DNA of 63,958 bases, filler included, from Babesia bigemina (Eukaryota): assembly GCF_000981445.1 (NCBI RefSeq). It is 8 parts of 8 records of this genome, joined end to end, with 100 filler letters (N's around TTAATTAATTAA, not from the genome) between each part and the next. Parts side by side here need not be neighbours in the genome. Positions count along the whole stretch, not along the records: positions 1 to 9,561 come from NW_012237247.1; positions 9,662 to 18,950 come from NW_012237248.1; positions 19,051 to 27,657 come from NW_012237249.1; positions 27,758 to 35,228 come from NW_012237250.1; positions 35,329 to 42,953 come from NW_012237251.1; positions 43,054 to 50,908 come from NW_012237252.1; positions 51,009 to 61,735 come from NW_012237253.1; positions 61,836 to 63,958 come from NW_012237263.1. The stretch is one strand, 5' to 3'. The notes beneath the pieces were generated by a model, which saw only the letters and a list, made by a program, of their open reading frames with translations, had not been told where the DNA came from and made no database searches. How positions within the stretch are numbered: position 1 is the stretch's first letter; each line of letters opens with the position of its first letter. Below are positions 1-63,958 of the stretch, piece by piece. A program made the translations under genes and the position numbers.

Positions 1-1341
1 ACATCGCCCCTTTATCCACTCTACATCGCTCCCTTATCCACTCTACATCGCTCCTCTATCCACTCTACATCGCCCCTTATCCACCCTACATCGCCCCTTT
101 ACCCACTCCACATCGCCCCTTATCCACTCTACATCGCCCCTTTATCCACTCTACATCGCCGCTTAACCCACTCTACATCGCTCCTCTATCCACTCTACAT
201 CGGCCCTTAACCCACTCTACATCGCTCCCTTGTCCACTCCACATCGCTCCTTTATCCACTCTACATCGCCCCTTTACCCACTCCACATCGCCCCTTTACC
301 CACTCTACATCGCCCCTTAATCCACTCTACATCGCTCCCTAACCCACTCCACATCGCCCCTTTACCCACTCTACATCGCCCCTTTACCCACTCTACATCG
401 CCCCTTTACCCACTCTACATCGCCCCTTTATCCACTCTACATCGCTCCTTTATCCACTCTACATCGCTCCCTAACCCACTCTACATCGCTCCTTTACCCA
501 CCCTACATCGCTCCCTAATCCACTCTGCATCGCCCCTTTATCCACTCTACATCGCCCCTTAACCCACTCTACATCGCCCCTTTATCCACTCTACATCGCT
601 CCTTAACCCACTCCACATCGCCCCTTTATCCACCTTACATCGCCCCTTATCCACCCTACATCGCCCCTTTACCCACTCCACATCGCCCCTAATCCACTCT
701 ACATCGCTCCCTAACCCACTCCACATCGCTCCCTAATCCACTCTACATCGCTCCCTAATCCACTCCACATCGCTCCTTTATCCACTCTACGTCGCCCCTT
801 ATCCACTCTACATCGCTCCTTTATCCACTCTACATCGCTCCTTTATCCACCTTACATCGCCCCTTTATCCACTCTACATCGCTCCTTTACCCGCTCTACA
901 TCGCTCCCTAACCCACTCTACATCGCCCCTTAGTCTACTCTACATCGCCCCTTTACCCACTCCACATCGCCCCTTTATCCACTCTACATCGCTCCCTAAC
1001 CCACTCTACGTCGCCCCTTAACCCACTCTACATCGCTCCCTAACCCACTCTACATCGCTCCTTTACCCACTCCACATCGCCCCTTTACCCACTCCACATC
1101 GCCCCTTTATCCACTCTACATCGCCCCTTAACCCACTCTACATCGCTCCCTTATCCACTCTACATCGCTCCCTAACCCACTCTACATCGCTCCCTAACCC
1201 ACTCTACATCGCTCCCTAACCCACTCTACATCGCCCCTTAAACCACTCTACATCGCCCCTTAACCCACTCTACATCGCCCCTTAACCCACTCCACATCGC
1301 TCCCTTACCCACTCTACATCGCCCCTTAACCCACTCTACAT
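1..1341 (+). repeat. ~22-bp tandem satellite (CCACTCTACATCGCYCCTTWAY), C-rich on + strand, upstream of cassette
   Basis: About 60 imperfect tandem units read directly; last unit merges into the leader. Confidence 0.97.
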
Positions 1342-1431
1342 CCCTCGAATCACCTCGCCATATTACCGCTATGACCTCTTTAAACCACAATAAAAACTTG
1401 TGCCTTGTCCCCCTTCACCTCCCCTTCTGAC
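1342..1431 (+). promoter_or_regulatory. Conserved cassette leader (class A) with 19-codon uORF 1371-1430 (MTSLNHNKNLCLVPLHLPF*)
   Basis: CTCGAAT...ACCGCTATGACCTCT...AACTTGTGCCTTGTC motif precedes every cassette; regulatory role inferred. Confidence 0.6.
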
Positions 1432-4400
1432 TGAGTCCATCGACTGGTTGATCCAGGTTAGGTATGGGAATGGTGATGGTGGTGATGGTCTTGACCAGTT
1501 GTCTCAAGCTTTGAAAAAGTTGATTGAGGAGGCTATTGAGAAGGCTGAAAAGTCCCTCCAAGCCGAAAAAAATAAACTTGAATGCCCTGTTAAGTATAAG
1601 GGAAATGAGTCCACTTGCCAGTATTATGATAGGCTGATTAAGGAAGCCAAGGACGCTAAAAATTCTGTTCATCCTAAAACTCAAATTCCAATAACTGAAC
1701 TTGAAAAACAAAAACAACGCTGCCAAAATAACCACACTTATTACCGTGACGGTTCCAAGCAGAAAGCGTATGATGAAATTACTGAGCGTCAGAATCAACT
1801 TAAAGATCTGAAAGATAAGCTTACGAAATTCACTGATTCACTTGATAAAACTAATAATGAAAATCTCCTTACTAACCTCTGCACCGGCCTCGAGACTTTC
1901 CTCGGCTTCAACGCTGACTCCAAAGGCTACGACGGCAGTGGGATAGTGTACTCTGACCTTGACAGGCTGTGCGACGGGGTTATGGGATTTTTGAGTGGTG
2001 TGCTTAAGGCGGTGAAAAACGAAAATGAAGTGACAACTTATGATAATTACATCAGTGGAGAGAATAATAAGCTTGAAAGTGTACTTAACACCTTAAATAC
2101 TAATATTGGCTCCGGGCGTGCTGGGCTTGCCGTGTCTGTCGACGCGGTGAAGAGGTGGTTGGAGGGGTATGGGAAAAATCTCCGTACTTCAACTTATCTC
2201 GTAACTCATGAATTAGATGGACTGAAGGAATTCATATCAGGTAAGCATATTTATGGTATTCATGACGTGCAGAATCTTCAAGACCAATTGAAGACGTGGA
2301 CCGAAGTGGTCAAGAAGATAGATGAGCACGTTAAACAGAACATAATTTCTAATGTTGATAAATTAGATTATACATTGAAACGTAGTGTAATGAACAAAAT
2401 TGATCCGCTGCGTGCATCAATTAACCAGTTGCTTGATTCGGCTAAGGATCCTGCCGTTATCCAGCAGGTCAAGAAGGTAGATACAGAGTTGCAGGCACAA
2501 GAGTTGAAGATTAAGGACTCGTTAGGTAACGAGGTATATAAACTTCGTGACAGTTTGAAACTTATGAAAGACACCAAGAATAGGCAGATTTGGTATTTAA
2601 GAAAGTCTGTTAACGATTTCATGAAAATGATTGAAGATAACCATTTTAACAATACCTATAAGGACAATATAATCAGTCAATTCAATGACATAAAACGTAA
2701 GGTCAATGATGTTTATGATACATTGTTTGCAAAGCAAGCGCAGCTGAAGGGGTTGGTGGAGCAGGCCCAGCAACATTTTGCGATTATTACGAATACAATT
2801 GGCATGGACGCGAAAATCGGCCACGAAAAAAGCATTTATCGTAATTGGGATAAGCTCAGGGAGACCATTAGTAATCTGGTGTTGCGTCAGATATATGGGC
2901 AGAATAAACATGAAGGTCTCAGAGGGATTCTCAGTGGAGTAGGAAATTATGCCGACGGCTTCAAATGGCAGACGTTTGAAAAAATAATGCAGCAGTTGTT
3001 GCAAGAAATTGTTGAAAAGGATTCCGTATACACCAATATTGATGCGTATGTTAGGTATAACAAGAATAATTTTACGGGTGATCTGGGAGTCGGTGAAAAG
3101 ACGGAAGCAATCCTAAAAAAATTGACACCAATCATCATACAGAAAGCGAAAGATGCTATAAAAACGATCAAACCGTCTCGTACACTTGGAACCAGGGGGA
3201 GTGTAGATGGAGAAATATCGGAAATCATAAAGTATCTTGGTAAACTAACTAGTGATGTTGAAAATATGGAAAGCAATATAACACAGGCAATTGAAGAGGA
3301 ATTGGCATCGGGTTCGGAATTAAGTTACGTAAATGCCCATCAATCCGACCACAAACATTATCTCAGTAGCGCTATTAAGGAAACATTGTCTATTATCTCT
3401 ATGAGTGTTAAATACGTGTGCGCACAATTGGAAAATTTCAAGAATGCTTCCCGTATTTCCAACTTAGATCAGGCCATCAAAGATGTGACTGCTATACCGG
3501 GAAAGCTCTCTGACGATCCGTCACTTGGTCAAAATATCACCAACGGATTGAAGACTGTAACGAATCATATCGAAGAACTTAACAAATTTTTAGTCAAATC
3601 AACAGGTGACAATTCCATGCACGAGGCGATCGATGAACTGAAATCAAAGATGGTCGACGAACTTGATAAGCTCAAAAAAGATAAGGAAGGCCATCAAGGG
3701 CAAAACGGTATCATAAACGAAAATAAAGATAAAGCTGACGAGCAAATGGAGAAATTGAAAACCGAGCTTAAAAAGAAGCTTAACAGCTTTGATATCAACG
3801 TCACACATGCCGATACATTAATCGAAGACTCTATTGATAGCATCGTAAGGGTTTTAGATGACGCTCATGGTGTTATCGAACGAACCGTCACTGACGCTTT
3901 TGAGAAAGTTAGACAATCCGTCCGCGCCCTCTTCGCCGAGTCCCACCGCGCCGACCTCTCTGCCCTCCGCTCCCTCGTCGACCAGCAGCTGAAGGCGGTG
4001 CAAGGCATAATCGCGAAGGACAGGGTGACGGGCGTGAAGGGGATGCTTAAGACGCTGAGTGGTGTCTCCGTCAATATGAAATCCTCACAGTATGCAGATC
4101 AGAATAATATGCTCATGAAGCTGCAAACGGCTGCATCTAAGAAAAACAGTTTGACAAAAGCTTATTTTGATGAATTGGTTCAACTCGTCAGAGCGTACTA
4201 CCGTTCTTACTTAATTTATGTGCACGATGATGCTGTTAGATTATCCGCCTCCCACCCTTCTCCCTCCACCGACTACCCCTCTCAACTCAAGGCCATTTTC
4301 GACAAACTCGTCGAACTTCTTAATCACCTCGAAAAAGACAAGTTATATAACTACGACCATAATTTCGTTGATTTACTCGCCTCCCTCAACTCTCTTGTTG

Positions 4401-6802
4401 ACTCCCTCTCTCCCTCCTTCACCTCCCCCTGCCCCCTCCTCGCCCCCCTCAAGGCCGGCCTCGCCAAATTCACCGAGCAACTCGGCCACGCGTACGTGAG
4501 TAGGTACTCGGGGCAAAAATACACTGCGTTAACTGAACGAAAACAGGTTCCCGATCCTAAAAAACCTGACAGCAAAGAAAAAATTGACGTTACCGATTTA
4601 ACCCCTGAGGGCCGGAACTGCGCCAAGGTCTGCCTGACGATAGTGGAGATGTTGACCAAAAATTTTGTGGAGTTGAAAGATGAATGTCAAGTCTACAAAA
4701 GTAAGCAAATTAACACGTATGATGATAATTTATTTGGCGAATGTTTTACGAAACGTGGTTTCACGGTGACATCCGACAAGGGTAGGCAGCACGGCGAGTT
4801 ACAAGACAAGAGTGACATGACCGGCGATGCAGTTTATAAGAAGATAACGGCAAAAGTTACAGGCGTCCAGATGTTAACTTTCCTAAAAACATGGAAAGAA
4901 GAACAACGCAGAAAACATCCTCACAGGCATCCAAATGGTAACATTCACCTCTTCGACGTTCTTGACTTCCTGCAAGGTTACGTCGTCACATATTACACAG
5001 TCCGTCACCTGGAACATATTCCATCAGCTAAAGCACCGCGTAATATTTATCAAATGCTGCAATGGCTGAGCGGCGTTCGATATTATCCAAGTCTTATTCC
5101 CCTGTTCCTTTGCTTCAAGGATCTGTTTCCTAGACGTAAAGAAGACGAAGGAAAGGATATCAAGGCTATATCACCCGCTAGCGTAAAGCTCTCAGCAACA
5201 ACTGAAATCACGTATGCGCACTTAGGAAGAAAAGTGTTTGTGAATGTCTGTTTACACGCCCATGATGTCTTGGTTGCCATCCTGGGTCACGGTCACGCAG
5301 GTGGGCGATACGCTGTCGATTTCAAAACCAACGAAGCAAAGTTGTTGTATCCTAGTAAGGCGAGTGACTGTTTTGATATGCTCGTAGACATTGCGTATCG
5401 CGTGCAACACCAGCTGTATTTCCTCTTCCAACAGTTTTACTTCGAATCATCGTACAGCTCATGGCGCGACTGCCTCTATGGCAGGGGAGTGGCCGGGTCA
5501 TCGTGGAAGTGCAATACCAAGCAGTGCCCTAACCACGACTGCAACCAAACGGCTAGGCAAACGGCCAACCAAATGGGTAACCAAACGTGTGACCAACACT
5601 GTGACCAATATCCCATGTGCGACCTAAAATCACCTTTGCAGTCATTCTTGGAGGATGGCTTACAAGGCTTCTTACCACATCAATTTACCAAGCCGGGCTG
5701 CAAACTGGAATGCACGGCAGCCAATCACAAAGCTATTCCCTGTAAGACTCCCATGGGCTTCGGTGATATAAGTAATATGGCATCGCATACGCAGAAGGGT
5801 ACGCATCTCAGAGATGTTTTAATAGATTTCTGCGGGAATTCTACTGCTCCCCTTACACTGATGTGCGCTTATTTCAACTGCCTGTTACAGCGTCCTCCTC
5901 AGAATCTGGGTGATATGTTCGCGTTCTATTACAACCTAATGAAAGAGTGGAGTAAGAATGAGACGCATAAAAGAAAGGCATTTGACGAAGCTGTCAGGAA
6001 GGCCAATTTCGAAAATCGAGGTACAACGCTCGAACTGGATGATGTCTTCAGTGCGCACAGTAACATTAGCAGCAACCACGCTGGGAGGCATCTGTCTAGC
6101 CTGGTGAACTGCGACGGTGATAGTGGATCAAATTGCGGCCGGTATTTGAAGCCCATCAGCACCGACGTATATACTATTTATTCATCGGAATATGCTGATA
6201 AGTATGTCTCATGGATCGTCTACCTCACTGAAACATTCTATGACTTGCTTAAGAAATTATACGACGAATGTAACGGCAACTGCGGTCCGAAGGGATCCAA
6301 CTGCCACAACAAATGCTGTGTCAAAGGGTGTCCATCCCTCGTAAAAGAGTCGAAAAATGTGACCCATGATGAAGGATGCACGTCCATTGTCCAGTGCAAG
6401 CATACACTTCCAACCTTGTGCAGATATGGATTCACGTTCTGGTACCAGACGAGGATCAACGGCGAACAAGGCATAGAAAAAAAACGTACCTGCAAGGATT
6501 TGTGCAACGTGCTAGAGAGAGTGCTGAGTGACAAAGAAGCTGACCAAGCTCCACTCGCTAAACTAATCTACGTCACAATTCCTAACTTCCTCTTCGAAAT
6601 CCGCGCCCCCTTCATCTGGCTCAATGTCGCCCTCTGGCTCCTCTCTTTGTTGTACCTCCTCCACATCATGGTCATCCGCCTAGACCTGCTCCACATCAAA
6701 TCGCATCTACATAGTCCCTCGAGTCATCGCATAGCTGCTCAATCACTACTCTCCGCTGCACGTGTTAACAAGCTTAACAGAGTGTTTTACCTGCAACCAT
6801 AA
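1400..6802 (+). CDS. ves1: VESA/ves1-like variant surface antigen, 5'-defective cassette (GTG at ORF start; first in-frame ATG at 1982)
   Basis: 1800 open codons; ESIDWLIQV, GIVYSDLDRLCDGVMGF, Cys-rich C-domain, TM helix FIWLNVALWLLSLLYLLHIMVI, tail ending RVFYLQP. Confidence 0.85.
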   Translation: MPCPPSPPLLTESIDWLIQVRYGNGDGGDGLDQLSQALKKLIEEAIEKAEKSLQAEKNKLECPVKYKGNESTCQYYDRLIKEAKDAKNSVHPKTQIPITELEKQKQRCQNNHTYYRDGSKQKAYDEITERQNQLKDLKDKLTKFTDSLDKTNNENLLTNLCTGLETFLGFNADSKGYDGSGIVYSDLDRLCDGVMGFLSGVLKAVKNENEVTTYDNYISGENNKLESVLNTLNTNIGSGRAGLAVSVDAVKRWLEGYGKNLRTSTYLVTHELDGLKEFISGKHIYGIHDVQNLQDQLKTWTEVVKKIDEHVKQNIISNVDKLDYTLKRSVMNKIDPLRASINQLLDSAKDPAVIQQVKKVDTELQAQELKIKDSLGNEVYKLRDSLKLMKDTKNRQIWYLRKSVNDFMKMIEDNHFNNTYKDNIISQFNDIKRKVNDVYDTLFAKQAQLKGLVEQAQQHFAIITNTIGMDAKIGHEKSIYRNWDKLRETISNLVLRQIYGQNKHEGLRGILSGVGNYADGFKWQTFEKIMQQLLQEIVEKDSVYTNIDAYVRYNKNNFTGDLGVGEKTEAILKKLTPIIIQKAKDAIKTIKPSRTLGTRGSVDGEISEIIKYLGKLTSDVENMESNITQAIEEELASGSELSYVNAHQSDHKHYLSSAIKETLSIISMSVKYVCAQLENFKNASRISNLDQAIKDVTAIPGKLSDDPSLGQNITNGLKTVTNHIEELNKFLVKSTGDNSMHEAIDELKSKMVDELDKLKKDKEGHQGQNGIINENKDKADEQMEKLKTELKKKLNSFDINVTHADTLIEDSIDSIVRVLDDAHGVIERTVTDAFEKVRQSVRALFAESHRADLSALRSLVDQQLKAVQGIIAKDRVTGVKGMLKTLSGVSVNMKSSQYADQNNMLMKLQTAASKKNSLTKAYFDELVQLVRAYYRSYLIYVHDDAVRLSASHPSPSTDYPSQLKAIFDKLVELLNHLEKDKLYNYDHNFVDLLASLNSLVDSLSPSFTSPCPLLAPLKAGLAKFTEQLGHAYVSRYSGQKYTALTERKQVPDPKKPDSKEKIDVTDLTPEGRNCAKVCLTIVEMLTKNFVELKDECQVYKSKQINTYDDNLFGECFTKRGFTVTSDKGRQHGELQDKSDMTGDAVYKKITAKVTGVQMLTFLKTWKEEQRRKHPHRHPNGNIHLFDVLDFLQGYVVTYYTVRHLEHIPSAKAPRNIYQMLQWLSGVRYYPSLIPLFLCFKDLFPRRKEDEGKDIKAISPASVKLSATTEITYAHLGRKVFVNVCLHAHDVLVAILGHGHAGGRYAVDFKTNEAKLLYPSKASDCFDMLVDIAYRVQHQLYFLFQQFYFESSYSSWRDCLYGRGVAGSSWKCNTKQCPNHDCNQTARQTANQMGNQTCDQHCDQYPMCDLKSPLQSFLEDGLQGFLPHQFTKPGCKLECTAANHKAIPCKTPMGFGDISNMASHTQKGTHLRDVLIDFCGNSTAPLTLMCAYFNCLLQRPPQNLGDMFAFYYNLMKEWSKNETHKRKAFDEAVRKANFENRGTTLELDDVFSAHSNISSNHAGRHLSSLVNCDGDSGSNCGRYLKPISTDVYTIYSSEYADKYVSWIVYLTETFYDLLKKLYDECNGNCGPKGSNCHNKCCVKGCPSLVKESKNVTHDEGCTSIVQCKHTLPTLCRYGFTFWYQTRINGEQGIEKKRTCKDLCNVLERVLSDKEADQAPLAKLIYVTIPNFLFEIRAPFIWLNVALWLLSLLYLLHIMVIRLDLLHIKSHLHSPSSHRIAAQSLLSAARVNKLNRVFYLQP

Positions 6803-6925
6803 TCGTACTCACGTGTTTACTACCTACACTCACCTAGCATCACCTACTCACCTAACTTATGAATTGTGCTTTAATCTGTTGCATCACTCATTAATCATTG
6901 TATGTGATTGTGTAACAGTTAACTA
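6803..6925 (+). promoter_or_regulatory. Conserved ~125-bp 3' element after cassette stop (putative 3' UTR)
   Basis: TCGTACTCACGTG...CACCTACTCACCTAAC...AGTTAACTAA follows all 7 cassette stops. Confidence 0.7.
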
Positions 6926-7146
6926 AAGTGGTGACCAAGATGCTGCCCAAAGTGTTGACCAATGTTATGACCAAAGTGCTGACCAAGGTGCTGCCCAAAG
7001 TGTTGACCAAGGTGCTGACCAATGTGCTGACCAAGGTGCTGCCCAAAGTGTTGACCAATCTGCTGACCAATGTGCTGACCAATGCCATGACCAAGCACCT
7101 GACCAATGTGCTGACCAATGCCATGACCAAGCACCTGACCAAGGTG
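6925..7146 (+). repeat. 12-bp tandem satellite (GTGCTGACCAAN)
   Basis: Direct reading. Confidence 0.95.
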
Positions 7147-7228
7147 ATGGTCACGGCAGCGATGACATGGTTACGGCAGCGATGGCATGGTCACGGCAGC
7201 GATGGCATGGTTACGGCAGCGATGACAG
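7147..7228 (+). repeat. 20-bp tandem satellite (GGTYACGGCAGCGATGACAT), ~4 units
   Basis: Direct reading. Confidence 0.93.
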
Positions 7229-7249
7229 TGGTGACTTAAGTTGCATTTA

Positions 7250-7400
7250 TTATCCACTCTACATCGCTCCTTTATCCACTCTACATCGCCCCTTAATCCA
7301 CTCTACATCGCTCCCTAACCCACTCTACATCGCCCCTTTACCCACTCTACATCGCTCCTTTATCCACTCTACATCGCTCCCTAATCCACTCCACATCGCT
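7250..7400 (+). repeat. ~22-bp satellite, short (~7 units)
   Basis: Direct reading. Confidence 0.95.
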
Positions 7401-7590
7401 CGAATTCCCTCGCCTTAATACCGCTATGACCTCTATAAACCATAGCAATAACTTGTGCCTTGTCACCCTTCACTTCCCTTCTTCCACCTCTTGCCACTGC
7501 CAAGTCCCATCATGTTCAGCCTAACTCCAAATCTCTCGAATTACTTCGTCTTATTAACGCTATGACCTTCTTGAACCATCATAATAACTT
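7397..7590 (+). promoter_or_regulatory. Cassette leader (class B, core motif duplicated; ATGs at 7426 and 7562)
   Basis: Two copies of CTCGAATT...GCTATGACC...ATAACTTG, 136 nt apart. Confidence 0.6.
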
Positions 7591-7635
7591 GTTGATACTG
7601 ACCATTCTCTTACTGACGCTGCTACTAAGAAAGCC

Positions 7636-9561
7636 TTGCAGGACATTGACTCCAAGTTGAAACAGGTTGAAAATCTTAAAAAGAGTCTTGAAGGATTGAC
7701 TGAAAATGACAATTGTAAAAACCTTCTAAACAATCTTTGTGACGGCCTCGAAAAATTCCTAGGCTTCCACCCTTCTTCCAAAGGCTACGATGGCCAGGGC
7801 ATCGTCTACTCTGACCTTGACAGGCTGTGTGACGGGGTGATGGGATTTTTGTTTGAAATAATTAGTGAAGTAAATAACAACGAAAATCTTAAGAAATACA
7901 ATACTGAATTACCTAAAACACTTAATAAAATTAAACAAGCGCTATATAATGGTAGAGAGAAATTCAACACCCATATGCCCCTTGTCAGTCAAGGTGTTGC
8001 GAGGTGGTTGAAAGAGGTGAATGAAAAACATCAAAGTGTGATTACACCTCTAGAACATTTACTACGCTTAGTCAATAATCACATGTCAATTGATATGAGT
8101 GCAATCATTGTTACAGAACAGTTGCATAATTGGCAAGGCTTTTCCAGTCTCTACGTTGAAAAAATTATAGAAGCTGAAAAAGCTCTACATAATGTTGACG
8201 AAAATTTAGAAATTAAATTGGCACCTAAACTAGACTTGATAAAACAGGTGGCACAAAATTTTTGGTCATCCGTTATTGACCGATCCGTGACAAATTCTGT
8301 AGAGACGCTGTACAATAAGTTAACCAGCATTCCGCAAACCCTCACTAAACGTATATCTGCTAAAACACAAACCGTGCAAAGCACTCTCAATGTAAAGTTT
8401 GATAAGATCGCAGCAAATATTGAGAATTTTAAAAAAATAAAAAACAGTCAAATTCAGTCAATCAACAGTGCTGTGTCGGCAGCCAATCAACACATTGTCG
8501 AACTGATTGGTGATTCCCAAAACGGTTTCGATACGAATTATAAGAATCAGATATCCAAAAGATTCACTGCTCTGCGGAATGAAATTGAACGTTTCGTAAA
8601 GAAAGATTCCGGTAACACGACTGAGCTTCTGAAGCAATTCGAAATGGTCACCAATGGCATCCGAGAGCTGCAAGTAAACGTTCAAGGGGATTTACAAAAG
8701 CTGAAAAATGACATTACTGCACTTGCCGACACAGTATACAGTGATGATCGTAACCCGCTTGTTAACGATGCGTTGACCCAGCTTAAAAACGACATGGAAA
8801 CACTTAGGAATACGACAGCAGCAATCACAGCCAAGTCTGACAGTTTGCAGCGTCAATATACAGAGTCGTGCAAGGAGACAATTGATATATTTGCGAATCA
8901 GTACGGCAAATTGAGAGAGTCCATTTACGGTCCGGGATCTAAGTCAGTCACCGACATCAAGAAGGGCTCCATCGCTCATCTTGTCACTGAACTTATTGAT
9001 GCTATTGGTGCCGTGGATGTCGGGATACTAGATAGCGCCGTCACCAAATTCCACGGTGATGTTACACAGAGGATAAAAGATGCGGCAGATAAGGCTGTTG
9101 AAAAGGCAGCTGATCAATTTAAAATGAAAGGTGACGGTGAAGCTCAGATAGACGTGACATCCATAATGGTTCTATTTGATGGCGCCAAAACGGCGCTTGA
9201 TCAAGCCGCTTCTTCGGTAAATGTACAACTTGAGGCTCTGAAAGAAGTGCCCGGCGTCGTCGAAGAATCTCGACAGGGTGCTGATACACTGATGGATAAG
9301 CTAAAAGGTGAGCTTGATGTGCTTCAATATCAAATTAAGGCAATAGAGGAGCCTGTGAACGCTGCCAATGCAGTCTTAGATGCTGCAATATCACAGCTAC
9401 CAACATCTTTACAAGATGCTCAAAGTACCGCCAACGTTACTATGTCCTTGCTCAGAAGTGATCTTCAAGCGACAACAAATAAAGCCTTCAACGACTTGGA
9501 AGAGCACGTCCAGAAAATGTTTGCCGAGCAAAAAAAAGCAGAGTTGCGTGCTGTCTACACA
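7636..9561 (+). CDS. ves1: ves1-like cassette, 5'-defective, 3' end lost in gap (frame open from 7588)
   Basis: NLCDGLEKFLGF and GIVYSDLDRLCDGVMGF motifs; N-terminal domain similar to 44061-49886. Confidence 0.8.
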
Positions 9562-9661
9562 NNNNNNNNNNNNNNNNNNNNNNNNNNNNNNNNNNNNNNN
9601 NNNNNTTAATTAATTAANNNNNNNNNNNNNNNNNNNNNNNNNNNNNNNNNNNNNNNNNNNN
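9562..9661. other. Assembly linker (100 nt, N44-TTAATTAATTAA-N44)
   Basis: Identical construct 7 times; stops in all six frames. Confidence 0.98.
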
Positions 9662-10531
9662 GCGGTGTAGAGTGGATAAAGGGGCGATGTAGAGTGGGTT
9701 AAGGGGCGGTGTAGAGTGGGTTAGGGAGCGATGTAGAGTGGATGAAGGAGCGATGTAGAGTGGACAAAGCAGCGATGAAAAGTGGGTAAAGGGGCGATGT
9801 AGAGTGGGTTAGGGAGCGATGTAGAGTGGATAAAGGGGCGATGTAGAGTGGGTTAAGGGGCGGTGTAGAGTGGGTTAGGGAGCGATGTAGAGTGGATGAA
9901 GGAGCGATGTAGAGTGGACAAAGCAGCGATGAAAAGTGGGTAAAGGGGCGATGTAGAGTGGGTTAGGGAGCGATGTAGAGTGGATAAGGGAGCGATGTAA
10001 GGTGGATAAAGGGGCGATGTAGAGTGGGTAAAAGGGCGATGTAGAGTGGATTAAGGGGCGATGTAGAGTGGGTTTAGGGGCGATGAAGGGTGGGTAAGGG
10101 GCGATGTAGAGTGGATAAGGGAGCGATGTAGAGTGGATAAGGGGCGATGTAGAGTGGATAAGGGGCGATGTGGAGTGGGTTAGGGAGCGATGTGGAGTGG
10201 ATGAAGGAGCGATGTAGAGTGGGTTAAGGGGCGATGTGGAGTGGGTAAAGGGGCGATGTGGAGTGGGTTAGGGAGCGATGTGGAGTGGGTTAGGGAGCGA
10301 TGTGGAGTGGATAAAGGGGCGATGTGGAGTGGATAAAGGGGCGATGTAGAGTATGTTAGGGAGCGATGTAGAGTGCATAAGGGGCGATGTAGAGTGGATT
10401 AGGGAGCGATGTAGAGTGGGTAAAGGGGCGATGTAGAGTGGATTAAGGGGCGATGAGGAGTGGATAAGGGAGCGATGTGGAGTGGGTTAAGGGGCGATGT
10501 AGAGTGGGTTAAGGGGCGATGTAGAGTGGAT
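9662..10531 (-). repeat. ~22-bp satellite (G-rich on +)
   Basis: Reverse complement of the 1-1341 unit. Confidence 0.97.
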
Positions 10532-10550
10532 AATAATCACCACTTTAATC

Positions 10551-10900
10551 ACCATGTCATCGCTGCCGTGACCATGTCATCGCTGCCGTGACCAAGACAT
10601 CGCTGCCGTGACCAAGACATCGCTGCTGTGTCCATGTCATCGCTGCCGTGACCATATCATCGCTGCCGTAACCATGTCATCGCTGTCGTAACCATCAACT
10701 GTCATCGCTGCCGTGTCCATGTCATCGCTGTAGTAACCATGTCATCGCTGCCGTGTCCATGTCATCGCTGCCGTGTCCATGTCATCGCTGCCGTGACCAT
10801 GTCACCGCTGCCGTGACCATGTCACCGCTGCCGTAACCATGTCATCGCTGCCGTGTCCATGTCATCGCTGCCGTGTCCATGTCATCGCTGCCGTGACCAT
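10551..10900 (-). repeat. 20-bp satellite
   Basis: CCATGTCATCGCTGCCGTGA tandem units. Confidence 0.95.
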
Positions 10901-10904
10901 CAAT

Positions 10905-11590
10905 TTGGTTAGGTGGTAGGTCACCACTTTGGTCATAGCATTGGTCAGCACCTTGGTCAGCACATTGGTCAGCACTCTGGTCAGCACATTGGTCAGGTGC
11001 TTGGTCAGCACATTGGTCACCACGTTGGTCATCACGTTGGTCATGACATTGGTCACCACTTTGGTCAGCACATTGGTCAGCACCTCGGTCAACACTTTGG
11101 TCAGCACTTTGGTCAACACTTTGGTCAACACGTTGGTCAGGTGGTTGGTCACCACTTTGCTCAACACTTTGGTCAGGTGCTTGGTCAGGTGCTTGGTCAC
11201 CACTTTGGTCACCACGTTGGTCATGGCATTGGTCACCACTTTGGTCACCACTCTGGTCAGCACTTTGGTCACCACGTTGGTCAGCACATTGGTCAGCACC
11301 TTGGTCATGGCATTGGTCACCACTTTGGTCAACACCTTGGTCAACACATTGGTCAGCACGTTGGTCAACACATTGATCAGCACTTTGGTCATGGCATTGG
11401 TCATGGCATTGGTCAGCACGTTGGTCATGGCATTGGTCAGGTGGTAGGTCACCACGTTGGTCAGCACGTTGGTCAGGTGGTTGGTCAGCACATTGGTCAG
11501 CACATAGGTCAGCACTTTGGTCATGGCATTGGTCAGCACCCTGGTCAGCACCCTGGTCAGCACATTGGTCAGCACTGTGGTCACCACATT
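10905..11590 (-). repeat. 12-bp satellite
   Basis: TTGGTCAGCACA tandem units. Confidence 0.96.
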
Positions 11591-11714
11591 AGTTAACTAT
11601 TACGCAATCACATACAACGATTAATGAGTAATTAAAAACATTAGATGACAATTCATAAGTTAAATGAGTAGGTGATATGCTAGGTGAGTGTAGATAATAA
11701 ACACGTGAGTACGA
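11591..11714 (-). promoter_or_regulatory. Conserved 3' element
   Basis: Homologous to 6803-6925. Confidence 0.65.
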
Positions 11715-14700
11715 TTATGGTTGCAGGTAAAACACTCTGTTAAGCTTGTTAACACGTGCAGCGGCGAGTAGTGACTGCGCGGCGATGCGATGACTCGAGG
11801 GACTATGCAAATGCGATTTGATGTGGAGCAGGTCTAGGCGTATGACCATGATGTGGGTGAGGTACAGGAGAGAGAGGAGCCAGAGGGCTACGTTGAGCCA
11901 GATGAAGGGGGCACGGATGGTGAACAGGAAGTTGTCGCATTTGTTGAAGAGGTCGCTGAAATATTTGGACTCCAATACGTTCCTCAACTGAGTGCAGAAG
12001 TCGGAGCACAGTTTTTCTTTGGATTTCCTATTCAATGCGATTACGTTGCCAAATGAGAAACCATATCGGTAGAAGGTAGGTGCGACACCTTTGCACTTCA
12101 CCATGGAATCGCATTTACAATGGGACTTCTTACTCTGCTCATCGGTGAGACCATGCTGTCCGCGTTTGCACTGTCTACTGTTAAGGCAATTGCGGCAACC
12201 CCAATCTTGGCACATAATGTTGCAGAAGTCTTGGTATAAATTGTTGAGCAACGTCCAGAAATTCCAAGGTAAGTACACTGCCCAGGACAAGTAGGTGTCC
12301 GAGTGCGCTTTGGCAACATAATAATATGAATCGGCACATAGGGAAGACATGTAAGGAGCGCAATCTACATTTTTCTTGTCGCTACATATGTCACCCGTTG
12401 TGAGGTTCTTTACGTGGTTATGCTCGCAGCTGCTATGCTTAGTATAACCGGAACCATAAGCGTTAGTTATAGCGTCGGTTAGCTCATTAGGTTGGTCAAC
12501 TAGATGAATGGACACGTTTTTAATGGACTCTTCGAATGCTGTTTGCACGTCATTCTTGTCTGTATTCGAACCGTCATACCAGCCGCCAATAAGTGACAAC
12601 GCGAAACCAAAGTGCTCTGGTAGACTGGACGGTGGCTTAGGCAAGAGAGTGAACAGCGTCTCAACTTTTCGGATGCTGAAGAATGAATCGAGTATGGCAC
12701 ATATATCTTTGCCTGTTTTAGTGCTACCAGAAAACCCTCTAAAACCGAGAGGAGTCAGACAGGGCATTCCCTTCTTGGAGGTGGAAGGACACGTGGCACA
12801 TTCGTATTTGCAACCAATTTTAGTTAGGTGATGCGGTAAATGCCCGGGCAAACAATCGTTCAGATAAGACATGAGTGGTGAATTTGGTTGGCAGTTTACT
12901 TTGGTGTTTGCCTGGCACGTTGGTTGGCACTTTGGTTGGTCCGTTACTTGGTCCCTTGAGTGCTCGGTACACTGCGATTTGCCCATGGGAACATCCATCC
13001 CGTACTGACAGTCACGCCAACCCAGATGATTGGAACGGTACTTGCACTGATTTCGTAGGAATTTAAGCGGAGGGAAGAGCCTACGAAGAACGTCGAGGAG
13101 CATGTCAAGGCAGCCTTCACCGTCTTGCGGGTAATAGAAGTTGAACGAATTGTTGGAGTAATCGCAGCCGTAAACTGTCTGAGCGTCTCCGGTACCAGCA
13201 ATGCAGACGACGGTGTCATACGCTTTGGAGCATATCTCCGTTACGCCTCCTTGTACGCTGTTGTACGTGATCTTATCCGGATAGGCTTCAAGGGATGAGC
13301 TGTCGTCGACGAACGATACACTTAATTCGTCCTCCTCCTTCTTGTTCAAACCGTCGATAATTCCGAGCGTGGTTACGTCTCTCATATCCGTATACACGGG
13401 ATGATGTGGGAGACCCGAAAGCCATACGAGCATCTCGTACACGGAACATGGTTGCCTTCGTGCCTGTAAAGTGGACAGATAACATACTTCGTTGTACTGC
13501 TCCACATGACTGAGCAGGCAATCGAGAATATGAGTTACGTTGAATTTGTCCATTCTTTCTTCTGGCTTACATTTTTGCAAATGTGGATTGCTTTCAACGG
13601 CGCTAATCTTTTCCTTGAGTTTTGAGTAGATGTCGTTACCGGTATGTCCAGTTAATGGGAATCTTAACTCCCCTTCTTTGGCACCCTCATTTTCTGCGAC
13701 ATCATAACCACACCGCTTGAGGTATTGCCCGAGGGGATTTTCTTTGTCTCCATTATATATACATATTTTCTCACTTCTCCAGGCGTGTTCACATTTAAAA
13801 TGTAACTTATACAAATTCTCGTGGAACATGTTCAAAATGGTTAGAAAAATTTTGGCGAGTTTGGTGCCTTCAGGGGTTGAAACGGTAATCCACCTAGGAC
13901 CCTTTAAGTCAACTATTTCTCCTGTTTTTTTAACCAAATTATCGAAGTCAATATGATCACTATGCCCATCATACCCATTCACATACACCCTCCCCATCTC
14001 ACCGACAAACCCCTCCAGCCCCGCTCTAACCGCATCGAGCAGCTCCGGGTGCCGGGGGTTGGCGAAGGCGGAGGGGGATAGGACGGAGAGGGAGGAGGAG
14101 AGGGAATCATGCAATTTAACAAATTCATTATCATAATTATACTTTTTAGACTTCTTTTCATCGATTAAATTAGTAAGGAAATTGTCGAAGTTAGTTTTGA
14201 TTTTGGTTAGCTGTATATATGGGTCCGTGGTTTCATTGGTGGTTGCAGGTTTGATCGTATTCTTGACTTGCGCTTTGATATACTCTAAAAGTGGATCGAA
14301 ATAGTGCTTGCATTTTTCTGTTGCATAATTAAATTCACTTATGCCCGTGAGTTCCGTAAGCTTGCCACGATTGTGATTCATGTTCCACATCAAACATTTG
14401 ACACCTGACGCTGTATCGTCATCAATAATCTTGTGTATTTCACATGTTTGATCTACAACTAAAGTTTTTAGAACTTTCAACTCTGCAAGTATTTGCCTAC
14501 AAAATAGCTTTCGGATTTTGTTTGATACGGTGTCGAAAGATTTTTCGGTTGCTTCAGATAGTTGTTTCTGTAGTTCGGATAGGGCCCTGCTGGAGTTTAT
14601 GAATGCCGTAGATATCGTGTCTTGTATCTCTTCTATTGCAATGGATAACACTTCGTCGGCCTGTAATACGGCGTTGCTAATGACCTCAAGTTGGGCTTTT

Positions 14701-17600
14701 ATCTCATATCGCAAAGTTTCCATCTTCTCCATCGCCGCCATTTTTTTTTCATTAACGAAGGTGGGAAGATTTTCGAGTTCAGTAATAATTCTGTCCATTG
14801 CTGGAGTGCCCGTCTCAGCTGTGATGTTTGTGATACGTATTTCCAAGGCGCTAAGTGTGTCGAGTATTTTAGTTAAACCGCGCTTGTCACTCCAATCTTC
14901 CCCCCCAAATCCATTGGTGTTAAGATCATCTAGTTTACCAATGACATTATTGTCCAACTTTTTCCGAAGCTCATCAAATTGCGAAGTCAGCTGACGTATT
15001 GCGCCAGTAATGCTGCCAGTTTGCCCGGGCACGGTTTGTCTATGCATTGTGCCAACGTCCGTGTGGATGCTCGAAATGTCTTGGGGCACACCCAAATATT
15101 TCTCATTCTTGGCAAGCATGTTTTCCAGCTTAGTCATGTAATAATTGAGACCATGATTCCAACCTCCGTCCACTATAGCCTTGATAGCGTTAGCAAATTC
15201 GGTTAGCTTGTTATTTACGTCTTCACCCAACTTTTTGAAGGTATTAGTGCCTATTTTATCGTCACCACCACCTTCTGTATCAACGATGAGACCATCAAGT
15301 TCTTGAATGCCCTCACCGTTAAATTTTTTAATGTTTGTGTCGATCGCCGTAGACTTGGATTCTTCGAATTTCGGCATTATGTTTCCGTTGACGCTCTCAA
15401 CTTTCCGATACATGTCATGAATTTTTGTACCGGCATCCTCTCCCATGGCAGAGAAAGCTGTAATTTGGGTGGACGGTGACTTATATGTGTATTTGAGATT
15501 TTTCAGACTTCTTATCGTTTCCTTGAATTCGTTATTATATGTGCTATGATCACTAAACTCTTTAATCCACGCCTGCATTCTGCTACTATTTGCCTGCAGA
15601 CCTTGAATGACACCGTCTTTACCATAGGCATCCTCCCACTTAACACCTTCAAGCCCTTTAAAATAATCCTTGACCCACGTCTGACAATCACCCTTCAATT
15701 TGGTCAAATCTTGTTTTATAATGTTACGCACTTCCTCCGTCATTGTCGCAGGCAATGTCCTAATCAAGCTACTGACTTCCGTCTTGGCCTTTTTGGCAAA
15801 TCCTAAGAGCTTATCTGCTCGTTCTTGCAGTTCGCTTACCGCTTCGGTTATTTTTTTTCGCTCTCCATATTTGCCTTCATCATTTTTTCCATCAAGCTTA
15901 TTCACAATTTCCTTAACCTTAGTCTTTGCATCTGTAACTGCTTTTCCAGCCTCTTTTTTCCAAATTTCCAAGTTTTTGTGGATTTCAACCAGATTAGTGT
16001 TCATCTTTTCTATCTGTGTATTGGCTGCTTCAATGGTATCAATTGCTTTACCAATATCTGTATTTCTAGGGCCATCACCGTGCTTCTTATGGTTCAACTC
16101 CGTATACACAGTCCCTGCATCGCGCATAGCGTCACAAACTACCTTTGTAGCGTATTTTTTCCACTGATCTAGATTATCGTTTGCATTGGTGAACTCCTGA
16201 CCGATTACCGCAACCGTCTGTTTCACTTTTTCGAATTCCTCTCTGAGTTTTCCTTTTGTGCTAGTGCTCCCGTTTTTAATGTATTCCATTGCATCTGTTA
16301 TTTTATTAAAATGATGTTCAATTATATTTCTATATGTCCCATCGAAATCATTATCCAACATATTCTTAGCATCATGCAACTTTTGTTTGATATCTTCAGT
16401 GTAGCCCTTTTTTGTATCGTGCAAAGCAGTGACCTTTGCACGGATATTTTTAAATTCTGTTTCCAACCATGAATGGAGGACATCGGATTCCTCTCTGATT
16501 TTGTTCTTAATAGACTCTCTCTGGTCTACCAGTGTCTGATCTGCAATCCTTACTTGGCTCTTAAACACTTCATCTGTAGCAGAAACAGTCAACATTTTAA
16601 CAGTCAAGCTAATTGCCTTAACCTCATGCAACACGCTACTTCTTAACGCAGTATCTAATTTAGAAGCATTATTATGAATATTGTTGACATTTGTTTCAAT
16701 CATTTTGACCGTCGACTTCCACTCCTTCAGTAGCTTGCCAAGAGAAAAACATTCTTCGCTTGAAACTCTTGAGTAATATTCACCTGCAGGAGATGATAAT
16801 TTAGTACTTAACTCACCTAATTTTGTAGTAACATTATTAGTCAATGTCTCAACTTGTGAATTATATTTCCCCAACCACCCCTTCACCGCGCCGACAGACG
16901 CCGCAAGCCCTTCACGACCGGTGCCAATATTTTTAGTTAAGGTGTCTAGTACTGTTTGAAGCTTCATTCCACTGATGTATTGATCATAAGTTGTCACTTC
17001 ATTTTCGTTTTTCACCGCACCAAGCACACCACTCAAAAATCCCATCACCCCGTCACACAGCCTGTCCAGGTCGGAGTACACAATCCCAGTGCCGTCGTAG
17101 CCTTTGGAAGCAGAGTTGAAGCCGAGGAAGGTTTCGAGGCCGGAACATAAATTATCTAAGAGATTTTTAGGCTCATTTGGATGATTATTAAGATTCTCGT
17201 AAAATCCACAAAGCTCCTTCACTTTCTCCAAAGCCTCCAACTTGGACTGCAATTTGGCTGAGTCAGCAGAGGGAGAGGGGGAAGGAGGAAGATTATTAAG
17301 GTTATTATGCTGTTTAAGTTGTTCTTCAAGAAGCTTAATTTGCTGAGTAACTAACTTACTAAGCTCACTAATTTTCTCGGTGTCACCAGCCTTGCCAGCA
17401 GAGTTGACAGACTCAGAAAGCTTAGTAACATGAGAAGAGTAAACATCTTTTAGGTCATTTTTAAGGTCTGGATTAGTGTCAAAAACAGCGATAATAGCCT
17501 TCACAACGGCTTTCTTAACACTCTCACTCTCACCAACAAATCCTCCAAGTTGACCAGCAAGGTGACCAAGCTGGACAATCTTCTCTTCAACAGACTTCAA
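11715..17600 (-). CDS. ves1: ves1-like cassette, 5'-defective (TTG at ORF start)
   Basis: 1961 open codons; same conserved motifs, TM helix and RVFYLQP tail. Confidence 0.85.
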   Translation of the reverse strand: MKSVEEKIVQLGHLAGQLGGFVGESESVKKAVVKAIIAVFDTNPDLKNDLKDVYSSHVTKLSESVNSAGKAGDTEKISELSKLVTQQIKLLEEQLKQHNNLNNLPPSPSPSADSAKLQSKLEALEKVKELCGFYENLNNHPNEPKNLLDNLCSGLETFLGFNSASKGYDGTGIVYSDLDRLCDGVMGFLSGVLGAVKNENEVTTYDQYISGMKLQTVLDTLTKNIGTGREGLAASVGAVKGWLGKYNSQVETLTNNVTTKLGELSTKLSSPAGEYYSRVSSEECFSLGKLLKEWKSTVKMIETNVNNIHNNASKLDTALRSSVLHEVKAISLTVKMLTVSATDEVFKSQVRIADQTLVDQRESIKNKIREESDVLHSWLETEFKNIRAKVTALHDTKKGYTEDIKQKLHDAKNMLDNDFDGTYRNIIEHHFNKITDAMEYIKNGSTSTKGKLREEFEKVKQTVAVIGQEFTNANDNLDQWKKYATKVVCDAMRDAGTVYTELNHKKHGDGPRNTDIGKAIDTIEAANTQIEKMNTNLVEIHKNLEIWKKEAGKAVTDAKTKVKEIVNKLDGKNDEGKYGERKKITEAVSELQERADKLLGFAKKAKTEVSSLIRTLPATMTEEVRNIIKQDLTKLKGDCQTWVKDYFKGLEGVKWEDAYGKDGVIQGLQANSSRMQAWIKEFSDHSTYNNEFKETIRSLKNLKYTYKSPSTQITAFSAMGEDAGTKIHDMYRKVESVNGNIMPKFEESKSTAIDTNIKKFNGEGIQELDGLIVDTEGGGDDKIGTNTFKKLGEDVNNKLTEFANAIKAIVDGGWNHGLNYYMTKLENMLAKNEKYLGVPQDISSIHTDVGTMHRQTVPGQTGSITGAIRQLTSQFDELRKKLDNNVIGKLDDLNTNGFGGEDWSDKRGLTKILDTLSALEIRITNITAETGTPAMDRIITELENLPTFVNEKKMAAMEKMETLRYEIKAQLEVISNAVLQADEVLSIAIEEIQDTISTAFINSSRALSELQKQLSEATEKSFDTVSNKIRKLFCRQILAELKVLKTLVVDQTCEIHKIIDDDTASGVKCLMWNMNHNRGKLTELTGISEFNYATEKCKHYFDPLLEYIKAQVKNTIKPATTNETTDPYIQLTKIKTNFDNFLTNLIDEKKSKKYNYDNEFVKLHDSLSSSLSVLSPSAFANPRHPELLDAVRAGLEGFVGEMGRVYVNGYDGHSDHIDFDNLVKKTGEIVDLKGPRWITVSTPEGTKLAKIFLTILNMFHENLYKLHFKCEHAWRSEKICIYNGDKENPLGQYLKRCGYDVAENEGAKEGELRFPLTGHTGNDIYSKLKEKISAVESNPHLQKCKPEERMDKFNVTHILDCLLSHVEQYNEVCYLSTLQARRQPCSVYEMLVWLSGLPHHPVYTDMRDVTTLGIIDGLNKKEEDELSVSFVDDSSSLEAYPDKITYNSVQGGVTEICSKAYDTVVCIAGTGDAQTVYGCDYSNNSFNFYYPQDGEGCLDMLLDVLRRLFPPLKFLRNQCKYRSNHLGWRDCQYGMDVPMGKSQCTEHSRDQVTDQPKCQPTCQANTKVNCQPNSPLMSYLNDCLPGHLPHHLTKIGCKYECATCPSTSKKGMPCLTPLGFRGFSGSTKTGKDICAILDSFFSIRKVETLFTLLPKPPSSLPEHFGFALSLIGGWYDGSNTDKNDVQTAFEESIKNVSIHLVDQPNELTDAITNAYGSGYTKHSSCEHNHVKNLTTGDICSDKKNVDCAPYMSSLCADSYYYVAKAHSDTYLSWAVYLPWNFWTLLNNLYQDFCNIMCQDWGCRNCLNSRQCKRGQHGLTDEQSKKSHCKCDSMVKCKGVAPTFYRYGFSFGNVIALNRKSKEKLCSDFCTQLRNVLESKYFSDLFNKCDNFLFTIRAPFIWLNVALWLLSLLYLTHIMVIRLDLLHIKSHLHSPSSHRIAAQSLLAAARVNKLNRVFYLQP

Positions 17601-17837
17601 GGCTCTTCTAGTAGCATCGTCAGTGAGAGAATGGTCAGTATCAGCAAGTTTTTATAAAGGTTTAAAGAGGTCATAGCGTTAATATGGCGAGGTAATTCGA
17701 AGGATTTGGAGATAGGGTGAACATGATGGGACATGGCAGTGGCAAGAGGTGGAAGAGGGAAGTGGAGGGTGACAAGGCACAAGTTATTGCTATGGTTTAT
17801 AGAGGTCATTGGGGTATTATGGCGAGGTGATTCGAGG
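17597..17837 (-). promoter_or_regulatory. Cassette leader (class B) with 70-codon uORF 17809-17597, out of frame with ves
   Basis: ORF track plus duplicated leader motif. Confidence 0.6.
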
Positions 17838-18950
17838 GATGTAGAGTGGCTTAAGGGGCGATGTGGAGTGGATAAGGAGCGATGTAGAGTGGGTTACGGG
17901 GCGATGTAGAGTGGGTTAGGGAGCGATGTAGAGTGGATAAAGGAGCGATGTAAGGTGGGTAAAGGGGCGATGTAGAATGGGTAAAGGGGCGATGAAGAGT
18001 GGATTAGGGAGCGATGTAGAGTGGATAAAGGGGCGATGTAGAGTGGATAAGGGGCGATGTAGAGTGGGTAAAGGGGCGATGTAAGGTGGATAAAAGAGCG
18101 ATGTAGAGTGGGTTAGGGAGCGATGTAGAGTGGATAAGGGAGCGATGTAGAGTGGGTAAGGGAGCGATGTAGAGTGGATAGAGGAGCGATGTAGAGTGAG
18201 TTAGGGAGCGATGAAGGGTGGATTAGGGAGCGATGTGGAGTGGACAAAGGAGCGATGAAGAGTGGATAAAGGGGCGATGAAGAGTGGGTAAAGGGGCGAT
18301 GTGGAGTGGGTTAGGGAGCGATGAAGAGTGGGTTAAGGGGCGATGTAGAGTGGATAAAGGGGCGATGTAAGGTGGATAAAAGAGCGATGTAGAGTGGGTT
18401 AGGGAGCGATGTAGAGTGGATAAGGGAGCGATGTAGAGTGGGTAAGGGAGCGATGTAGAGTGGATAGAGGAGCGATGTAGAGTGAGTTAGGGAGCGATGA
18501 AGGGTGGATTAGGGAGCGATGTGGAGTGGACAAAGGAGCGATGTAGAGTGGATAAAGGGGCGATGTAGAGTGGGTTAAGGGGCGATGTAGAGTGGATAAA
18601 GGAGCGATGAAGAGTGGATAAAGGGGCGATGAAGAGTGGGTAAAGGGGCGATGTGGAGTGGGTTAGGGAGCGATGAAGAGTGGGTTAAGGGGCGATGTAG
18701 AGTGGATAAAGGGGCGATGTAGAGTGGGTTAAGGGGCGATGTAGAGTGGGTTAGGGAGCGATGTAGAGTGGGTAAGGGAGCGATGTAGAGTGGGTTAAGG
18801 GGCGATGTAGAGTGGGTTAGGGAGCGATGTAGAGTGGATAAAGGGGCGATGTAGAGTGGGTTAGGGAGCGATGTAGAGTGGGTTAGGGAGCGATGTAGAG
18901 TGGGTTAGGGAGCGATGTAGAGTGGATAAAGGGGCGATGTGGAGTGGATA
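17838..18950 (-). repeat. ~22-bp satellite
   Basis: Direct reading. Confidence 0.97.
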
Positions 18951-19050
18951 NNNNNNNNNNNNNNNNNNNNNNNNNNNNNNNNNNNNNNNNNNNNTTAATT
19001 AATTAANNNNNNNNNNNNNNNNNNNNNNNNNNNNNNNNNNNNNNNNNNNN
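18951..19050. other. Assembly linker
   Basis: N-TTAATTAATTAA-N. Confidence 0.98.
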
Positions 19051-19283
19051 CTCTTCTAGTAGCATCGTCAGTAATGGAATGGTCAGTATCAGCAAGTTAT
19101 TATAAGGATTTATGGAGGTCATAGCGTTAATAAGACGAAGTAATTCGAGAGATTTGGAGTTAGGGTGAACATGATGGGACATGGCAGTGGCAAGAGGTGG
19201 AAGAGGGAAGTGAAGGGTGACAAGGCACAAGTTATTGTGATGGTTTATAAAGGTCATAGCGGTAATATGGCGAGGTAATTCGA
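19051..19283 (-). promoter_or_regulatory. Class B leader of a further cassette whose ORF is lost in the gap
   Basis: Close match to 17603-17835. Confidence 0.7.
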
Positions 19284-19560
19284 GCGATGTAGAGTGGGTA
19301 AGGGGCGATGTAGAGTGGGTAAGGGGCGATGTAGAGTGGGTAAAGGGGCGATGTAGAGTGGGTTAGGGAGCGATGTGGAGTGGATAAAGGGGCGATGTAG
19401 AGTGGGTTAGGGAGCGATTACAGGAGGTGAAGGAGCGATGTAGAGTGGGTTAAGGGGCGATGTAGAGTGGATAAAGGGGCGATGTGGAGTGGGTTAAGGG
19501 CGATGTGGAGTGGATAAAGGAGCGATGTGGAGTGGGTTAAGGGGCGATGTGCAGTGGATT
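19283..19560 (-). repeat. ~22-bp satellite
   Basis: Direct reading. Confidence 0.95.
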
Positions 19561-19583
19561 ATAATCACCACTTAAGTCACCAC

Positions 19584-19664
19584 TGTCATCGCTGCCGTAA
19601 CCATGTCATCGCTGCCGTGACCATGTCACCGCTGCCGTGACCATGTCATCGCTGCCGTAACCAT
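19584..19664 (-). repeat. 20-bp satellite
   Basis: Direct reading. Confidence 0.93.
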
Positions 19665-19667
19665 CAA

Positions 19668-19873
19668 CTTGGTCATGGCATTGGTCACCACTTTGGTCAT
19701 GGCATTGGACAACACATTGGTCAACACTTTTGTCATGGCATTGGTCAGCACTTTGGTCAGCACCTTGGTCAGCACTTTGGTCAGCACATTGGTCAGCACC
19801 TTGGTCAGCACCTTGGTCAGCACGTTGGTCAGCACATTGGTCAGCACTTTGGTCAGCACATTGGTCACCACTT
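19668..19873 (-). repeat. 12-bp satellite
   Basis: Direct reading. Confidence 0.95.
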
Positions 19874-19996
19874 TAGTTAACTATTACACAATCACATACA
19901 ACGGTTAATGAGTGATACAACAGATTAAACAACAATGCATAAGTTAGGTGAGTAGGTGAGGCTAGGTGAGTGTAGACAGTAAACACGTGAGTACGA
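19874..19996 (-). promoter_or_regulatory. Conserved 3' element
   Basis: Homologous to 6803-6925. Confidence 0.65.
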
Positions 19997-22900
19997 TTAC
20001 GGCTGCAGGTAAAACACTCTGTTAAGCTTGTTAACACGTCCAGCAGCAAGTAGTGATTGAGCAGCGATGCGATGCGATGATGGTGAGTGCAAGTGAGATT
20101 TGATGTGGAGCAGGTCGAGGCGGATGACCATGATGTGGATGAGGTACAACAGAGAGAGGAGCCAGAGGGCTACGTTGAGCCAGATGAAGGGGGCGCGGAT
20201 GGTGAAAAGGAAGTCGTCGCATTTATCGAATAGGTCGCTGAAATATTTGGAATTTAGCAACTTATTTAACTGACCGCAGAAATCGGAACACTTCTTTTTA
20301 TATTCATCATTATTCAATTTGTCAGCTTTACCAAAACTGAATCCATATCGGTACAGCGTCGGTGACACGCCCTTACAACTTACTATTGATGAACACTGGC
20401 AACGTGGGTTCCCGCTTTTTTCGTCAGTAAGACCATGCCATCCTTTCTTGCACGTATCGCCTCTCAAGCAGCCGCGGCAACCCCAATCGGCACAGAATAT
20501 GTTGCAGAAGTCATTGTACAAATCGTTCAGCAATCGCCAGAAATCCCATGAGAGGTATATGGCCCACGATAGGTACAGGCTGCAGTTGTTGATGGACATG
20601 TATTCATATGAATCTGCGCATAGCGATTGTAGATAGGGAGCGCAGGTCACATCTGCAACATCGTAACGACATATTTCCGAGGTAGTGAAATTGACAAGGT
20701 GCGGATGCTTGCAATCTTCATGCAAAACAGCCTGTGAACCGTACGCTTTCATCAATGTTTTGGTTAGTTCATAGGAATCGGGATATAACTTAAGGGAGAC
20801 ATCACGTACGCGTGATTCAAATGACGACTGGAAACTGTATTTACTTTTCATATTCTGGGACAACTTAGAGATATTCGACCATCCCTTAACCAGCGACAAC
20901 GCAAAACCGAAATGTTCTGGTAACGTCTTGGGAGGCTTGGGCTGAAGACAGCACAAGTATTTGACATAATCATTATTTAGGAAAGTTTTGAGCACGGAGC
21001 ATAGGAACTTGCCCGTTTTGGTGGATCCAGTGAAGGCACGGAAACCGAAGGGCGTAAGGCATGGCTTACCACTGTTACTAGGAGAGCACGTCCTACATTG
21101 AGCTTTGCAGCCAACGGATTCCAATATATGCGGTAGGTGGCCCGGTAGGCAATCGTTTAGCAAGGACATTAGGGGAGAAGTTGGTTGGCAATTTGGTTTG
21201 GTGTTAACTTGGCACGCAGCCTGGCACGTTGGTTGAGTGTTTGGTTGGCACGTTACTTCGTCCGTCAATCTGTTGACGCAGTGCGATTTGGTAGTCGGAA
21301 TTTCTCTCCCGTAGTGACACTCACTCCAACCGTGGTGTTCAGCAGCTACACTGCAACGGTTGGATAAATATCTGAACTGCAAGAACAATCGGCGGAGTAT
21401 GTCTAGCAACATGTCTAAGCATTGCGCGGGATCTGCTGGATACGACAGACCATCAGGGTTGATACGAAACTCGCACGCATAGCGGCCTTCGGCGTTACCG
21501 TTACCTAGGATGGCAACGAGGATATCATGTGAGTTTCCGCAAATGGGTAGCAGTTTCGCGTCAAGTGCCCGTGCTGTAATGTCTGCCTCTGTCTGAACAT
21601 CCAATGTCAAATTCGCGGATCCAATTTCTTTGTGTGTTTTATGTTCCTCCCCCTTCGGTTTAGGGAACAATTCCATGACGTAATACCTAAGTGGATCGCG
21701 CATAGGATGATGCCATAAACCGCATACCCAGTGAAGCATTTGATAGATGTTACGCGGTGCTTTGGGTTTCGAATGAATCTGATAGTGACAGACGCTGTAG
21801 TACGTGCCAAGGTGACCGGTAAGACATCGAAGGATGTCCAACAAATTGAACTTATTTGATTTTTTATTAGGTTTGCACGTTGTAAGATGCCCTTTATCGG
21901 CGCCGGTAATTACCGTTAGTAGTAATGCATATATTGCCGAACCTTTCTTTGTCCTGTCCAGCTCCCCGTTTTGAGTACGCTCATCGTCTGACACCCTGAA
22001 GCCACGTTCGTGCAGCCAGTTACCCAAGGGGTTTTTTGTTTTGTTACCCTCTTTAATTACGTCATTTAAAAATATTTTTTTATCGTGGGAATCACCGCCT
22101 TTGACGCATCCTTGTAATAATTTTAACAAATCATAGAAAAGTATCTCGAGTATGCTGAAAAATATTTTTGCGCCATTTCGGCCATCAGCCGTTAATTCGT
22201 CTTCTCCAGTCTCTTTATGTGTCCATCTTTTAATAGTACTTCCCCCCTCATACCCGTTCACATACACCCTCCCCAGCTCCTTGACAAACCCCTCCAGCCC
22301 CTGTTTGACCGCATCGAGCAGCTCCGGGTGCCGGGGGTTGGCGAAGGCGGAGGGGGTGAGAGCGGTGAGGGAGGAGGAGAGGGTGGAGAGGAGGGAGGTG
22401 AATTTATTATCATAGAGGTATTTTCTATCATCAGGGACATTTTTAAGATGGTTAAGAAGGTCATCCAATTTTTGTTGAACTTTGGCAAGATTGTCGGCAT
22501 AATGATGTGGATCCCTGTCGCCGACTTGAACTGGTGGATTTCTTTGTAGCATGATTTCTTTATGTTCTCTTTTGATTTCTTGGACAATGTATTCGTTGAT
22601 TGGCTTCCAAAATGAGTTGAAATTTTCAGACAACTTTTTGAACGCCTCTTTCTTCTGCTCACCGGTGCCAGATGGCAAATTTGCAAGTTCGCTAAGTTTC
22701 TTAATATTTTCTTTCCCAGTAATTTTAGCTGACGTACTACCATCCTCCAACGTCTTCATCAACCCCTTGAACCCGATCGTCAAATCCCTGTCAATCTCCG
22801 CCGGCAACTCCCGCAACTCCTGGCCGACCTTGTCCGCGAACGCGGTGAGGAGCGCCTTGACGGAGGAGACGTAGTTGCGGCGGGCGGCGGTGGTGAGGGT

Positions 22901-25414
22901 GGAGGAGGCGTTCGCTGTCTGAGTGTTGACGAATTGTTTAAGTTTTTCAATGGTGGAATCGCGGATTTTGTGGGCGTCCGTGTCAATGAAATCTTGCGTC
23001 GCCTGGATCACTTTTGCCAATGAAGAGCTTTGCAAAATTCCGATACACCTTCTGATAGAGTTTAGTTGCTTATCAATTTTTGTATGCTTCAGGTAATACA
23101 AATGCCTATTAAGCTCTTCACCGACTTTTGATATATCACTCATTAAGTCCTTCAGGCTCTGCCCTATATTGGTCATTAACGCTTTCAACTCACCTCTGTC
23201 TTCCGTTGCACTGCTGGAAGATGCCTTCTTCACGTATATATTCAGGACATGGTTATTAAACGCATCTGTTATATGTTTATCAACCTCAGCTATGGCATCG
23301 TCGAGATTCTGTCTCCTGCTCTTACTGTTTCCCAGTGCTCCTCCCGGTTTGAAGGACGTAGTGAGCTTTTTGAGCTCTACATGTTGGTCCCTACCACGTG
23401 TTCCTTTTAGCTGCGGCAACTCATTCTCCAGCACGTCTGCAATGTCTATATAGAAATTGTACTGGTCAAGGGTGCTCTTCGAACCTGATTTATGTGTGAT
23501 TGCAGGATCGATGGATGACCGAAGAGCGGTTTGCAGGTTATCAAATAGCACACCCGCTACTTTTGACGCAATGTCCACTTTGCCAATGTTAGCATGAAAG
23601 TCTTCCTCGCCGGTAAGCCATTCCAGTTGATCTGCAACTTTGTTGGCCACACTAACGATCAGGTTTAGTGTATATTTAACGGCTGATGACAGTATAACGT
23701 CAGCTTTGTCCACAGGTGGACCTTTCAAGTCTATTTCGACTTCCTTGGCTATTTCTCCAATGTTTATTCCCCCATTCTGACCCCTCAATTTTTGACCGAG
23801 TAGCAGGGCAAATTGGTTGCAACCTATCATAACTGCGCCAATATGTCTTTGAATACTTCCGGTTTCATAATCACTGTCATCATTTAAGGCGTCCTCAACA
23901 GCTTTACCGGCTTCGGGAATAATGCCCACCCTAACTTTTTCCGTAATTTTGCTTGCAATGGTTTTTATACATGTTTCATTAAATGTATCTGTTCCAGCTG
24001 ACAATTTGCTTTCCAGTTGTGACCTATTTTGACCGCTATTGACATATTTCTTAAGTAAGCCTACAACAATTTCACTCTCATCTAAAATTTCTTCTATCCA
24101 CTCCTTCACTCTCTCCTCATATTTTATGCCGGTGTATGTTCTGGCCCATGCCTTCACTTCTGTCTCGATTCGTGTCAGACCGTCCTTATCAGTAATCTTT
24201 TTAACCTGTGCTTCCACCTTCTGAGCGTATCCCCTAACATAATTCCCAATCTCAGTCTGAATTTGTCTTTTTATCTCAAACAAATCGACCTGTACAGCAG
24301 TTTCCAGTTCCGTCACTTTCTGTTTAACTTCCTCAACCAATTTTGTTACATTATCTTTTGTGCTCTCGAAAATCCAATACAGCTGTTCACCCTTTTTCGC
24401 TAATTCCTCTACCTTATGTTTAATAGCATCCTGATTAACATAGCCCACGCCTCTTTTTACAATTGGTTCGACATACTTCTTTGTCACACCTTCAATGAAA
24501 CTTTCAGTGTTATTTATCCACATTCCCAACTCGTTAACGTAGCTTCCTAGCTTATCATATACACCGTTAAGCTGGTGTAGAATCTCTGCGACCAATGATC
24601 TCAACGAATCGACAAGCTCGTTCACTTTTGCATCAATTTGTTCGTTCACATCTTTTCCAAGCCATTCAAGCACACTTCTAATTTTTGCTGTCATCTCCTT
24701 GAAGTCCTTCTTCGCCTTGTCCGACACTTCAGTCAGACGCACAGTCTCATGCAAAACATTGCGCCCAGCGTTTTTTACTTTATCACGCAATATGGAATTC
24801 ATGTCATTAATTTTAGTTTCTACTGTATTAAAAGCTATATTAAATATTGAAGCGTGCTTAAGACACTGCTCTAACACTTCCTTGATAGCATCATCAGCTT
24901 GCTTGATCTGTTCCTCAGTGAATGTCTCCTTACCTGAAGCAGCATTATCTTTTAATATATTACTTACCTTAGTTTTAAACTTGTCATCTACCTGTCCTAG
25001 AAGAGTGTCAATCGGCTTTTTAACTGCATTATTACTTCTCTCAACACTCTCATTATACTCCCGCACCTTCCTCGCCACCTGCGCAATGACCTTAAAACCC
25101 TCACGCCCGGTGGATAATTTAGTTTTAAGGTCAGTAACAAGTTTTTTTAGTTCCTCTTTACCCACACTGTAAGGCTGTTTCTCGCTGACATCCTTAAGCA
25201 CCTGATACAAAAATCCCATCACTGCATCACACAGCCTGTCCAGGTCAGAGTACACAATACCCTGGCCGTCGTAGCCTTTGGAAGCAGAGTTGAAGCCGAG
25301 GAAGGTTTCAAGGCCGGTGCAGAGGTTATTAAGGATGTTAGTAGGGTTGTTATTTGAGGTAATTTTAAGGTTTAAAATTTTACCAAATTTCTTGTCAAGC
25401 TCCCTAGGCGGCAC
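19997..25414 (-). CDS. ves1: ves1-like cassette; leader ATG (25497) out of frame by a 1-nt deletion
   Basis: 1805 open codons with family motifs, TM helix and tail. Confidence 0.85.
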   Translation of the reverse strand: MPPRELDKKFGKILNLKITSNNNPTNILNNLCTGLETFLGFNSASKGYDGQGIVYSDLDRLCDAVMGFLYQVLKDVSEKQPYSVGKEELKKLVTDLKTKLSTGREGFKVIAQVARKVREYNESVERSNNAVKKPIDTLLGQVDDKFKTKVSNILKDNAASGKETFTEEQIKQADDAIKEVLEQCLKHASIFNIAFNTVETKINDMNSILRDKVKNAGRNVLHETVRLTEVSDKAKKDFKEMTAKIRSVLEWLGKDVNEQIDAKVNELVDSLRSLVAEILHQLNGVYDKLGSYVNELGMWINNTESFIEGVTKKYVEPIVKRGVGYVNQDAIKHKVEELAKKGEQLYWIFESTKDNVTKLVEEVKQKVTELETAVQVDLFEIKRQIQTEIGNYVRGYAQKVEAQVKKITDKDGLTRIETEVKAWARTYTGIKYEERVKEWIEEILDESEIVVGLLKKYVNSGQNRSQLESKLSAGTDTFNETCIKTIASKITEKVRVGIIPEAGKAVEDALNDDSDYETGSIQRHIGAVMIGCNQFALLLGQKLRGQNGGINIGEIAKEVEIDLKGPPVDKADVILSSAVKYTLNLIVSVANKVADQLEWLTGEEDFHANIGKVDIASKVAGVLFDNLQTALRSSIDPAITHKSGSKSTLDQYNFYIDIADVLENELPQLKGTRGRDQHVELKKLTTSFKPGGALGNSKSRRQNLDDAIAEVDKHITDAFNNHVLNIYVKKASSSSATEDRGELKALMTNIGQSLKDLMSDISKVGEELNRHLYYLKHTKIDKQLNSIRRCIGILQSSSLAKVIQATQDFIDTDAHKIRDSTIEKLKQFVNTQTANASSTLTTAARRNYVSSVKALLTAFADKVGQELRELPAEIDRDLTIGFKGLMKTLEDGSTSAKITGKENIKKLSELANLPSGTGEQKKEAFKKLSENFNSFWKPINEYIVQEIKREHKEIMLQRNPPVQVGDRDPHHYADNLAKVQQKLDDLLNHLKNVPDDRKYLYDNKFTSLLSTLSSSLTALTPSAFANPRHPELLDAVKQGLEGFVKELGRVYVNGYEGGSTIKRWTHKETGEDELTADGRNGAKIFFSILEILFYDLLKLLQGCVKGGDSHDKKIFLNDVIKEGNKTKNPLGNWLHERGFRVSDDERTQNGELDRTKKGSAIYALLLTVITGADKGHLTTCKPNKKSNKFNLLDILRCLTGHLGTYYSVCHYQIHSKPKAPRNIYQMLHWVCGLWHHPMRDPLRYYVMELFPKPKGEEHKTHKEIGSANLTLDVQTEADITARALDAKLLPICGNSHDILVAILGNGNAEGRYACEFRINPDGLSYPADPAQCLDMLLDILRRLFLQFRYLSNRCSVAAEHHGWSECHYGREIPTTKSHCVNRLTDEVTCQPNTQPTCQAACQVNTKPNCQPTSPLMSLLNDCLPGHLPHILESVGCKAQCRTCSPSNSGKPCLTPFGFRAFTGSTKTGKFLCSVLKTFLNNDYVKYLCCLQPKPPKTLPEHFGFALSLVKGWSNISKLSQNMKSKYSFQSSFESRVRDVSLKLYPDSYELTKTLMKAYGSQAVLHEDCKHPHLVNFTTSEICRYDVADVTCAPYLQSLCADSYEYMSINNCSLYLSWAIYLSWDFWRLLNDLYNDFCNIFCADWGCRGCLRGDTCKKGWHGLTDEKSGNPRCQCSSIVSCKGVSPTLYRYGFSFGKADKLNNDEYKKKCSDFCGQLNKLLNSKYFSDLFDKCDDFLFTIRAPFIWLNVALWLLSLLYLIHIMVIRLDLLHIKSHLHSPSSHRIAAQSLLAAGRVNKLNRVFYLQP

Positions 25415-25525
25415 ATGGTCAGGGCAGTGGCAAGAGGTGGAAGAGGGAAGAGAAGGGTGACAAGGGACAAGTTATTGTTATGGTTTATAGAGGTCATAGC
25501 GGTAATATGGCGAGGTAATTCGAAG
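25415..25525 (-). promoter_or_regulatory. Cassette leader (class C)
   Basis: Homologous to 29115-29228 and 36610-36723. Confidence 0.6.
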
Positions 25526-26043
25526 GATGTAGAGTGGATTAGGGAGCGATGTAGAGTGGGTAAAGGAGCGATGTAGAGTGGGTAAAGGGGCGATGCAGAG
25601 TGGATAAGGAGCGATGTAAGGTGGATAAAGGAGCGATGTAGAGTGGGTTAAGGAGCGATGTGGAGTGGGTTAAGGGGCGATGTAAGGTGGGTTAGGGAGC
25701 GATGTAGAGTGGATAAAGGGGCGATGTGGAGTGGGTAAAGGGGCGATGTGGAGTGGGTTAGGGAGCGATGAAGAGTGGATAAAGGGGCGATGTAGAGTGG
25801 GTTAGGGAGCGATGAAGAGTGGATAAAGGGGCGATGTGGAGTGGGTAAAGGGGCGATGTGGAGTGGGTTAGGGAGCGATGAAGAGTGGATAAAGGGGCGA
25901 TGTGGAGTGGGTTAAGGGGCGATGTAGAGTGGATAAAGGAGCGATGTAGAGTGGATAAAGGGGCGATGTAGAGTGGATAAAGGGGCGATGTAGAGTGGGT
26001 AAAGGGGCGATGTAGAGTGGGTTAGGGAGCGATGTAGAGTGGA
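25526..26043 (-). repeat. ~22-bp satellite
   Basis: Direct reading. Confidence 0.96.
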
Positions 26044-26067
26044 TGATAATCACCACTTAAGTCACTA

Positions 26068-26205
26068 CTGTCATCGCTGCCGAGACCATGTCATCGCTGC
26101 CGTAACCATGTCATCGCTGCCGTGACCATGTCATCGCTGCCGTGACCATGTCATCGCTGCCGTGACCATGTCATCGCTGCCGTGACCATGTCACCGCTGC
26201 CGTGA
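26068..26205 (-). repeat. 20-bp satellite
   Basis: Direct reading. Confidence 0.94.
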
Positions 26206-26211
26206 ACTCAA

Positions 26212-26801
26212 CTTGGTCAGCACTTTGGTCAGCACATTGGTCAGCACTTTGGTCATGTCCTTGGTCAGCACATTGGTCAACACTTTGGGCACCACTCTGG
26301 TCATGGCATTGGTCAGCACTTTGGTCATGTCCTTGGTCAACACGTTGGTCAGCACTTTGGTCAGCACTTTGGTCAGCACATTGGTCTTGGCATTGGTCAC
26401 CACCTTGGTCACCACTTTGGTCAGCACATTGGTCAACACGTTGGTCAGCACATTGGTCACCACTTTGGTTATGACATTGGTCAGCACTTTGGTCATGGCA
26501 TTGGTCACCACTTTGGGCAGCATCTTGGTCAACACGTTGGTCGTGGCATTGTTCATGGCATTGGTCAGCACTTTGGTCAGCACTTTGGTCAGCACATTGG
26601 TCAGCACCTTGGTCAGCACCTTGGTCACCACTTTGGTCACCACGTTGGTCATGGCATTGGTCAGCACCTTGGTCATGGCATTGGTCAGCACGTTGGTCAG
26701 CACATTGGTCACCACTTTGGTCAACACCTTGGTCAGCACGTTGGTCATGGCTTTGGTCAACACGTTGGTCAGCACTTTGGTCAGCACATTGGTCACCACT
26801 T
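26212..26801 (-). repeat. 12-bp satellite
   Basis: Direct reading. Confidence 0.96.
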
Positions 26802-26924
26802 TAGTTAACTATTACACAATCACATACAACGGTTAATGAGTGATACAACAGATTAAACAACAATGCATAAGTTAGGTGAGTAGGTGAGGCTAGGTGAGTG
26901 TAGACAGTAAACACGTGAGTACGA
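26802..26924 (-). promoter_or_regulatory. Conserved 3' element
   Basis: Reads identical to 19874-19996. Confidence 0.65.
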
Positions 26925-27656
26925 TTACGGCTGCAGGTAAAACACTCTGTTAAGCTTGTTAACACGTCCAGCAGCAAGTAGTGATTGAGCAGCAATCCTA
27001 TGACTCGAGGGACTATGTAGATGCGATTTGATGTGGAGGAGGTCTAGGCGGATGACCATGATGTGGATGAGGTACAGGAAAGAGAGGAGCCAGAGGGTAA
27101 GGACAAGGTAGGAGAAGGGTTGTCTGATAGTCCAAATGAAGTTGTCACATTCCTCAAATAATTTGGTGAAATATTGCGATTTTAGTACGTTTTGTAATTG
27201 CGCGTACAGGTTACGGCAGTATCTTCTTTGATCACCGGATAACAATTTTTTGACGTCGCCAAATGTGAAGCCGTAACTGTATAAAATGCTCATCACACCG
27301 CGGCATCCCACCAGCGATCGGCACTTGCAGCCGTAGCCATCGCCGTGCTTGCCCGGTTTACAAGAGCTGCCGTCGACGCATGTGCTGCATCCCCAATCTT
27401 GGCAAGAGATACTGCTGAATGAATCAAACAATGATTTAAGATAGTCATACAGTGTCCATGGTAGATAAACGGCCCATGAGAGATACACGTTAGTATGTTT
27501 AGCTGCGATGTAGTAGTACGTGTCGCAGAATAGGGTCTGCAGGTACGGCCCGCAGTGGACGTTATCTTCGATTGCAAGCATACATGACTGACTCATCGCG
27601 AGGCTCGACATATCAGCCGATTTTGGAATATGATTACTTGCATTATGACTACTCTG
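26925..27656 (-). CDS. ves1: 3' part of a ves1-like gene; 5' end lost in gap
   Basis: Frame open to the gap; YLSWAVYLPW, CQDWGC, TM helix, RVFYLQP. Confidence 0.85.
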   Translation of the reverse strand, partial: QSSHNASNHIPKSADMSSLAMSQSCMLAIEDNVHCGPYLQTLFCDTYYYIAAKHTNVYLSWAVYLPWTLYDYLKSLFDSFSSISCQDWGCSTCVDGSSCKPGKHGDGYGCKCRSLVGCRGVMSILYSYGFTFGDVKKLLSGDQRRYCRNLYAQLQNVLKSQYFTKLFEECDNFIWTIRQPFSYLVLTLWLLSFLYLIHIMVIRLDLLHIKSHLHSPSSHRIAAQSLLAAGRVNKLNRVFYLQP

Positions 27657-27657
27657 A

Positions 27658-27757
27658 NNNNNNNNNNNNNNNNNNNNNNNNNNNNNNNNNNNNNNNNNNN
27701 NTTAATTAATTAANNNNNNNNNNNNNNNNNNNNNNNNNNNNNNNNNNNNNNNNNNNN
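27658..27757. other. Assembly linker
   Basis: N-TTAATTAATTAA-N. Confidence 0.98.
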
Positions 27758-29116
27758 TACATCGCTCCTTTATCCACTCTACATCGCTCCTTTATCCACT
27801 CCACATCGCTCCCTAACCCACTCTACATCGCCCCTTAACCCACTCTACATCGCCCCTTAACCCACTCCACACCGCCCCTTAACCCACTCTACATCGCTCC
27901 CTAACCCACTCCACATCGCTCCTTATCCACCTTACATCGCCCCTTTATCCACTCTACATCGCTCCTTAACCCACTCTACATCGCCCCTTTAACCACTCCA
28001 CATCGCCCCTTAACCCACTCTACATCGCTCCTTTATCCACTCTACACCGCTCCCTAACCCACTCTACATCGCTTTTAACCCACTCTTCATCGCTCCCTAA
28101 CCCACTCCACATCGCTCCTTATCCACTCTACATCGCTCCTTAGTCCACTCCACATCGCCCCTTTACCCACTCCACATCGCTCCTTGATCCACTCTACATC
28201 GCTCCCTAACCCACCTTACATCGCTCCCTAACCCACTCTACATCGCCCCTTATCCACTCTACATCGCTCCCTAACCCACTCTACATCGCTCCCTAACCCA
28301 CTCTACATCGCCCCTTAACCCACTCTACATCGCTCCCTAACCCACTCTACATCGCCCCTTATCCACTCCACATCGCTGCCTAACCCACTCTACATCGCTC
28401 CCTAACCCACTCCACATCGCCCCTTAACCCACTCTACATCGCTCCTTTATCCACTCTACATCGCTCCTTAACCCACTCTACATCGCCCCTTAACCCACTC
28501 TACATCGCCCCTTTATCCACTCTACATCGCTCCTTAACCCACTCTACATCGCCCCTTATCCACTCCACATCGCCCCTTTCTCCACTCTACATCGCCCCTT
28601 TCTCCACTCTACATCGCCCCTTAACCCACTCTACATCGCCCCTTTGTCCACTCTACATCGCCCCTTTACCCACTCTACATCGCCCCTTATCCACTCTACA
28701 TCGCTCCCTAACCCACTCTACATCGCTCCCTAACCCACTCCACATCGCCCCTTAACCCACTCTACATCGCTCCCTATGCCACTCTACATCGCTCCTTAAC
28801 CCACTCTACATCGCCCCTTATCCACTCTACATCGCCCCTTATCCACTCTACATCGCCCCTTACCCACCCTACATCGCCCCTTCATCCACTCCACATCGCT
28901 CCCTAATCCACCTTACATCGCTCCTTAACCCACTCTACATCGCTCTTCTATCCACTCTACATCGCCCCTTTACCCACTCCTCATCGCCCCTTAACCCACT
29001 CCACATCGCTCCCTAACCCACTCCACATCGCTCCCTAACCCACTCTACATCGCCCCTTTATCCACTCTACATCGCTCCCTACTCCACTCCACACCGCCCC
29101 TAACCCACTCTACATC
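27758..29116 (+). repeat. ~22-bp satellite
   Basis: Direct reading. Confidence 0.97.
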
Positions 29117-29144
29117 CCTCGAATTACCTTGCCATAATACCGCT

Positions 29145-29270
29145 ATGACCTCTTTAAACCATCCTAATAACCTCTGCCTTGTCACCCTTCACTTACCTTC
29201 TTCCACCTCCTGCCACTGCCCTGACCATGTGCCGCTCAGGGAGCTTGGCAAGAAATTTGACAAAATTTAA
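29145..29270 (+). other. Class C leader ORF in frame with ves but ended by TAA 29268-29270 (MTSLNHPNNLCLVTLHLPSSTSCHCPDHVPLRELGKKFDKI*)
   Basis: Manual translation; 29388-29145 = 243 nt, in frame. Confidence 0.8.
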
Positions 29271-29387
29271 AACCCTAAAATTACCTTAAATAATGACCCT
29301 GCTAACATCCTTAATAACCTTTGTACTGGCCTCGAGAAATTCCTCGGCTTCAACTCTGCTACCAAAGGCTACGATGGCCAGGGGATT

Positions 29388-32300
29388 GTGTACTCTGACT
29401 TGGATAGGCTGTGTGATGCAGTGATGGGATTTTTGCATGGTGTGCTTGAAGCGGTGAAAGAAGATGATGCAGTTAAAACGTACGATAAATACATGGATAG
29501 AAAGCTTAATACAGTACTAGAAGAGGTAAATAAAAATATTGGCTCCGGGCGTAATGGGCTTGCGGCGTCTGTCGGCGCGGTGAGGGGGTGGTTGGAGGGG
29601 TATGAAGGTGTTCTTACCACCAATACTAAGAACCTTAGAAATGCGTATATAACACTAAGAGATTTTAATTTTTTAAAAATTAGCGATGCACTTAGTTCAC
29701 TTAAAAAACTTAGAGGCGATGACATTGCCAAGGTAGCCGACATCATAGATAGGTGTATTACTGAGGCCGGTAACTTGTCGAAAGACTTTACGCTGGCGAA
29801 GGTAGCGTATACTAAGCTTGATACGTCACTTAGAAATAGACTACGTGACACTGCCCGCCGTTTGGAAGTAGAGGTGGCGCGGTTTGTAGCAGCGGCGAGT
29901 AACAGTGAGTTGAAAGCTGTTGTACATTTGACCGGAAGGGAACTGGAGGTTCTACAAAGTACGGTGAACAGTCACGCGAAGGGGTGTTTGCACATAATGG
30001 AGAGTAAGATGAACGAAGAATTCAACGAGAAGATTACGCAAAAAATTGCAGGAATTAATGATGAACTAAAACAACATATTATCATGTTGGACAGGTGGAT
30101 CGCGGCGGCGCAAAATGTTGTCGAGCAGGCAATAAAGAAGTGTGATGAGATACTTGGCAAAATTAAAGAAAACGATGAGAATACATTGCAGACGACAGAA
30201 ATAGGAAAAGCCGTCGAAAAGTTAAAAGGCGAGGCAATAAAGCTTTTGAGTTCTGCGACTGAGGCTAAGAGAAGTGTTCAGAGTTTGGTGCCTGCGGCAC
30301 TAAAGAAGGTGGAAGAAATGGACACGGCGGTTGAGTATGGTTTGTTTCAGATAAAAGAACAGCTGATGACAGGATTGTATAAATACGTTAGTGCTTATGT
30401 TGCTGAAGTACAAAGGCAAGTCGGATTAATTAAGGGTAAGAGAGGAGGAGATGATGGAAAAGGTATCGAAGGGATAAAAAAAAAGGTGCAAGGTTATATG
30501 AATCAATATAAAACCTTCGAAAGCCTGGTGCAACATTGGATCAACGATATTCTTACCGATAATGGCATAGTTAAAGAATCGCTCGGGACGTACGTTAGTA
30601 AAAGTGGTCAACATAGATTCAATCCCGATGATATAACTAATAGAAATGGATTTCATTTGACGAATTCCAATAAGGTAGCAGCTGCAATCAAGGAGCAGTT
30701 GACGCTGCTTGGTATAGAAATGGGGAACGCGGGAATTGAGGATGACGGCGAAGACAATATTCAGAACAATATTATGGCTGTACACAATTGTGTCACTGGA
30801 TTCGTAATGCATCTTAACGCTAAACTCGATAAGGGAAAACCGCTGTCTGGTGATAGAGACAGATTTGTTGAGTCCATAGCCACAGCTATTGAGAAAGCTG
30901 TGGTAGTAGGAGGCGATGGTGCGGCTTTCCGAAGCCATCTCAAGCCCGTCGTTACTAACGTACTTGCTGCTTTGTACACGAAAACCAACCAGATTCTAAC
31001 CGAACTAGAATCATTAGTTGGCGTCGAACACGAAGTAAAAATAGGAGATAATTTGGACGATGCGCTGGGAGTGTCAAACAATTTGGTTGAAGGTTTTACT
31101 GAGGCGATAAAAAACCCTTCCGAAACCTCCTCCGCCACATTCTTCAACCCTTATGATGCTGGGTCTACGATTAAACTCAAAGACAATATCTTAAAAACGA
31201 TCAGTGAGGCACTGATAAAGCAGATTGGGAAGGAGAATAATCATGGTAGAGTAAATCTTGAAGGCGTTTCAAACTTCGCTCTGTACCGTACAAGCGTCAC
31301 TGTGCCCACGGACGGTAAGCTGACAGGTATTAAAGATAAGAAAGAAGGAACACTACCGGAAGCTATTGGAGATATTAAGACTGAGGTGGAAAAAGCATTG
31401 CAAAATGTTCAACCACATCCTAGTGTAGGAGCGATTCGGGAAGTTAAGGATGCAACGTTTACAGATCAGTACAACATTGTAAAAAGAGAACTGCAAGACC
31501 TGACCAAATTAGTTGATGAAAAGAACGACAGTTTAATCAGTGGTGAAAATGGGAAAATTGGCGTAAAAACACTATTGAGAGATATAAAGCGGGGGCTAGG
31601 GAACAAGAGGGTATGGTACTTTTTTCCGAAGGGCCTCACTGAAATAAAGGAGCGTATCCATCACCTTCAAAATACCGCTCTTACAGAGCTACTTACAAAC
31701 GCCGATAATTTTTATAATGATGTCATGCAGAAGCTAACTGGTGAAGCAATAGACTCCATCAAGGCATTCGTCAACAAGGAGATACACCGATCAACCACAA
31801 CTATGCGAGAAAAGGCGCAACATCATTACCACAACAAAATAAGTAGTCTGTTCCATGAGACTAAGTCAAGAGTCACGAAGTATATTATTGAAATGGAAAC
31901 AATGATTGACAAGGATTTGCAAAGCGGCGTTAAGGGCTTGATGAGGAAATTAAGGATGCACCTAGAAAACGATATTCAAACCAAAGTCATTTCTGGCAAT
32001 AAAATAAGTGACGTGTATAAAAACATCGCTGCTTTTTCCACTAAGCTTCATCCGTTACTCTCCGCCCTCCTCACCTACACCAATGCCGACCTTAAGAAAA
32101 TCGACCCAAATTTCACCAAACTCGCCAAATTCGCCAAACCCCTCGAAATGCCATTTGCCATCCTTGCTGATGTCGCCCACTTCAGTTCTGCCTTTGCCAA
32201 TACCCTCTCCACCCTCTCCTCTCTCTCCTCCGCCCTCGACCCCCAAGCGCTGCCGGACGCAGGACGGCCCGTGCTCAAGGCGCTGAAGCAGGGGATGCTG

Positions 32301-34544
32301 GGATTCGTGGAGGAGTTGGGGAAGGGGTATGTGAGTAGGTATTCGATGGAAACGTTCAAAGAGGGGTTGACTGATAAGAAAGACACATTAACCGATTACG
32401 GCCGGAAGTGCGCGAAGGTATGTCTCAGCATAGTGCCCATCGTGACCAACTCACTAAGTGAGCTCAAAGAGAACCTTGACGACGAAGACGGGAAGTGGAA
32501 GAAATATAAGATATATAATTCAGATAAATCCCACCATAGCCTCCATCGGCTATTCTTCCGTGACAACGGTTATGATATTGACTTGCCTGTGGAAGCGAAA
32601 CACGGCGAGCTGAATCATAAAGATACGATACTAGGTGAAATAATTCTCAACAAATTGAACGATCCTACGTATAAATTGTTCGCTACTAGTAAGCAACCGC
32701 TTGGCGATCAAGAGCTCACGGTAGACTTGGTCAACGAACACGGTATCCTTGAAGATCTGTTCGATTGCCTTAAGAAATACTTCGCAGTCTGCCACCTCGG
32801 CGCTCCCTCGAAGAAACACCCGTGCTCCGTTAACGAGATGCTGTGCTGGCTGACTGGTCTCCCGCACAATGGTGTTTATGAGAAGCTGAAGGGGTACATT
32901 CACAGCGTATTTATGGTGCCGAAAAAAGACAATCCATCCGAAAAAATATATATGCCTATTGATGCCTCTCCGTCTCCCATCACTGAACCCAGTATGGTAG
33001 AAGTTATCGGACAGGTCTGCGCCAAGTCATACGCCCTGCTGACCACCTTCGTCGGCACCGGTGACGAGGCAACGTACTACGCGTGCGAGTTCCCTAACAA
33101 CTCCCTCGGTTTGCAGTATCCATCAAACCCTGCCGACTGCCTCGACACGCTGCTCGACATCCTCCGTCGTATTTTCCCGCCGCTAAAATTCCTGTTCATG
33201 CAGTGCGGTCAACCAGCGTCTGAAAATGGTTGGTTGAAGTGCGTGTACGGTAAGAGTGTAGCGTCATCCAAGTGGCCGTGCAAGGAGCACTCAAAGGGCA
33301 AAGCTAGGTGCGAAGCAAAGTGTCAACCAACGTGCGGACCAACGTGCCAACCAAATTGCCGGCCAACGTCTCCACTTCAGTCCTACCTATCCGACTCTCT
33401 CACCGGCCATTTGCCACATGCTTTGACATCCATCGGCTGCAGAGCTGAGTGTAATACATGTCCTAAGGGTAAGCCAGGAATGCCCTGTATCACTCCGCTC
33501 GGGTTCCGTGGCTTCTCCGGGTCGACCAAGACAGGCTCCTACCTGTCCTCCGTCATCGGGGAATTCTTAGATATTGCAAATATTCATACCCTGTTTGGCC
33601 TATCACCTACAACACCAAAAACGCTGCCGGAACACTTTGACTTCGTTTCGTGTCTTGTGCGTGGGTGGCATAATGACAAAAAGTATCATAAAGTTGGCGT
33701 TCAGAAGGCTTTCGAAGACTCAGCCGGCAGCTTGTCTATCAAGCTGTATAATCAGCCTCACGAACTCACTGACGCACTGCGTAATGCCTATAGTGAGCCG
33801 CGGCCTGCTCAACTCAATCAGGTGCGTATGCCTCCACACGCTGCGTTGTCGAGTCTGTGGCTGATAACTCCTAATGATCTCAGCCTGAAAGCATATTGCG
33901 CTCCGTATATGTCACCTCTATGCGGGAATGCCTACGGGTGCCTGCCATTTAAGCACTCTAATACGTACCTCTCCTGGGCCATCTACCTCCCGTGGACATT
34001 CTGGGACCTGCTCAACAATCTCTACAATTCCTTCTGCTCCATCAACTGCCAAGACTGGGGATGCCGTGGATGTCTTCGTGGAGATAAGTGCAAGATGGGA
34101 GCGCATGGTTCTATCCATGAGACTACCAAGAAATCCAATTGTCAGTGCTCTTCCATCGTCGACTGCAAGGGCGTCGCACCAACGCTCTACCAGTATGGTT
34201 TCGTCTTTGGTGAAGCGTCGACGTTGAATGACAAGCAATCGCCGAAGAAGTGTTCAGATTTCTGCAGTCAGTTGAAGAATGTTTTAAAATCGAAATATTT
34301 CGAAAAATTGTTTGAAGAATGTGACAACTTCCTCTGGACAATACGTACACCTTTCTCCTACCTTGTTCTTTCACTCTGGCTCCTCTCCTTGTTGTACCTC
34401 CTCCACATCATGGTCATCCGCCTCGACCTGCTCCACATCAAATCTCACTTACACTCACCATCATCACATCGCATCGCCGCGCAATCACTACTTGCTGCTG
34501 GACGTGTTAACAAGCTTAACAGAGTGTTTTACCTTCAACCATAA
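29388..34544 (+). CDS. ves1: ves1-like cassette (frame open from 29271; premature TAA upstream)
   Basis: 1718 open codons with family motifs, TM helix and tail. Confidence 0.85.
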   Translation: MYSDLDRLCDAVMGFLHGVLEAVKEDDAVKTYDKYMDRKLNTVLEEVNKNIGSGRNGLAASVGAVRGWLEGYEGVLTTNTKNLRNAYITLRDFNFLKISDALSSLKKLRGDDIAKVADIIDRCITEAGNLSKDFTLAKVAYTKLDTSLRNRLRDTARRLEVEVARFVAAASNSELKAVVHLTGRELEVLQSTVNSHAKGCLHIMESKMNEEFNEKITQKIAGINDELKQHIIMLDRWIAAAQNVVEQAIKKCDEILGKIKENDENTLQTTEIGKAVEKLKGEAIKLLSSATEAKRSVQSLVPAALKKVEEMDTAVEYGLFQIKEQLMTGLYKYVSAYVAEVQRQVGLIKGKRGGDDGKGIEGIKKKVQGYMNQYKTFESLVQHWINDILTDNGIVKESLGTYVSKSGQHRFNPDDITNRNGFHLTNSNKVAAAIKEQLTLLGIEMGNAGIEDDGEDNIQNNIMAVHNCVTGFVMHLNAKLDKGKPLSGDRDRFVESIATAIEKAVVVGGDGAAFRSHLKPVVTNVLAALYTKTNQILTELESLVGVEHEVKIGDNLDDALGVSNNLVEGFTEAIKNPSETSSATFFNPYDAGSTIKLKDNILKTISEALIKQIGKENNHGRVNLEGVSNFALYRTSVTVPTDGKLTGIKDKKEGTLPEAIGDIKTEVEKALQNVQPHPSVGAIREVKDATFTDQYNIVKRELQDLTKLVDEKNDSLISGENGKIGVKTLLRDIKRGLGNKRVWYFFPKGLTEIKERIHHLQNTALTELLTNADNFYNDVMQKLTGEAIDSIKAFVNKEIHRSTTTMREKAQHHYHNKISSLFHETKSRVTKYIIEMETMIDKDLQSGVKGLMRKLRMHLENDIQTKVISGNKISDVYKNIAAFSTKLHPLLSALLTYTNADLKKIDPNFTKLAKFAKPLEMPFAILADVAHFSSAFANTLSTLSSLSSALDPQALPDAGRPVLKALKQGMLGFVEELGKGYVSRYSMETFKEGLTDKKDTLTDYGRKCAKVCLSIVPIVTNSLSELKENLDDEDGKWKKYKIYNSDKSHHSLHRLFFRDNGYDIDLPVEAKHGELNHKDTILGEIILNKLNDPTYKLFATSKQPLGDQELTVDLVNEHGILEDLFDCLKKYFAVCHLGAPSKKHPCSVNEMLCWLTGLPHNGVYEKLKGYIHSVFMVPKKDNPSEKIYMPIDASPSPITEPSMVEVIGQVCAKSYALLTTFVGTGDEATYYACEFPNNSLGLQYPSNPADCLDTLLDILRRIFPPLKFLFMQCGQPASENGWLKCVYGKSVASSKWPCKEHSKGKARCEAKCQPTCGPTCQPNCRPTSPLQSYLSDSLTGHLPHALTSIGCRAECNTCPKGKPGMPCITPLGFRGFSGSTKTGSYLSSVIGEFLDIANIHTLFGLSPTTPKTLPEHFDFVSCLVRGWHNDKKYHKVGVQKAFEDSAGSLSIKLYNQPHELTDALRNAYSEPRPAQLNQVRMPPHAALSSLWLITPNDLSLKAYCAPYMSPLCGNAYGCLPFKHSNTYLSWAIYLPWTFWDLLNNLYNSFCSINCQDWGCRGCLRGDKCKMGAHGSIHETTKKSNCQCSSIVDCKGVAPTLYQYGFVFGEASTLNDKQSPKKCSDFCSQLKNVLKSKYFEKLFEECDNFLWTIRTPFSYLVLSLWLLSLLYLLHIMVIRLDLLHIKSHLHSPSSHRIAAQSLLAAGRVNKLNRVFYLQP

Positions 34545-34667
34545 TCGTACTCACGTGTCTACTATCTACACTCACCTAGCATATCACCTACTCACCTAAC
34601 TTATGAATTGTGCTTTAATCTGTTGTATCACTCATTAATCGTTGTATGTGATTGTGTAATAGTTAAC
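34545..34667 (+). promoter_or_regulatory. Conserved 3' element
   Basis: Homologous to 6803-6925. Confidence 0.65.
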
Positions 34668-34888
34668 TAAAGTGTTGACCAAGATGCTGACCAAAGTGTT
34701 GACCTATGTGCTGCCCAAAGTGTTGACCAACGTGCTGCCCAAAGTGGTGACCAATGCCATGACCAACGTGCTGACCAATGCCACGACCAACGTGCTGACC
34801 AACGTGGTGACCAACGTGCTGACCAACGTGGTGACCAATGTGCTGACCAATGCCATGACCAACGTGGTGACCAATGTGCTGACCAAGT
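34668..34888 (+). repeat. 12-bp satellite
   Basis: Direct reading. Confidence 0.95.
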
Positions 34889-34891
34889 TGA

Positions 34892-35228
34892 TGTTACGGC
34901 AGCGATGACATGGTTACGGTAGCGGTGACATGGACACGGCAGCGATGACATGGTTACGGCAGCGATGACAAGGTTGCGGCAGCGATGACTGGTTACGGCA
35001 GCGACGACATGGTTACGGCAGCGATGACATGGTTACGGCAGCGATGACATGGTTACGGTAGCGATGACATGGTTACGGCAGCGATGACATGGTTACGGCA
35101 GCGATGACATGGACACGGCAGCGATGACATGGGCACGGCAGCGATGACATGGGCACGGCAGCGATGAGATGGTCACGGCAGCGATGAGATGGTCACGGCA
35201 GCGATGACATGGTTACGGCAGCGATGAC
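34892..35228 (+). repeat. 20-bp satellite running into gap
   Basis: Direct reading. Confidence 0.95.
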
Positions 35229-35328
35229 NNNNNNNNNNNNNNNNNNNNNNNNNNNNNNNNNNNNNNNNNNNNTTAATTAATTAANNNNNNNNNNNNNNNN
35301 NNNNNNNNNNNNNNNNNNNNNNNNNNNN
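35229..35328. other. Assembly linker
   Basis: N-TTAATTAATTAA-N. Confidence 0.98.
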
Positions 35329-35535
35329 TGGTCACGGCAGCGATGACATGGTCACGGCAGCGATGACATGGTTACGGCAGCGATGACATGGTTACGGCAG
35401 CGATGACATGGTCACGGCAGCGATGACATGGTTACGGCAGCGATGACATGGTTACGGCAGCGATGACATGGTCACGGCAGCGATGACATGGTCACGGCAG
35501 CGATGACATGGTTACGGCAGCGGTGACATGGTTAC
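35329..35535 (+). repeat. 20-bp satellite
   Basis: Direct reading. Confidence 0.95.
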
Positions 35536-35549
35536 AAGTGGTGATTATT

Positions 35550-36611
35550 ATCCACTCTACATCGCCCCTTATCCACTCTACATCGCCCCTTTATCCACTC
35601 TACATCGCTCCCTAACCCACTCTACATCGCCCCTTATCCACTCTACATCGCTCCTTTGTCCACTCTACATCGCTCCCTAACCCACTCTACATCGCTCCCT
35701 AACCCACTCTACATCGCTCCCTAACCCACTCTACATCGCCCCTTAACCCACTCCACATCGCTCCCTAATCCACTCTACATCGCCCCTTAACCCACTCCAC
35801 ATCGCCCCTTATCCACTCTACATCGCTCTCTAACCCACTCTACATCGCCCCTTAACCCACTCTACATCGCTCCTTTATCCACTCTACATCGCCCCTTTAC
35901 CCACTCCACATCGCCCCTTAACCTCCTTTAATCGCTCCTTTATCCACTCTACATCGCCCCTTAACCCACTCTACATCGCTCCTTTACCCACTCTACATCG
36001 CCCCTTAACCTCCTCTAATCGCTCCTCTATCCACTCCACATCGCCCCTTTATCCACTCCACATCGCTCCCTAACCCACTCTACATCGCTCCCTAATCCAC
36101 TCTACATCGCCCCTTAACCCACTCTACATCGCCCCTTTACCCACCTTACATCGCTCCCTAACCCACCCTACATCGCCCCTTTATCCACTCTACATCGCTC
36201 GTTATCCACTCCACATCGCCCCTTAACCCACTCTACATCGCTCCTTATCCACTCTACATCGCTCCCTAACCCACTCTACATCGCTCCTTTATCCACCCTA
36301 CATCGCTCCCTAACCCACTCTACATCGCTCCCTTATCCACTCTACATCGCTCCTCTACCTCCTCTAATCGCTCCTTAACCCACTCCTCATCGCTCCCTAA
36401 CCCACTCTACATCGCCCCTTTATCCACTCTACATCGCCCCTTTATCCACTCTACATCGCTCCCTAACCCACCCTACATCGCTCCCTAACCCACTCTACAT
36501 TGCCCCTTAACCCACTCTACATCGCCCCTTAACCCACTCTACATCGCTCCCTTTATCCACTCTACATCGCTCTTTTATCCACTCTGCATCGCCCCTTATC
36601 CACTCCACATC
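35550..36611 (+). repeat. ~22-bp satellite
   Basis: Direct reading. Confidence 0.97.
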
Positions 36612-36639
36612 CCTCTAATTACCTCGCCATAATACCGCT

Positions 36640-36765
36640 ATGACCTCTTTAAACCATCCTAATAACTTGTGTCTTGTCACCCTTCACTTCCCCTCTTCCA
36701 CCTCTTGCCACTGCCCTGACCATGTGCCGCCTTGGGAGCTTGACAAGAAATTTGACAAAATTTAA
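36640..36765 (+). other. Class C leader ORF in frame with ves but ended by TAA 36763-36765
   Basis: Manual translation MTSLNHPNNLCLVTLHFPSSTSCHCPDHVPPWELDKKFDKI*; 36883-36640 = 243 nt. Confidence 0.8.
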
Positions 36766-36882
36766 AACCTTAAAAATACCTCAAATAACAACCCTACTAT
36801 CATCCTTAATAACCTTTGTGACGGCCTCGAAACCTTCCTCGGCTTCAATCCATCTTCCAAAGGCTACAATGGCCAGGGGATT

Positions 36883-39800
36883 GTGTACTCTGACCTGGAT
36901 AGGCTGTGTGACGGGGTGATGGGATTTTTGAGTGGTGTGCTTGGTGCGGTGAAAAACGAAAATGAAGTTGAAACATACGACAAACATCTTAATAAAAGAC
37001 TTAATGAAGTACTAAAAGAGGTAAATAAAAATATTGGCTCCGGGAGTGATGGGCTTGCGGCGTCTGTCGGCGCGGTGAAGGGGTGGTTGGAGGGGTATGA
37101 AGGAAAAGTAAGAGAGTACAATGAAAAAGTAAGTGGACCAATTAACTCACTTTTGCTTAGTATTGATGCGTGTAAAAGTGAAATTGATATGGAAAAAGAT
37201 AGAGATATCGCTGACCAGATAGCTGCTTGGACGATGCGTGCGAAGGATTATATTAAACAGGTTGAGAGCGCCGAAGGCGCCTTGGAAGACATCGACTCCA
37301 AACTGAAAGATAAGTTGAAATGTCCAATTCACATGCTGTTGCAGGCAACGAAGACCTTCGGGGAGGAGGCGAGGAACAGGGACTTGGAGGAGATATATGA
37401 TTTTACCAATCTTAAACTGACCGACTTGTCAAAGTATGTGGATTCGAGATTTTATAAAAGAACTGAAGAGCTACGGATCTATTTGACGGGTCAGATTCGC
37501 GATTTGTATAGAATGCTAGAAGAATTCAAAAGGTGCCAGTTTTATGATTTGCAATCGTTTGTTAGTCAGGATTTGCATAAAGCCTTTGTGTCAGTGTTTG
37601 ATGAGATAAAACTCCTTCAAGAAATGTATGGAGAGCATATTGTTCCAGAAGTTCAGAACATTTTAAGAGATGCATTGGCAGTGAAGGACAAGGTTGCTTC
37701 CGAAAAAAAAGCAACCATCACCGAAGTGAATAGATTAGAGCAGCAGATTTTGGAACTTGGAGGTGCTAGCTCAGATGTTAGCTATAAAGTGACGAATGAG
37801 GTGAATGTTTTGCAGAATGACACAGCATTAAAAAAACTATTAATCGTGCTTAAAAGTCAGATTGAAACAAATATGGAGAATTATCTGAATAAGTTGAAGG
37901 GTGCGTTGGAAGCGGGTATGGGAGCTGCTACGAAATTTTACGGTCAATCTCGGTCTGGTGTGAGTGTTCTTGGTAATCATATGAAGCATAATGAGATATT
38001 TCCCGAACTGGGCGAGAAACTTGTACAACTTGCTAATACAAAAAGCCCTGACCCAACTAACTTGGAAAATGCCTTACATTATTTAAGCCTTTTAAACAGA
38101 GAATTACAACCTCCTAACAGCCCGTCGGAAATATATGAAAACATTAAGAAAGCTTTGAAGCAACGAACGACTGCTGTCGACTACCAACTCGGTAACTTGA
38201 TACAAACGTCGATTAGAAAGGGCATAGGTATGCTTCAGGAGACAATTAATAAAAACATTGATGAACATTTAAACGGCATTAAACTAGAGTTCCAAAAGCT
38301 TAAACCTGTAAAAGCTCAAGGTAAATCGGAGCTTCAGAAAAATGCGCACGATCTGCACAAACAAATAGATGCATTTTTGAAACAAAAAGTCGGAATTACC
38401 GGAAACGAACCCGAAAACACCTTCTACAAACATTTGAATAAACTAAAGGAAAATATCGAGACGCTTGGTAACAAAGTTGCTGCCGTTCATACGAAAGTAA
38501 ATAAAGTTGGGGAAGAATTAGATAAATGCATAACTCGAATTCAGCATATGCTCCATGATATGCCCATAAAAACTGAGGATATAATGACGCGTTTGAGAGA
38601 ATCTATAAACCTAAAGATTGCCGAAAACTTTCGAGCCATTCAAAATAAAACCAAGGAGCTGTATTCCGCAACAAAACATAAAAAACTCAACGCCTTGCAG
38701 GAGATTGTTAGAAAGCAGTACGATGCGATTGAGTACGTAATTCATAACAACGTTAACGGCGGTACAAAAGGTTTTATGAAAAGACTGCAAGTCTATTTTG
38801 TTGACAAAATCGAGGACCATGCAACCAAGCTGGCCTCTGACCTCAAAAGTCCATCTTCGCATCCGGGTCTACTAGCCGAACAAAAAACATTGGAGTACTT
38901 TTCTAACAAGCTCAAAAATCATTTCCATTTATTACTGCAAGAGGTGAGTGACTCATCCGTTTTGCCTCATCTCACTCCGTTGTCCACCAAACTGGAGACT
39001 CTACTCAAGCGCATTAGCAAATCAAAACATTTCGATTATCTCGTATCGGACAAGTATGAAGACCTCCAAAACGCCCTTGACAACTTCGCTCCCAAAAAGT
39101 TTGGTGACCTTGACTCCCCCCTCCTCGCCCCCCTCAAGTCCGGCCTCTCCGAATTCGCCGCGCAACTCGGCCACGCGTACGTGAGCAGGTACTCGGGTAA
39201 ACATTTCAACGGGGCTTTAGTTACTAAGTCTACTACCAAAAAGCCTGCCGAAACTCAGAAACAAGACGCCCTCGATAATTACGATTTAACCCCTGAGGGC
39301 CGCAACTGCGCCAAGGTCTGCCTGACGATAGTGGAGATGGTGATGGAAGAGATGGCACATCTAAAAAGTCAATGTCCAACTAATTACTCGTCGCGTCCAA
39401 TCTATTTAAGATCCGGTCCTGGTGCATTGTTGAAGAAAATGGGCTTCGTTGTCGCATCTGAGGAATCCAAGCAGGACGGTCAACTACAGAACACGGCAAC
39501 CATGACCGGTGACAGAATTGGTAAATTGATTGGCAGAAAAATTGACAGCGCTAAAAACAATACGCATCTTCCAAAGTGTAAGGATCATGACGAAAATGAG
39601 TTGGCAGAAAAGACACCAACTGCAACAAAATCTGACTTCCATATCATGGACGTTCTCGACTGTCTGTTCAGACACTTACGACAATATAATGAGGTTTGTC
39701 ATTTTGCAACGTTTAAGTCTACTAAAACTCCTTGCAGTGTATACGAGATGCTGGCGTGGTGTACTGGTCTCCCATACAACAAAGCCTACGCTGCGTTGCT

Positions 39801-41475
39801 TAGTGACGGCGTCAATTCGCAGCTTGATGACCCAGATGAAACAGTTGTCAGCGCTGAGGGCGACCTTGATATAGCAATATATAACCATCAATCTTCATAC
39901 TTGAATGCATATCCAAATGCTGTTACGTACAATTGTATAGACACGGTGGTTAGTGACATTTGTTCGATGTCTCATGAGATTCTTATCACTATCCTCGGCA
40001 CAGGGGACGAGTACACAACATACGCTTGCGAGTTCTCCAACAACTCTATCGGCTTAAAATATCCTGCGTCTGGCGAAGATTGCCTTGATATGTTCCTCGA
40101 CATCCTCCGCAGATTATTTCCAGTATTGCAATTCATCCATAGTCGATGTAAAGTTGGCGACAACCACTTCGGCTGGCGTGAGTGTTATTACGGCAAGGAC
40201 ATTCAGACAACCAAATGGCCGTGTACCGATCACTCAACTGACAAAGCAGCGTGCCAAGCAAACTGCCAACCAACGTGCCAACCAAATTGCCAAGTAAACT
40301 GCCATCCAGCATCGCCACTTCAGTCTTACCTTAATGACTGTCTTCCTGGTCACCTACCACATCAATTGATAACTGCTGGTTGTAAGGCGGTGTGTAAAAC
40401 ATGTCCCAGTAGTACACCTGGGATGCCGTGTCTAACACCCTGCGGCTTCAGGGGATTCTCAGGAAGCAAGCGCAGAGGTGACGTCATTAGCAACGTGCTG
40501 AGTAAATTCTTCGATATAACTAACCTTGCGTCGCTATTCTGCCTTGTGCCCACGCCGCCGAAGACGCTGCCAGAGCATTTCAACTTCGCTGTTTCGCTCG
40601 TCCGAGAATGGGAAGCGATTGCTACACTCAAGTTTGAAAAGCCGATCGAAACATCAATTGACACGGTATCCATCGGCCTTTGTAAAAAACCCCGTGAGCT
40701 AACCGATGCACTTCGTTATGTTTATGGCAGCAGCCAAAATGACCACGGTGCTTTTCACCCGAATCCCATGTGGGCTGATGTGTCCAGTTTGTGTATGCGA
40801 AAGAAGTGTTATGGTATAGATGAGCGTTGCGCTCCTTATATACAATCAGTGTGCTACGACGCATATTATTACTTGGCTTACAGACATTCGGACATCTACC
40901 TCTCATGGGCAGTCTACCTCCCATGGACATTCTGGAGTTTGCTTAATAATTTGTACAATGCTTTCTGTAACATTAATTGTCAAGATTGGGGTTGCAGGGG
41001 TTGCCTGAGAGGTGACAAATGTAAAAAGGGAGATCACGGATCTGTCGACGACAAGACCAAGAAATCTAATTGCCAATGTTCTTCTATAGTAACCTGTAAA
41101 GGTGTATCACCAACGCTCTACAGATATGGTTTCCGCTTCGGCGATGCGTCTAGCATGAATGATGGCAAATCAACAAAGACGTGTTCCGATTTCTGCACCC
41201 AATTGAAACGTGTACTGAACAGCAAGTATTTCAAGGAGCTGTTTATACAGTGCGACAAATTCCTTTTCACCATCCGCGCCCCCTTCATCTGGCTCAACGT
41301 CGCCCTCTGGCTCCTCTCTCTCCTGTACCTCCTCCACATCATGGTAATCCGCCTCGACCTGCTCCACATCAAATCACATTTGAGATCACCCTCATCGCAC
41401 CGTATCGCTGCTCAATCACTACTCGCCGCTGCACGTGTTAACAAACTGGGGAAGGTGTTTTATCTGCAACCATAA
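36883..41475 (+). CDS. ves1: ves1-like cassette (frame open from 36766; premature TAA upstream)
   Basis: 1530 open codons with family motifs, TM helix, tail KVFYLQP. Confidence 0.85.
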   Translation: MYSDLDRLCDGVMGFLSGVLGAVKNENEVETYDKHLNKRLNEVLKEVNKNIGSGSDGLAASVGAVKGWLEGYEGKVREYNEKVSGPINSLLLSIDACKSEIDMEKDRDIADQIAAWTMRAKDYIKQVESAEGALEDIDSKLKDKLKCPIHMLLQATKTFGEEARNRDLEEIYDFTNLKLTDLSKYVDSRFYKRTEELRIYLTGQIRDLYRMLEEFKRCQFYDLQSFVSQDLHKAFVSVFDEIKLLQEMYGEHIVPEVQNILRDALAVKDKVASEKKATITEVNRLEQQILELGGASSDVSYKVTNEVNVLQNDTALKKLLIVLKSQIETNMENYLNKLKGALEAGMGAATKFYGQSRSGVSVLGNHMKHNEIFPELGEKLVQLANTKSPDPTNLENALHYLSLLNRELQPPNSPSEIYENIKKALKQRTTAVDYQLGNLIQTSIRKGIGMLQETINKNIDEHLNGIKLEFQKLKPVKAQGKSELQKNAHDLHKQIDAFLKQKVGITGNEPENTFYKHLNKLKENIETLGNKVAAVHTKVNKVGEELDKCITRIQHMLHDMPIKTEDIMTRLRESINLKIAENFRAIQNKTKELYSATKHKKLNALQEIVRKQYDAIEYVIHNNVNGGTKGFMKRLQVYFVDKIEDHATKLASDLKSPSSHPGLLAEQKTLEYFSNKLKNHFHLLLQEVSDSSVLPHLTPLSTKLETLLKRISKSKHFDYLVSDKYEDLQNALDNFAPKKFGDLDSPLLAPLKSGLSEFAAQLGHAYVSRYSGKHFNGALVTKSTTKKPAETQKQDALDNYDLTPEGRNCAKVCLTIVEMVMEEMAHLKSQCPTNYSSRPIYLRSGPGALLKKMGFVVASEESKQDGQLQNTATMTGDRIGKLIGRKIDSAKNNTHLPKCKDHDENELAEKTPTATKSDFHIMDVLDCLFRHLRQYNEVCHFATFKSTKTPCSVYEMLAWCTGLPYNKAYAALLSDGVNSQLDDPDETVVSAEGDLDIAIYNHQSSYLNAYPNAVTYNCIDTVVSDICSMSHEILITILGTGDEYTTYACEFSNNSIGLKYPASGEDCLDMFLDILRRLFPVLQFIHSRCKVGDNHFGWRECYYGKDIQTTKWPCTDHSTDKAACQANCQPTCQPNCQVNCHPASPLQSYLNDCLPGHLPHQLITAGCKAVCKTCPSSTPGMPCLTPCGFRGFSGSKRRGDVISNVLSKFFDITNLASLFCLVPTPPKTLPEHFNFAVSLVREWEAIATLKFEKPIETSIDTVSIGLCKKPRELTDALRYVYGSSQNDHGAFHPNPMWADVSSLCMRKKCYGIDERCAPYIQSVCYDAYYYLAYRHSDIYLSWAVYLPWTFWSLLNNLYNAFCNINCQDWGCRGCLRGDKCKKGDHGSVDDKTKKSNCQCSSIVTCKGVSPTLYRYGFRFGDASSMNDGKSTKTCSDFCTQLKRVLNSKYFKELFIQCDKFLFTIRAPFIWLNVALWLLSLLYLLHIMVIRLDLLHIKSHLRSPSSHRIAAQSLLAAARVNKLGKVFYLQP

Positions 41476-41597
41476 TCGTACTCACGTGTCTACTATCTAC
41501 ACTCACCTAGCATCACCTACTCACCTAACTTATGAATTGTGCTTTAATCTGTTGTATCACTCATTAATCGTTGTAAGTGATTGTGTAGTAGTTAACT
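41476..41597 (+). promoter_or_regulatory. Conserved 3' element
   Basis: Homologous to 6803-6925. Confidence 0.65.
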
Positions 41598-41925
41598 AAA
41601 GTGGTGATCTAGTAGCTGCCCAAAGTGTTGACCAATGCCATGACCAAGATGCTGCCCAAAGTGTTGACCAATGCCATGACCTAAGTGTTGACCAATGCCA
41701 CGACCAAGGTGCTGACCAATGCCACGACCAACGTGGTGACCAGAGTGCTGACCAATGCCATGGCCAAAGTGCTGACCAATGCGATGACCAAAGTGGTGAC
41801 CAATGTGCTGACCAATGTGCTGACCAATGTGCTGACCAATGTGCTGACCAAGATGCTGCCCAAAGTGCTGACCAACGTGTTGACCAAAGTGTTGACCAAA
41901 GTGCTGACCAAAGTGTTGACCAAGT
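41598..41925 (+). repeat. 12-bp satellite
   Basis: Direct reading. Confidence 0.95.
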
Positions 41926-41928
41926 TGA

Positions 41929-42277
41929 TGTTACGGCAGCGATGGCATGGTCACGGCAGCGATGACATGGTCACGGCAGCGATGACATGGTCACGGCAGC
42001 GATGACATGGTCACGACAGCGATGACATGGTTACCAAGTTAGTGGTCACGGCAGCGATGACATGGTTACGGCAGCGATGACATGGTCACGGCAGCGATGA
42101 CATGGTCACGACAGCGATGACATGGTTACCAAGTTAGTGGTCACGGCAGCGACGACATGGTCACGGCAGCGATGACATGGACACGGCAGCGATGACATGG
42201 TTACGGCAGCGATGACTGGTTACGGCAGCGATGTCATGGTTACGGCAGCGATGACATGGTTACGGCAGCGATGACAG
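41929..42277 (+). repeat. 20-bp satellite
   Basis: Direct reading. Confidence 0.95.
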
Positions 42278-42299
42278 TGGTGACCAAAGTGATGATGAT

Positions 42300-42953
42300 T
42301 ATCCACTCCACATCGCCCCTTTACCCACTCCACATCGCCCCTTAACCCACTCTACATCGCTCCTTATCCACTCTACATCGCTCCTGAATCCACTCCACAT
42401 CGCCCCTTTATCCACTCCACATCGCTCCTTTATCCACTCTACATCGCTCCTTAACCCACTCTACATCGCCCCTTTATCCACTCTACATCGCCCCTTATCC
42501 ACTCTACATCGCCCCTTTATCCACTCTACATCGCTCCTTAATCCACTCTACATCGCTCCCTAACCCACTCCACATCGCCCCTTTATCCACTCTACATCGC
42601 TCCTCTATCCACCCTACATCGCCCCTTTACCCACTCCACATCGCTCCCTAACCCACCCTACATCGCTCCCTAACCCACCCTACATCGCTCCCTAACCCAC
42701 CCTACATCGCTCCCTAACCCACCCTACATCGCCCCTTAACCCACTCTACATCGCCCCTTAACCCACTCTACATCGCTCCCTTATCCACTCTACATCGCCC
42801 CTTAACCCACTCTACATCGCTCCCTTACCCACTCTACATCGCCCCTTAACCCACTCTACATCGCTCCTTTACCCACTCTACATCGCTCCCTAACCCACTC
42901 CTCATAGCTCCTTAACCGACTCCACATCGCCCCTTAACCCACTCACATCGCCC
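42300..42953 (+). repeat. ~22-bp satellite
   Basis: Direct reading. Confidence 0.96.
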
Positions 42954-43053
42954 NNNNNNNNNNNNNNNNNNNNNNNNNNNNNNNNNNNNNNNNNNNNTTA
43001 ATTAATTAANNNNNNNNNNNNNNNNNNNNNNNNNNNNNNNNNNNNNNNNNNNN
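42954..43053. other. Assembly linker
   Basis: N-TTAATTAATTAA-N. Confidence 0.98.
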
Positions 43054-43678
43054 CATGACATCGCTGCCGTGTCCATGTCTTCGCTGCCGTGTCCATGTCA
43101 CCGCTGCCGTGTCCATGTCTTCGCTGCCGTGTCCATGTCATCGCTGCCGTGACCATATCATCGCTGCCGTGTCCATGTCACCGCTGCCGTGTCCATGTCT
43201 TCGCTGCCGTGTCCATGTCTTCGCTGCCGTGTCCATGTCATCGCTGCCGTGACCATGTCATCGCTGCTGTAACCATGTCACCGCTGCCGTAACTATGTCA
43301 TCGCTGCCGTGACCATGTCATCGCTGCCGTGACCATGTCATTGCTACCGTGACCATGTCATCGCTGCCGTAACCATTAACTGTCATCGCTACCGTGACCA
43401 TGTCATCGCTGCCGTAACCAGTCATCGCTACCGTGACCATGTCATCGCTGCCGTGACCATGTCGTCGCTGCCGTGACCATCTCATCGCTGCCGTGACCAT
43501 CTCATCGCTGCCGTGACCATGTCATCGCTGCCGTGTCCATGTCATCGCTGCCGTAACCAGTCATCGCTGCCGTGACCATGTCATCGCTGCCGTAACCATG
43601 TCATCGCTGCCGTAACCAGTCATCGCTGCCGTAACCATGTCATCGCTGCCGTGCCCATGTCATCGCTGCCGTGAACAT
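43054..43678 (-). repeat. 20-bp satellite
   Basis: Direct reading. Confidence 0.96.
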
Positions 43679-43681
43679 CAA

Positions 43682-43936
43682 CTTGGTCAGGTGGTAGGTC
43701 ACCACTTTGGTCACCACCTTCGTCATGGCATTGGTCACCACATTGGTCAGCACGTTGGTCAGCACATTGGTCAGCACCTTGGTCAGCACCTTGGTCAGCA
43801 CATTGGTCAGCACCTTGGTCAGCACCTTGGTCAGCACATTGGTCAGCACCTTGGTCATGGCATTGGTCAGCACCTTGGTCATGGCATTGGTCAGCACGTT
43901 GGTCAGCACTTTGGTCAGCACATTGGTCAACACTTT
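43682..43936 (-). repeat. 12-bp satellite
   Basis: Direct reading. Confidence 0.95.
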
Positions 43937-44060
43937 AGTTAACTACTACACAATCACATACAACGAGTAATGAGTGATGCAACAGATTAAAGCACAATTC
44001 ATAAGTTAGGTGAGTAGGTGATATGCTAGGTGAGTGTAAATAGTAAACACGTGAGTACGA
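43937..44060 (-). promoter_or_regulatory. Conserved 3' element
   Basis: Homologous to 6803-6925. Confidence 0.65.
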
Positions 44061-47000
44061 TTATGGTTGCAGGTAAAACAGTTTGTTAAGCTTGTTAACA
44101 CGTGCGGCGGCGAGTAGTGATTGAGCAGCGATACGATGCGATGAGGGACTATGCAAATGCGATTTGATGTGGAGCGTGTCGAGGCGGATGACCATGATGT
44201 GGAGGAGGTACAGGAAGGAGAGGAGCCAGAGGGCGACGGTGGTCCAGAAGAATTTCTCCCTAATGGCCCATATGAATTTGGGGATTACTTCATGTACCAA
44301 TTTGGCGAGTGGTGCACCGTCACTGATTTTATCGCTCAGAACTTTCTGCAATGCGTTACATAGATCTTTGCACGTACGCATTGTCTCTTCGCCGTTTTCA
44401 CCGCTCATGTTTGATAGACTTTTGAAAACGAACCCATATTTGCAGAACGTGGGACGTGTGAACGGACAGTGGGATATGGGTTTGCATAACTGGTTGTGAT
44501 GGTGATCGGTAGGTGCGGCGGCAGGGGTTTTGCTTTCGGCAGCAGATGCCAGAGATGCGTAGTGAGATTTGACTTTGCAATCCGGGACGCAGGTCTTTCC
44601 GTGGCAACGTGAGCCAGCCGATGTACAATTTTTGCAACACTCTTCATATAATTGATGTAGCAAATTATAGAAGGACTCAGTGAGATAGACAATCCACGAC
44701 AGATAGTTGGCTGCGTTTCGTTTGGAAAACACAGTCCATGTATTAGCGCTGATAGGTTGTAGATATCGGCCGCAGTTGGTTACTGATTTGCTGTCACCCC
44801 CGCAAACGAGACTTAACAAGTCACGATTTTTGTTATGCTCCGAATGATTACGATCGAACAGAAGTGATACATTCATATCTGTGTATCGTTCTCCGAAATA
44901 AGCTTTGGTGACTGCATCATCAAATGCATCCTCTCTGTGCGCCTTGTCGTCGTCCTTGCCTTGTCCTTTAATCTGCCACCCATACAGGAAATTATAGTAA
45001 AAGGCAAACATGTCACCTAATGTCTTAGGCGGCGTACTTAATAAGCACGTCAAATATTTACACAATTGGCTAAGAGGGCTACCCGAGTTTCCACAGAATC
45101 TTTCGAGAGCGTTCCCAATGTGCTCGCCTTGCTTAGTATGCGATGCAACGTTGCTAATGTTACCAAATCCTAGTGGCGTTTTGCACGTTATGCCCCGGTG
45201 GTTCGACACAGTGCACTCCGCCTTACAGCCAACCTTGTCGAATTTATGTGGTAGGAAGCCAGGCAAACCATCCTCTAAGTATGACTGGAGAGGAGATTTG
45301 ACACCGCACTTAGGATGTTCATCACATATTTGGTTAGCCGCTTGGTTACCTTTTTGGTTAGGCTTTTGGTTGCCTTTTTGGTTACAGTCTTGGTTGGCAC
45401 ATTGTAAGGTGTTGCACCTCCAATCTGATCCGCCCACGTACCTACCATACCAGCAATCGCGCCAGCTATTAGCCTTCGATGTGCGTTGACACTGCACCAA
45501 GAGGAAATAAAGTTGGTCATGGAGTCTGTACGCAACATCTACGAGCGTATCGAAGCAGTCCGCCGGATTGACCGGATACGAAAACCCATCTTCGTTTGCG
45601 CTGAAGTCACAAGCATATACGCCGTCGTTATGGCCGTGTCCGAGGATCGCGATCAATATTGTTTTTGCGTATCTACATACATCGTAAATCGCGTCGCATA
45701 CGTCCCTAGGCTTAATGGTTGACGTGCCGACTAGTTGGAGATCATTAACGGAAATATCTTTATAATCACGATCCTCATATTTCTTAGGTTTCGAGAACAA
45801 CGTTTTAGTGTAATCTTCGACTTTGCTTAGCATCGCGTTGTACCGCAAACCAGCACACCACTTAAGCATCGCGAAAACTGTTGTAGGAGACTTCGGTGAT
45901 GGCGTAACCCTGAGATGGCATACATAGTGATAGCAGCGCAAACAGTCCGTCAAGTTATTGATGGCTGCTGTACTTAACATTTTCGTCAGGAAACCCTTAA
46001 TATTTGAGCCTTGGCATTCATCCTTATTGCGCAAGATACCGTCATGGCTGTCCGTTTTGGTCGAAACCTTATATCCCCGCTGAGCGAAGAATTCGCCGAG
46101 ATATGTATTCGAATTAATTTTCTTATTAAGCCACTCCCCTCCAATGTTACATTTCTCATAAATAACTCTCATGTCTGCACTCACCATAGGCACTATGCTG
46201 AGACACACCTTCGCGCACTTCCGGCCGTAATCGGTTAATGTGATTTCTTTTCCTTTAGGTGTAGTCAACCCTTCTTTAAACGTTTCCATCGAGTACCTAC
46301 TCACATACCCCTTCCCCAACTCTCCCACGAATCCCAGCATCCCTGCCTGCAGCGCCTTGAGCACGGGCCGTCCTGCGTCCGGCAGCGCTTGGGGGTCGAG
46401 GGCGGAGGTGGAAGAGGAGAGGGTGGCGAGCTTACTAAGAGAGTCATTGAGAGACGTTAAATAAGACGCATATATGTGATCAAAACTACAGTGCCTTGTT
46501 GAATTTTTGTTGAGGTAATTTAGTAAGTTGTCCAGTACGGTTTTGATGTCTCTGACCCGCTCGGACTGCTCGGTGGGCTGGCGCCTACTTTTACTAGAAT
46601 CGCCAATAACGTAGCTCACTTCATGTTGAGCATAACGTAAAATTAAGTCCACATAATTTTTGAAATACTCGGATATTTGGAGGAATACTTCACTATAAGT
46701 CTTCGCTGTTGCAGCTGGATGGGTCGGCGTAGTTAAAGAAGCTAAAACCTCTTGAATTCTAGTAACTTCATTTTCTTGCTTATTAATCCACTTCATTAAA
46801 CCCTTTATACCGCTCGCTAAATCTTCTTCGATGGCGCTTCTAATTTTGGGGAGCTCATCCGATACTGAGGCGTGAATGGCCTGTAACTCGGCTTTCTTTT
46901 GTGCTGCGAACAATTGCTGAATACCATCTTCCAGGTCACCAAATGCTTCACCAATCCCGCGTTGCAAGCTTATTTTTAGCGCCGACATGGCAAGGTTGGC

Positions 47001-49886
47001 ATTGCTTTTGGCATCTCGTACGGAATCATCAAGTTGTGCAATGGCTGAATCGAAGGCTTTCTGTGCATTGGCCACGCGTGGTGAAATGGCTGTAATGTGA
47101 AATTGAAGACTCTGGATTCTGGATTTCAATTGTTTCATAATGTCATCAGCGTTTTGTCTTTTGCCGTCTACATCGTTGGGAACCTTTTTAAGTAAATCGA
47201 GTTGTTGCTTAATTTGCCGAACGGCAGATTGCAGAGTTCTCTCTGATTCGTCAAACTGAGTCATCATGGACCTGACGTCGATTTGGCTTTCCCCGCTTTT
47301 TATTTTAAATTTATCAAGCGCCTCCGTGATTGCGGTTTTAGCCCCGCCTATGACTTGCTTTATGGCATTGTTATGGAATTTAGTGATGGCGCTAGGAAGT
47401 CCATTTTTGACCTCGGAATTGAACTTTGTGACAAGGTTCTGCTCAACCTCGGTTTTGACAGCCTTAATTGCGTCGTCAACGGCAGACGCGTAGTTAGTGC
47501 CATTTATACCCATTCTCATCACCGTTTTAAGTCTTTCACCAAGTATTTGGCTCACATGTGATACGGTTCTTAGCTTACTACAATCCGAATCCCTGATAAA
47601 TACGGATATATCATCGACTGCACCTTTGGCACCGGAGTGTAGACACGCCAGTAGAATCCTTATGGCCAATCTGAGAGGCGCTTGGTCAGGAAGTACTTGG
47701 ATACCTTTTGACTGTAGGTAACCTTCAATTTCTACAACAGCACCGCTAAGTGTCTGTTCGGCATTCTGATCACTGATCAGATAACCTTCTAGATATCGCC
47801 CAAATCTGCTCAGCTTATCGAAAAGCTCACTTAATGTTTTAATGCCATCCAGTCCGGCGGCATTCGCAGCAGCATCCATAAGTAATTTAGAAATGTAAGC
47901 TTTAACATAAAGCTTAAGTGCTTCTTTAACAGTATTCTTGTTTAGCCTAGTACGGAGACTTCGCATACTTGCACTATTAACATACTGATCGATATGTTGC
48001 TTTATGGCGCCTTCACTTGACACGATACCTTGAACCATCGTTCGTATAGCAGACTCGAATTTGGTCTTGAACTGCCTAGCATACTCGTCAAGATTCGCAG
48101 ATATCCCATGTATACCTGAATGGTTTCCCAGTTCACCCTTATTTATCCTGTCCACCTGTTCTTGAATATGCTTGATAATGAGTTCAATTTTTTGATTACC
48201 TGCTTCCTTTCCTTCTCCTGCATCACCTGTTGTAACAACACCGTGAAGCTTTCCGATCGCAGTTTCCACTTGTGTTAACAAACTACTAAGCAACCCCTTG
48301 ATCTTATTTTCGAAATTATTCTCGAGATTTCCATCGTCATTATTCTTCTTACCAGTCAATTTTTCAAGCGCCTCTTTTGCCGTTTGAAGAGCAGACATCT
48401 CGGATTTCAGAATATTATTGTCATTGAAATCATCATTAATACGTCTGTCGATCCCACTTATGTGGCTCTCTAAAACTTCTAACCCAGCGCGTACATCATC
48501 TTCCAGACCCTTAACTTCTGTCTGCACAATGCTAAATTGCGTCTGAAGCATAGTGTCGGTGCCATTATCCCTAGCAAATCTCTCAATATTGGTCTTTATC
48601 GTGGTGAAAAGTTTTGAAATCTGCTGATGATAATTTTTATCAAACCCCTTTTCCGAAGCGTCGAGTAAACCGTCCACCAACTGCTGAGTTTTTGACACGG
48701 CGTCAACGATGTGTTGCATATGAGCACGTTTTTGCTGCTTTATGTTATCGATTTTATTTTCAATAGTGGTATAATTCTCATTCAAAGCTTCAAGTACTTT
48801 CTGTATGTCATTCGTAATTAGGTCATTAATTTCACTACGATGCTGCAAAAATTTATCAGTCAAGTCACTAACAGAATTAATGACACTGTCATCATTAACT
48901 GACGTCCAAAAATTTCTAACCACATGTCTTATTAAGTCTATTTTTGGCTCTACTTGTGTTTTTAAAATACCGTCAATATCATTTAAGGCATGCTCAGATT
49001 TTTCGACGTCCTGAACATATAAGCTAGAGAATCCACGCCATGTAGCCAATTGATCAGTAATAGGATTATGTTCCATATTAGCAGATTTGTGTCCATTTAA
49101 TGATTCTAAAAGATTTTCTAAAGGTCTCATCACTTTTTTATTTTTTTCATTAACCTCCCCCAACCACCCCGCAATCCCCTTCTTGACCGGCTCAATCACA
49201 GCCTGCAAACCTTTTTTGCCTTTATTGAGATTTTCATTTAATGTATTTACTGCTGTTTCTAATGTGTTTTTGTAAGGTGAAAGGTTATCATTTTCATGTA
49301 CGTCTTTGAGAACACCACTCAAAAATCCCATCACCCCGTCACACAGCCTGTCAAGGTCGGAGTAGACAATGCCCTGGCCAGTGTAGCCTTTGGAGTTCTT
49401 ATCGTAACCAAGAAAAGTCTGAAGGCCGTCACATAAATTATCTAAGAGGTTTTTAGGATTATTTGATGCATTTTTAAGATTCTTATAATTTTCACAAAGC
49501 TCCTCCACTTTCCTCAAAGCGTCCAACTTGGAGTGCAATTTGGCTAGCTCAGCAGAGGGAGAGGGGGAAGAAGGAAGATTATAAAGGTTATTAGGGCTAT
49601 TAATACGTTGATTTATGTCATTAATTTCTTGAGTAACTCGCTGACTAAGCTCACTAATTTTCTGGTTGTCACCAGCCTGGTCAACAGACTTGACAGACTC
49701 AGAAAGCTTAGTAACATGAGAAGAGTAAGCATCATTTAGGTCAGTTTTAAGATCTTCATTAGTGTCGAAATAAGCTTTAATAGCATATATAACAGCTTCC
49801 TTAACACTCTCACTCTCACCAACAAATCCGCCAAGCTGTCCAGCCAGGTGACCAAGGCTAATGAGCTTGGAGTCAATGTCCTTCAA
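44061..49886 (-). CDS. ves1: ves1-like cassette, 5'-defective (TTG at ORF start)
   Basis: 1941 open codons with family motifs, TM helix, tail KLFYLQP. Confidence 0.85.
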   Translation of the reverse strand: MKDIDSKLISLGHLAGQLGGFVGESESVKEAVIYAIKAYFDTNEDLKTDLNDAYSSHVTKLSESVKSVDQAGDNQKISELSQRVTQEINDINQRINSPNNLYNLPSSPSPSAELAKLHSKLDALRKVEELCENYKNLKNASNNPKNLLDNLCDGLQTFLGYDKNSKGYTGQGIVYSDLDRLCDGVMGFLSGVLKDVHENDNLSPYKNTLETAVNTLNENLNKGKKGLQAVIEPVKKGIAGWLGEVNEKNKKVMRPLENLLESLNGHKSANMEHNPITDQLATWRGFSSLYVQDVEKSEHALNDIDGILKTQVEPKIDLIRHVVRNFWTSVNDDSVINSVSDLTDKFLQHRSEINDLITNDIQKVLEALNENYTTIENKIDNIKQQKRAHMQHIVDAVSKTQQLVDGLLDASEKGFDKNYHQQISKLFTTIKTNIERFARDNGTDTMLQTQFSIVQTEVKGLEDDVRAGLEVLESHISGIDRRINDDFNDNNILKSEMSALQTAKEALEKLTGKKNNDDGNLENNFENKIKGLLSSLLTQVETAIGKLHGVVTTGDAGEGKEAGNQKIELIIKHIQEQVDRINKGELGNHSGIHGISANLDEYARQFKTKFESAIRTMVQGIVSSEGAIKQHIDQYVNSASMRSLRTRLNKNTVKEALKLYVKAYISKLLMDAAANAAGLDGIKTLSELFDKLSRFGRYLEGYLISDQNAEQTLSGAVVEIEGYLQSKGIQVLPDQAPLRLAIRILLACLHSGAKGAVDDISVFIRDSDCSKLRTVSHVSQILGERLKTVMRMGINGTNYASAVDDAIKAVKTEVEQNLVTKFNSEVKNGLPSAITKFHNNAIKQVIGGAKTAITEALDKFKIKSGESQIDVRSMMTQFDESERTLQSAVRQIKQQLDLLKKVPNDVDGKRQNADDIMKQLKSRIQSLQFHITAISPRVANAQKAFDSAIAQLDDSVRDAKSNANLAMSALKISLQRGIGEAFGDLEDGIQQLFAAQKKAELQAIHASVSDELPKIRSAIEEDLASGIKGLMKWINKQENEVTRIQEVLASLTTPTHPAATAKTYSEVFLQISEYFKNYVDLILRYAQHEVSYVIGDSSKSRRQPTEQSERVRDIKTVLDNLLNYLNKNSTRHCSFDHIYASYLTSLNDSLSKLATLSSSTSALDPQALPDAGRPVLKALQAGMLGFVGELGKGYVSRYSMETFKEGLTTPKGKEITLTDYGRKCAKVCLSIVPMVSADMRVIYEKCNIGGEWLNKKINSNTYLGEFFAQRGYKVSTKTDSHDGILRNKDECQGSNIKGFLTKMLSTAAINNLTDCLRCYHYVCHLRVTPSPKSPTTVFAMLKWCAGLRYNAMLSKVEDYTKTLFSKPKKYEDRDYKDISVNDLQLVGTSTIKPRDVCDAIYDVCRYAKTILIAILGHGHNDGVYACDFSANEDGFSYPVNPADCFDTLVDVAYRLHDQLYFLLVQCQRTSKANSWRDCWYGRYVGGSDWRCNTLQCANQDCNQKGNQKPNQKGNQAANQICDEHPKCGVKSPLQSYLEDGLPGFLPHKFDKVGCKAECTVSNHRGITCKTPLGFGNISNVASHTKQGEHIGNALERFCGNSGSPLSQLCKYLTCLLSTPPKTLGDMFAFYYNFLYGWQIKGQGKDDDKAHREDAFDDAVTKAYFGERYTDMNVSLLFDRNHSEHNKNRDLLSLVCGGDSKSVTNCGRYLQPISANTWTVFSKRNAANYLSWIVYLTESFYNLLHQLYEECCKNCTSAGSRCHGKTCVPDCKVKSHYASLASAAESKTPAAAPTDHHHNQLCKPISHCPFTRPTFCKYGFVFKSLSNMSGENGEETMRTCKDLCNALQKVLSDKISDGAPLAKLVHEVIPKFIWAIREKFFWTTVALWLLSFLYLLHIMVIRLDTLHIKSHLHSPSSHRIAAQSLLAAARVNKLNKLFYLQP

Positions 49887-49924
49887 GGCTCTTTTAGTAG
49901 CATCATCATAACGACGGGAGTGGG

Positions 49925-50122
49925 AAGTAACAAGTTATGGTCATAATTAATGGAGGTCATAGCGTTAATATGGCGAAGTAATTCGAAGGATTTGGAGTTA
50001 GGATGAACATGATGGGACTTGGCAGTGGCAAGAGGTGGAGGAAGGGAAGTGAAGGGTGACAAGGCACAAGTTATTAGGATGGTTTATAGAGGTAATAGCG
50101 GTATTATGGCGAGGTGATTCGA
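49925..50122 (-). promoter_or_regulatory. Cassette leader (class B; first ATG mutated to ATT)
   Basis: Duplicated leader motif. Confidence 0.6.
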
Positions 50123-50908
50123 GCGATGTAAAGTGGATAAGGGGCGATGTAGAGTGGGTTAAGGAGCGATGTAGAGTGGATAAAGGAGCGATGTAGAGTG
50201 GGTTAGGGAGCGATGTAGAGAGGGTAAAGGGGCGATGTGGAGTGGATTAAGGGAGCGATGTAGAGAGGGTAAAGGGGCGATGTAAGGTGGATAAAGGGGC
50301 GATGTAGAGTGGGTTAGGGAGCGATGTAAGGTGGATAAAGGGGCGATGTAGAGTGGGTTAGGGAGCGATGTAGAGTGGGTTAAGGAGCAATGTGGAGTGG
50401 GTTAAGGGGCGATGTAGAGTGGGTAAAGGGGCGATGTGGAGTGGGTTAAGGGGCGATGTAGAGTGGGTAAAGGGGCGATGTAGAGTGGGTTAGGGAGCGA
50501 TGTAGAGTGGATAAAGGGGCGATGTAGAGTGGGTAAAGGAGCGATGTAGAGTGGGTTAGGGAGCGATGTGGAGTGGATAAGGAGCGATGTAGAGTGGGTT
50601 AAGGGGCGATGTGGAGTGGGTTAAGGGGCGATGTACAGTGGATTAAGGGGCGATGTGGAGTGGGTTAGGGAGCGATGTAGAGTGGATAAAGGGGCGATGT
50701 AGAGTGGGTAAAGGGGCGATGTGGAGTGAGTTAGGGAGCGATGTAGAGTGTTGAAAGGAGTGATGTAGGGTGGATAAAGGGGCGATGTAGAGTGGGTTAG
50801 GCAGCGATGTGGAGTGGATAAGAAAGCGATGTGGAGTGGGTAAAGGAGCGATGTAGAGTGGATAAGGGGCGATGTAGAGTGGGTTAAGGAGCGATGTAGA
50901 GTGGGTTA
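50121..50908 (-). repeat. ~22-bp satellite
   Basis: Direct reading. Confidence 0.96.
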
Positions 50909-51008
50909 NNNNNNNNNNNNNNNNNNNNNNNNNNNNNNNNNNNNNNNNNNNNTTAATTAATTAANNNNNNNNNNNNNNNNNNNNNNNNNNNNNNNNNNNN
51001 NNNNNNNN
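50909..51008. other. Assembly linker
   Basis: N-TTAATTAATTAA-N. Confidence 0.98.
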
Positions 51009-53476
51009 AACGTATAATTTACGAGGTCAATGAGCACGTAAGTATGAGCGGTAGATTGCACAACGGTCAAGTAATGAATGCACAGGCAGACAGGGTGACA
51101 CAGCTGGGTAGTGGTCAAATGTGAAAAATGATGAGCGTATAAATAGGAAGTGTAATATATCCACAAAAGTGTATTTTCATCTATAAGTCACATAACAATT
51201 TTAATACTAACATGAGTAGTTATTAAGCATGTTACACCATACGTTTCCAATTGATGTACATTTGAATAGTCAACACAATCACCTATGCTTTTACTTAACT
51301 ATTTACATACAACCTTATTCCACACGCTAACAATATAATTCAGAATGTTTTTGCACAGTAACTACACCGCTAACTCACCAGCCGCTCCCTGCTGCGCTGA
51401 TGCTCCCGTGCTGGGCGAATTGCTGTCCGACGGCATGTTGCGATTTGCGAAACGATGGTTGACTAAACAGCATCTTAATGACACATAAACAGCATTGTAA
51501 AATACGCAGCACATCTGTCTGTCACGTCTAAGAGATGAGCCATTAGGTCGAGGCACGCAGCGGAGCTGCCTAGTGCTGGGTAGGTGGTGCACGGAAAACT
51601 GTATTAATTTGTGCGCTACATGCCTTTCGTATCACGTATGTGACGCTGTTATTACGTGGTATTCGCTGCGTGAGTGCCGGTCGCTGCATGTCTTCTGGCG
51701 GACAGGTAGCTGACGTGTACGGCGTATTATCGCCGACATGATTACGCGATGAATAGCATTCTCATGTCTTCATATGTATGGAATGATGTTATAATAATCG
51801 CTATGTCAACTAACCTTGTCACTTAGCTGTTGTCCGTAGTGGTCGTGGCCACGGCGTTACATGTTGCGTTTTCCACTGCTCACGTTTCACCTAGCGGAAT
51901 GATTTGTTTTGTCACGCATCCCTAATCACGTCACTAATCACATCTCAGACGCATAATTACTTGACTAGCCGCCTATAATTTTCCTGGACGACGTGGCCCG
52001 TTTCCTCTTCGTCCTAGGCTACCAGGGGTGTCGGCGCTGTGCTAGACCTGGCGGAGGGTATCCGCCGTGCATTTGGAATAACGTCGTTGATGCGATAATA
52101 TGTCATTTGATGATGTGATTGACAGTTTCTCAGCTGTATAACAATTTTGCCTTATCAGAGCAAATCTCACTGCTAGCGATGCAACGTTGATTAAGCTGGA
52201 ATGTGCGTGAAAACCGCTTCATCAATAATGCGTTGTTGCTAGTCGAGCGCGGTACGCGCATGTGACGGTATACACATGGTAGCGATTATGTAGCCAAAGA
52301 GACAAGAGACGCCGCGATTGGCGTCAGATGAGCTAGTAACCAAACACAAGGCAACGTCAGTTGCCCGTGTGACTGAAATAAGACGAATGGACGAAATGGG
52401 AATACACAAATCAGCGTCGCAACGCTGAGTAACAATATCACGAGCAGATTCACGTGATAGAATGTTAACACGTAAAAATAGCGATAAGCAATTAGACTAG
52501 CGCACAATTTAACGCGGTGGCACATGTGATAATTAACAGTGTACTTCTGGTCACGAAGCAGCTGCGATAAGCTGCCGTGATAAACAAGCAGACTAGCAGC
52601 GAGTTAAGCACGTCGTAGAGCGGAAGGCGTAAGCCGGGGGAATGGGAAAGTAGAGAGGGAGGGTATCAGTCAGCTATCAATTCAGCCGTTTACTTAGCTA
52701 TTTGCTTATCTTCTTGGTTACCTCTTTGGGTACCTTCTTGGTCACCACGTTACTCAGCCGCTTGTTCACGGCTTCGTTGCTCCTCTCACCCTTATCGGTG
52801 ATCACATATTCGTAGGCATTACTGCCGCTCTCGTAGCTCATCTAGCGAACACTTTCGTTGCTCTTCACTGCTCCTGATGAAGGAACGGGCGCCTTCAGGA
52901 ACGGTTGGGAAGGGCCGGGAACTGGGCGAATGGTTGTAGCTCCGATTTGGAGGCAACCCAGCTTTTGAGGCTGGGTGAGAGTTGAGTGTTTGAGTAAAGA
53001 GTGCGTATGAATTTGATTTGAATAGAAATTAGCAGCGTAGTCATATGTAACGTAGGTGCGCATCGTCACTTATTCGAACGTTTTACCCCATCCCCGTGGG
53101 AGACCGGCCGGCGCATGGTGATGCGATATGGAATCCTCAGTGCGATGTCGTTGTTGACTGGAAGGCTGGGCAAGAGCCGTGAGCAGGAGCGAATGGCGCC
53201 GGAAGGGAGAGCGAAGGCCGAGATTCCGCTGAGGTAGGTGGTCGAGGTAGCGATATAAACGGTTTTCCTTGTTAGGTGAGCGAGGAAGGCTGCGAAATTG
53301 GTGAGTTTTTGCGTGATTCCATAACGTAGTGTGACTGTGAGCGAGATTCCATCGAGATTCCATGTGCATGAGTTTGAGTTGAGTTATGTAATGTAGCTGT
53401 GGCATGCGTGTTGAGTGCGGGTGGTCGTGATTAGTTTGAAACGTGAGTGAAAGTGCGAGGTAAGTGAGCCTTGAAA
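51009..53476 (+). promoter_or_regulatory. Unique, satellite-free upstream region of the full-length ves gene (putative promoter/5' UTR)
   Basis: Longest non-ves, non-repeat DNA in the window; function inferred from position. Confidence 0.4.
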
Positions 53477-56400
53477 ATGAGGCATGTCCCTAAGAAATTA
53501 ACGGACTGTCCGGAGAATCTCCGTGAGTCCATAGACTGGTTGATCCAGGTTAGGTATGGGAATGGTGGAGATGGTCTTACCAAGTTGTCAAAAGCTTTGA
53601 AAAAGTTGATTGAGGAAGCTATAAATAACGCTACTAAGTCCCTTACAACCGAAAAATCTAAACTTGAATGCCCCTTCAAATACTCTGATAAGGAGACTTA
53701 CTGTCAGTACTACCAGAGACTGCATGACGAGGCTGAGAAAAAATTCAAAGAATCCAAAAAAACCGTTGAAAATATCCCAGATAATCATAGTATTAACTTC
53801 TATAAAACATGTCTAGAAGATTGTAAAAATGCTCACAAAAAACATCCTCCATCTCCTGCCTTGAAGTCTGTTGAAGAGAAGATTGTCCAGCTTGGTGAAT
53901 TGGCTGGTAAGCTTGGAGGATTTGTTGGTGAGAGTGAGAGTGTTAAGAAAGCCGTTGTGAAAGCTATTAAAGCTTGTTTCGACACTAATCCACACCTTAA
54001 AAAAGACCTAAATGATGTTTACTCTTCTTATGTTACTAAGCTTTCTGAGTCTGTCAAGTCTGATGGCCAGGCTGATGACAACCAGAAAATTAGTGAGCTT
54101 AGTGAAGCAGTTAAGAAAGAAATTACTCTAATTACTCAACGTATTAATAGCCTTAATAACCCTCTTAATCCCTCTCCTTCTTCCCCCTCTGCCTCTGCTG
54201 AGTCAGCCAAATTGCAGTCCAAGTTGGAGGCTTTGAAGAAAGTGGAGAAGCTTTGTGGATTTTATGAGAATTCTAATAATCAACAAAATGAGCCTAAAAA
54301 TCTCTTAGATAATTTATGTGACGGCCTTCAGACTTTCCTCGGCTTCAACTCTGCTTCCAAAGGCTACGATGGCAGTGGCATTGTGTACTCTGACTTGGAT
54401 AGGCTGAGTGACGGGGTGATGGCGTTTTTCTATGGTGTTCTCAGTAACATCAAAGAGCATTTAGGGCAGCATAAAAACATTTTAGATAATGCAATTAGCA
54501 TTCTTAACACCAATAAACACCTTGGTAAAAAAGGTTTTAATGCTGCGATTGGACAGGTGGTTGAAGGGGTGCGGGGGTATAATGATGCTGTCATGAAGTC
54601 TAATAATAACGTTAAAAATGTAGTCGAAGAATTGTACAATTACATAAAAAAAGACGCAGCGTTTGAAAACGAATTTGTTAAAATTCAAGTTGATAATGTG
54701 ACTGGGAAGCCAGATGACGCTGAGGTAAGAAAGGCAGAGAACTTAGTGACTCAATGCCTAAAAAATGCCAATAAATTTAACGAAGCTTTAGATGTCAGTA
54801 CGAAAAAAGAAATTAAAAAATCAATCGACGACTTAAATCCTAAGTTACGCGATAATGTAAATAACGTTCGTGAGTCCGTTAAAATTGAAACTGAGCGTCT
54901 TACAGAGTTCTCGTCGAAAGAAAAATCAGACCTTCGAGAGACAACGGAATACATCAGTGAGCTGTTGAAAAACCTGAAAGTGAACGTCGATTGCAAAATT
55001 GACGCGCACATTAAAGACCTCATTAGGAGGATTCGCGAGAAAGTCCAGACTATTTTGGATGAGCTGAACAAAATCAACAAAGACTTTTGGCAGTACGTGA
55101 ACGAGTTGGGAACGTGGATAAAGGATGCCGAGCCGTTCGTGGATGACGCGTTGAGGAAGATTGAGATCATTTTGCGGCAAGTGAGTTCGGACGGCGCCGA
55201 TCAGAGGCCCAGACTTATCAACGAGACAGCGGAATTGATTAGAATGCAGGCTCAGATAATTCACGGTGACGTGGAATTGGCCAGAGAAAGAATGGAAAAG
55301 TTAGTGCCGGAGGCAACGAAAAAAGTTGAGCAGTTGACTACGTGGAAGAATGCGGGCACGACGGCCGTTGAGAGGGCGAAACAAAAGTGTGAGCAGATTG
55401 GTGGGATGGTTGAGACTGAAAATGGTACAAAAGATAAGATTCATGGAATCGCTAACGATATGAAAGATAAGGCTGAGAATCTTAGAAAGGCGGCGCATAA
55501 GGTTAAGAGTGGTATTGACGGTTGGGTGCAGCAGGCTACGCGGAAAATTGGGGAGTTGGAGGAGTGGATTAAAAAAGAGCTTTTTAAAGTAAAAAACAAC
55601 ATTCAGGTATCCATTAAAGATTTTGTCACTAATCAGGTTAAGTCTGTAGTCAACGCAGCAAAGCACGTTACGGGTCCGGTGACACTTAACACAAATGGTG
55701 ACACTAGGCCCGGAATCACGCAGCTTATTAATGAAGTTGGACAAACAACGCAGTTCGGAAAATTATTTAAACTGCTTGAACGATCTGCAGATGACAAAGA
55801 TAACATTGCATTCTCCATTGAATACGCCATGTATGCTCTCAATAAATTAAACAGCAAGACGTCGATCGAATTGGATGACAAAAATCCGGTTGTGAAAGCT
55901 TTGACGGACGATCTCGTCGGCCTACTGAATGTGCATTTGCATGATGCAATTACGAGGCGTGCAACTACAAACTCACAGACGGAGTCACAAATTAACTTGA
56001 ATGATACGATGAGTGGATACAACCGAGAAAAAGGCAAAGTAACAATGGAGCTAACCGGTCTCAAACGTAACGTTGAAACCAATCTAACCGCTGAAGAAAG
56101 TGTCAAACAAACGATCGAAGATAACAATAGCTTCACCGGCCCCTTCACCAAAATCGAGCAACAACTCCAAAAGATCGCAGGGCTGGTTGACAGCGACAAA
56201 CCTACGCCGGGATTAGTTGATCCTAAAACTGGCGTCAAAAACTACCTGGATGATATCACAACCCTGCTTGGCAAAGCTCCCGTCGTACTCACCTCCGATA
56301 TAAAAGGCGACCACAATGGTGTCCAAGGCCTCGAGAAGATCAAGGAAGAAATCGACGGCGCGCTCGGAGGTATTCAAACTAAAGTAACGGATGCTCTACA

Positions 56401-59400
56401 AGGCGTCAACCAAGCATACGCCGATCTGCAATCCCACTCCTATACCATCACTTCCAGACTCACCGAGCTGTGTTCCGCCATCAAGTCAGCTGCCGAGCTG
56501 GATCCTGATAGTGCGAAAAAAAAATTAACTGAGTTGAAGGAGAAGTATTTCGAGGAACAAACGAAAACTAGCAAACATGCGGACAAAAGCATCAAAAAGA
56601 TTCGCGACCAACTGAAAGCGCTCCAAAACTTTCTGCAGAGTGGTCCCATCACCAAGGCCGACAGCGTGATTGCATTCCTTTCTACTGCCGAAAAAAGCTT
56701 CAAGAAGGAACTGACGGAAGAGATCGACAAGGACATCAAACAGGTCACCGAGAAACTAATCACCCATTCGCGCAAGCAATACGTCACGTCTCTTATGGAC
56801 TTGCTGACCACTTTCGCCGACAGAGTTTCCTCTGAGCTGGCGGAGCTGCCAACCCAAATCGGCGCGGACCTGGAACAGGGGCACAAAAAATTCATGAACT
56901 TATTTGAAACTAACATCGTTACTGAAGTTAAGAAGATCCTTCCTATCAATACCGATCACAGAGGCAAGAATGAGTTCCCGCTGAACAAGGCGGCAAGCAT
57001 ATTTAAACAGGGTTTAACAAGTTTCTTCAAAACTTTGAAAGAGCTACCAGACTTCAAGTCCGACTTCAACTTTATTCGACCTCCATACAGCACGCTGGTA
57101 AAATTGCTTACCGGAATCATTAGTTCCCTTCACTTCAACGACGACTTCATCGTGAACTTGGATGCACTGAGAGACCAGCTGAGTAAGTTTCATCCTGCCA
57201 AGTTCGGGGAGGGACAGAATCATTTCATTCTAGAAGCGCTGAGGAAAGCGTTTTCTAATTATGCTGAGGAGCTGTCCAAGGCCTACATCTCCGCCTACGA
57301 CGGCGCTGGCAATATCAACTGGGATCAAGAAAACAACCCGGAGACCACATACTGCGCTAAGATATTCTTGACCGCTTTTTCCACAATTCACGATGCTGTG
57401 CATGACTTGAGAATAAATTGCAATAGTCTGAAGGGACATCAAATTCACTCGACCTCTGATCTCGGCAGGTTGTTCCTACGGCACGGCTTCAGAGTATCAC
57501 ACGGCGACAAACAGCACTGGGAGCTGCAGAACAAGCAGATCATTAACGGTGAATACGTCCTTAAGAGAATCAGTTTCAGGGTCGATGGTGCGAAAGAGAA
57601 CGAGCATCTCAAGGAGTGTGAATCGAATGAACGAAAGACGAACTATTTTTTTAATCTTTTCGATATTCTCACCTGCCTTCTGTATCACATTGAGAAGTAC
57701 AACGAGGTTTGCCATATTGGCACTTTTGATGCAAAGAGACAGCCATGTTCAGTATATGAGATGCTGATTTGGCTCAGCGGCCTGACTCACAACCGCGTGC
57801 AGTCCGCCATGGTCGGACAAACGTTCCTTGAGCTACTGAAAGATCCAGCGAAGGAGGCTAGAGAGGCGCAACAAGAAGAGGAAGTGGACGAACCTATAGT
57901 CCTAGAAGTGGACCCAGCATCTATATCCCTCGAAGCATACCCGAAGAACATAGAATTTGTCAGACTTGACGCGACACTGACACGTATATGTTCAAAAGCG
58001 TACGATCTTATTTGCACAATCGTTGGACCGGGAGACGAATACACTACCTACGGGTGTGACTACTCCAACAATTCGTTCAAGCTGAAGTATCCCAGTGACC
58101 CTGCCGCTTGCTTCGACATGCTCGTCGATATACTTCGCCGACTACTTCCGCAGCTCAGATATCTTTTTAACCGCTGTTATGTCGATGCCGAAAACCACGG
58201 TTGGCGCGACTGCGAATACGGTCGAACCACACGTACGACCAAATGGCCGTGCAAGGAGCACTCAAAGAGCAAACCAACGTGCCAGGCAACGTGTCAACCA
58301 AATGACCAACCAAAGTGCCAACCAACTTCCCCCCTAATGAGCTATTTGAACGATTGCTTGCCTGGCCACTTGCCTCATCAATTGAGCTCTATTGGTTGCA
58401 AATACGAATGTTTGACATGCCCTTCCACTTCGAAGTTTGGAATGCCTTGTATGACGCCCTTGGGATTTAGGGCGTTCTCCGGATCGACTAAAACGGGTCG
58501 TGATATATGTGAAATACTCCGGCAATTTTTCGGTACTGGCCGACTCTCATCTTTCCTTTGCCTTGTTCCTACGCCGCCGAAAACTCTACCAGAGCACTTC
58601 AACTTCGCTCTATCGCTCGTACGAGAATGGGAAGCTATCGCTACACGCTGGTATGAAAAGCCTATCGAACAATCGATTGAGACAGTTTCTATCGGTCTCT
58701 TTAGAAATCCCCGTGAGCTGACAGATGCACTTCGTTATGTTTATGGCAGCAGCCAAAATAACCATGGCGCTTTTCACCCAAATCCCTCGTCGGCTGATGT
58801 GTCAAGTTTGTCGATGCGGAAGGTATGTACTGGTATAGAGGAGCACTGTGCTCCATATATCGAAACTCTTTGTTCGGATTCATACGCTTACTTACCTTAC
58901 AAGCATTCCGACACGTACTTGTCCTGGGCTGTATATCTCCCATGGACATTCTGGCAATTACTTAACAATTTGTATAACGCTTTCTGTAATATTAATTGCC
59001 AAGACTGGGGCTGTCGTGAATGTTTGAAAGGCGACAAGTGTAAACGTGGACAACATGGTCTTTTCAAATTGGTTGAAAAAACCAAGCAACCTCACTGCCA
59101 GTGTTCGTCTATCGTCAGTTGCAATGGTGTGTCTCCAACTTTGTATCAATATGGATTTAGTTTCGGTGATGTATCTATGTTGAATAACAATAGCAGCAGG
59201 AAAACCTGTTCCGATTTCTGCACTCAATTAAAGAGAGTGCTTGACTGCAGTTATTTCAAGACATTGTTTACAAAATGCGACGAATTCATCTTCACCATCA
59301 GAGAGCCGTTTATATGGCTTAACGTCGCGCTCTGGTCACTATCTCTCTTCTACCTCATCTGCGTCATGGTTGGCAGACTGGATGTGCTGCACATCCGGTC

Positions 59401-59500
59401 ACACCTGAGGATACCGTCATCGCACAAGATAACGGCGCAATCATTGTTGGCGGCGGCGCAAGTCGGAAGGCTTGCCAAGATATCGTACCTACAGCCGTAA
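53477..59500 (+). CDS. ves1: Full-length VESA/ves1-like variant surface antigen (2007 aa from ATG)
   Basis: AAAATG start; MRHVPKKLTDCPENLRESIDWLIQV N-terminus; SDLDRL motif; Cys-rich domain; TM helix; tail KISYLQP. Confidence 0.92.
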   Translation: MRHVPKKLTDCPENLRESIDWLIQVRYGNGGDGLTKLSKALKKLIEEAINNATKSLTTEKSKLECPFKYSDKETYCQYYQRLHDEAEKKFKESKKTVENIPDNHSINFYKTCLEDCKNAHKKHPPSPALKSVEEKIVQLGELAGKLGGFVGESESVKKAVVKAIKACFDTNPHLKKDLNDVYSSYVTKLSESVKSDGQADDNQKISELSEAVKKEITLITQRINSLNNPLNPSPSSPSASAESAKLQSKLEALKKVEKLCGFYENSNNQQNEPKNLLDNLCDGLQTFLGFNSASKGYDGSGIVYSDLDRLSDGVMAFFYGVLSNIKEHLGQHKNILDNAISILNTNKHLGKKGFNAAIGQVVEGVRGYNDAVMKSNNNVKNVVEELYNYIKKDAAFENEFVKIQVDNVTGKPDDAEVRKAENLVTQCLKNANKFNEALDVSTKKEIKKSIDDLNPKLRDNVNNVRESVKIETERLTEFSSKEKSDLRETTEYISELLKNLKVNVDCKIDAHIKDLIRRIREKVQTILDELNKINKDFWQYVNELGTWIKDAEPFVDDALRKIEIILRQVSSDGADQRPRLINETAELIRMQAQIIHGDVELARERMEKLVPEATKKVEQLTTWKNAGTTAVERAKQKCEQIGGMVETENGTKDKIHGIANDMKDKAENLRKAAHKVKSGIDGWVQQATRKIGELEEWIKKELFKVKNNIQVSIKDFVTNQVKSVVNAAKHVTGPVTLNTNGDTRPGITQLINEVGQTTQFGKLFKLLERSADDKDNIAFSIEYAMYALNKLNSKTSIELDDKNPVVKALTDDLVGLLNVHLHDAITRRATTNSQTESQINLNDTMSGYNREKGKVTMELTGLKRNVETNLTAEESVKQTIEDNNSFTGPFTKIEQQLQKIAGLVDSDKPTPGLVDPKTGVKNYLDDITTLLGKAPVVLTSDIKGDHNGVQGLEKIKEEIDGALGGIQTKVTDALQGVNQAYADLQSHSYTITSRLTELCSAIKSAAELDPDSAKKKLTELKEKYFEEQTKTSKHADKSIKKIRDQLKALQNFLQSGPITKADSVIAFLSTAEKSFKKELTEEIDKDIKQVTEKLITHSRKQYVTSLMDLLTTFADRVSSELAELPTQIGADLEQGHKKFMNLFETNIVTEVKKILPINTDHRGKNEFPLNKAASIFKQGLTSFFKTLKELPDFKSDFNFIRPPYSTLVKLLTGIISSLHFNDDFIVNLDALRDQLSKFHPAKFGEGQNHFILEALRKAFSNYAEELSKAYISAYDGAGNINWDQENNPETTYCAKIFLTAFSTIHDAVHDLRINCNSLKGHQIHSTSDLGRLFLRHGFRVSHGDKQHWELQNKQIINGEYVLKRISFRVDGAKENEHLKECESNERKTNYFFNLFDILTCLLYHIEKYNEVCHIGTFDAKRQPCSVYEMLIWLSGLTHNRVQSAMVGQTFLELLKDPAKEAREAQQEEEVDEPIVLEVDPASISLEAYPKNIEFVRLDATLTRICSKAYDLICTIVGPGDEYTTYGCDYSNNSFKLKYPSDPAACFDMLVDILRRLLPQLRYLFNRCYVDAENHGWRDCEYGRTTRTTKWPCKEHSKSKPTCQATCQPNDQPKCQPTSPLMSYLNDCLPGHLPHQLSSIGCKYECLTCPSTSKFGMPCMTPLGFRAFSGSTKTGRDICEILRQFFGTGRLSSFLCLVPTPPKTLPEHFNFALSLVREWEAIATRWYEKPIEQSIETVSIGLFRNPRELTDALRYVYGSSQNNHGAFHPNPSSADVSSLSMRKVCTGIEEHCAPYIETLCSDSYAYLPYKHSDTYLSWAVYLPWTFWQLLNNLYNAFCNINCQDWGCRECLKGDKCKRGQHGLFKLVEKTKQPHCQCSSIVSCNGVSPTLYQYGFSFGDVSMLNNNSSRKTCSDFCTQLKRVLDCSYFKTLFTKCDEFIFTIREPFIWLNVALWSLSLFYLICVMVGRLDVLHIRSHLRIPSSHKITAQSLLAAAQVGRLAKISYLQP

Positions 59501-59667
59501 TTGTATTCACACTTCTAATTCACAGCAACTCACGTAACAACTCACCTACTCACCTAACAAACAAACGTAGTCTAATGTCTCGAATTACTCTAGCGGCAAC
59601 CTGTGAAATAAATAGCAGCTAAATTAGGAGATGACTAAACGACAATGCAACGTGTTAACCTAGCAGT

Positions 59668-59785
59668 CAGGCAAAGTGATAAGCTAGCGCCCAGGCAAAG
59701 TGCTGAGCTAGCAACCAGGCAAAGTGCTAAGCTAGCACGCAGGCAAAGTGCTAAGGTAGCACACAAGCTAAGTGCTAAGGTAGCG
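59668..59785 (+). repeat. 24-bp tandem repeat x5 (CAGGCAAAGTGCTAAGCTAGCACG)
   Basis: Direct reading; 8-aa periodicity in ORF 59635-59817. Confidence 0.85.
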
Positions 59786-60292
59786 GATGAACCGTAATTT
59801 GGTGGGTGTTGTAGCACGTCGGTTGGTTGTTGCGTTGAGTTACGCGTTGACTGTGAGAGGTGTCTGCGTTGCCCATTGAGTCAGTGTCACGTGAGGCTAG
59901 GTGATTTGTAGCTAACGTAGGCGGCCGTGAGGGCCGCGGCGGGTGACCCAAGTCGTGTGTTGCGAGTCACTGGCAGGGTGGCGTAATCCGCGTTGGCCTG
60001 GTTAGGTAGCGTTTATAGGCGACAATGTAGCGATCGTTAATATCACATTTAGGCACGTAGCCGACACGCTCCGCCAGCATGGCGTCTTTACCGCGGCTCG
60101 TAGCACGGTGCTGCTGCACTGTGGGAGTTGAACGCACGGGGTTCGCTGCAATTTTAACCGTGTTGCGAATAGTGAATAATTTAGATTGGCGGTTGGTGCT
60201 GATGACATGCGTCGCGTCAGGGCAGCTGTGGTATCCCGGGCAGCGTGGGTGTCGGAGCCAGGGCTGGGGGGATACAGGGGTGAGGGTGAGTG

Positions 60293-60990
60293 TTGATGAG
60301 GGGACTGGGAGCGGCAGTGGTAGTGTTGCAGTTGGTGAGTGCTGCTTGAGTGATTGATGTTCGCAGGCTGAGGGGAGTGGGAGCGGCAGTGGTACGTGTT
60401 GCAGTTGGTGAGTGCTGCTTGAGTGACTGATATGTCTGCAGGTTGAGGGGACTGGGAGCGGCAGTGGTACGTGTTGCAGTTGGTGAGTGCTGCTTGAGTG
60501 ACTGATATGTCTGCAGGTTGAGGGGACTGGGAGCGGCAGTGGAACGTGTTGCAGTTGGTGAGTGCTTGCATAGGTGATTGATATGTTTGCAGGTTGAGTG
60601 ACTGGGAGCGACAGTGGTGCGTGTCGCAGTTGGTGAGTGCTTGCTTGAGTGATTGATATGTCTGCAGGTTGAGGGGACTGGGAGCGGCAGTGGTAGTGTT
60701 GCAGTTGGTGAGTGCTGCTTAGGTTATTGATATGTTTGCAGGTTGAGGGGACTGGGAGCGGCAGTGGTACGTGTTGCAGTTGGTGAGTGCTGCTTAGGTG
60801 AGTGATATGTTCGCAGGTTGAGGGGACTGGGAGCGGCAGTGGTACGTGTTGCAGTTGGTGAGTGCGTTGCTTGAGTGATTGATATATTCGCCGGTTGAGG
60901 GGACTGGGAGCGGCAGTGGTAGTGTTGCAGTTGGTGAGTGCTTGCTAGGTGATTGATATGCTTGCAGGTTGAGGGGAGTGGGCGCGGCAG
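60293..60990 (+). repeat. ~75-bp tandem repeat, 9-10 units
   Basis: GACTGGGAGCGGCAGTGG recurs at e.g. 60450 and 60525; 25-aa periodicity in ORF 60002-60571. Confidence 0.93.
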
Positions 60991-61260
60991 CGATGACAGG
61001 GGACTCAGCAGCGATGACATGGTCACGGCAGCGATGACATGGTCACGGCAGCGATGACTGGTTACGGCAGCGATGACAGGGGACTCAGCAGCGATGATAT
61101 GGTCACGGCAGCGATGACATGGACACGGCAGCGATGACATGGTCACGGCAGCGATGACATGGTCACGGCAGCGAGGACATGGTTAAGGCAGCGATGACAT
61201 CAACACGGCAGCGGTGACATCAACACGGCAGCGATGACATGGTCACGGCAGCGATGACAG
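60984..61260 (+). repeat. 20-bp satellite
   Basis: Direct reading. Confidence 0.94.
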
Positions 61261-61280
61261 TGACACAAGTGGTGATTATT

Positions 61281-61735
61281 ACCCACTCCACATCGCTCCT
61301 TAACCCACTCTACATCGCTCCCTAACCCACTCTACATCGCCCCTTTATCCACTCTGCATCGCCCCTTTATCCACTCTGCATCGCCTTTTTATCCACTCTG
61401 CATCGCTCCCTTATCCACTCTACATCGCTCCCTAACCCACTCTACATCGCTCCCTAACCCACTCCACATCGCCCCTTAATCCACTCTACATCGCCCCTTT
61501 ATCCACTCTACATCGCTCCTTTATCCACTCTACATCGCCCCTTTATCCACTCTACATCGCCCCTTTACCCACTCTACACCGCTCCTTATCCACTCTACAT
61601 CGCCCCTTTATCCACTCTACATCGCCCCTTAACACACTCCACATCGCCCCTTCACCCACTCCACATCGCCCCTTTATCCACTCTACATCGCTCCCTTATC
61701 CACTCCACATCGCTCCTTACTCCACTCTACATCGC
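61281..61735 (+). repeat. ~22-bp satellite
   Basis: Direct reading. Confidence 0.96.
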
Positions 61736-61835
61736 NNNNNNNNNNNNNNNNNNNNNNNNNNNNNNNNNNNNNNNNNNNNTTAATTAATTAANNNNNNNNN
61801 NNNNNNNNNNNNNNNNNNNNNNNNNNNNNNNNNNN
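61736..61835. other. Assembly linker
   Basis: N-TTAATTAATTAA-N. Confidence 0.98.
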
Positions 61836-63162
61836 CCAGATCAACATTTTTTTCGGCATCATCTATTAGATTCTCCGCCTGCTCCATCCATTTGCGTAAT
61901 GATTCGATATGGTCCCGAAACCTAGTGCCAAGGCTCTCCAGCTGACCGAGAATCTCTCTCACTGATTTTTTCAATTGCTCCACAAGATCCTTTATATGCT
62001 TATCAATTGTCGTATGTAAACGCTTCTTAAGCTCATCTATCTCTGCATATAAAAAATCTTTCGTCGCCGTTAACTCCTCACGTTCCTTCTTAGACAGCTC
62101 AGTGAGACGCTTAGTCTCATGCTCTATCGTCACACGTACATTTTCGATCTTTTCACGTAAGCTACTATTAAGATCATTAATCGCGTTTCTATTATCAATG
62201 GAATTTGTGTTAATATCTAAATCATTTGTGAAGCTCTCAGCATATTCCCAGCACTCACCCAACCTCTCTTTAACCGCCAGTTCTGCTTGTCCTATTTGCT
62301 TGGAATTACCTGCAACAGCATTAACTATAGTTATTTCACTCACCTTATTTTCAAGCTGCTGCATATTGCTCTGCATTGTAGTTACAATGCTTCTAACTCT
62401 ATTGTTAGACTGCTGCACTTCCCTGTTATACTCCGCGATGCCAGCAGGCAACACGGTGAAAAGCTTCTTAAAACCCTCGTGCCCTGAGCAAAGATGTTTG
62501 TTAATTTCATCACTTACCGAATTTAATGTATTTTTACCGACATTGTATGTCTGAGTGTTTTTCACCGCCTCAAGCACACCACTCAAAAACGCCATCACCC
62601 CGTCGCACAGCCTATCAAGGTCAGAGTACACAATCCCAGTGCCGGTGTAGCCTTTGGTAGCAGAGTTGAAGCCGAGGAATTTTTCGAGGCCGGAACAGAG
62701 GTTCTCTAAAAGGTCTTTACAATTGTTTTTTTCAGTCAATCCAGTAAGACTCTCTTTGAGCTTTTTAACCTGCTCCAACTTGGAGTCAATGTCCTGCAAA
62801 GCTTTCTTAGTAGCATCGTCATAACGACGGGAGTGGGAATCGGAGCATGATTTTACAGCAGTTTTATATAGCTCTAAATTTGACGCATTATTAGATTTCT
62901 GGTTATTTTCAGGTTTTTCAGCTTCCTTAATCAGCTTACCAAAATACTGGCAAGTGGACTCATTTCCCTTATACTTAACAGGGCATTCAAGTTTATCTTT
63001 TTCGGCTTGGAGGGACTTTTCAGCCTTCTCAATAGCCTCCTCAATCAACTTTTTCAAAGCTTGAGACAACTTGGTAAGCCCTTCATCACCTTGACCATTC
63101 CCATACCTAACCTGGATCAACCAGTCGATGGACTCAGTCAGAAGGTGAGGGAAGGGTGACAA
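61836..63162 (-). CDS. ves1: 5' part of ves1-like cassette (class A junction), 3' end lost in gap
   Basis: LLTESIDWLIQVRYGNG...GIVYSDLDRLCDGVMAF; first ~75 aa nearly identical to the 1400 copy. Confidence 0.82.
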
Positions 63163-63226
63163 GGCACAAGTTATTATTGTGGTCTAAAGAGGTCATAGCG
63201 GTATTATGGCAAGGTGATTCAAGGGA
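63138..63226 (-). promoter_or_regulatory. Cassette leader (class A) with uORF MTSLDHNNNLCLVTLPSPSD*
   Basis: Homologous to 1342-1431. Confidence 0.6.
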
Positions 63227-63958
63227 TGTAGAGTGGATAAAGGGGCGATGTAGAGTGGATAAAAGGGCGATGTGGAGTGGATAAAGGGGCGATGAAGGGT
63301 GGGTAAAGGGGCGATGTAGAGTGGATAAAGGAGCGATGTAGAGTGGGTTAAGGAGCGATGTAGAGTGGGTTAAGGGGCGATGTGGAGTGGGTTAAGGGGC
63401 GATGTAGAGTGGATAAAACAGCGATGTAGAGTGGATAAAGGAGCGATGTAGAGTGGGTTAGGGAGCGATGTGGAGTGGGTAAAGGGGCGATGTAGAGTGG
63501 GTTAGGGAGCGATGTGGAGTGGTTTAAGGGGCGATGTAGAGTGGATAAAGGAGCGATGTAGAGTGGGTTAAGGGGCGATGTGGAGTGGATAAGGGAGCGA
63601 TGTAGAGTGGATTAAGGGGCGATGTAGAGTGGGTTAAGGAGCGATGTAGAGTGGGTTAAGGAGCGATGTAGAGTGGGTTAAGGAGCGATGTAGAGTGGAT
63701 AAAGGGGCGATATAGAGTGGGTTAAGGAGCGATGTAGAGTGGGTTAGGGAGCGATGTAGAGTGGATTAGGGAGCGATGTAGAGTGGTTAAAGGGGCGATG
63801 TAGGGTGGATAAGGGAGCGATGTAGAGTGGATTAGGGAGCGATGTAGAGTGGGTAAAGGGGCGATGTAGAGTGCGTTAAGGAGCGATGTAGAGTGGGTTA
63901 GGGAGCGATGTAGAGTGGGTTAAGGCGCGATGTAGAGTGGATAAAGGGGCGATGTAGA
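63226..63958 (-). repeat. ~22-bp satellite
   Basis: Direct reading. Confidence 0.96.

Follow-up and report, generated by a model that had tools for sequence, protein, structure and literature searches.

Start-less ves1b copies in satellite-spaced arrays of Babesia bigemina: a candidate donor archive for gene conversion

Background

Published systems are described here from excerpts of the cited papers. In Pneumocystis, the msg-I genes are subtelomeric, near-full-length, start-less and mosaic within the family; a head supplies promoter and start, and the expression site resists assembly. There is one 33-bp junction (CRJE), the UCS is single-copy, and the genes are oriented toward the telomere (PMC5676039). 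In Neisseria pilS and Mycoplasma synoviae vlhA, silent copies convert one intact gene; those of pilS have neither promoter nor ribosome site and are in some cases arranged in tandem (PMC4534519). Borrelia vls is made up of contiguous silent cassettes, which agree to about 90% with the central part of a single vlsE, and varies by segmental conversion (PMC11499132).

Within the genus, the LAT of B. bovis ves1 is varied by gene conversion from silent copies. The donors are largely complete head-to-head pairs, in situ switching is possible, and truncated ves1 genes have already been proposed as functional pseudogene donors (PMC6630957, PMC2034396). For B. bigemina, 80 ves1b genes are reported, among which mosaics are frequent; orthology at conserved positions amounts to 0-3% between strains, and the gaps of the assembly are mostly subtelomeric (Jackson et al. 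2014, PMC4066756); start-less copies, leader and satellites go unmentioned in the excerpted text of that paper ('truncat' and 'start codon', 0 occurrences each), where even the display of ves1b on the red-cell surface is presumed. In Babesia caballi, one near-telomere gene accounts for 38% of ves1c reads (PMC10463595). The subject of this work is the variation of red-cell antigens in B. bigemina, in the absence of paired loci such as those of B. bovis. No description of the layout of start-less cassettes, leader and satellites reported below was found in a literature search.

Architecture of the window

The window, i.e. the whole stretch of 63,958 bases analysed, is composed of 8 contigs and 7 artificial N44-12-N44 spacers; order and orientation between contigs carry no meaning. 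All 8 contigs contain ves1b-type genes, members of the same protein family as the published B. bigemina ves1b (PMC4066756). The features are the following, where 'from' marks the visible start of a cassette ORF.

1-1342, +: 22-mer satellite preceding c1, C-rich on the ves coding strand
1343-1431, +: leader of c1, meeting ves sequence at ESIDWL
1394-6802, +: cassette c1, 1,802 open codons from 1394, without native start; first Met is codon 197
6803-7401, +: complete spacer between c1 and c1b (125-bp element 6803-6925, 12-mer 6925-7146, 20-mer 7147-7232, 22-mer 7250-7401)
7401-9561, +: doubled leader and cassette c1b, ORF from 7588, cut by contig end
9662-11714, -: 3' spacer of c2 (125-bp element, 12-mer 10919-11590, 20-mer 10551-10900, 22-mer 9662-10531)
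11715-17834, -: cassette c2 with doubled leader, 1,978 open codons from 17651; entry at about residue 128 of the complete gene
17834-18947, -: 22-mer satellite preceding c2
19051-19282, -: doubled leader and first codons of c3a, from about 19090, cut by contig end
19284-19996, -: complete spacer between c3 and c3a
19997-25522, -: cassette c3 and leader, 1,824 open codons from 25471; entry near residue 270 of the complete gene
25526-26924, -: complete spacer between c3c and c3
26925-27657, -: cassette c3c, 3' end only, 243 codons
27758-29120, +: 22-mer satellite preceding c4
29120-34544, +: leader and cassette c4, 1,757 open codons from 29271
34545-35228, +: 3' spacer of c4 (125-bp element, 12-mer, 20-mer up to contig end)
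35329-36615, +: 20-mer, then 22-mer, preceding c5
36615-41475, +: leader and cassette c5, 1,569 open codons from 36766
41476-42951, +: 3' spacer of c5 (125-bp element, 12-mer, 20-mer, 22-mer)
43054-44060, -: 3' spacer of c6 (125-bp element, 12-mer, 20-mer up to contig end)
44061-50121, -: cassette c6 with doubled leader, 1,957 open codons from 49934
50121-50908, -: 22-mer satellite preceding c6
51009-53476, +: upstream region of complete gene H, non-repetitive, presumed promoter/5' UTR
53477-59500, +: complete gene H of ves1b type, with native start and C-terminal membrane helix, 2,007 aa
59647-60990, +: repeats found in the window only behind H (24-mer 59647-59784, 75-mer 60297-60990)
60985-61735, +: 20-mer, then 22-mer, behind H, with the polarity that leads into cassettes elsewhere
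61836-63958, -: c8, with 22-mer, leader and 5' part of a cassette from 63183, joined at ESIDWL like c1

At all nine visible cassette 5' ends the order is 22-mer, leader, ORF; the native start is absent from each, and the 22-mer satellite and one common leader are found instead. The 32-nt leader motif occurs 13 times in the window (nine first and four second copies) versus 0 in 100 shuffles, while for the native start motif the count is one, at 53495. Each of the seven visible 3' ends has the ORF followed by the element of about 125 bp, the 12-mer and the 20-mer; the 22-mer comes next at five, and the remaining two contigs stop inside the 20-mer. These counts confirm the polarised order described in the initial annotation, the lack of the native start at visible 5' ends and its presence, within the window, in H only. 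The head-to-tail layout within contigs holds as well, with coding DNA on both sides at only three junctions (c1 to c1b, c3c to c3, c3 to c3a).

The leader joins coding sequence at three positions in the nine cassettes: at ESIDWL, which is residue 17 of the complete gene, in c1 and c8, near residue 128 in four and near residue 270 in three. The three satellites (12-, 20- and 22-mer) make up 14,230 of the 63,958 bases, and their copy number varies widely. A G-quadruplex role of the 22-mer was considered and rejected: 53 motifs were counted versus 56 +/- 5 in 200 base shuffles, for which composition alone suffices.

The complete gene

H matches BBBOND_0303890 (P0027), a tag labelled BbigVes1b in the published table (PMC4066756), with E 3.8e-298. 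Neither tandem repeats nor the 22-mer were found in the 2.47 kb upstream (51009-53476), and the satellite role modelled on the VSG 70-bp repeats, suggested in the initial annotation, has to be given up. The same 2.47 kb, up to the contig end at 51009, contain no ves1b-like match better than E 0.007 and no 120-codon ORF in frame that could be a head-to-head partner, the query set being without ves1a. No ves-like remnant was found up- or downstream of H.

On the 3' side of H come 24-mer and 75-mer repeats of its own, then the common 20-mer and 22-mer with the usual linker, as initially described; the flank is without the 12-mer, and only a 17-nt core is in common with the 125-bp element. A DNA contig from another run joins an H-type upstream region to the start, at about 89% identity.

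Public gene models and chromosome ends

Three homologue searches, seeded on window proteins, provided the best 120 of 169, the best 120 of 392 and 58 of 58 matches. The 160 B. bigemina models retrieved are a biased sample and no census, and some of the start-less ones are contig-edge fragments. Among the matches listed, the native start is missing in 128 of the 160, 111 of them on unplaced contigs, and is present in 32. These figures agree with a large start-less archive in polarised arrays and do not support a single full-length head gene. Public model P0104 corresponds to c6 over 1,942 aa and starts inside the leader.

Again among the matches listed, about 30 complete ves1b genes are interstitial, and the native-start genes located off chromosomes are H, P0210 and P0211. 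Within this sample, a MRHVP start is found in H and P0211 only; the two do not differ over the first 26 residues, and beyond these the identity is about 23%. In P0211, stretches of 21 and 34 residues also match c1 and c5 exactly.

Most start-less models belong to unplaced contigs or to arrays at chromosome ends, directed away from the end. Of the chromosome-end models with coordinates in the published table, 27 of 28 read away from the sequence end, the exception being a native-start gene; 11 of the 27 are start-less by name, two by accession order and size, and the rest are presumed so. Since the cassette-leading spacer behind H is polarised likewise, the expected place of H is between an array and the telomere. 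B. ovata has the same split: among the matches listed, one 3.7-Mb contig holds 26 of 27 native-start models and none of the 51 others.

Shared tracts and proposed reading

Tracts shared with cassettes, defined as at least two windows of 40 aa with at least 90% identity to a start-less copy, were detected in four of the 32 complete genes and in none of the other 28 (among the matches listed), in agreement with the exchange of sequence with complete genes initially proposed. Examples are residues 1281-1760 of P0032, shared with P0125, and P0055, shared with P0005. Start-less copies exchange heavily among themselves: 1,193 of 4,794 windows (25%) reach 90% identity, and 97 of 129 copies have at least two near-identical windows in common (among the matches listed). 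H, at 4 of 38 windows, is not particularly rich in cassette tracts, and P0211 has 0 of 24. No close match to H residues ~350-1250 was found within the retrieved sample, and exact DNA matches between H and the window cassettes extend to 50 nt at most. The N-terminal tree, built on 66 columns, places H together with c1, c8 and two start-less models (92/86, unstarred), and 13 interstitial genes stand apart from this group (98/89, starred). The mosaics are static, and because cassettes are as patchwork-like as heads, mosaicism gives no direction of transfer.

The architecture, the loss of the native start, the long open frames, the chromosome-end arrays and the tracts shared by start-less and complete genes are direct observations. 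On balance, the start-less ves1b copies between fixed satellites are probably a silent donor archive, copied by gene conversion into complete genes, of which those of the 53477 type would be the likeliest regular recipients. The cassettes would be silent, and transfer would proceed from cassette to complete gene. Pairing would take place via homology inside the coding sequence (ESIDWL, a block at about residues 128-315, and the C-terminus) rather than via upstream satellite; the satellites may mainly serve array turnover, perhaps silencing. A more specific form is put forward tentatively: B. bigemina and B. ovata may possess a dedicated expression site, in which a telomere-side head with MRHVP start is rewritten from well over 100 start-less cassettes, contained in satellite-spaced arrays at most chromosome ends, H and P0211 being two states or copies of the site. 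Such a system, if real, would be new to Apicomplexa.

Alternatively, the archive may be real and H nothing special, the recipients being the approximately 30 interstitial complete genes, subject to in situ switching and segmental conversion as at the B. bovis LAT, with H and P0211 mere extra copies. The three largest cassette-shared tracts are indeed located in interstitial genes (P0032, P0055, P0063), and near-identical windows are fewer in H than in the median cassette. In the published proteomic data, the proteins named as co-dominant, BBBOND_0303890 and 0305310, are both interstitial, and 18 rows of the protein table are labelled ves1b, with 2-8 peptides each (PMC4066756); the 13 that could be classified are all interstitial complete genes. 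However, 25 of 29 chromosomal complete genes are tract-free (among the matches listed; three have a tract and P0216 is counted apart), and most of them have a type of N-terminus unlike that of the cassettes. Furthermore, the published search covered about 4,460 proteins (366 being 8.2%), which fits the 4,457-gene set and not the later one of 5,079, so that genes on unplaced contigs were likely unsearchable. This alternative is considered unlikely.

Coding integrity and expression

All six complete cassettes are stop-free over 1,569-1,978 codons, with pairwise amino-acid identities of 33-42%. Divergent cassettes with long open frames had been described from the start, and only the maximum, given as about 1,960 codons, needs correction to 1,978. 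dN/dS is 0.15-0.45 over the last 550 codons (19 of 21 pairs computable). Open frames are also kept, as initially claimed, upstream of the first usable Met: the preceding 180-188 codons are in frame and stop-free in c1/c8 and c2/c6, for which the neutral chance is 0.008 and 0.03, respectively. The conserved block just ahead of this Met has dN/dS 0.13-0.42 (4 pairs), while the whole upstream segments, at 0.96 (c1/c8) and 0.71 (c2/c6), are not under purifying selection. Judged from sequence, the part upstream of the first in-frame Met could reach protein only via the start of another gene.

These data bear on the possibility that cassettes are self-expressed as N-terminally shortened antigens, from the leader ATG, a spliced leader or a conserved internal Met. 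The very long frames and the membrane anchor are intact in six of six, the conserved 125-bp element could be a 3' UTR, and for 10 of 127 start-less models (among the matches listed) the annotated frame runs open from the leader ATG onward, with identical spacing. Peptides from one strain have been reported for at least 11 start-less chromosome-end models, 1-6 each, numbers similar to those of the 18 rows labelled ves1b; the models looked up are 'hypothetical' or 'undefined' in the protein table (PMC4066756). On the other hand, the leader ATG opens into the ves frame in none of the eight window cassettes checked, where 2-13 ATGs precede the first in-frame Met, one leader is joined at three different coding positions, and coding constraint lies ahead of the internal Met. 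Another strain was the source of the peptides, which were searched against these models, so that shared or converted segments would give the same pattern. Self-expression thus appears quite unlikely.

It is very unlikely that the arrays are a by-product, i.e. 5'-truncated duplicates spread by unequal crossing-over between satellites and with no donor role. The heavy exchange among start-less copies and the variable satellite copy number would be accounted for, but about 10,900 codons without stop or frameshift in six cassettes, with silent sites near saturation, and the same split in B. ovata argue against it. Finally, an assembly artefact of collapsed repeats, suggested by 11 of 16 contig ends falling inside satellite, is hardly credible as the source of the start-less 5' ends, since every cassette has its own private leader variant and in DNA contigs from two other independent runs the leader likewise follows the satellite and precedes the ESIDWL junction.

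Comparison with described systems

In its logic, the silent-archive reading would be closest to Pneumocystis msg-I, pilS and vlhA. As in msg-I, the copies are subtelomeric, near-full-length and mosaic within the family, and lack a promoter-proximal start (9 of 9 in the window; 128 of 160 models among the matches listed). In contrast to msg-I, at least three entry points are found instead of one conserved junction, ESIDWL being used in only two of nine cassettes; 32 models have native starts (among the matches listed), the two of MRHVP type perhaps being one locus in two states; and the direction is opposite, since all but one of the 28 chromosome-end models point away from the sequence end. 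Silent copies converting an intact gene would be common to pilS and vlhA, which differ in being bacterial, in having one intact recipient and much shorter donors, and, in the excerpt, in having no satellite spacers described (PMC4534519). Borrelia vls would be similar in its contiguous silent cassettes and segmental conversion; here identity is 33-42%, and the cassettes retain the entire 3' end.

In Trypanosoma brucei, the VSG genes are stored subtelomerically in a large tandem archive, each donor being preceded by a repeat, and the 70-bp repeat is common to VSG donors and expression site. The large tandem archive and the repeat upstream of donors are similar in B. bigemina, but H has no 22-mer upstream. 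With B. bovis, conversion from silent copies would be shared; B. bigemina differs in that most copies are start-less and head-to-tail, with one leader and spacer in common, and in that no head-to-head ves1b partner around a short bidirectional promoter was found in the 2.47 kb upstream of H. The B. caballi ves1c genes are a related family, for which a start-less class or spacer is not described in the excerpt; their dominant near-telomere gene is as expected of a telomere-side head (PMC10463595).

If the donor-archive reading is true, most of the B. bigemina ves1b repertoire is a structured donor library, which public annotation presents as ordinary hypothetical genes, their starts placed in the leader or at internal positions; genes would have to be counted anew and expression studies repeated, and a eukaryotic msg/pilS-like design would be added to Apicomplexa, in at least two species. 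The upstream region and start of H would serve as a unique anchor for following switching by PCR and sequencing.

Protein features

A Pfam search with nine window proteins gave only sub-threshold coiled-coil matches and none to VESA, the Pfam domain of the ves family; the VESA match is also absent for P0027 and P0084, both labelled ves1b. Residues 1-350 of H are predicted to be all-helical (pLDDT 76, pTM 0.70), and this fold, without a PDB match at E <= 0.001, is uninformative on mechanism. A hydropathy peak, fitting one membrane helix with a short tail in the conserved C-terminal domain, is located 39-44 residues from the C-terminus in H and in all seven cassette C-termini.

Sequence make-up and protein family

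The window comprises eight contigs of 2.1-10.7 kb, separated by seven N44-12-N44 spacers. By homology search its long ORFs encode Babesia ves1b-type proteins, an assignment based on the top matches of the 2,007-aa product of H (the complete gene at 53477-59500, + strand), which are B. bigemina and B. ovata models (best 120 of 169). H also matches a gene labelled BbigVes1b in a table of PMC4066756, and the public protein model P0104, named B. bigemina, aligns with the start-less cassette c6 across 1,942 residues. A single membrane helix followed by a short tail is predicted at every C-terminus of the window proteins. The C-terminal third of cassette c5 (39981-41529) has H (58006-59558) as its top match, at 62% (best 120 of 392), and c5 is the closest match of H residues ~1680-1920.

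Organization of the cassettes

The cassette layout is real and structured. The polarised order proposed in the initial annotation was observed at all visible borders, as 22-mer, leader and ORF at 9/9 5' ends and as ORF, 125-bp element, 12-mer and 20-mer at 7/7 cassette 3' ends. The leader motif occurs 13 times in the window, versus none in 100 shuffles, and the native start motif was found once, at H, as had been claimed. The head-to-tail arrangement, also claimed, holds at three junctions, the only ones where both flanks are coding.

The leader joins the ves sequence at positions corresponding to H residue 17 (c1, c8), about 128 (c1b, c2, c3a, c6) or about 270 (c3, c4, c5). In contigs of two other DNA runs the satellite precedes the leader and the leader precedes the residue-17 junction, so the satellite-leader joint exists outside this assembly too. 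Public models P0074 and P0094, and loose ends at 1401 and 1423, mark leader entry points beyond these three.

Coding capacity

The long, divergent reading frames initially described were recovered: six complete cassettes with 33-42% identity are stop-free over 1,569-1,978 codons, and dN/dS across the last 550 codons is 0.15-0.45 (19/21 pairs computable). In none of eight cassettes checked does a leader ATG open into the ves frame; the earliest in-frame Met comes 51-202 codons into that frame, with 2-13 other ATGs ahead. The 180-188 codons preceding this Met remain open in c1/c8 and c2/c6 (neutral-null probability 0.008 and 0.03, respectively), and the conserved block directly ahead of it has a dN/dS of 0.13-0.42. 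On the other side stand a dN/dS of 0.71-0.96 over the whole upstream segments of these pairs and 10/127 public start-less models whose annotated frame runs from the leader ATG.

Public gene models and chromosomal position

B. bigemina models were collected from homologue listings (best 120 of 169, best 120 of 392, 58 of 58) plus one cluster member. In this biased sample of 160, which includes contig-edge fragments (20 models begin downstream of the conserved block), the native start is present in 32 (29 chromosomal, 3 on unplaced contigs) and absent in 128 (17 and 111, respectively); a single full-length head gene, as first proposed, is not what these figures describe. Cassettes c4 and c5 are two of the internal-Met public models, which ties this model type to the leader architecture.

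According to coordinates in the PMC4066756 supplement, models of start-less type are arrayed at six chromosome ends, one array spanning at least 142 kb, and 27/28 chromosome-end models point away from the sequence end, the exception being a native-start gene. One chromosome-end array has the native-start gene BBBOND_0300080 (P0084) at its inner end, in tail-to-tail arrangement. On the coding strand the 22-mer arrays (for example 27758-29120) are rich in C and contain telomere-like CCCTAA cores; given that the cassettes read away from the end, their polarity is that of a telomere C-strand.

Among the B. ovata matches listed, 26/27 native-start models, and 0/51 of the others, are on one 3.7-Mb contig. 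In two start-less models the junction falls at SIDWL, the motif of the residue-17 entry in B. bigemina; one model crosses a low-complexity repeat beforehand, and seven consist of two tandem copies fused together. P0228, on a 48-kb contig, is the sole listed native-start model elsewhere and a candidate counterpart of H.

H as a possible head gene

Among the 32 native-start models sampled, only H and P0211 begin with MRHVP. Their first 26 residues are identical, 10 beyond the 5'-most cassette entry, and the rest about 23% identical; within its first 270 residues P0211 matches c1, c8 and c5 exactly over stretches of 16-34 residues. Their bodies have no near-identical window (40 aa, at least 90% identity) in common, while other closely related complete pairs share 27/32 (P0096/P0210) and 25/34 (P0229/P0235). 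If from one assembly, H and P0211 could represent either a single site in two states or two separate sites. A short N-terminal tree, with few columns and unsettled bootstrap, places H with the cassettes, away from 13 interstitial (complete, chromosomal) genes, and an H-type upstream region is joined to the start in one other run (76 differences/667 bases).

Against a special role, windows at least 90% identical to a start-less copy number 4/38 in H and 0/24 in P0211, versus 25% among start-less copies, and the longest cassette-shared tracts are found in interstitial P0032, P0055 and P0063. A dedicated, rewritten head locus appears rather doubtful. The 24-mer and 75-mer repeats (59647-60990) occur within the window solely behind H, whose C-terminal type is common to many start-less models; they may mark heads or may accompany that type.

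Possible mechanism and relation to known systems

The layout is most likely a variant form of donor-archive antigenic variation, for which we infer the silence of the arrays, the direction of transfer and the part of H. The arrays would most likely be silent donors, aligned with complete genes by homology within coding sequence, and conversion would bring new segments into these genes. A satellite role like that of the VSG 70-bp repeats, suggested initially, was abandoned: the 22-mer is absent upstream of H, so it cannot act as upstream homology there. Downstream homology could come from the 20-mer and 22-mer behind H. The satellites more likely drive exchange between cassettes; 97/129 start-less copies have near-identical tracts in common with one another, indicating heavy exchange.

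Independent expression of start-less models fits part of the published proteomics. In the data consulted from PMC4066756, where the models of one strain served as search set for the proteins of another, peptides were assigned to at least 11 start-less models at chromosome ends (1-6 per model), with up to 12 for unclassified neighbours; a few expressed mosaics, with peptides scattered over donor models, would fit this pattern equally. All 13 classifiable of the 18 ves1b-labelled rows there are native-start genes, and the search likely did not cover genes on unplaced contigs. Silent donors are still the preferred reading.

Donor-archive variation is itself known: from the parts consulted, donor pseudogenes were proposed earlier in B. 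bovis (PMC6630957, PMC2034396), and start-less archives are known as Pneumocystis msg-I (PMC5676039), pilS and vlhA (PMC4534519). The B. bigemina archive would work like the latter three, yet their specific membership tests place it outside them. The cassette layout is apparently undescribed: no description of leader, satellites or start-less class was found in the literature searched, including the portions consulted of PMC4066756, PMC10463595, PMC5660447, PMC12064010 and PMC11499132, although figures, other supplements or subscription journals could hold it.

Flanking repeats

The 12-mer satellite (6925-7146) resembles four-codon repeats within ves ORFs (5542-5587, 45329-45396, 58263-58325), and on this likeness ves coding DNA may be the origin of the spacer. 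The 3' elements of the adjoining cassettes c3 (19875-19996) and c3c (26803-26924) are identical and those of the others differ, which suggests local homogenisation between neighbours.

What the first reader, a model, noticed from the sequence alone, without database searches (positions are those of the whole stretch)
6925..7400. The middle 20-mer satellite is complementary to both neighbouring satellites
On the ves sense strand the 20-mer reads TGGTCACGGC-AGCGATG-ACA. Its first half is the reverse complement of the upstream 12-mer cores GTGACCA and GCCATGACCA (9/10 match). Its second half AGCGATG is the exact reverse complement of CATCGCT in the downstream 22-mer. Junctions are stereotyped (GACCAAGTTGATGKTYACGG and AGTGGTGATTATTATCCACT). 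Inference: single-stranded DNA or RNA from the spacer could fold in two alternative ways, or one factor could bind inverted sites, acting as a boundary, terminator, silencing trigger or recombination initiator.
Basis: partly seen in the sequence, partly recalled or inferred. Interest (0 to 1): 0.7.

Follow-up and report, generated by a model that had tools for sequence, protein, structure and literature searches.

The report
Spacers between headless Babesia antigen genes

Summary
The invariant complementary cores are 6 nt (TGGTCA/TGACCA, GCGATG/CATCGC; p=0.027 and 0.018, jointly 1/4000). The spacer folds no better than dinucleotide shuffles (43/100), though better than unit-permuted controls; sense-strand helices are at most 7 bp. 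The 12-mer-pairing half holds the 20-mer's two most variable positions, one spacer has no 12-mer, and no Rfam family matches. The 20-to-22 junction is a degenerate 30-nt inverted copy of the 22-mer, so the complementarity is likely a fold-back relic, not a switch.

The context matters more. The genes are Babesia bigemina-type ves1b. All 9 readable 22-mer arrays are followed by one shared leader, and all 8 readable genes behind it lack the canonical N-terminus, yet six complete bodies have no stop in 1,553-1,961 codons. One complete gene has a unique, repeat-free upstream region that also assembles as long low-depth contigs in another DNA run. Best reading: tandem donor cassettes whose spacers are recombination homology, like trypanosome VSG or Pneumocystis msg archives. 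Against it: published proteomics assigns abundant peptides to cassette-type genes, so expression in place is not excluded, and no usable RNA data were found.

The parts
1439..6802 (+). Upstream ves1b-like cassette, lacks the canonical start, body open for 1,787 codons
6803..6924 (+). Conserved 3' flank (122 nt), mean 91% identical among 7 copies
6925..7146 (+). 12-mer array (consensus GTGCTGACCAAT); resembles the 12-bp coding Cys/Gln repeat of ves1b
7147..7232 (+). 20-mer array, 4 units; 6-nt cores inverted relative to both neighbours
7214..7273 (+). 20-to-22 junction: degenerate inverted copy of about 1.5 22-mer units; predicted hairpin, same fold at 7 of 7 junctions
7250..7401 (+). 22-mer array, C-rich on the sense strand; G-rich strand carries predicted G-quadruplex motifs
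7398..7620 (+). Shared leader (83-nt core, 86% identical among 9 copies; first ~65 nt repeated once here) in place of the normal gene start
7636..9561 (+). Downstream 5'-truncated ves1b-like cassette, open to the contig end; two near-identical copies exist on other contigs (P0109, P0121)
19284..19874 (-). Second complete 12/20/22 spacer
25526..26802 (-). Third complete 12/20/22 spacer
51009..53476 (+). Unique upstream region of the only complete gene; no 22-mer, 20-mer or leader words; candidate promoter (inferred)
53477..59500 (+). Only complete ves1b-like gene in the window (MRHVPKKLTDCPENLRESIDW..., 2,007 aa); candidate head or expression-site gene (inferred)
59501..61735 (+). Variant spacer: different 3' flank, 24-mer, 75-mer, then the usual 20-mer and 22-mer; natural control without a 12-mer neighbour

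Best explanation
The 12/20/22-mer block is the conserved spacer between head-to-tail Babesia ves1b copies that lack their normal start, and it likely works as shared recombination homology for an archive of donor cassettes, while the 20-mer's complementarity to its neighbours is likely a relic of old fold-back duplications rather than a working switch. Shown: spacer order and orientation; a common leader after every readable 22-mer array; loss of the canonical N-terminus at three depths (about codons 17, 128-139 and 271-283 of the complete gene); open cassette bodies; flanks 86-91% identical while bodies are a patchwork at 25-45% amino-acid identity; one complete gene with a unique upstream region. 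Inferred: spacers let whole cassettes be copied or swapped between arrays; cassette sequence reaches a promoter-bearing head gene by conversion through conserved coding blocks and the 3' end; the G-rich 22-mer strand may promote breaks; the 20-mer arose when inverted copies of its neighbours, made by template switching at array boundaries, were amplified by slippage.
For: 9 of 9 readable 22-mer arrays are followed by the leader; 8 of 8 readable genes behind it lack M..PKKLTDCPENLRE, and in 0 of 8 does a leader ATG run uninterrupted into the body without splicing. Six complete bodies have 0 stops; neutral decay at only 2% gives about 24 stops and left all six open in 0 of 200 runs, while leaders differ by 14%. 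45 of 46 B. bigemina hits on small contigs lack the canonical start versus 5 of 20 on chromosomes, one of those 5 being nearly complete. Truncated and complete genes interleave in a C-terminal tree (at least 8-9 label changes forced by well-supported branches; quick tree). Both MRHVPKK-type heads share more high-identity patches with truncated copies (8/40 and 5/26 windows at 80% or more, mean 56%) than the 16 other complete genes do (0-4 of 34-45, mean 39-50%). In DNA run X1 the head's upstream is covered by 612- and 667-nt contigs at depth 5-6, one bridging into the start, while the leader sums to about 500-700 and 22-mer letters are attached to it at two places (summed contig depth is not a copy number). 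The 20-to-22 junction aligns to the reverse complement of the 22-mer over 15-37 nt at 7 of 7 junctions. PMC4066756 Table 2: ves1b orthology 0-3.3% at conserved positions, 37-44% unassembled.
Against: The head gene has no 22-mer within the 2.47 kb upstream that is held, so the array cannot be the 5' conversion boundary as 70-bp repeats are for VSG. The head is not strictly unique: a second MRHVPKK-type protein, P0082, has a different body, and 15 other complete B. bigemina genes exist among the hits. Published proteomics assigns peptides to cassette-type genes, including the most abundant VESA1-sized row I saw (BBBOND_0300010 = P0113 by accession order and mass; iBAQ 11,090 versus 8,525 for the named dominant ves1b); this fits conversion into a head gene but equally fits expression in place. 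About 12 of the 45 truncated models start at the leader ATG, and I could not see whether they are unspliced. The B. bigemina protein hits are not independent of the window (P0024 equals gene 44061-49886 over its last 330 aa; P0122 is a piece of gene 7636). The fold-back origin rests on one ancestral event per junction. No recombination was observed.
Confidence: 0.55

Rival explanations
1. The truncated copies are real short-form ves1b genes expressed in place (leader ATG with splicing, or a downstream Met). The spacer is then terminator plus promoter or insulator, and the shared hexamer CATCGC/GCGATG is an inverted pair of binding sites for one factor.
For: Bodies are open; peptides map to many cassette-type genes in PMC4066756 supplement file 3; leader ATG kept in 8 of 9 copies; about 12 annotated models start there; the 22-mer hexamer is 98.5-99.8% invariant per position.
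Against: 0 of 8 readable window copies give an uninterrupted frame from a leader ATG; truncation depth varies by about 270 codons; the proteomics used another strain and few unique peptides, so it cannot place expression; most other positions of the units are as invariant as the hexamer.
Confidence: 0.22
2. One reading: single-stranded RNA or DNA of the spacer is a selected two-way switch (20-mer pairs with the 12-mer or with the 22-mer) acting as terminator, silencing trigger or break initiator.
For: Beats unit-permuted and flipped controls; with DNA parameters 12:20 and 20:22 pairs are more balanced in the longer spacers; the commonest variants TGGTTA and GCGGTG stay G-U compatible on the sense strand; the 20-to-22 hairpin is predicted at 7 of 7 junctions, 3 of them at 3/200 shuffles or better.
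Against: No better than dinucleotide shuffles; short helices and a 59% versus 11% imbalance; 26 of 118 units carry a pair-breaking change at TGG[T] and half of the 22-mers lose the seventh pair; 12:20 hairpin at 2 of 7 junctions; one spacer has no 12-mer neighbour; complementary variants GCGGTG and CACCGC co-occur no more than chance (2 of 7 adjoining pairs, 5 of 7 eligible); no Rfam match; two B. ovata gene models read through a spacer with a single C-rich repeat and no 20-mer motif.
Confidence: 0.08
3. The spacer has no job: it is a hitch-hiking junction homogenised by unequal exchange in subtelomeric arrays, and any selection acts only on the coding bodies.
For: Array lengths vary widely (20-mer 4-31 units, 22-mer 7 to over 60); the 12-mer resembles a coding minisatellite; the B. 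ovata models suggest another repeat can fill the same place.
Against: A C-rich array directly upstream of a truncated copy appears in both species' models, and the 20-mer, 22-mer, leader module is kept behind two unrelated 3' flanks. Homogenisation by unequal exchange is itself the recombination role.
Confidence: 0.12
4. Assembly artefact.
For: The window is a string of short contigs joined by artificial N44-TTAATTAATTAA-N44 linkers, and most break inside the arrays.
Against: The finding's spacer lies wholly inside one contig (1-9561); units differ one from another; run X1 holds leader contigs with attached 22-mer letters.
Confidence: 0.02

Closest known systems
Babesia bigemina ves1b family (PMC4066756)
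   Same: Homologous genes: hit P0016 is BBBOND_0300560, labelled BbigVes1b in supplement file 3; conserved C-terminal domain; near-zero positional orthology.
   Different: The sections I read describe ves1b loci, LAT-like pairs and recombination but no tandem 5'-truncated cassettes, leader or intergenic minisatellites; cassette-type genes are 'hypothetical' or 'undefined' in the supplement rows I saw.
Trypanosoma brucei silent VSG arrays with 70-bp repeats (10.1101/2023.05.11.540369, passages)
   Same: Subtelomeric arrays of silent antigen genes, each preceded by short repeat arrays and followed by a conserved 3' sequence.
   Different: There the expression site also carries the repeats, which bound conversion; here the complete gene has none in 2.47 kb upstream. 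Here the copies lack the N-terminus, and the spacer has three repeat types.
Pneumocystis msg-I / UCS / CRJE system (PMC10622565, passages)
   Same: Many open but start-less genes in tandem near chromosome ends; a single-copy upstream region with promoter; conserved flanks; non-B DNA proposed at the junction.
   Different: One fixed 33-bp junction there versus three truncation depths here; Babesia also has many other complete ves1b genes; annotated arrays here point away from scaffold ends, whereas msg genes point toward telomeres (recalled).
Babesia bovis ves1alpha/ves1beta LAT (PMC4066756 introduction, PMC9047050 passages)
   Same: Same gene superfamily; segmental gene conversion; predicted G-quadruplex motifs enriched near ves loci.
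   Different: Divergent gene pairs with bidirectional promoters, not head-to-tail start-less cassettes with minisatellite spacers.
Giardia pseudo-VSP linear arrays (earlier finding e1-638004, unchecked)
   Same: Junction repeat between silent 5'-truncated antigen copies.
   Different: Unrelated genes and repeat; that array type is already described.

Membership tests
BbigVes1b genes | Homology to annotated ves1b with conserved VESA1 C-terminal domain | tested here: met
   206 hits; the 119 named ones among the 120 listed are B. bigemina or B. ovata; P0016 labelled BbigVes1b; C-terminal motif in all complete bodies
BbigVes1b genes | Canonical N-terminus (M..PKKLTDCPENLRE[SA]IDW), as seen in 31 of 120 hits | tested here: not met
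   Absent in 8 of 8 readable genes behind a 22-mer; present only at 53477
VSG-type silent cassette with 70-bp repeats | Repeat array upstream of each silent gene and conserved 3' sequence | tested here: met
   (analogy only, no sequence homology claimed)
VSG-type silent cassette with 70-bp repeats | Same repeats upstream of the gene in the expression site | tested here: not met
   No 22-mer, 20-mer or leader words in 51009-53490; the contig ends there
VSG-type silent cassette with 70-bp repeats | Donors are not transcribed in place | tested here: inconclusive
   No RNA holder on record; RNA-guess runs gave 0-1 contigs; peptides map to cassette-type genes
Pneumocystis UCS/CRJE system | Start-less genes with open frames | tested here: met
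Pneumocystis UCS/CRJE system | Single-copy upstream promoter region | tested here: inconclusive
   Unique in the window and low-depth long contigs in X1, but a second head-type protein and 15 other complete genes exist; promoter activity untested
Pneumocystis UCS/CRJE system | One fixed junction element at the start of every donor and in the expression site | tested here: not met
   Three junction depths
Structured RNA switch or known ncRNA | Folding stability above composition-matched shuffles, covariation, family match | tested here: not met
Babesia telomeric repeat (TTTAGGG)n (PMC10463595) | Tandem TTTAGGG units | tested here: not met
   CCCTAAA/TTTAGGG occurs 5 times in the window against 114 CCCTAA/TTAGGG
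G-quadruplex recombination initiator | G4 formed in vivo and needed for switching | not testable with these tools
   Only predicted: 69 of 81 relaxed motifs lie in 22-mer arrays, which cover 15% of the window (my count)

The most novel reading that the evidence does not exclude
Babesia bigemina, unlike B. bovis, keeps dozens of start-less ves1b cassettes in tandem subtelomeric arrays capped by a common leader and a three-part minisatellite, and feeds them by recombination into one or two promoter-bearing head genes: an expression-site-plus-archive system convergent with trypanosome VSG and Pneumocystis msg, with the fold-back hairpin and G-rich 22-mer marking the break-prone boundary.
Probability: 0.4. 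Interest if true: 0.8.

Novelty: new variant of a known kind. Interest (0 to 1): 0.55.

Why it matters
How B. bigemina switches its red-cell surface antigen has been assumed by analogy to B. bovis. If most ves1b copies are start-less donors bounded by conserved repeats, the question becomes directly testable: primers in the head's upstream region, the leader and the 3' flank separate the expressed from the archived repertoire. It would also explain why ves1b loci are unassembled and non-orthologous between strains, and why many gene models in this family begin with out-of-frame leader sequence. The multi-copy repeats are also candidate species-specific diagnostic targets. The complementarity itself would matter little beyond recording how the repeats arose.

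Tried and rejected
No whole genome was held, so genome-wide order could not be counted. Pfam gave only sub-threshold coiled-coil hits for 10 proteins. Rfam: 0 matches at E<=1 over 6700-7700. Run search: no RNA holder listed; 20 of 24 rows hold part of the spacer, none half or more, 13 studies; this says nothing on expression. Three RNA-guess runs gave 0-1 contigs on either stretch: uninformative. Idea that all three satellites are one family: rejected, 12-mer versus inverted 22-mer is no better than permuted controls (p=0.84; 288/300). 20-mer as a self-palindrome: rejected (p=0.69; 0% self-pairing). 22-mer as telomere repeat: rejected. Leader core as a coding relic: no hit better than E=0.35 against 31 complete proteins; only the part from SCHCP onward aligns (E about 1e-4 to 1e-2). 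Proteomics as proof of silence: rejected; the 18 rows labelled BbigVes1b are chromosomal, but no small-contig ids appear in the table at all and cassette-type genes do appear under other labels. The first variant count used a best-match regex that under-counted variants and was replaced. One search printed a wrong head ATG; the right position, 53477, is. The tree is the quick tree (110 rows; proteins without a canonical C-terminus and P0001 left out). Earlier-findings look-ups by place and sequence were empty.

Full report
Setting. The window is a string of short contigs joined by seven artificial N44-TTAATTAATTAA-N44 linkers; most contigs end inside a repeat array. The finding lies wholly inside the first contig (1-9561). 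The large ORFs belong to a family whose named hits are B. bigemina or B. ovata (206 hits, 120 listed). One hit, BBBOND_0300560, is labelled BbigVes1b in supplement file 3 of PMC4066756. Some hits are the window's own genes, so the B. bigemina protein set is not independent evidence.

Observation. Three arrays lie at 6925-7146, 7147-7232 and 7250-7401. Order and orientation repeat: 7 of 7 readable 20-mer arrays are followed by a 22-mer, 7 of 8 preceded by a 12-mer, 1 of 8 by a 75-mer. Position-weight profiles give 6-nt inverted cores, p=0.027 and 0.018 among nine pairings, jointly 1/4000. The two most variable positions of the 20-mer lie in the half that should pair with the 12-mer.

Folding. 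The spacer folds like a random sequence of its dinucleotide content (RNA -126.4 kcal/mol, 43/100 shuffles as good; antisense DNA 59/100). Against controls that keep the repeat structure but permute the 20-mer it does better (0-3 of 30 in 12 tests on three spacers, the longer arrays capped at 230 nt; 3-10 of 200 pairwise). So cross-array pairing is real in silico, but this control restates the sequence match. In the RNA ensemble 59% of 20-mer bases pair with the 22-mer and 11% with the 12-mer; sense helices are at most 7 bp. With DNA parameters the two pairings are more balanced in longer spacers, so two folds are possible on paper. No compensatory pattern was found, Rfam has no match, and one spacer keeps the 20-mer without a 12-mer neighbour.

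Origin of the complementarity. The last 20-mer unit plus the linker aligns to the reverse complement of the adjoining 22-mers over 15-37 nt at all 7 junctions and folds into the same hairpin (z -0.6 to -3.2): the mark of an old inverted duplication. The 12-to-20 junction forms a hairpin in only 2 of 7 cases, although the 20-mer's first half matches a common 12-mer variant at 10 of 12 positions in reverse. The 12-mer has its own likely source: it resembles the 12-bp coding Cys/Gln repeat about 430 aa before the C-terminus (local scores 28-51 versus a null maximum of 28 in 300; both are low-complexity, so part of this is composition). I infer two fold-backs at array boundaries, then slippage amplification.

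What the spacer sits in. Every readable 22-mer array (9 of 9) is followed by the same leader; all 8 readable genes behind it lack the canonical start and join the family's coding sequence at about codon 17 (2 copies), 128-139 (2) or 271-283 (4) of the complete gene. Leader ATGs are out of frame, followed by a stop, or lost in all 8; splicing was not tested. Six complete bodies have no stop, which neutral decay at even 2% would not allow (0/200). Flanks are 91% and leaders 86% identical, the last 300 coding bases 75%, and bodies 25-45% at amino-acid level with isolated 90-100% patches whose best partner keeps changing. The only complete gene (53477-59500) has 2.47 kb of unique upstream DNA without 22-mer, 20-mer or leader words and is itself followed by a spacer. 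In DNA run X1 that upstream is covered by long contigs at depth 5-6, the leader sums to 500-700, and 22-mer letters are attached to the leader; the tool warns that such depth is no copy number. Among annotated B. bigemina hits, 45 of 46 on small contigs and 5 of 20 on chromosomes lack the exact canonical start. Coordinates in supplement file 3 show tandem 118-236 kDa genes at the first or last loci of annotated scaffolds, five ends, all pointing inward; four with sequence in hand (P0034, P0078, P0113, P0119) are truncated types. Two B. ovata models (P0030, P0055) read from a 3' flank through a C-rich 4-residue repeat into a truncated gene, with no 12-mer or 20-mer translation motif; gene models may skip DNA, so this is a hint.

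Counter-evidence. Peptides were assigned to many cassette-type genes in another strain, including the highest VESA1-sized row I saw (BBBOND_0300010, 3 quantified peptides). Cassette sequence is therefore made into protein; whether in place or after conversion is open. The head gene lacks upstream repeats, a second head-type protein exists (P0082), and 15 other complete genes are among the hits. No RNA evidence was obtainable.

Mechanism. Most likely (0.55): spacers, leader and 3' flank are the only long homology shared by otherwise divergent cassettes and let them be copied and exchanged; cassette sequence enters a head gene through conserved coding blocks; predicted G4 motifs on the 22-mer's G-rich strand (69 of 81 relaxed motifs in 15% of the window; my count) may favour breaks, as proposed for B. 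bovis ves loci (PMC9047050). I put about 0.7 on the complementarity having no job of its own. Rivals: expression in place with the spacer as promoter or insulator (0.22), no function (0.12), folding switch (0.08), artefact (0.02).

Literature. Six Babesia-directed full-text searches listed no paper describing these spacers or start-less ves1b arrays; the library lacks most subscription journals. Seen: PMC4066756 abstract, passages, sections 22 (part 1 of 2), 23, 24, 26, one passage of supplement file 2 and rows of file 3; its file 1 could not be searched and figures are not held, so the arrays may be shown there. PMC10463595, PMC5660447, PMC6630957, PMC9047050, PMC10622565 and 10.1101/2023.05.11.540369: passages only. 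The orientation of Pneumocystis msg genes toward telomeres is recalled.

Verdict. The architecture around it is a new variant of a known kind of antigen archive, unreported in my searches and directly testable: interest 0.55.

Noticed in passing
window 9562-9661, 18951-19050, 27658-27757, 35229-35328, 42954-43053, 50909-51008, 61736-61835: Artificial contig linkers; neighbours across them are not real, and ORFs 7636-9609 and 61780-63162 end in a linker.
   Followed up: yes
window 53477-59500 and 51009-53476: Only complete ves1b-like gene, with unique upstream DNA conserved at about 85-89% in run X1; candidate expression site. P0082 has the same start with a different body.
   Followed up: partly
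window 5542-5610, 33308-33369, 40252-40308, 45329-45396, 58263-58325: Coding 12-bp Cys/Gln minisatellite related to the spacer 12-mer, read in two different frames (x-D/N-Q-x or C-Q-P-x) in different copies.
   Followed up: partly
window 52684-52772 (minus strand): Degenerate inverted 12-mer-like repeat about 720 nt upstream of the complete gene; depth doubles there in run X1.
   Followed up: no
window 59501-60990: Second spacer type: different 3' flank, 24-mer, about 500 nt unique DNA and a G-rich 75-mer containing a 20-mer-like core; follows the alternative C-terminus IPSSHKITAQ..., which several annotated truncated copies share.
   Followed up: partly
window 7398-7620, 17618-17836, 19066-19285, 49929-50124: The first ~65 nt of the leader are duplicated in four copies, suggesting repeated capping of already truncated genes.
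   Followed up: partly
window 7636-9561; P0109, P0121, P0122: The cassette downstream of the finding has near-identical copies on two other contigs (99.8% over 574 aa; 97.2% over 1,379 aa between the other two): recent duplication or assembly redundancy.
   Followed up: partly
P0030, P0055 (B. ovata models): Gene models that read through an intergenic C-rich repeat; probably mis-annotated, and a sign that B. ovata has analogous arrays with a different repeat.
   Followed up: partly
P0113 (BBBOND_0300010): Model begins with leader and out-of-frame sequence yet carries the highest VESA1-sized abundance row seen in PMC4066756 supplement file 3, labelled 'undefined product'.
   Followed up: partly
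runs X3, X7, X18, X19, X20: RNA-guess libraries hold 15-32% of the spacer's words; three were laid on flanking stretches and gave almost nothing, so satellite RNA versus trace DNA is unresolved.
   Followed up: partly

What the first reader, a model, noticed from the sequence alone, without database searches (positions are those of the whole stretch)
25360..36765. Complementary 5' lesions lock three class C cassettes
At 29145 and 36640 the leader ATG is in frame with the ves ORF (MTSLNHPNNLCLVTLH.PSSTSCHCPDHVP..EL.KKFDKI), but both carry the same TAA at codon 42 (29268, 36763). The third copy (ATG 25497, minus strand) has TTA there, but is 1 nt short in the pyrimidine tract (ATG-to-GTG 83 nt vs 84). 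One short exchange or a 1-nt slip would give an intact gene. The same tract also differs by 1 nt among class B leaders (7426 and ~50095 vs 17809 and 19257). Lesions are confined to the first ~130 nt while 4.7-5.4 kb downstream stay open. Inference: silent donors or an ON/OFF phase switch.
Basis: partly seen in the sequence, partly recalled or inferred. Interest (0 to 1): 0.8.

Follow-up and report, generated by a model that had tools for sequence, protein, structure and literature searches.

The report
Silent Babesia antigen cassettes, no lock
These are three copies, broken at their front ends, of a repeat-flanked surface-antigen gene family in the cattle parasite Babesia bigemina; many sister gene models are unbroken, so the breaks are no special lock, and the copies likely serve as silent sequence donors for antigenic variation.

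Summary
The lesions are real: TAA at 29268 and 36763, and a 1-nt shorter tract in the 25497 copy. The "complementary lock" or phase switch is not supported. The three copies lie on separate contigs joined by artificial linkers. 23 of 95 fetched B. bigemina gene models are open from the same MTSxNH start at the same spacing. The tract has no run longer than 4 nt, and any two lesions at different sites are "complementary".

What is unusual is the architecture. Each ves1b-type cassette follows one layout: 20-bp array, 22-bp array, shared leader, 5'-truncated open body, 125-nt trailer, 12-bp array. In 0 of 8 window cassettes with a body does the leader ATG open into it, yet 36,000 nt of body carry no stop. 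5' ends are swapped between bodies.

Best reading (0.55): a silent donor archive whose leader is not held in frame. It would feed canonical-start genes such as 53477-59500, one of two that share 30-31% of residues with cassettes (2-12% in 22 others). Main rival (0.27): class C is an expressible subfamily and these three are decayed copies. No RNA data were available. Seven literature searches found no description of this layout.

The parts
27758..29120 (+). 22-bp tandem array (about 62 copies) upstream of class C cassette 29145; runs to the contig end
   Evidence: contig bounds
29121..29270 (+). Shared leader plus class C segment of cassette 29145; leader ATG at 29145, stop at codon 42 (29268-29270)
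29271..34544 (+). Open ves1b-type body, 1757 codons; first in-frame Met is in the conserved D-x-V-M-G-F-L block; ends in the conserved hydrophobic C-terminus
34545..34669 (+). Conserved ~125-nt non-coding trailer (92% mean identity among 6 cassettes)
34672..35228 (+). 12-bp array, then 20-bp array (start of the next unit)
35229..35328 (.). Artificial contig linker separating cassettes 29145 and 36640
35329..36615 (+). 20-bp array and 22-bp array upstream of cassette 36640
36616..36765 (+). Shared leader plus class C segment of cassette 36640; leader ATG at 36640, stop at codon 42 (36763-36765)
36766..41475 (+). Open body, 1569 codons; shares a 34-residue exact tract with canonical-start protein P0083
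27658..27757 (.). Artificial contig linker separating cassettes 25497 and 29145
25526..26802 (-). 12-bp, 20-bp and 22-bp arrays upstream of cassette 25497, in the same order as in the other units
25372..25521 (-). Leader and class C segment of cassette 25497; leader ATG at 25497 is out of frame with the body (tract 1 nt shorter)
19997..25471 (-). Open body frame, 1824 codons
53477..59500 (+). Full-length ves1b-type gene with canonical N-terminus and 2.4 kb of unique, repeat-free upstream DNA; heads a repeat array; candidate recipient (expression) locus, inferred

Best explanation
The three class C copies are front-broken members of a family of repeat-flanked, 5'-truncated ves1b-type cassettes of Babesia bigemina that likely act as silent donors, with a shared leader that is likely a recombination boundary rather than a selected start. 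Shown: the unit layout; 5' truncation at different depths in classes A, B and C; open bodies; leaders out of frame or stopped in all 8 window cassettes with a body; 5' ends swapped between bodies; many sister class C models open from the same ATG. Inferred: bodies stay open because segments are copied by gene conversion into genes with the canonical N-terminus and their own upstream region (best candidates: the two MRHVP-start genes, one at 53477). The leader lies upstream of the homology used, so stops and 1-nt indels in it are tolerated and spread by 5' exchange. The TAA and the short tract are shared alleles of that drifting leader, not a programmed switch.
For: Layout repeats across the 8 contigs, some units cut by contig ends. 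0 of 8 cassettes with a body are open from a leader ATG, against 36,000 nt of body without a stop. The same leader is fused to bodies at different depths, in different frames, and is tandemly duplicated in class B. None of 14 hits to the class A 5' part starts at the leader ATG. The non-coding 3' trailer is as conserved as the leader (92% in 6 cassettes vs 91% in 7), so conservation needs no coding role. The first ~350 nt of the three copies are 80-95% identical per 60-nt window while whole bodies are about 32-47% identical in protein to their best hits. P0007 and P0124 share 1115 of 1128 residues but have different 5' parts. MRHVP-start proteins have 0.30 and 0.31 of residues in 12-mers shared with cassettes, against 0.02-0.12 for the other 22 of 24 canonical-start proteins. 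P0083 is a patchwork of tracts from several cassettes, including 34 residues identical to cassette 36640; a 19-mer of that tract is in 1 of 122 fetched proteins. Segmental gene conversion from silent ves donors is established in B. bovis, mean tract 109 bp (PMC7485966; PMC6630957).
Against: 23 class C models keep the ATG, frame and exact spacing, against 3 broken copies seen in DNA and 4 models that suggest a broken leader (P0017, P0029, P0031, P0110). That is up to 77% open, above the rough neutral range I computed for realistic divergence (0.28-0.71 at 4-6% per lineage), although the protein search favours open copies. The codon test did not separate the leader from variable coding DNA: 5 of 16 changes were synonymous in leader codons 1-15 (neutral 0.22, p=0.27; Fisher vs conserved blocks p=0.12), and 7/31, 10/40 and 4/29 in variable body parts. 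Cassettes share tracts with each other as much as with the MRHVP genes (median 0.22, up to 0.63), so direction of transfer is not shown. Peptides were assigned to an open class C model (BBBOND_0212310 = P0004; 6 peptides, 1 used for quantitation). Four of 7 short hits are not flagged partial, so body lesions may exist elsewhere in the family.
Confidence: 0.55

Rival explanations
1. Class C is a true short-N-terminus ves1b subfamily translated from the leader ATG and activated in situ. The three window copies are decayed members, and routine 5' exchange could turn such a copy on or off without any dedicated switch.
For: 23 open models with invariant spacing; 16 of residues 1-51 invariant in the first 15 models; peptides assigned to one open model; 5' swaps exist; in situ switching occurs in B. 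bovis.
Against: It does not explain why classes A and B carry the same leader out of frame (0 of 5 open), nor why 3 of 3 class C lesions fall in 126 nt while 15 kb of body is clean. No unique promoter-like DNA lies between units. The peptide table gives no peptide sequences and comes from a strain other than its reference.
Confidence: 0.27
2. The cassettes are expressed in place. The leader ATG heads an upstream ORF or a short exon, and translation starts (or splicing rejoins) further down, for example at the conserved Met of D-x-V-M-G-F-L.
For: That Met is the first in-frame Met in 8 of 8 cassettes. A GT at leader offset 36 and a nearby AG would give a 28-29 nt in-frame intron in both class A copies. 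Several ab initio models use such introns.
Against: No single donor/acceptor pair works across classes. For the TAA copies the nearest in-frame AG needs 108-234 nt introns that remove the conserved L-C-x-G-L block, and 1 of 10 leaders has no usable GT. The donor 6-mers lack the usual +5 G (consensus recalled, not from a call). The block upstream of the Met is under purifying selection (32 of 67 changes synonymous, p=3e-6), so it is translated somewhere.
Confidence: 0.1
3. Programmed ON/OFF phase switch: slippage in the pyrimidine tract, or exchange between these particular complementary copies, toggles expression.
For: Two tract-length alleles exist in classes B and C.
Against: The longest run is 3-4 nt. 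The short allele has the same core in 3 copies of 2 classes, as expected of inheritance or conversion. In class B both tract lengths are closed. The copies are on different contigs, and many open models exist.
Confidence: 0.04
4. The TAA and the 1-nt difference are assembly errors in collapsed repeats.
For: Unplaced contigs end in repeat arrays; no reads of the source could be laid.
Against: The same alleles are in 2 and 3 separate contigs, the TAA is a substitution outside any long run, and 36 kb of body show no such errors.
Confidence: 0.04

Closest known systems
Babesia bigemina ves1b / ves1ba (Jackson et al. 2014, PMC4066756)
   Same: Same family by sequence: all named hits are B. bigemina or B. 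ovata proteins; conserved blocks and C-terminus are shared with BBBOND_0303890, which the supplement names BbigVes1b. Frequent recombination and non-orthology between strains are reported there.
   Different: In the parts I read, the paper counts 80 ves1b and does not describe 5'-truncated cassettes, the shared leader and trailer, the 12/20/22-bp arrays or a recipient locus. It says analogous flanking motifs 'may exist'. Figures were not seen.
Babesia bovis ves1 LAT with segmental gene conversion
   Same: Silent paralogs donate short tracts to a transcribed gene; shared tracts here (20-73 residues) are of similar scale to the 109-bp mean.
   Different: B. bovis donors are mostly whole genes, about half in divergent pairs around bidirectional promoters that can switch in situ. 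Here the donors lack the canonical N-terminus and lie mostly head-to-tail between repeat arrays.
Trypanosoma brucei VSG archive with 70-bp repeats (PMC4858185)
   Same: Tandem repeats upstream of silent antigen genes, which there promote conversion from the archive (abstract).
   Different: In T. brucei the repeats also lie in the expression site. Here the candidate recipient (53477) has no array or leader upstream, so 5' crossover would have to be inside coding homology. The arrays may serve cassette-to-cassette shuffling instead.
Pneumocystis msg-I with UCS and CRJE (PMC10622565)
   Same: Promoter-less, mostly open silent genes with conserved 5' and 3' flanks more alike than the genes; one expression locus supplies the start (passages).
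   Different: The CRJE is in frame, coding, and present at the expression locus. The leader here is out of frame in most classes and absent upstream of the canonical-start gene.

Membership tests
BbigVes1b | Conserved VESA1 C-terminal domain with a hydrophobic membrane stretch | tested here: met
   The C-terminal block is present and under purifying selection in 6 of 6 complete cassettes (29 of 48 changes synonymous). Exact tracts are shared with the named ves1b BBBOND_0303890. No transmembrane predictor was run.
BbigVes1b | Canonical N-terminus (M..KKLTDCPENLRE.IDWLIQ), as in 24 fetched B. bigemina proteins | tested here: not met
   Absent from all 8 leader cassettes; present in gene 53477. 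The cassettes are truncated members.
BbigVes1ba | ves1b body with a ves1a-type 3' end | not tested
   No ves1a sequences were fetched. Two C-terminal types occur among cassettes.
Pfam-defined VESA family | Hit to a Pfam VESA model | tested here: not met
   0 of 5 proteins hit a VESA model; one had two coiled-coil-type hits below their cut-offs.
Silent donor archive with expression site (VSG / vls / msg type) | Donors lack their own functional start or promoter but keep an open body | tested here: inconclusive
   Met for 8 of 8 window cassettes. Not met at face value for 23 open class C models. Promoters are not testable here.
Silent donor archive with expression site (VSG / vls / msg type) | Conserved flanks or repeats bounding each donor | tested here: met
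   Leader 91%, trailer 92%, arrays in fixed order.
Silent donor archive with expression site (VSG / vls / msg type) | A recipient locus that is a mosaic of donors | tested here: inconclusive
   MRHVP-start genes are in the cassette exchange pool and look like patchworks. Direction of transfer is not shown.
Silent donor archive with expression site (VSG / vls / msg type) | Recipient transcribed, donors silent | not testable with these tools
   No RNA holder listed; no usable expression table found.
B. bovis LAT | Divergent ves1 pair around a bidirectional promoter | tested here: not met
   No ves gene lies divergent to 53477 within the 2.4 kb held; only ORFs of 40-111 codons. The contig ends beyond that.
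Slipped-strand phase variation | Long homopolymer or short-unit repeat in the 5' coding region | tested here: not met
   Longest run 3-4 nt in 7 of 7 B/C leaders. The usual length threshold of about 7 or more is recalled, not from a call.
Complementary-lesion lock | No open allele exists unless broken copies recombine | tested here: not met
   23 open class C models among 95 fetched B. bigemina proteins. These are ab initio models whose DNA I did not see, but the ungapped spacing equals the genomic spacing.

The most novel reading that the evidence does not exclude
B. bigemina runs a trypanosome-style antigen archive not described for Apicomplexa in the papers searched: dozens of promoter-less, 5'-truncated ves1b cassettes built as 20-bp array / 22-bp array / leader / body / trailer / 12-bp array, feeding one or a few full-length expression loci. 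The gene at 53477 (MRHVP start, unique upstream DNA, head of an array) is such a locus, and most annotated N-termini of these genes are artefacts of gene prediction.
Probability: 0.35. Interest if true: 0.8.

Novelty: new variant of a known kind. Interest (0 to 1): 0.5.

Why it matters
How B. bigemina varies its red-cell surface antigen is inferred mainly from B. bovis, and ves1b loci were often unassembled in strain comparisons (38-44% 'no assembly', PMC4066756 Table 2). If the cassette-plus-recipient reading holds, it names a candidate expression locus and conserved flanks, so switching becomes directly testable by RT-PCR and long-read RNA. It would also mean that many ves1b gene models have invented starts and introns.

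Tried and rejected
No whole genome is held, so class C leaders could not be counted in DNA. The protein searches favour open copies: none of the three window copies was retrieved.

Sequencing runs: no RNA holder listed. Two DNA runs with small word shares were laid on 29105-31000. They gave short contigs over the leader start and the conserved block, but depth of only 1.4-1.9 at 29233-29296, no joints, and 97 difference rows not shown. They say nothing on codon 42. A second laying gave no result, so read-level checking of the lesions stays open.

Codon-position test of the leader: inconclusive. HMM test for homology of leader residues 1-16 or 17-48 to canonical proteins: nothing significant (best independent E 0.05); residues 17-62 hit only through the conserved block. 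Intron rescue: no common donor/acceptor pair. Rfam on 25300-37000: 0 matches. Pfam: no VESA model hit.

Expression tables: 0 hits for 6 locus tags in 6 supplements of PMC9806345; no ves1b data in the passages seen of PMC10975891 and PMC9531838. Earlier scan findings: none. No fold or complex prediction was run, as neither bears on the question.
Full report
1. Observation. The coordinates are right. Leader ATGs lie at 29145(+), 36640(+) and 25497(-). The first two are in frame with their bodies but stop at codon 42 (TAA at 29268 and 36763). The third is 1 nt shorter in the pyrimidine tract (ATG-to-GTG 83 vs 84 nt) and is out of frame. Class B leaders show the same two tract lengths. The bodies run 1757, 1569 and 1824 codons to the conserved C-terminus. 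If two independent lesions fell uniformly along a cassette, both would land in the first 126 nt with probability about 6e-4, so the 5' confinement is real.

2. The copies are not neighbours. The window is 8 contigs joined by an artificial N44-TTAATTAATTAA-N44 linker. The three cassettes are on contigs 19051-27657, 27758-35228 and 35329-42953. Their order and orientation carry no information.

3. Identity. A search with the 5' part of the 25497 body gave 131 hits, 120 listed: 83 named B. bigemina or window-encoded and 37 B. ovata. The family is ves1b of Jackson et al. 2014 (PMC4066756). The fetched protein P0122 is BBBOND_0303890, which that paper's supplement names BbigVes1b, and it shares the conserved blocks and C-terminus with the cassettes. 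Pfam gave no VESA hit in 5 proteins. One fetched model matches the window in 16 of 16 sampled pieces, so the fetched set overlaps the window's own gene repertoire.

4. No lock. Of 95 B. bigemina proteins fetched in all, 21 start MTSxNH-like and reach the conserved block at exactly the genomic spacing (19 distinct in the first 60 residues). Two more (P0130, P0131) do so on inspection, making 23. Residue 42 takes four different values among them. These are ab initio models (methods of PMC4066756) whose DNA I did not see, but the ungapped spacing needs no intron. Four other models start late or skip the segment, which suggests broken leaders. The search favours open copies and missed all three window copies, so 23 of 30 (77%) is an upper bound. 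The tract's longest run is 3-4 nt. Two lesions at different sites are always 'complementary', so the pattern needs no design.

5. The architecture. Tandem arrays and blast of the leader show one unit repeated through the window: 20-bp array, 22-bp array, leader, body, ~125-nt trailer, 12-bp array. Nine cassettes carry the leader, and class B has it twice in tandem. The leader is fused to the ves1b body at different depths: class A near the canonical ESIDWLIQ, class B about 120 residues in, class C just before the conserved L-C-x-G-L...GIVYSDL block. In 0 of 8 cassettes with a body does a leader ATG open into it, one leader has ATT, and the first in-frame Met is always the one in D-x-V-M-(G/A)-F-L. 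The 8 bodies total 36,000 nt with no internal stop; 6 reach the conserved C-terminus and 2 run to a contig end. The non-coding trailer is as conserved as the leader (92% vs 91%). The 22-bp arrays are strongly strand-skewed, G-rich on the template strand (G4Hunter-type mean about 1.0, vs 0.02 in a body); no function is shown.

6. 5' ends move between bodies. The three class C copies are 80-95% identical per 60-nt window over the first ~350 nt and then fall to mostly 15-60%. The two TAA copies therefore share a stop on otherwise unrelated genes. P0007 (open from the leader ATG) and P0124 (annotated from the conserved Met) are identical in 1115 of 1128 residues, with all differences in the first ~55 aligned residues.

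7. A candidate recipient. Gene 53477-59500 has the canonical N-terminus (MRHVPKKLTDCPENL...), no leader or array upstream, 2.4 kb of unique DNA, and repeat arrays downstream that would lead into a next cassette. It and a second MRHVP-start protein (P0083) have 0.30 and 0.31 of their residues covered by 12-mers shared with 66 non-canonical sequences; the other 22 canonical-start proteins have 0.02-0.12. P0083 reads as a patchwork of exact tracts from at least six cassettes, including 34 residues of the TAA-bearing cassette 36640 and 73 residues of P0049. Cassettes also share tracts with each other (median 0.22, range 0.08-0.63), so this shows membership of one exchange pool, not direction.

8. 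Evidence that does not fit or does not decide. The leader's synonymous share (5 of 16) does not differ from neutral (p=0.27), nor significantly from conserved coding blocks (Fisher p=0.12). Variable body parts look neutral too. A rough neutral estimate of staying open is 0.28-0.71 at 4-6% divergence per lineage (0.18-0.71 over all nine settings), below the 77% upper bound. The proteome table of PMC4066756 assigns peptides to an open class C model (BBBOND_0212310) and also to models without a canonical start (BBBOND_0313910, 0314010, 0212360). It lists no unplaced-contig genes and no peptide sequences, and comes from another strain than its reference, so it fits either reading. No RNA run was listed.

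9. Mechanism. Most likely (0.55) the cassettes are silent donors: bodies are kept open by their use in gene conversion into canonical-start genes, and the leader is a shared boundary whose frame is free to drift. Steps shown: layout, truncation, lesion pattern, 5' swapping, shared tracts. Steps inferred: silence of cassettes, transcription of 53477, direction of transfer, any role of the arrays. Rivals: an expressible class C subfamily with decayed members (0.27), downstream start or splicing (0.10), programmed phase switch (0.04), assembly error (0.04).

10. Literature. Read: PMC4066756 abstract, passages, sections 8, 13, 23, 24, 26, supplement 2 whole, supplement 3 part 1 and searched rows; passages of PMC10463595, PMC5660447, PMC6630957, PMC9531838, PMC10975891, PMC7485966 and PMC10622565; abstract and outline of PMC4858185; supplement search only of PMC9806345. 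Searches turned up no description of the arrays, the leader or truncated ves1b cassettes. Figures and most subscription journals are not held, so this is not proof of absence. Borrelia vls is known to me from a search listing and recall only.

11. Verdict. The finding as titled is an ordinary consequence of decay and exchange in a large antigen family. The cassette architecture around it, with a candidate recipient gene, is a plausible new variant of the silent-archive design. Interest 0.5.

Noticed in passing
window 51009-61735: Full-length gene 53477-59500 with unique GA/GT-rich upstream DNA, a distinct 3' flank, a 24-bp repeat, a 75-bp array (60297-60990), then the 20-bp and 22-bp arrays; candidate expression or recipient locus.
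   Followed up: partly
window 9562-9661, 18951-19050, 27658-27757, 35229-35328, 42954-43053, 50909-51008, 61736-61835: Seven artificial N44-TTAATTAATTAA-N44 linkers: the window is a concatenation of unplaced contigs, so any cross-linker synteny is an artefact.
   Followed up: yes
window 7402-7587, 17652-17833, 19051-19281, 49935-50120: Class B leaders are tandem duplications (unit 135 or 136 nt) whose first half resembles the class C 5' end; class B may derive from a class C end plus a second leader.
   Followed up: partly
22-bp arrays, e.g. window 27758-29120: Strong C/G strand skew with CCCTAA/CCCTTTA-like words; 25-31% of 25-nt windows reach a G4Hunter-type score of 1.2 on the template strand. 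Resemblance to telomere repeats is recalled, not tested.
   Followed up: partly
window 52698-52841 (-) and 52842-53063 (-): Small ORFs (47 and 73 codons) divergent from gene 53477; may be exons of a divergent gene, or chance.
   Followed up: no
window 6803-9561: The unit between cassettes 1371 and 7426 has short arrays (about 4 copies of the 20-bp and 7 of the 22-bp repeat), so array length varies at least tenfold.
   Followed up: no
fetched proteins P0021, P0049: A fourth junction class: leader ATG joined, apparently in frame, to the SPSPS low-complexity stretch; DNA not seen.
   Followed up: no
fetched B. ovata proteins P0015, P0117, P0118, P0048: Odd N-termini (one joined to ASIDWLIQ, one reading through a tandem repeat) hint that B. 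ovata has similar truncated, repeat-flanked cassettes.
   Followed up: no
window bodies vs gene 53477: Six complete cassettes end in one C-terminal type (HIKSHL.SP..IAAQ) and gene 53477 in another (HIRSHLRIP..ITAQ); both types occur among fetched cassettes.
   Followed up: partly

What the first reader, a model, noticed from the sequence alone, without database searches (positions are those of the whole stretch)
53477..61735. Single full-length ves gene with private C-terminal tail and private 3' flank: candidate expression site
It has 16 N-terminal residues (MRHVPKKLTDCPENLR) absent from all cassettes. Its tail differs (LICVMVGRLDVLHIRSHLRIPSSHKITAQSLLAAAQVGRLAKISYLQP) from the nearly uniform cassette tail (HIMVIRLDLLHIKSHLHSPSSHRIAAQSLLAAARVNKLNRVFYLQP). 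It lacks the upstream 22-mer and downstream 12-mer. Fixed private ends around a variable middle fit a conversion recipient, but could also just mark another subfamily.
Basis: partly seen in the sequence, partly recalled or inferred. Interest (0 to 1): 0.7.

Follow-up and report, generated by a model that had tools for sequence, protein, structure and literature searches.

The report
Start-bearing head for startless antigen cassettes
In the cattle blood parasite Babesia bigemina, this surface-antigen gene is one of four found that put a normal start codon in front of a gene type otherwise stored as dozens of start-less copies, so it is likely a site where stored copies are recombined in and switched on; its tail end is ordinary.

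Summary
The ORF (53477-59500, 2007 aa) is a B. bigemina ves1b gene on its own 10,727-bp contig; neighbours across the N-linkers are not proven neighbours. The tail is not private: 37 other B. bigemina proteins among 84 carry it, none with a native start as annotated. The 3' flank is multi-copy in a second DNA run. The 5' end is the real signal. All 8 window cassettes with a visible 5' end lack the start. Three more gene models have the same MRH[VT]PKK start with different bodies. In run X1 the flank plus codons 1-17 lie on one low-depth contig, 7 of 9 changes being synonymous, and a 12-fold deeper contig begins exactly where cassette homology begins. All three sister models are among 10 unplaced-contig genes in a published in-vivo RNA-seq list. 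Best reading (0.6): one of one to four start-bearing recipient sites for start-less array cassettes, working like Pneumocystis UCS/msg-I or Mycoplasma vlhA. Switching, promoter activity and RNA of this very gene are not shown; about 27 separate intact ves1b genes exist and are seen in a proteome.

The parts
51009..52892 (.). Distal upstream flank of the focal contig; no 22-mer array, no long ORF, no Rfam match
   Evidence: partly covered in run X1 at depth 9-17
52893..53476 (+). Proximal 5' flank, candidate promoter and 5' UTR (inferred)
   Evidence: covered with the start by one 667-bp contig of run X1, depth 5.42, 76 other letters; 10 substitutions in the last 186 bases
53477..53527 (+). Native start, codons 1-17, missing from all cassettes
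   Evidence: ATG kept and 7 of 9 changes synonymous in run X1
53524..53567 (+). Junction shared with cassettes (ESIDWLIQVRYGNG codons); candidate recombination entry point
   Evidence: homology with cassettes 1394 and 63183 begins here; one 47-base contig of depth 66.8 begins at 53524 in X1
53477..59500 (+). Full-length ves1b ORF, 2007 aa, mosaic body, one predicted C-terminal membrane helix (residues about 1945-1963)
59360..59500 (+). K-type (KISYLQP) cytoplasmic tail, a common subfamily tail
   Evidence: last 69 residues identical to P0098
59647..59784 (.). 24-mer array, 5.8 copies; likely the K-type counterpart of the cassette 12-mer
   Evidence: summed depth 4676 in X1
60985..61259 (.). 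20-mer array, shared inter-cassette spacer
61279..61735 (+). 22-mer array in the orientation that precedes a cassette; cut by the contig end, so the gene likely heads a tandem array
1394..6802 (+). Start-less V-type cassette, homology to the focal gene from codon 16
7588..9561 (+). Start-less cassette (3' cut by contig end), homology from codon 273
11715..17651 (-). Start-less V-type cassette, homology from codon 128
19997..25471 (-). Start-less V-type cassette, homology from codon 282
29271..34544 (+). Start-less V-type cassette, homology from codon 283
36766..41475 (+). Start-less V-type cassette, homology from codon 276; closest to the focal gene over residues 1701-1900
44061..49934 (-). 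Start-less V-type cassette, homology from codon 139
61836..63183 (-). Start-less cassette (3' cut by contig end), homology from codon 16
50909..51008 (.). Artificial contig linker (N44, 12 bases, N44); the same at 61736-61835

Best explanation
This is a full-length B. bigemina ves1b gene whose low-copy 5' flank and first 16-17 codons likely act as a promoter-and-start module into which start-less array cassettes are recombined for expression, one of probably one to four such sites per genome. Shown: the start is absent from cassettes, low-copy and conserved in a second run, and sits on four different bodies. Taken from a paper's table by id arithmetic: three sister models have RNA reads in infected cattle. 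Inferred: cassettes are silent donors; recombination enters at shared blocks (codons 16-30, about 128-139, about 273-322) by segmental conversion or by a crossover that brings a whole cassette with its tail, 3' flank and the rest of its array; the 22-mer, 20-mer and 12/24-mer arrays serve the arrays themselves (duplication, silencing), not entry into this site, because the site has no upstream 22-mer. The roughly 27 intact chromosome-internal ves1b genes are a second, self-sufficient class.
For: (1) 8 of 8 window cassettes with a visible 5' end lack the start; their leader ATG (7 of 8) reads only 19-70 codons. (2) Among 84 B. bigemina proteins, 78 have a K- or V-type tail and no native start, and only the focal gene joins the array type to a native start. 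(3) P0121, P0175, P0176 share the start (26, 30 and 26 identical residues with the focal protein) and diverge after it; in a tree of the 52 residues after the junction the 4 rows need 4 changes, each lying among cassettes (few columns, group support 90/77, open). (4) P0175 residues 19-145 are identical to BBBOND_0310230, whose own start is degenerate, then change partner; the focal protein shares 55 identical residues with cassette P0190 and 48 with P0012. (5) Run X1: one contig at depth 5.42 over flank and start, against 2.0-4.4 for six coding pieces and 66.8 for the junction contig; 7 of 9 changes in codons 1-17 at third positions, P = 0.008. (6) PMC10975891 Table S1: 10 of 519 genes lie on unplaced contigs; 3 are P0121, P0175, P0176 (offset checked at 3 anchors; chance about 3e-6 for about 650 unplaced genes), 0 of 13 unplaced cassettes with known ids, and none of the named internal genes among the rows seen.
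Against: No switch was observed. No RNA read was tied to the focal gene itself: 4 of the 7 strongly negative unplaced rows could not be matched to a sequence. That table is a list of differences, with many near-zero rows in one group, not a census of expression. The blood/kinete table of PMC9806345 (3,723 rows) holds none of the three sister models and no row with the focal coordinates, while about ten 4-6 kb unplaced genes, one a known K-type cassette (P0041), have 12-156 blood reads. The PR proteome lists 18 ves1b rows, 11 of them internal intact genes of my set, so this is not the only route to VESA1b. Rare shared tracts cover 0.16 of the focal protein against a cassette median of 0.24 (87 cassettes): it is no more mosaic than a cassette. 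No whole donor was found (best B. bigemina hit 67% over the last 508 residues), though identical copies would collapse in assembly. P0175 and P0176 end after 259 and 274 residues. X1 is one low-depth run of coded origin. The DNA flanks of the three sister models could not be seen.
Confidence: 0.6

Rival explanations
1. Static paralogs: the four start-bearing genes are the surviving intact members of a subtelomeric ves1b subfamily, transcribed in place; the cassettes are decayed tandem duplicates and mosaicism is background recombination among all copies, with no dedicated recipient.
For: Mosaic coverage of the focal gene is below the cassette median; no donor for its middle; the reference strain is described as a clone (PMC4066756 section 5) yet has four starts, one differing at residue 4, which fits several loci; RNA on start-bearing genes is expected here too.
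Against: About 80 copies keep open frames of 1100-2100 residues with near-uniform tails while all lacking a start, which is hard to maintain without use; bodies diverge right after an identical start; 5' truncations fall on three shared blocks.
Confidence: 0.25
2. Cassettes are expressed on their own, from the leader ATG behind the 22-mer array (with a short intron or in frame) or from an internal methionine, so the focal gene is merely a longer form.
For: A conserved leader ATG in 7 of 8 cassettes; at least 6 annotated models begin with that leader peptide; low blood-stage counts on some unplaced 4-6 kb genes including P0041.
Against: In 0 of 7 window cassettes does the leader frame run into the long ORF; one lacks the ATG; 0 of 13 identified unplaced cassettes are in the RNA-seq list that holds 3 of 3 sister starts; none of the 8 tagged chromosomal cassettes of my set is among the 18 proteome rows.
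Confidence: 0.08
3. Assembly artefact: the four models are chimeric joins of one start with different cassette reads in an 8-fold capillary assembly.
For: All four lie on short unplaced contigs; the junction is repeated about 12-fold; 8X coverage and Phrap.
Confidence: 0.05
4. One reading: a unique site with both ends private, the KISYLQP tail and 3' flank marking the expressed copy.
For: True inside this window.
Against: 37 other proteins carry the tail; the 3' flank is multi-copy; three sister starts exist.
Confidence: 0.02

Closest known systems
BbigVes1b family (Jackson et al. 2014, PMC4066756)
   Same: 58% identity over the last 508 residues to BBBOND_0303890 and BBBOND_0305380, both labelled BbigVes1b in the paper's proteome table; one C-terminal membrane helix; strong mosaicism.
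   Different: The sections read count 80 ves1b and do not separate start-less array cassettes, start-bearing heads and intact internal genes; my searches return 118 B. bigemina proteins of this kind.
Babesia bovis locus of active transcription (LAT), segmental gene conversion (PMC6630957, PMC2034396 passages)
   Same: An expressed ves gene altered by segments from silent or truncated copies.
   Different: LATs are head-to-head ves1alpha/ves1beta pairs and many silent loci keep their own promoters and starts; here no partner ves ORF lies in the 2.47 kb upstream and donors are head-to-tail, start-less and repeat-spaced.
Pneumocystis UCS/CRJE/msg-I (PMC5676039 passages)
   Same: A low-copy upstream module with promoter and start; subtelomeric-type genes lacking a start; a short shared junction; several bodies found behind one start.
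   Different: UCS is single-copy and encodes a signal leader; every msg-I begins at one 33-bp CRJE. Here there are up to four starts, no hydrophobic leader, and only 2 of 8 window cassettes carry the first junction. No homology is implied.
Mycoplasma synoviae vlhA (PMC4206340, PMC2825196, start of abstracts only)
   Same: One promoter site recruiting promoterless pseudogene sequence; nested 5' truncations of donors (recalled, not from a call).
   Different: Bacterial lipoprotein, one site; here a eukaryote with a second class of intact genes.
Babesia caballi ves1c (PMC10463595 passages)
   Same: One telomere-proximal gene takes 38% of family reads, suggesting a dominant site.
   Different: No start-less cassette arrays are described in the passages read.

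Membership tests
BbigVes1b | Homology of the conserved C-terminal domain to annotated BbigVes1b | tested here: met
   58% to BBBOND_0303890 and BBBOND_0305380 over 508 aa
BbigVes1b | Single C-terminal membrane helix with short tail, no N-terminal signal peptide | tested here: met
   hydropathy peak 2.0 at residue 1945, N-terminal maximum -0.03
BbigVes1b | Pfam VESA1 model hit (family name recalled) | tested here: not met
   only a weak Apolipoprotein hit; named ves1b relatives carry none either, so not defining here
B. bovis-type LAT | Divergent ves partner gene on a shared promoter | tested here: inconclusive
   no ves-like ORF in 2,468 bp upstream, only a 47-codon ORF without credible homologs; the contig ends there
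B. bovis-type LAT | Progressive segmental conversion of the active gene | not testable with these tools
   needs serial clones; identical tracts are only compatible with it
UCS/vlhA-like cassette system | Donor copies lack start codon and native 5' flank | tested here: met
   8 of 8 window cassettes by DNA; 78 of 84 proteins by annotation only
UCS/vlhA-like cassette system | Start module single-copy | tested here: inconclusive
   one contig at about 1-2 copy depth in X1 but four models in the reference proteins
UCS/vlhA-like cassette system | One junction shared by the site and every donor | tested here: not met
   2 of 8 window cassettes share the first junction; others enter at codons 128-139 or 273-283
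UCS/vlhA-like cassette system | Different bodies behind the same start | tested here: met
   four proteins; whether behind the same locus is not shown
UCS/vlhA-like cassette system | Transcription from the start module and silence of donors | tested here: inconclusive
   3 sister models in one published list, absent from another; no RNA run was listed for this stretch
UCS/vlhA-like cassette system | Observed switching in a clonal lineage | not testable with these tools
   needs junction sequencing over time

The most novel reading that the evidence does not exclude
B. bigemina has a single (or one dominant) Pneumocystis-like expression site for array-type ves1b: the three models with identical starts are one locus caught with three different cassettes in one clonal population after a week in a calf, and about 80 start-less, repeat-spaced cassettes are its archive. 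That would be a promoter-and-start capture system in an apicomplexan, beside an independent set of intact ves1b genes, and possibly shared with B. ovata.
Probability: 0.25. Interest if true: 0.85.

Novelty: new variant of a known kind. Interest (0 to 1): 0.65.

Why it matters
How B. bigemina selects and switches its variant surface antigen is open: one RNA-seq paper says the role of its VES proteins is unknown and saw no differential ves expression (PMC9806345). A low-copy 5' module gives a primer site that makes the question directly testable, explains why unique-read pipelines on the reference could miss the expressed gene (inferred), and shows that most array-type ves1b gene models, started at internal methionines, are probably not real proteins.

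Tried and rejected
No whole genome is held, so flanks of relatives could not be read. No RNA holder listed for the stretch; no weight given. Exact search of the start in metagenome contigs: 0. Earlier findings: none in 4 look-ups. Rfam: none on the contig. Idea that the ATG lies in a short intron (GTAAGT at 53461, AG at 53493-53494): rejected, X1 changes that AG and keeps the codons. Idea that an exon 1 lies upstream of the 22-mer arrays: no start motif elsewhere in six frames. Small divergent ORF 52698-52841: 2 hits, both repeat proteins of unrelated sources, rejected as chance; the Atlas did not answer. Mosaic enrichment of the focal gene: not found. A link to virulence from PMC10975891: rejected, because a ribosomal protein gene shows the same fold change, which points to near-zero counts in one group. 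'All four are unplaced' as evidence for one site: rejected, most cassettes are unplaced too. Parts of the ORF without cover in X1 were given no weight.
Full report
What the window is. The window is 8 contigs joined by identical 100-base linkers. The focal contig is 51009-61735, 10,727 bp, the length that the protein collection gives for the focal protein's contig. Order and orientation across linkers therefore carry no information. All named relatives are Babesia bigemina or B. ovata proteins; the last 508 residues are 58% identical to BBBOND_0303890 and BBBOND_0305380, which the proteome table of PMC4066756 labels BbigVes1b. That the window belongs to the public reference assembly holding those relatives is inferred. 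Pfam gave no useful hit.

The observation inside the window. The ORF 53477-59500 is intact, 2007 aa, with one predicted membrane helix near residue 1945. The start motif occurs once in six frames. Eight cassettes have a visible 5' end; each follows a 22-mer array and a conserved leader, and first matches the focal gene at codon 16 (2), 128-139 (2) or 273-283 (4); the leader ATG, present in 7 of 8, reads 19-70 codons and never into the long frame. The focal tail matches the 7 cassette tails at 29-32 of 46 residues, those match each other at 42-46. Downstream come a 24-mer and a 75-mer array, then the ordinary 20-mer and 22-mer arrays in the orientation that precedes a cassette.

The 3' end is not private. 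A search with residues 1500-2007 found 378 proteins; the best 120 were listed, 84 of them B. bigemina. Of these 84, 37 have the K-type tail without a native start, 41 the V-type tail without one, 2 another tail without one, 3 are intact genes with other tails, and 1 is the focal gene. 'Without a native start' rests on gene models for these rows; it was checked on DNA only for the window's cassettes, which are V-type. Some K-type models begin with the cassette leader peptide (P0014, P0070, P0089). In the one DNA run listed (X1, coded, low depth), bins 59379-60290 have summed contig depth 1394, 4676 and 329, with single places at 74.7 (1 contig) and 107.5 (5 contigs), against 2-5 for unique coding pieces.

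The 5' end is the signal. Searches with residues 1-70 (58 hits among 97 candidates) and 1-60 among shorter proteins (16 among 62) show two kinds of native start in B. bigemina: 27 genes beginning MAP or MVP, nearly all on the 3.5-Mb chromosome, with varied tails, and 4 beginning MRH[VT]PKK: the focal gene, P0121, P0175 and P0176, each on a short contig. KKLTDCPENLR is common to both, so only four residues are distinctive. The four diverge right after the junction: P0121 is about 29% identical to the focal protein in its best distal block, and in a tree of the next 52 residues the four rows lie apart among cassettes (75 rows, 53 columns, weak support, proteins without the IDWLIQ motif left out). 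P0175 residues 19-145 are identical to BBBOND_0310230, whose start motif is degenerate. In X1 one 667-base contig of depth 5.42 covers 52893-53557; depth is flat to 53519 and a contig of depth 66.8 begins at 53524, where cassette homology begins. Its codons 1-17 keep the ATG and differ at 9 places, 7 synonymous at third positions (P = 0.008), while the last 186 bases of flank differ at only 10. Contig depth is a rough guide only; it suggests one or two copies of the start and about a dozen of the junction.

Expression. Table S1 of PMC10975891 (519 genes, blood of infected cattle, reads shared out among multiple hits) has 10 rows on unplaced contigs. A constant offset between transcript and protein ids, checked at 3 anchors, makes three of them P0176, P0121 and P0175 (logCPM 7.0, 7.3, 7.8); chance is about 3e-6 if some 650 unplaced genes were equally likely; 0 of 13 unplaced cassettes with known ids are listed. 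None of the 25 tagged internal genes appears in the rows seen (six places under two prefixes were not displayed). Four similar rows could not be matched, so RNA for the focal gene itself is not shown. The fold changes likely reflect near-zero counts in one group and say nothing on virulence. Against this: the 3,723-row table of PMC9806345 lacks all three models and any row with the focal coordinates, lacks the internal genes searched as well, and shows low blood counts on some unplaced 4-6 kb genes, including cassette P0041. The PR proteome has 18 ves1b rows, 11 of them internal intact genes of my set, one P0140, six not in my set, none from unplaced contigs.

Results against a special recipient role. 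Rare identical tracts cover 0.16 of the focal protein, against medians of 0.24 for 87 cassettes and 0.08 for 26 internal genes (only the proteins fetched were compared). No whole donor was found, which is not decisive because identical copies collapse in assembly. The reference strain is described as a clone passed once through a calf; four starts, one with a different fourth residue, fit two to four loci better than one. P0175 and P0176 are short, for reasons not seen.

Mechanism. Most likely (0.6) the flank and first codons supply promoter and start, and array cassettes are expressed only after recombination behind such a module, at shared blocks near codons 16-30, 128-139 or 273-322, by segmental conversion or by a crossover carrying tail, flank and array along. 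This explains why the tail and 3' flank are those of a common subfamily and why the gene heads an array. Shown: anatomy, conservation, copy-number step, four bodies. Read from a table: RNA on three sisters. Inferred: promoter activity, donor silence, switching. Rivals are static intact paralogs (0.25), self-expressed cassettes (0.08), assembly chimeras (0.05) and the two-private-ends form (0.02).

Relation to what is known. It is a member of BbigVes1b. It works like Pneumocystis UCS/msg-I or Mycoplasma vlhA but fails the one-junction test and is not shown to be single-copy. It differs from the B. bovis LAT in lacking a divergent ves partner within 2.47 kb and in having start-less donors. Searches found no paper describing start-less cassette arrays or a start-bearing head class in B. 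bigemina; the library lacks most subscription papers.

Papers seen. PMC4066756: abstract, sections 5, 8, 13, 22 (part 1 of 2), 23, 24, 26, passages, supplementary legends and the 18 ves1 rows of its table; no figures, so its gene-model figure may bear on the leader question; supplement file 1 not searched. PMC10975891: passages and Table S1 rows by search. PMC9806345: passages, part 1 and searches of DataSheet 1. PMC5676039, PMC6630957, PMC5660447, PMC10463595, PMC9531838, PMC2034396: passages. PMC4206340, PMC2825196: search listing and start of abstract.

Verdict. Observation partly confirmed; interpretation partly supported for other reasons than given. New variant of a known kind; interest 0.65.

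Noticed in passing
window 52698-52841 (-): A 47-codon ORF divergent from the ves gene, 635 bases from its ATG, ending in three 12-base units that resemble the cassette 12-mer; the region is covered in run X1. No credible homolog.
   Followed up: partly
22-mer arrays, e.g. window 1-1342, 17834-18947, 61279-61735: Extreme strand skew (GC skew about 0.8); the G-rich strand holds GGGTTAGGG 79 times in the window, reminiscent of telomere repeats (recalled).
   Followed up: no
cassette leaders, e.g. window 1343-1432, 63137-63224: A conserved leader of about 90-230 bases with an ATG at +28 follows every 22-mer array; public gene models use it or internal methionines as starts, so many are probably mis-annotated.
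   Followed up: partly
B. ovata proteins: 38 of 73 lack a native start as annotated and most share one uniform tail (ANVKYFSP), hinting at the same cassette layout in the sister species.
   Followed up: no
P0140 (BBBOND_0312140) and P0133 (BBBOND_0310230): Chromosome-3 array-type genes with a nearly intact or degenerate start motif; P0140 is in the PR proteome and shares five long identical tracts with cassette P0099.
   Followed up: partly
PMC10975891 Table S1 rows BBBOND_0004380, 0004980, 0006360, 0006370: Four more unplaced-contig genes behave like the three start-bearing models; their sequences were not seen.
   Followed up: no
window 51009-51956: The distal flank is covered in run X1 at depth 9-17, about three times the proximal flank, so it may be a low-copy repeat.
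   Followed up: no
window 39981-41529 versus 58006-59558: Cassette 36766 (V-type tail) is the closest match to the focal gene (K-type tail) over residues 1701-1900, showing exchange between the two tail subfamilies.
   Followed up: partly
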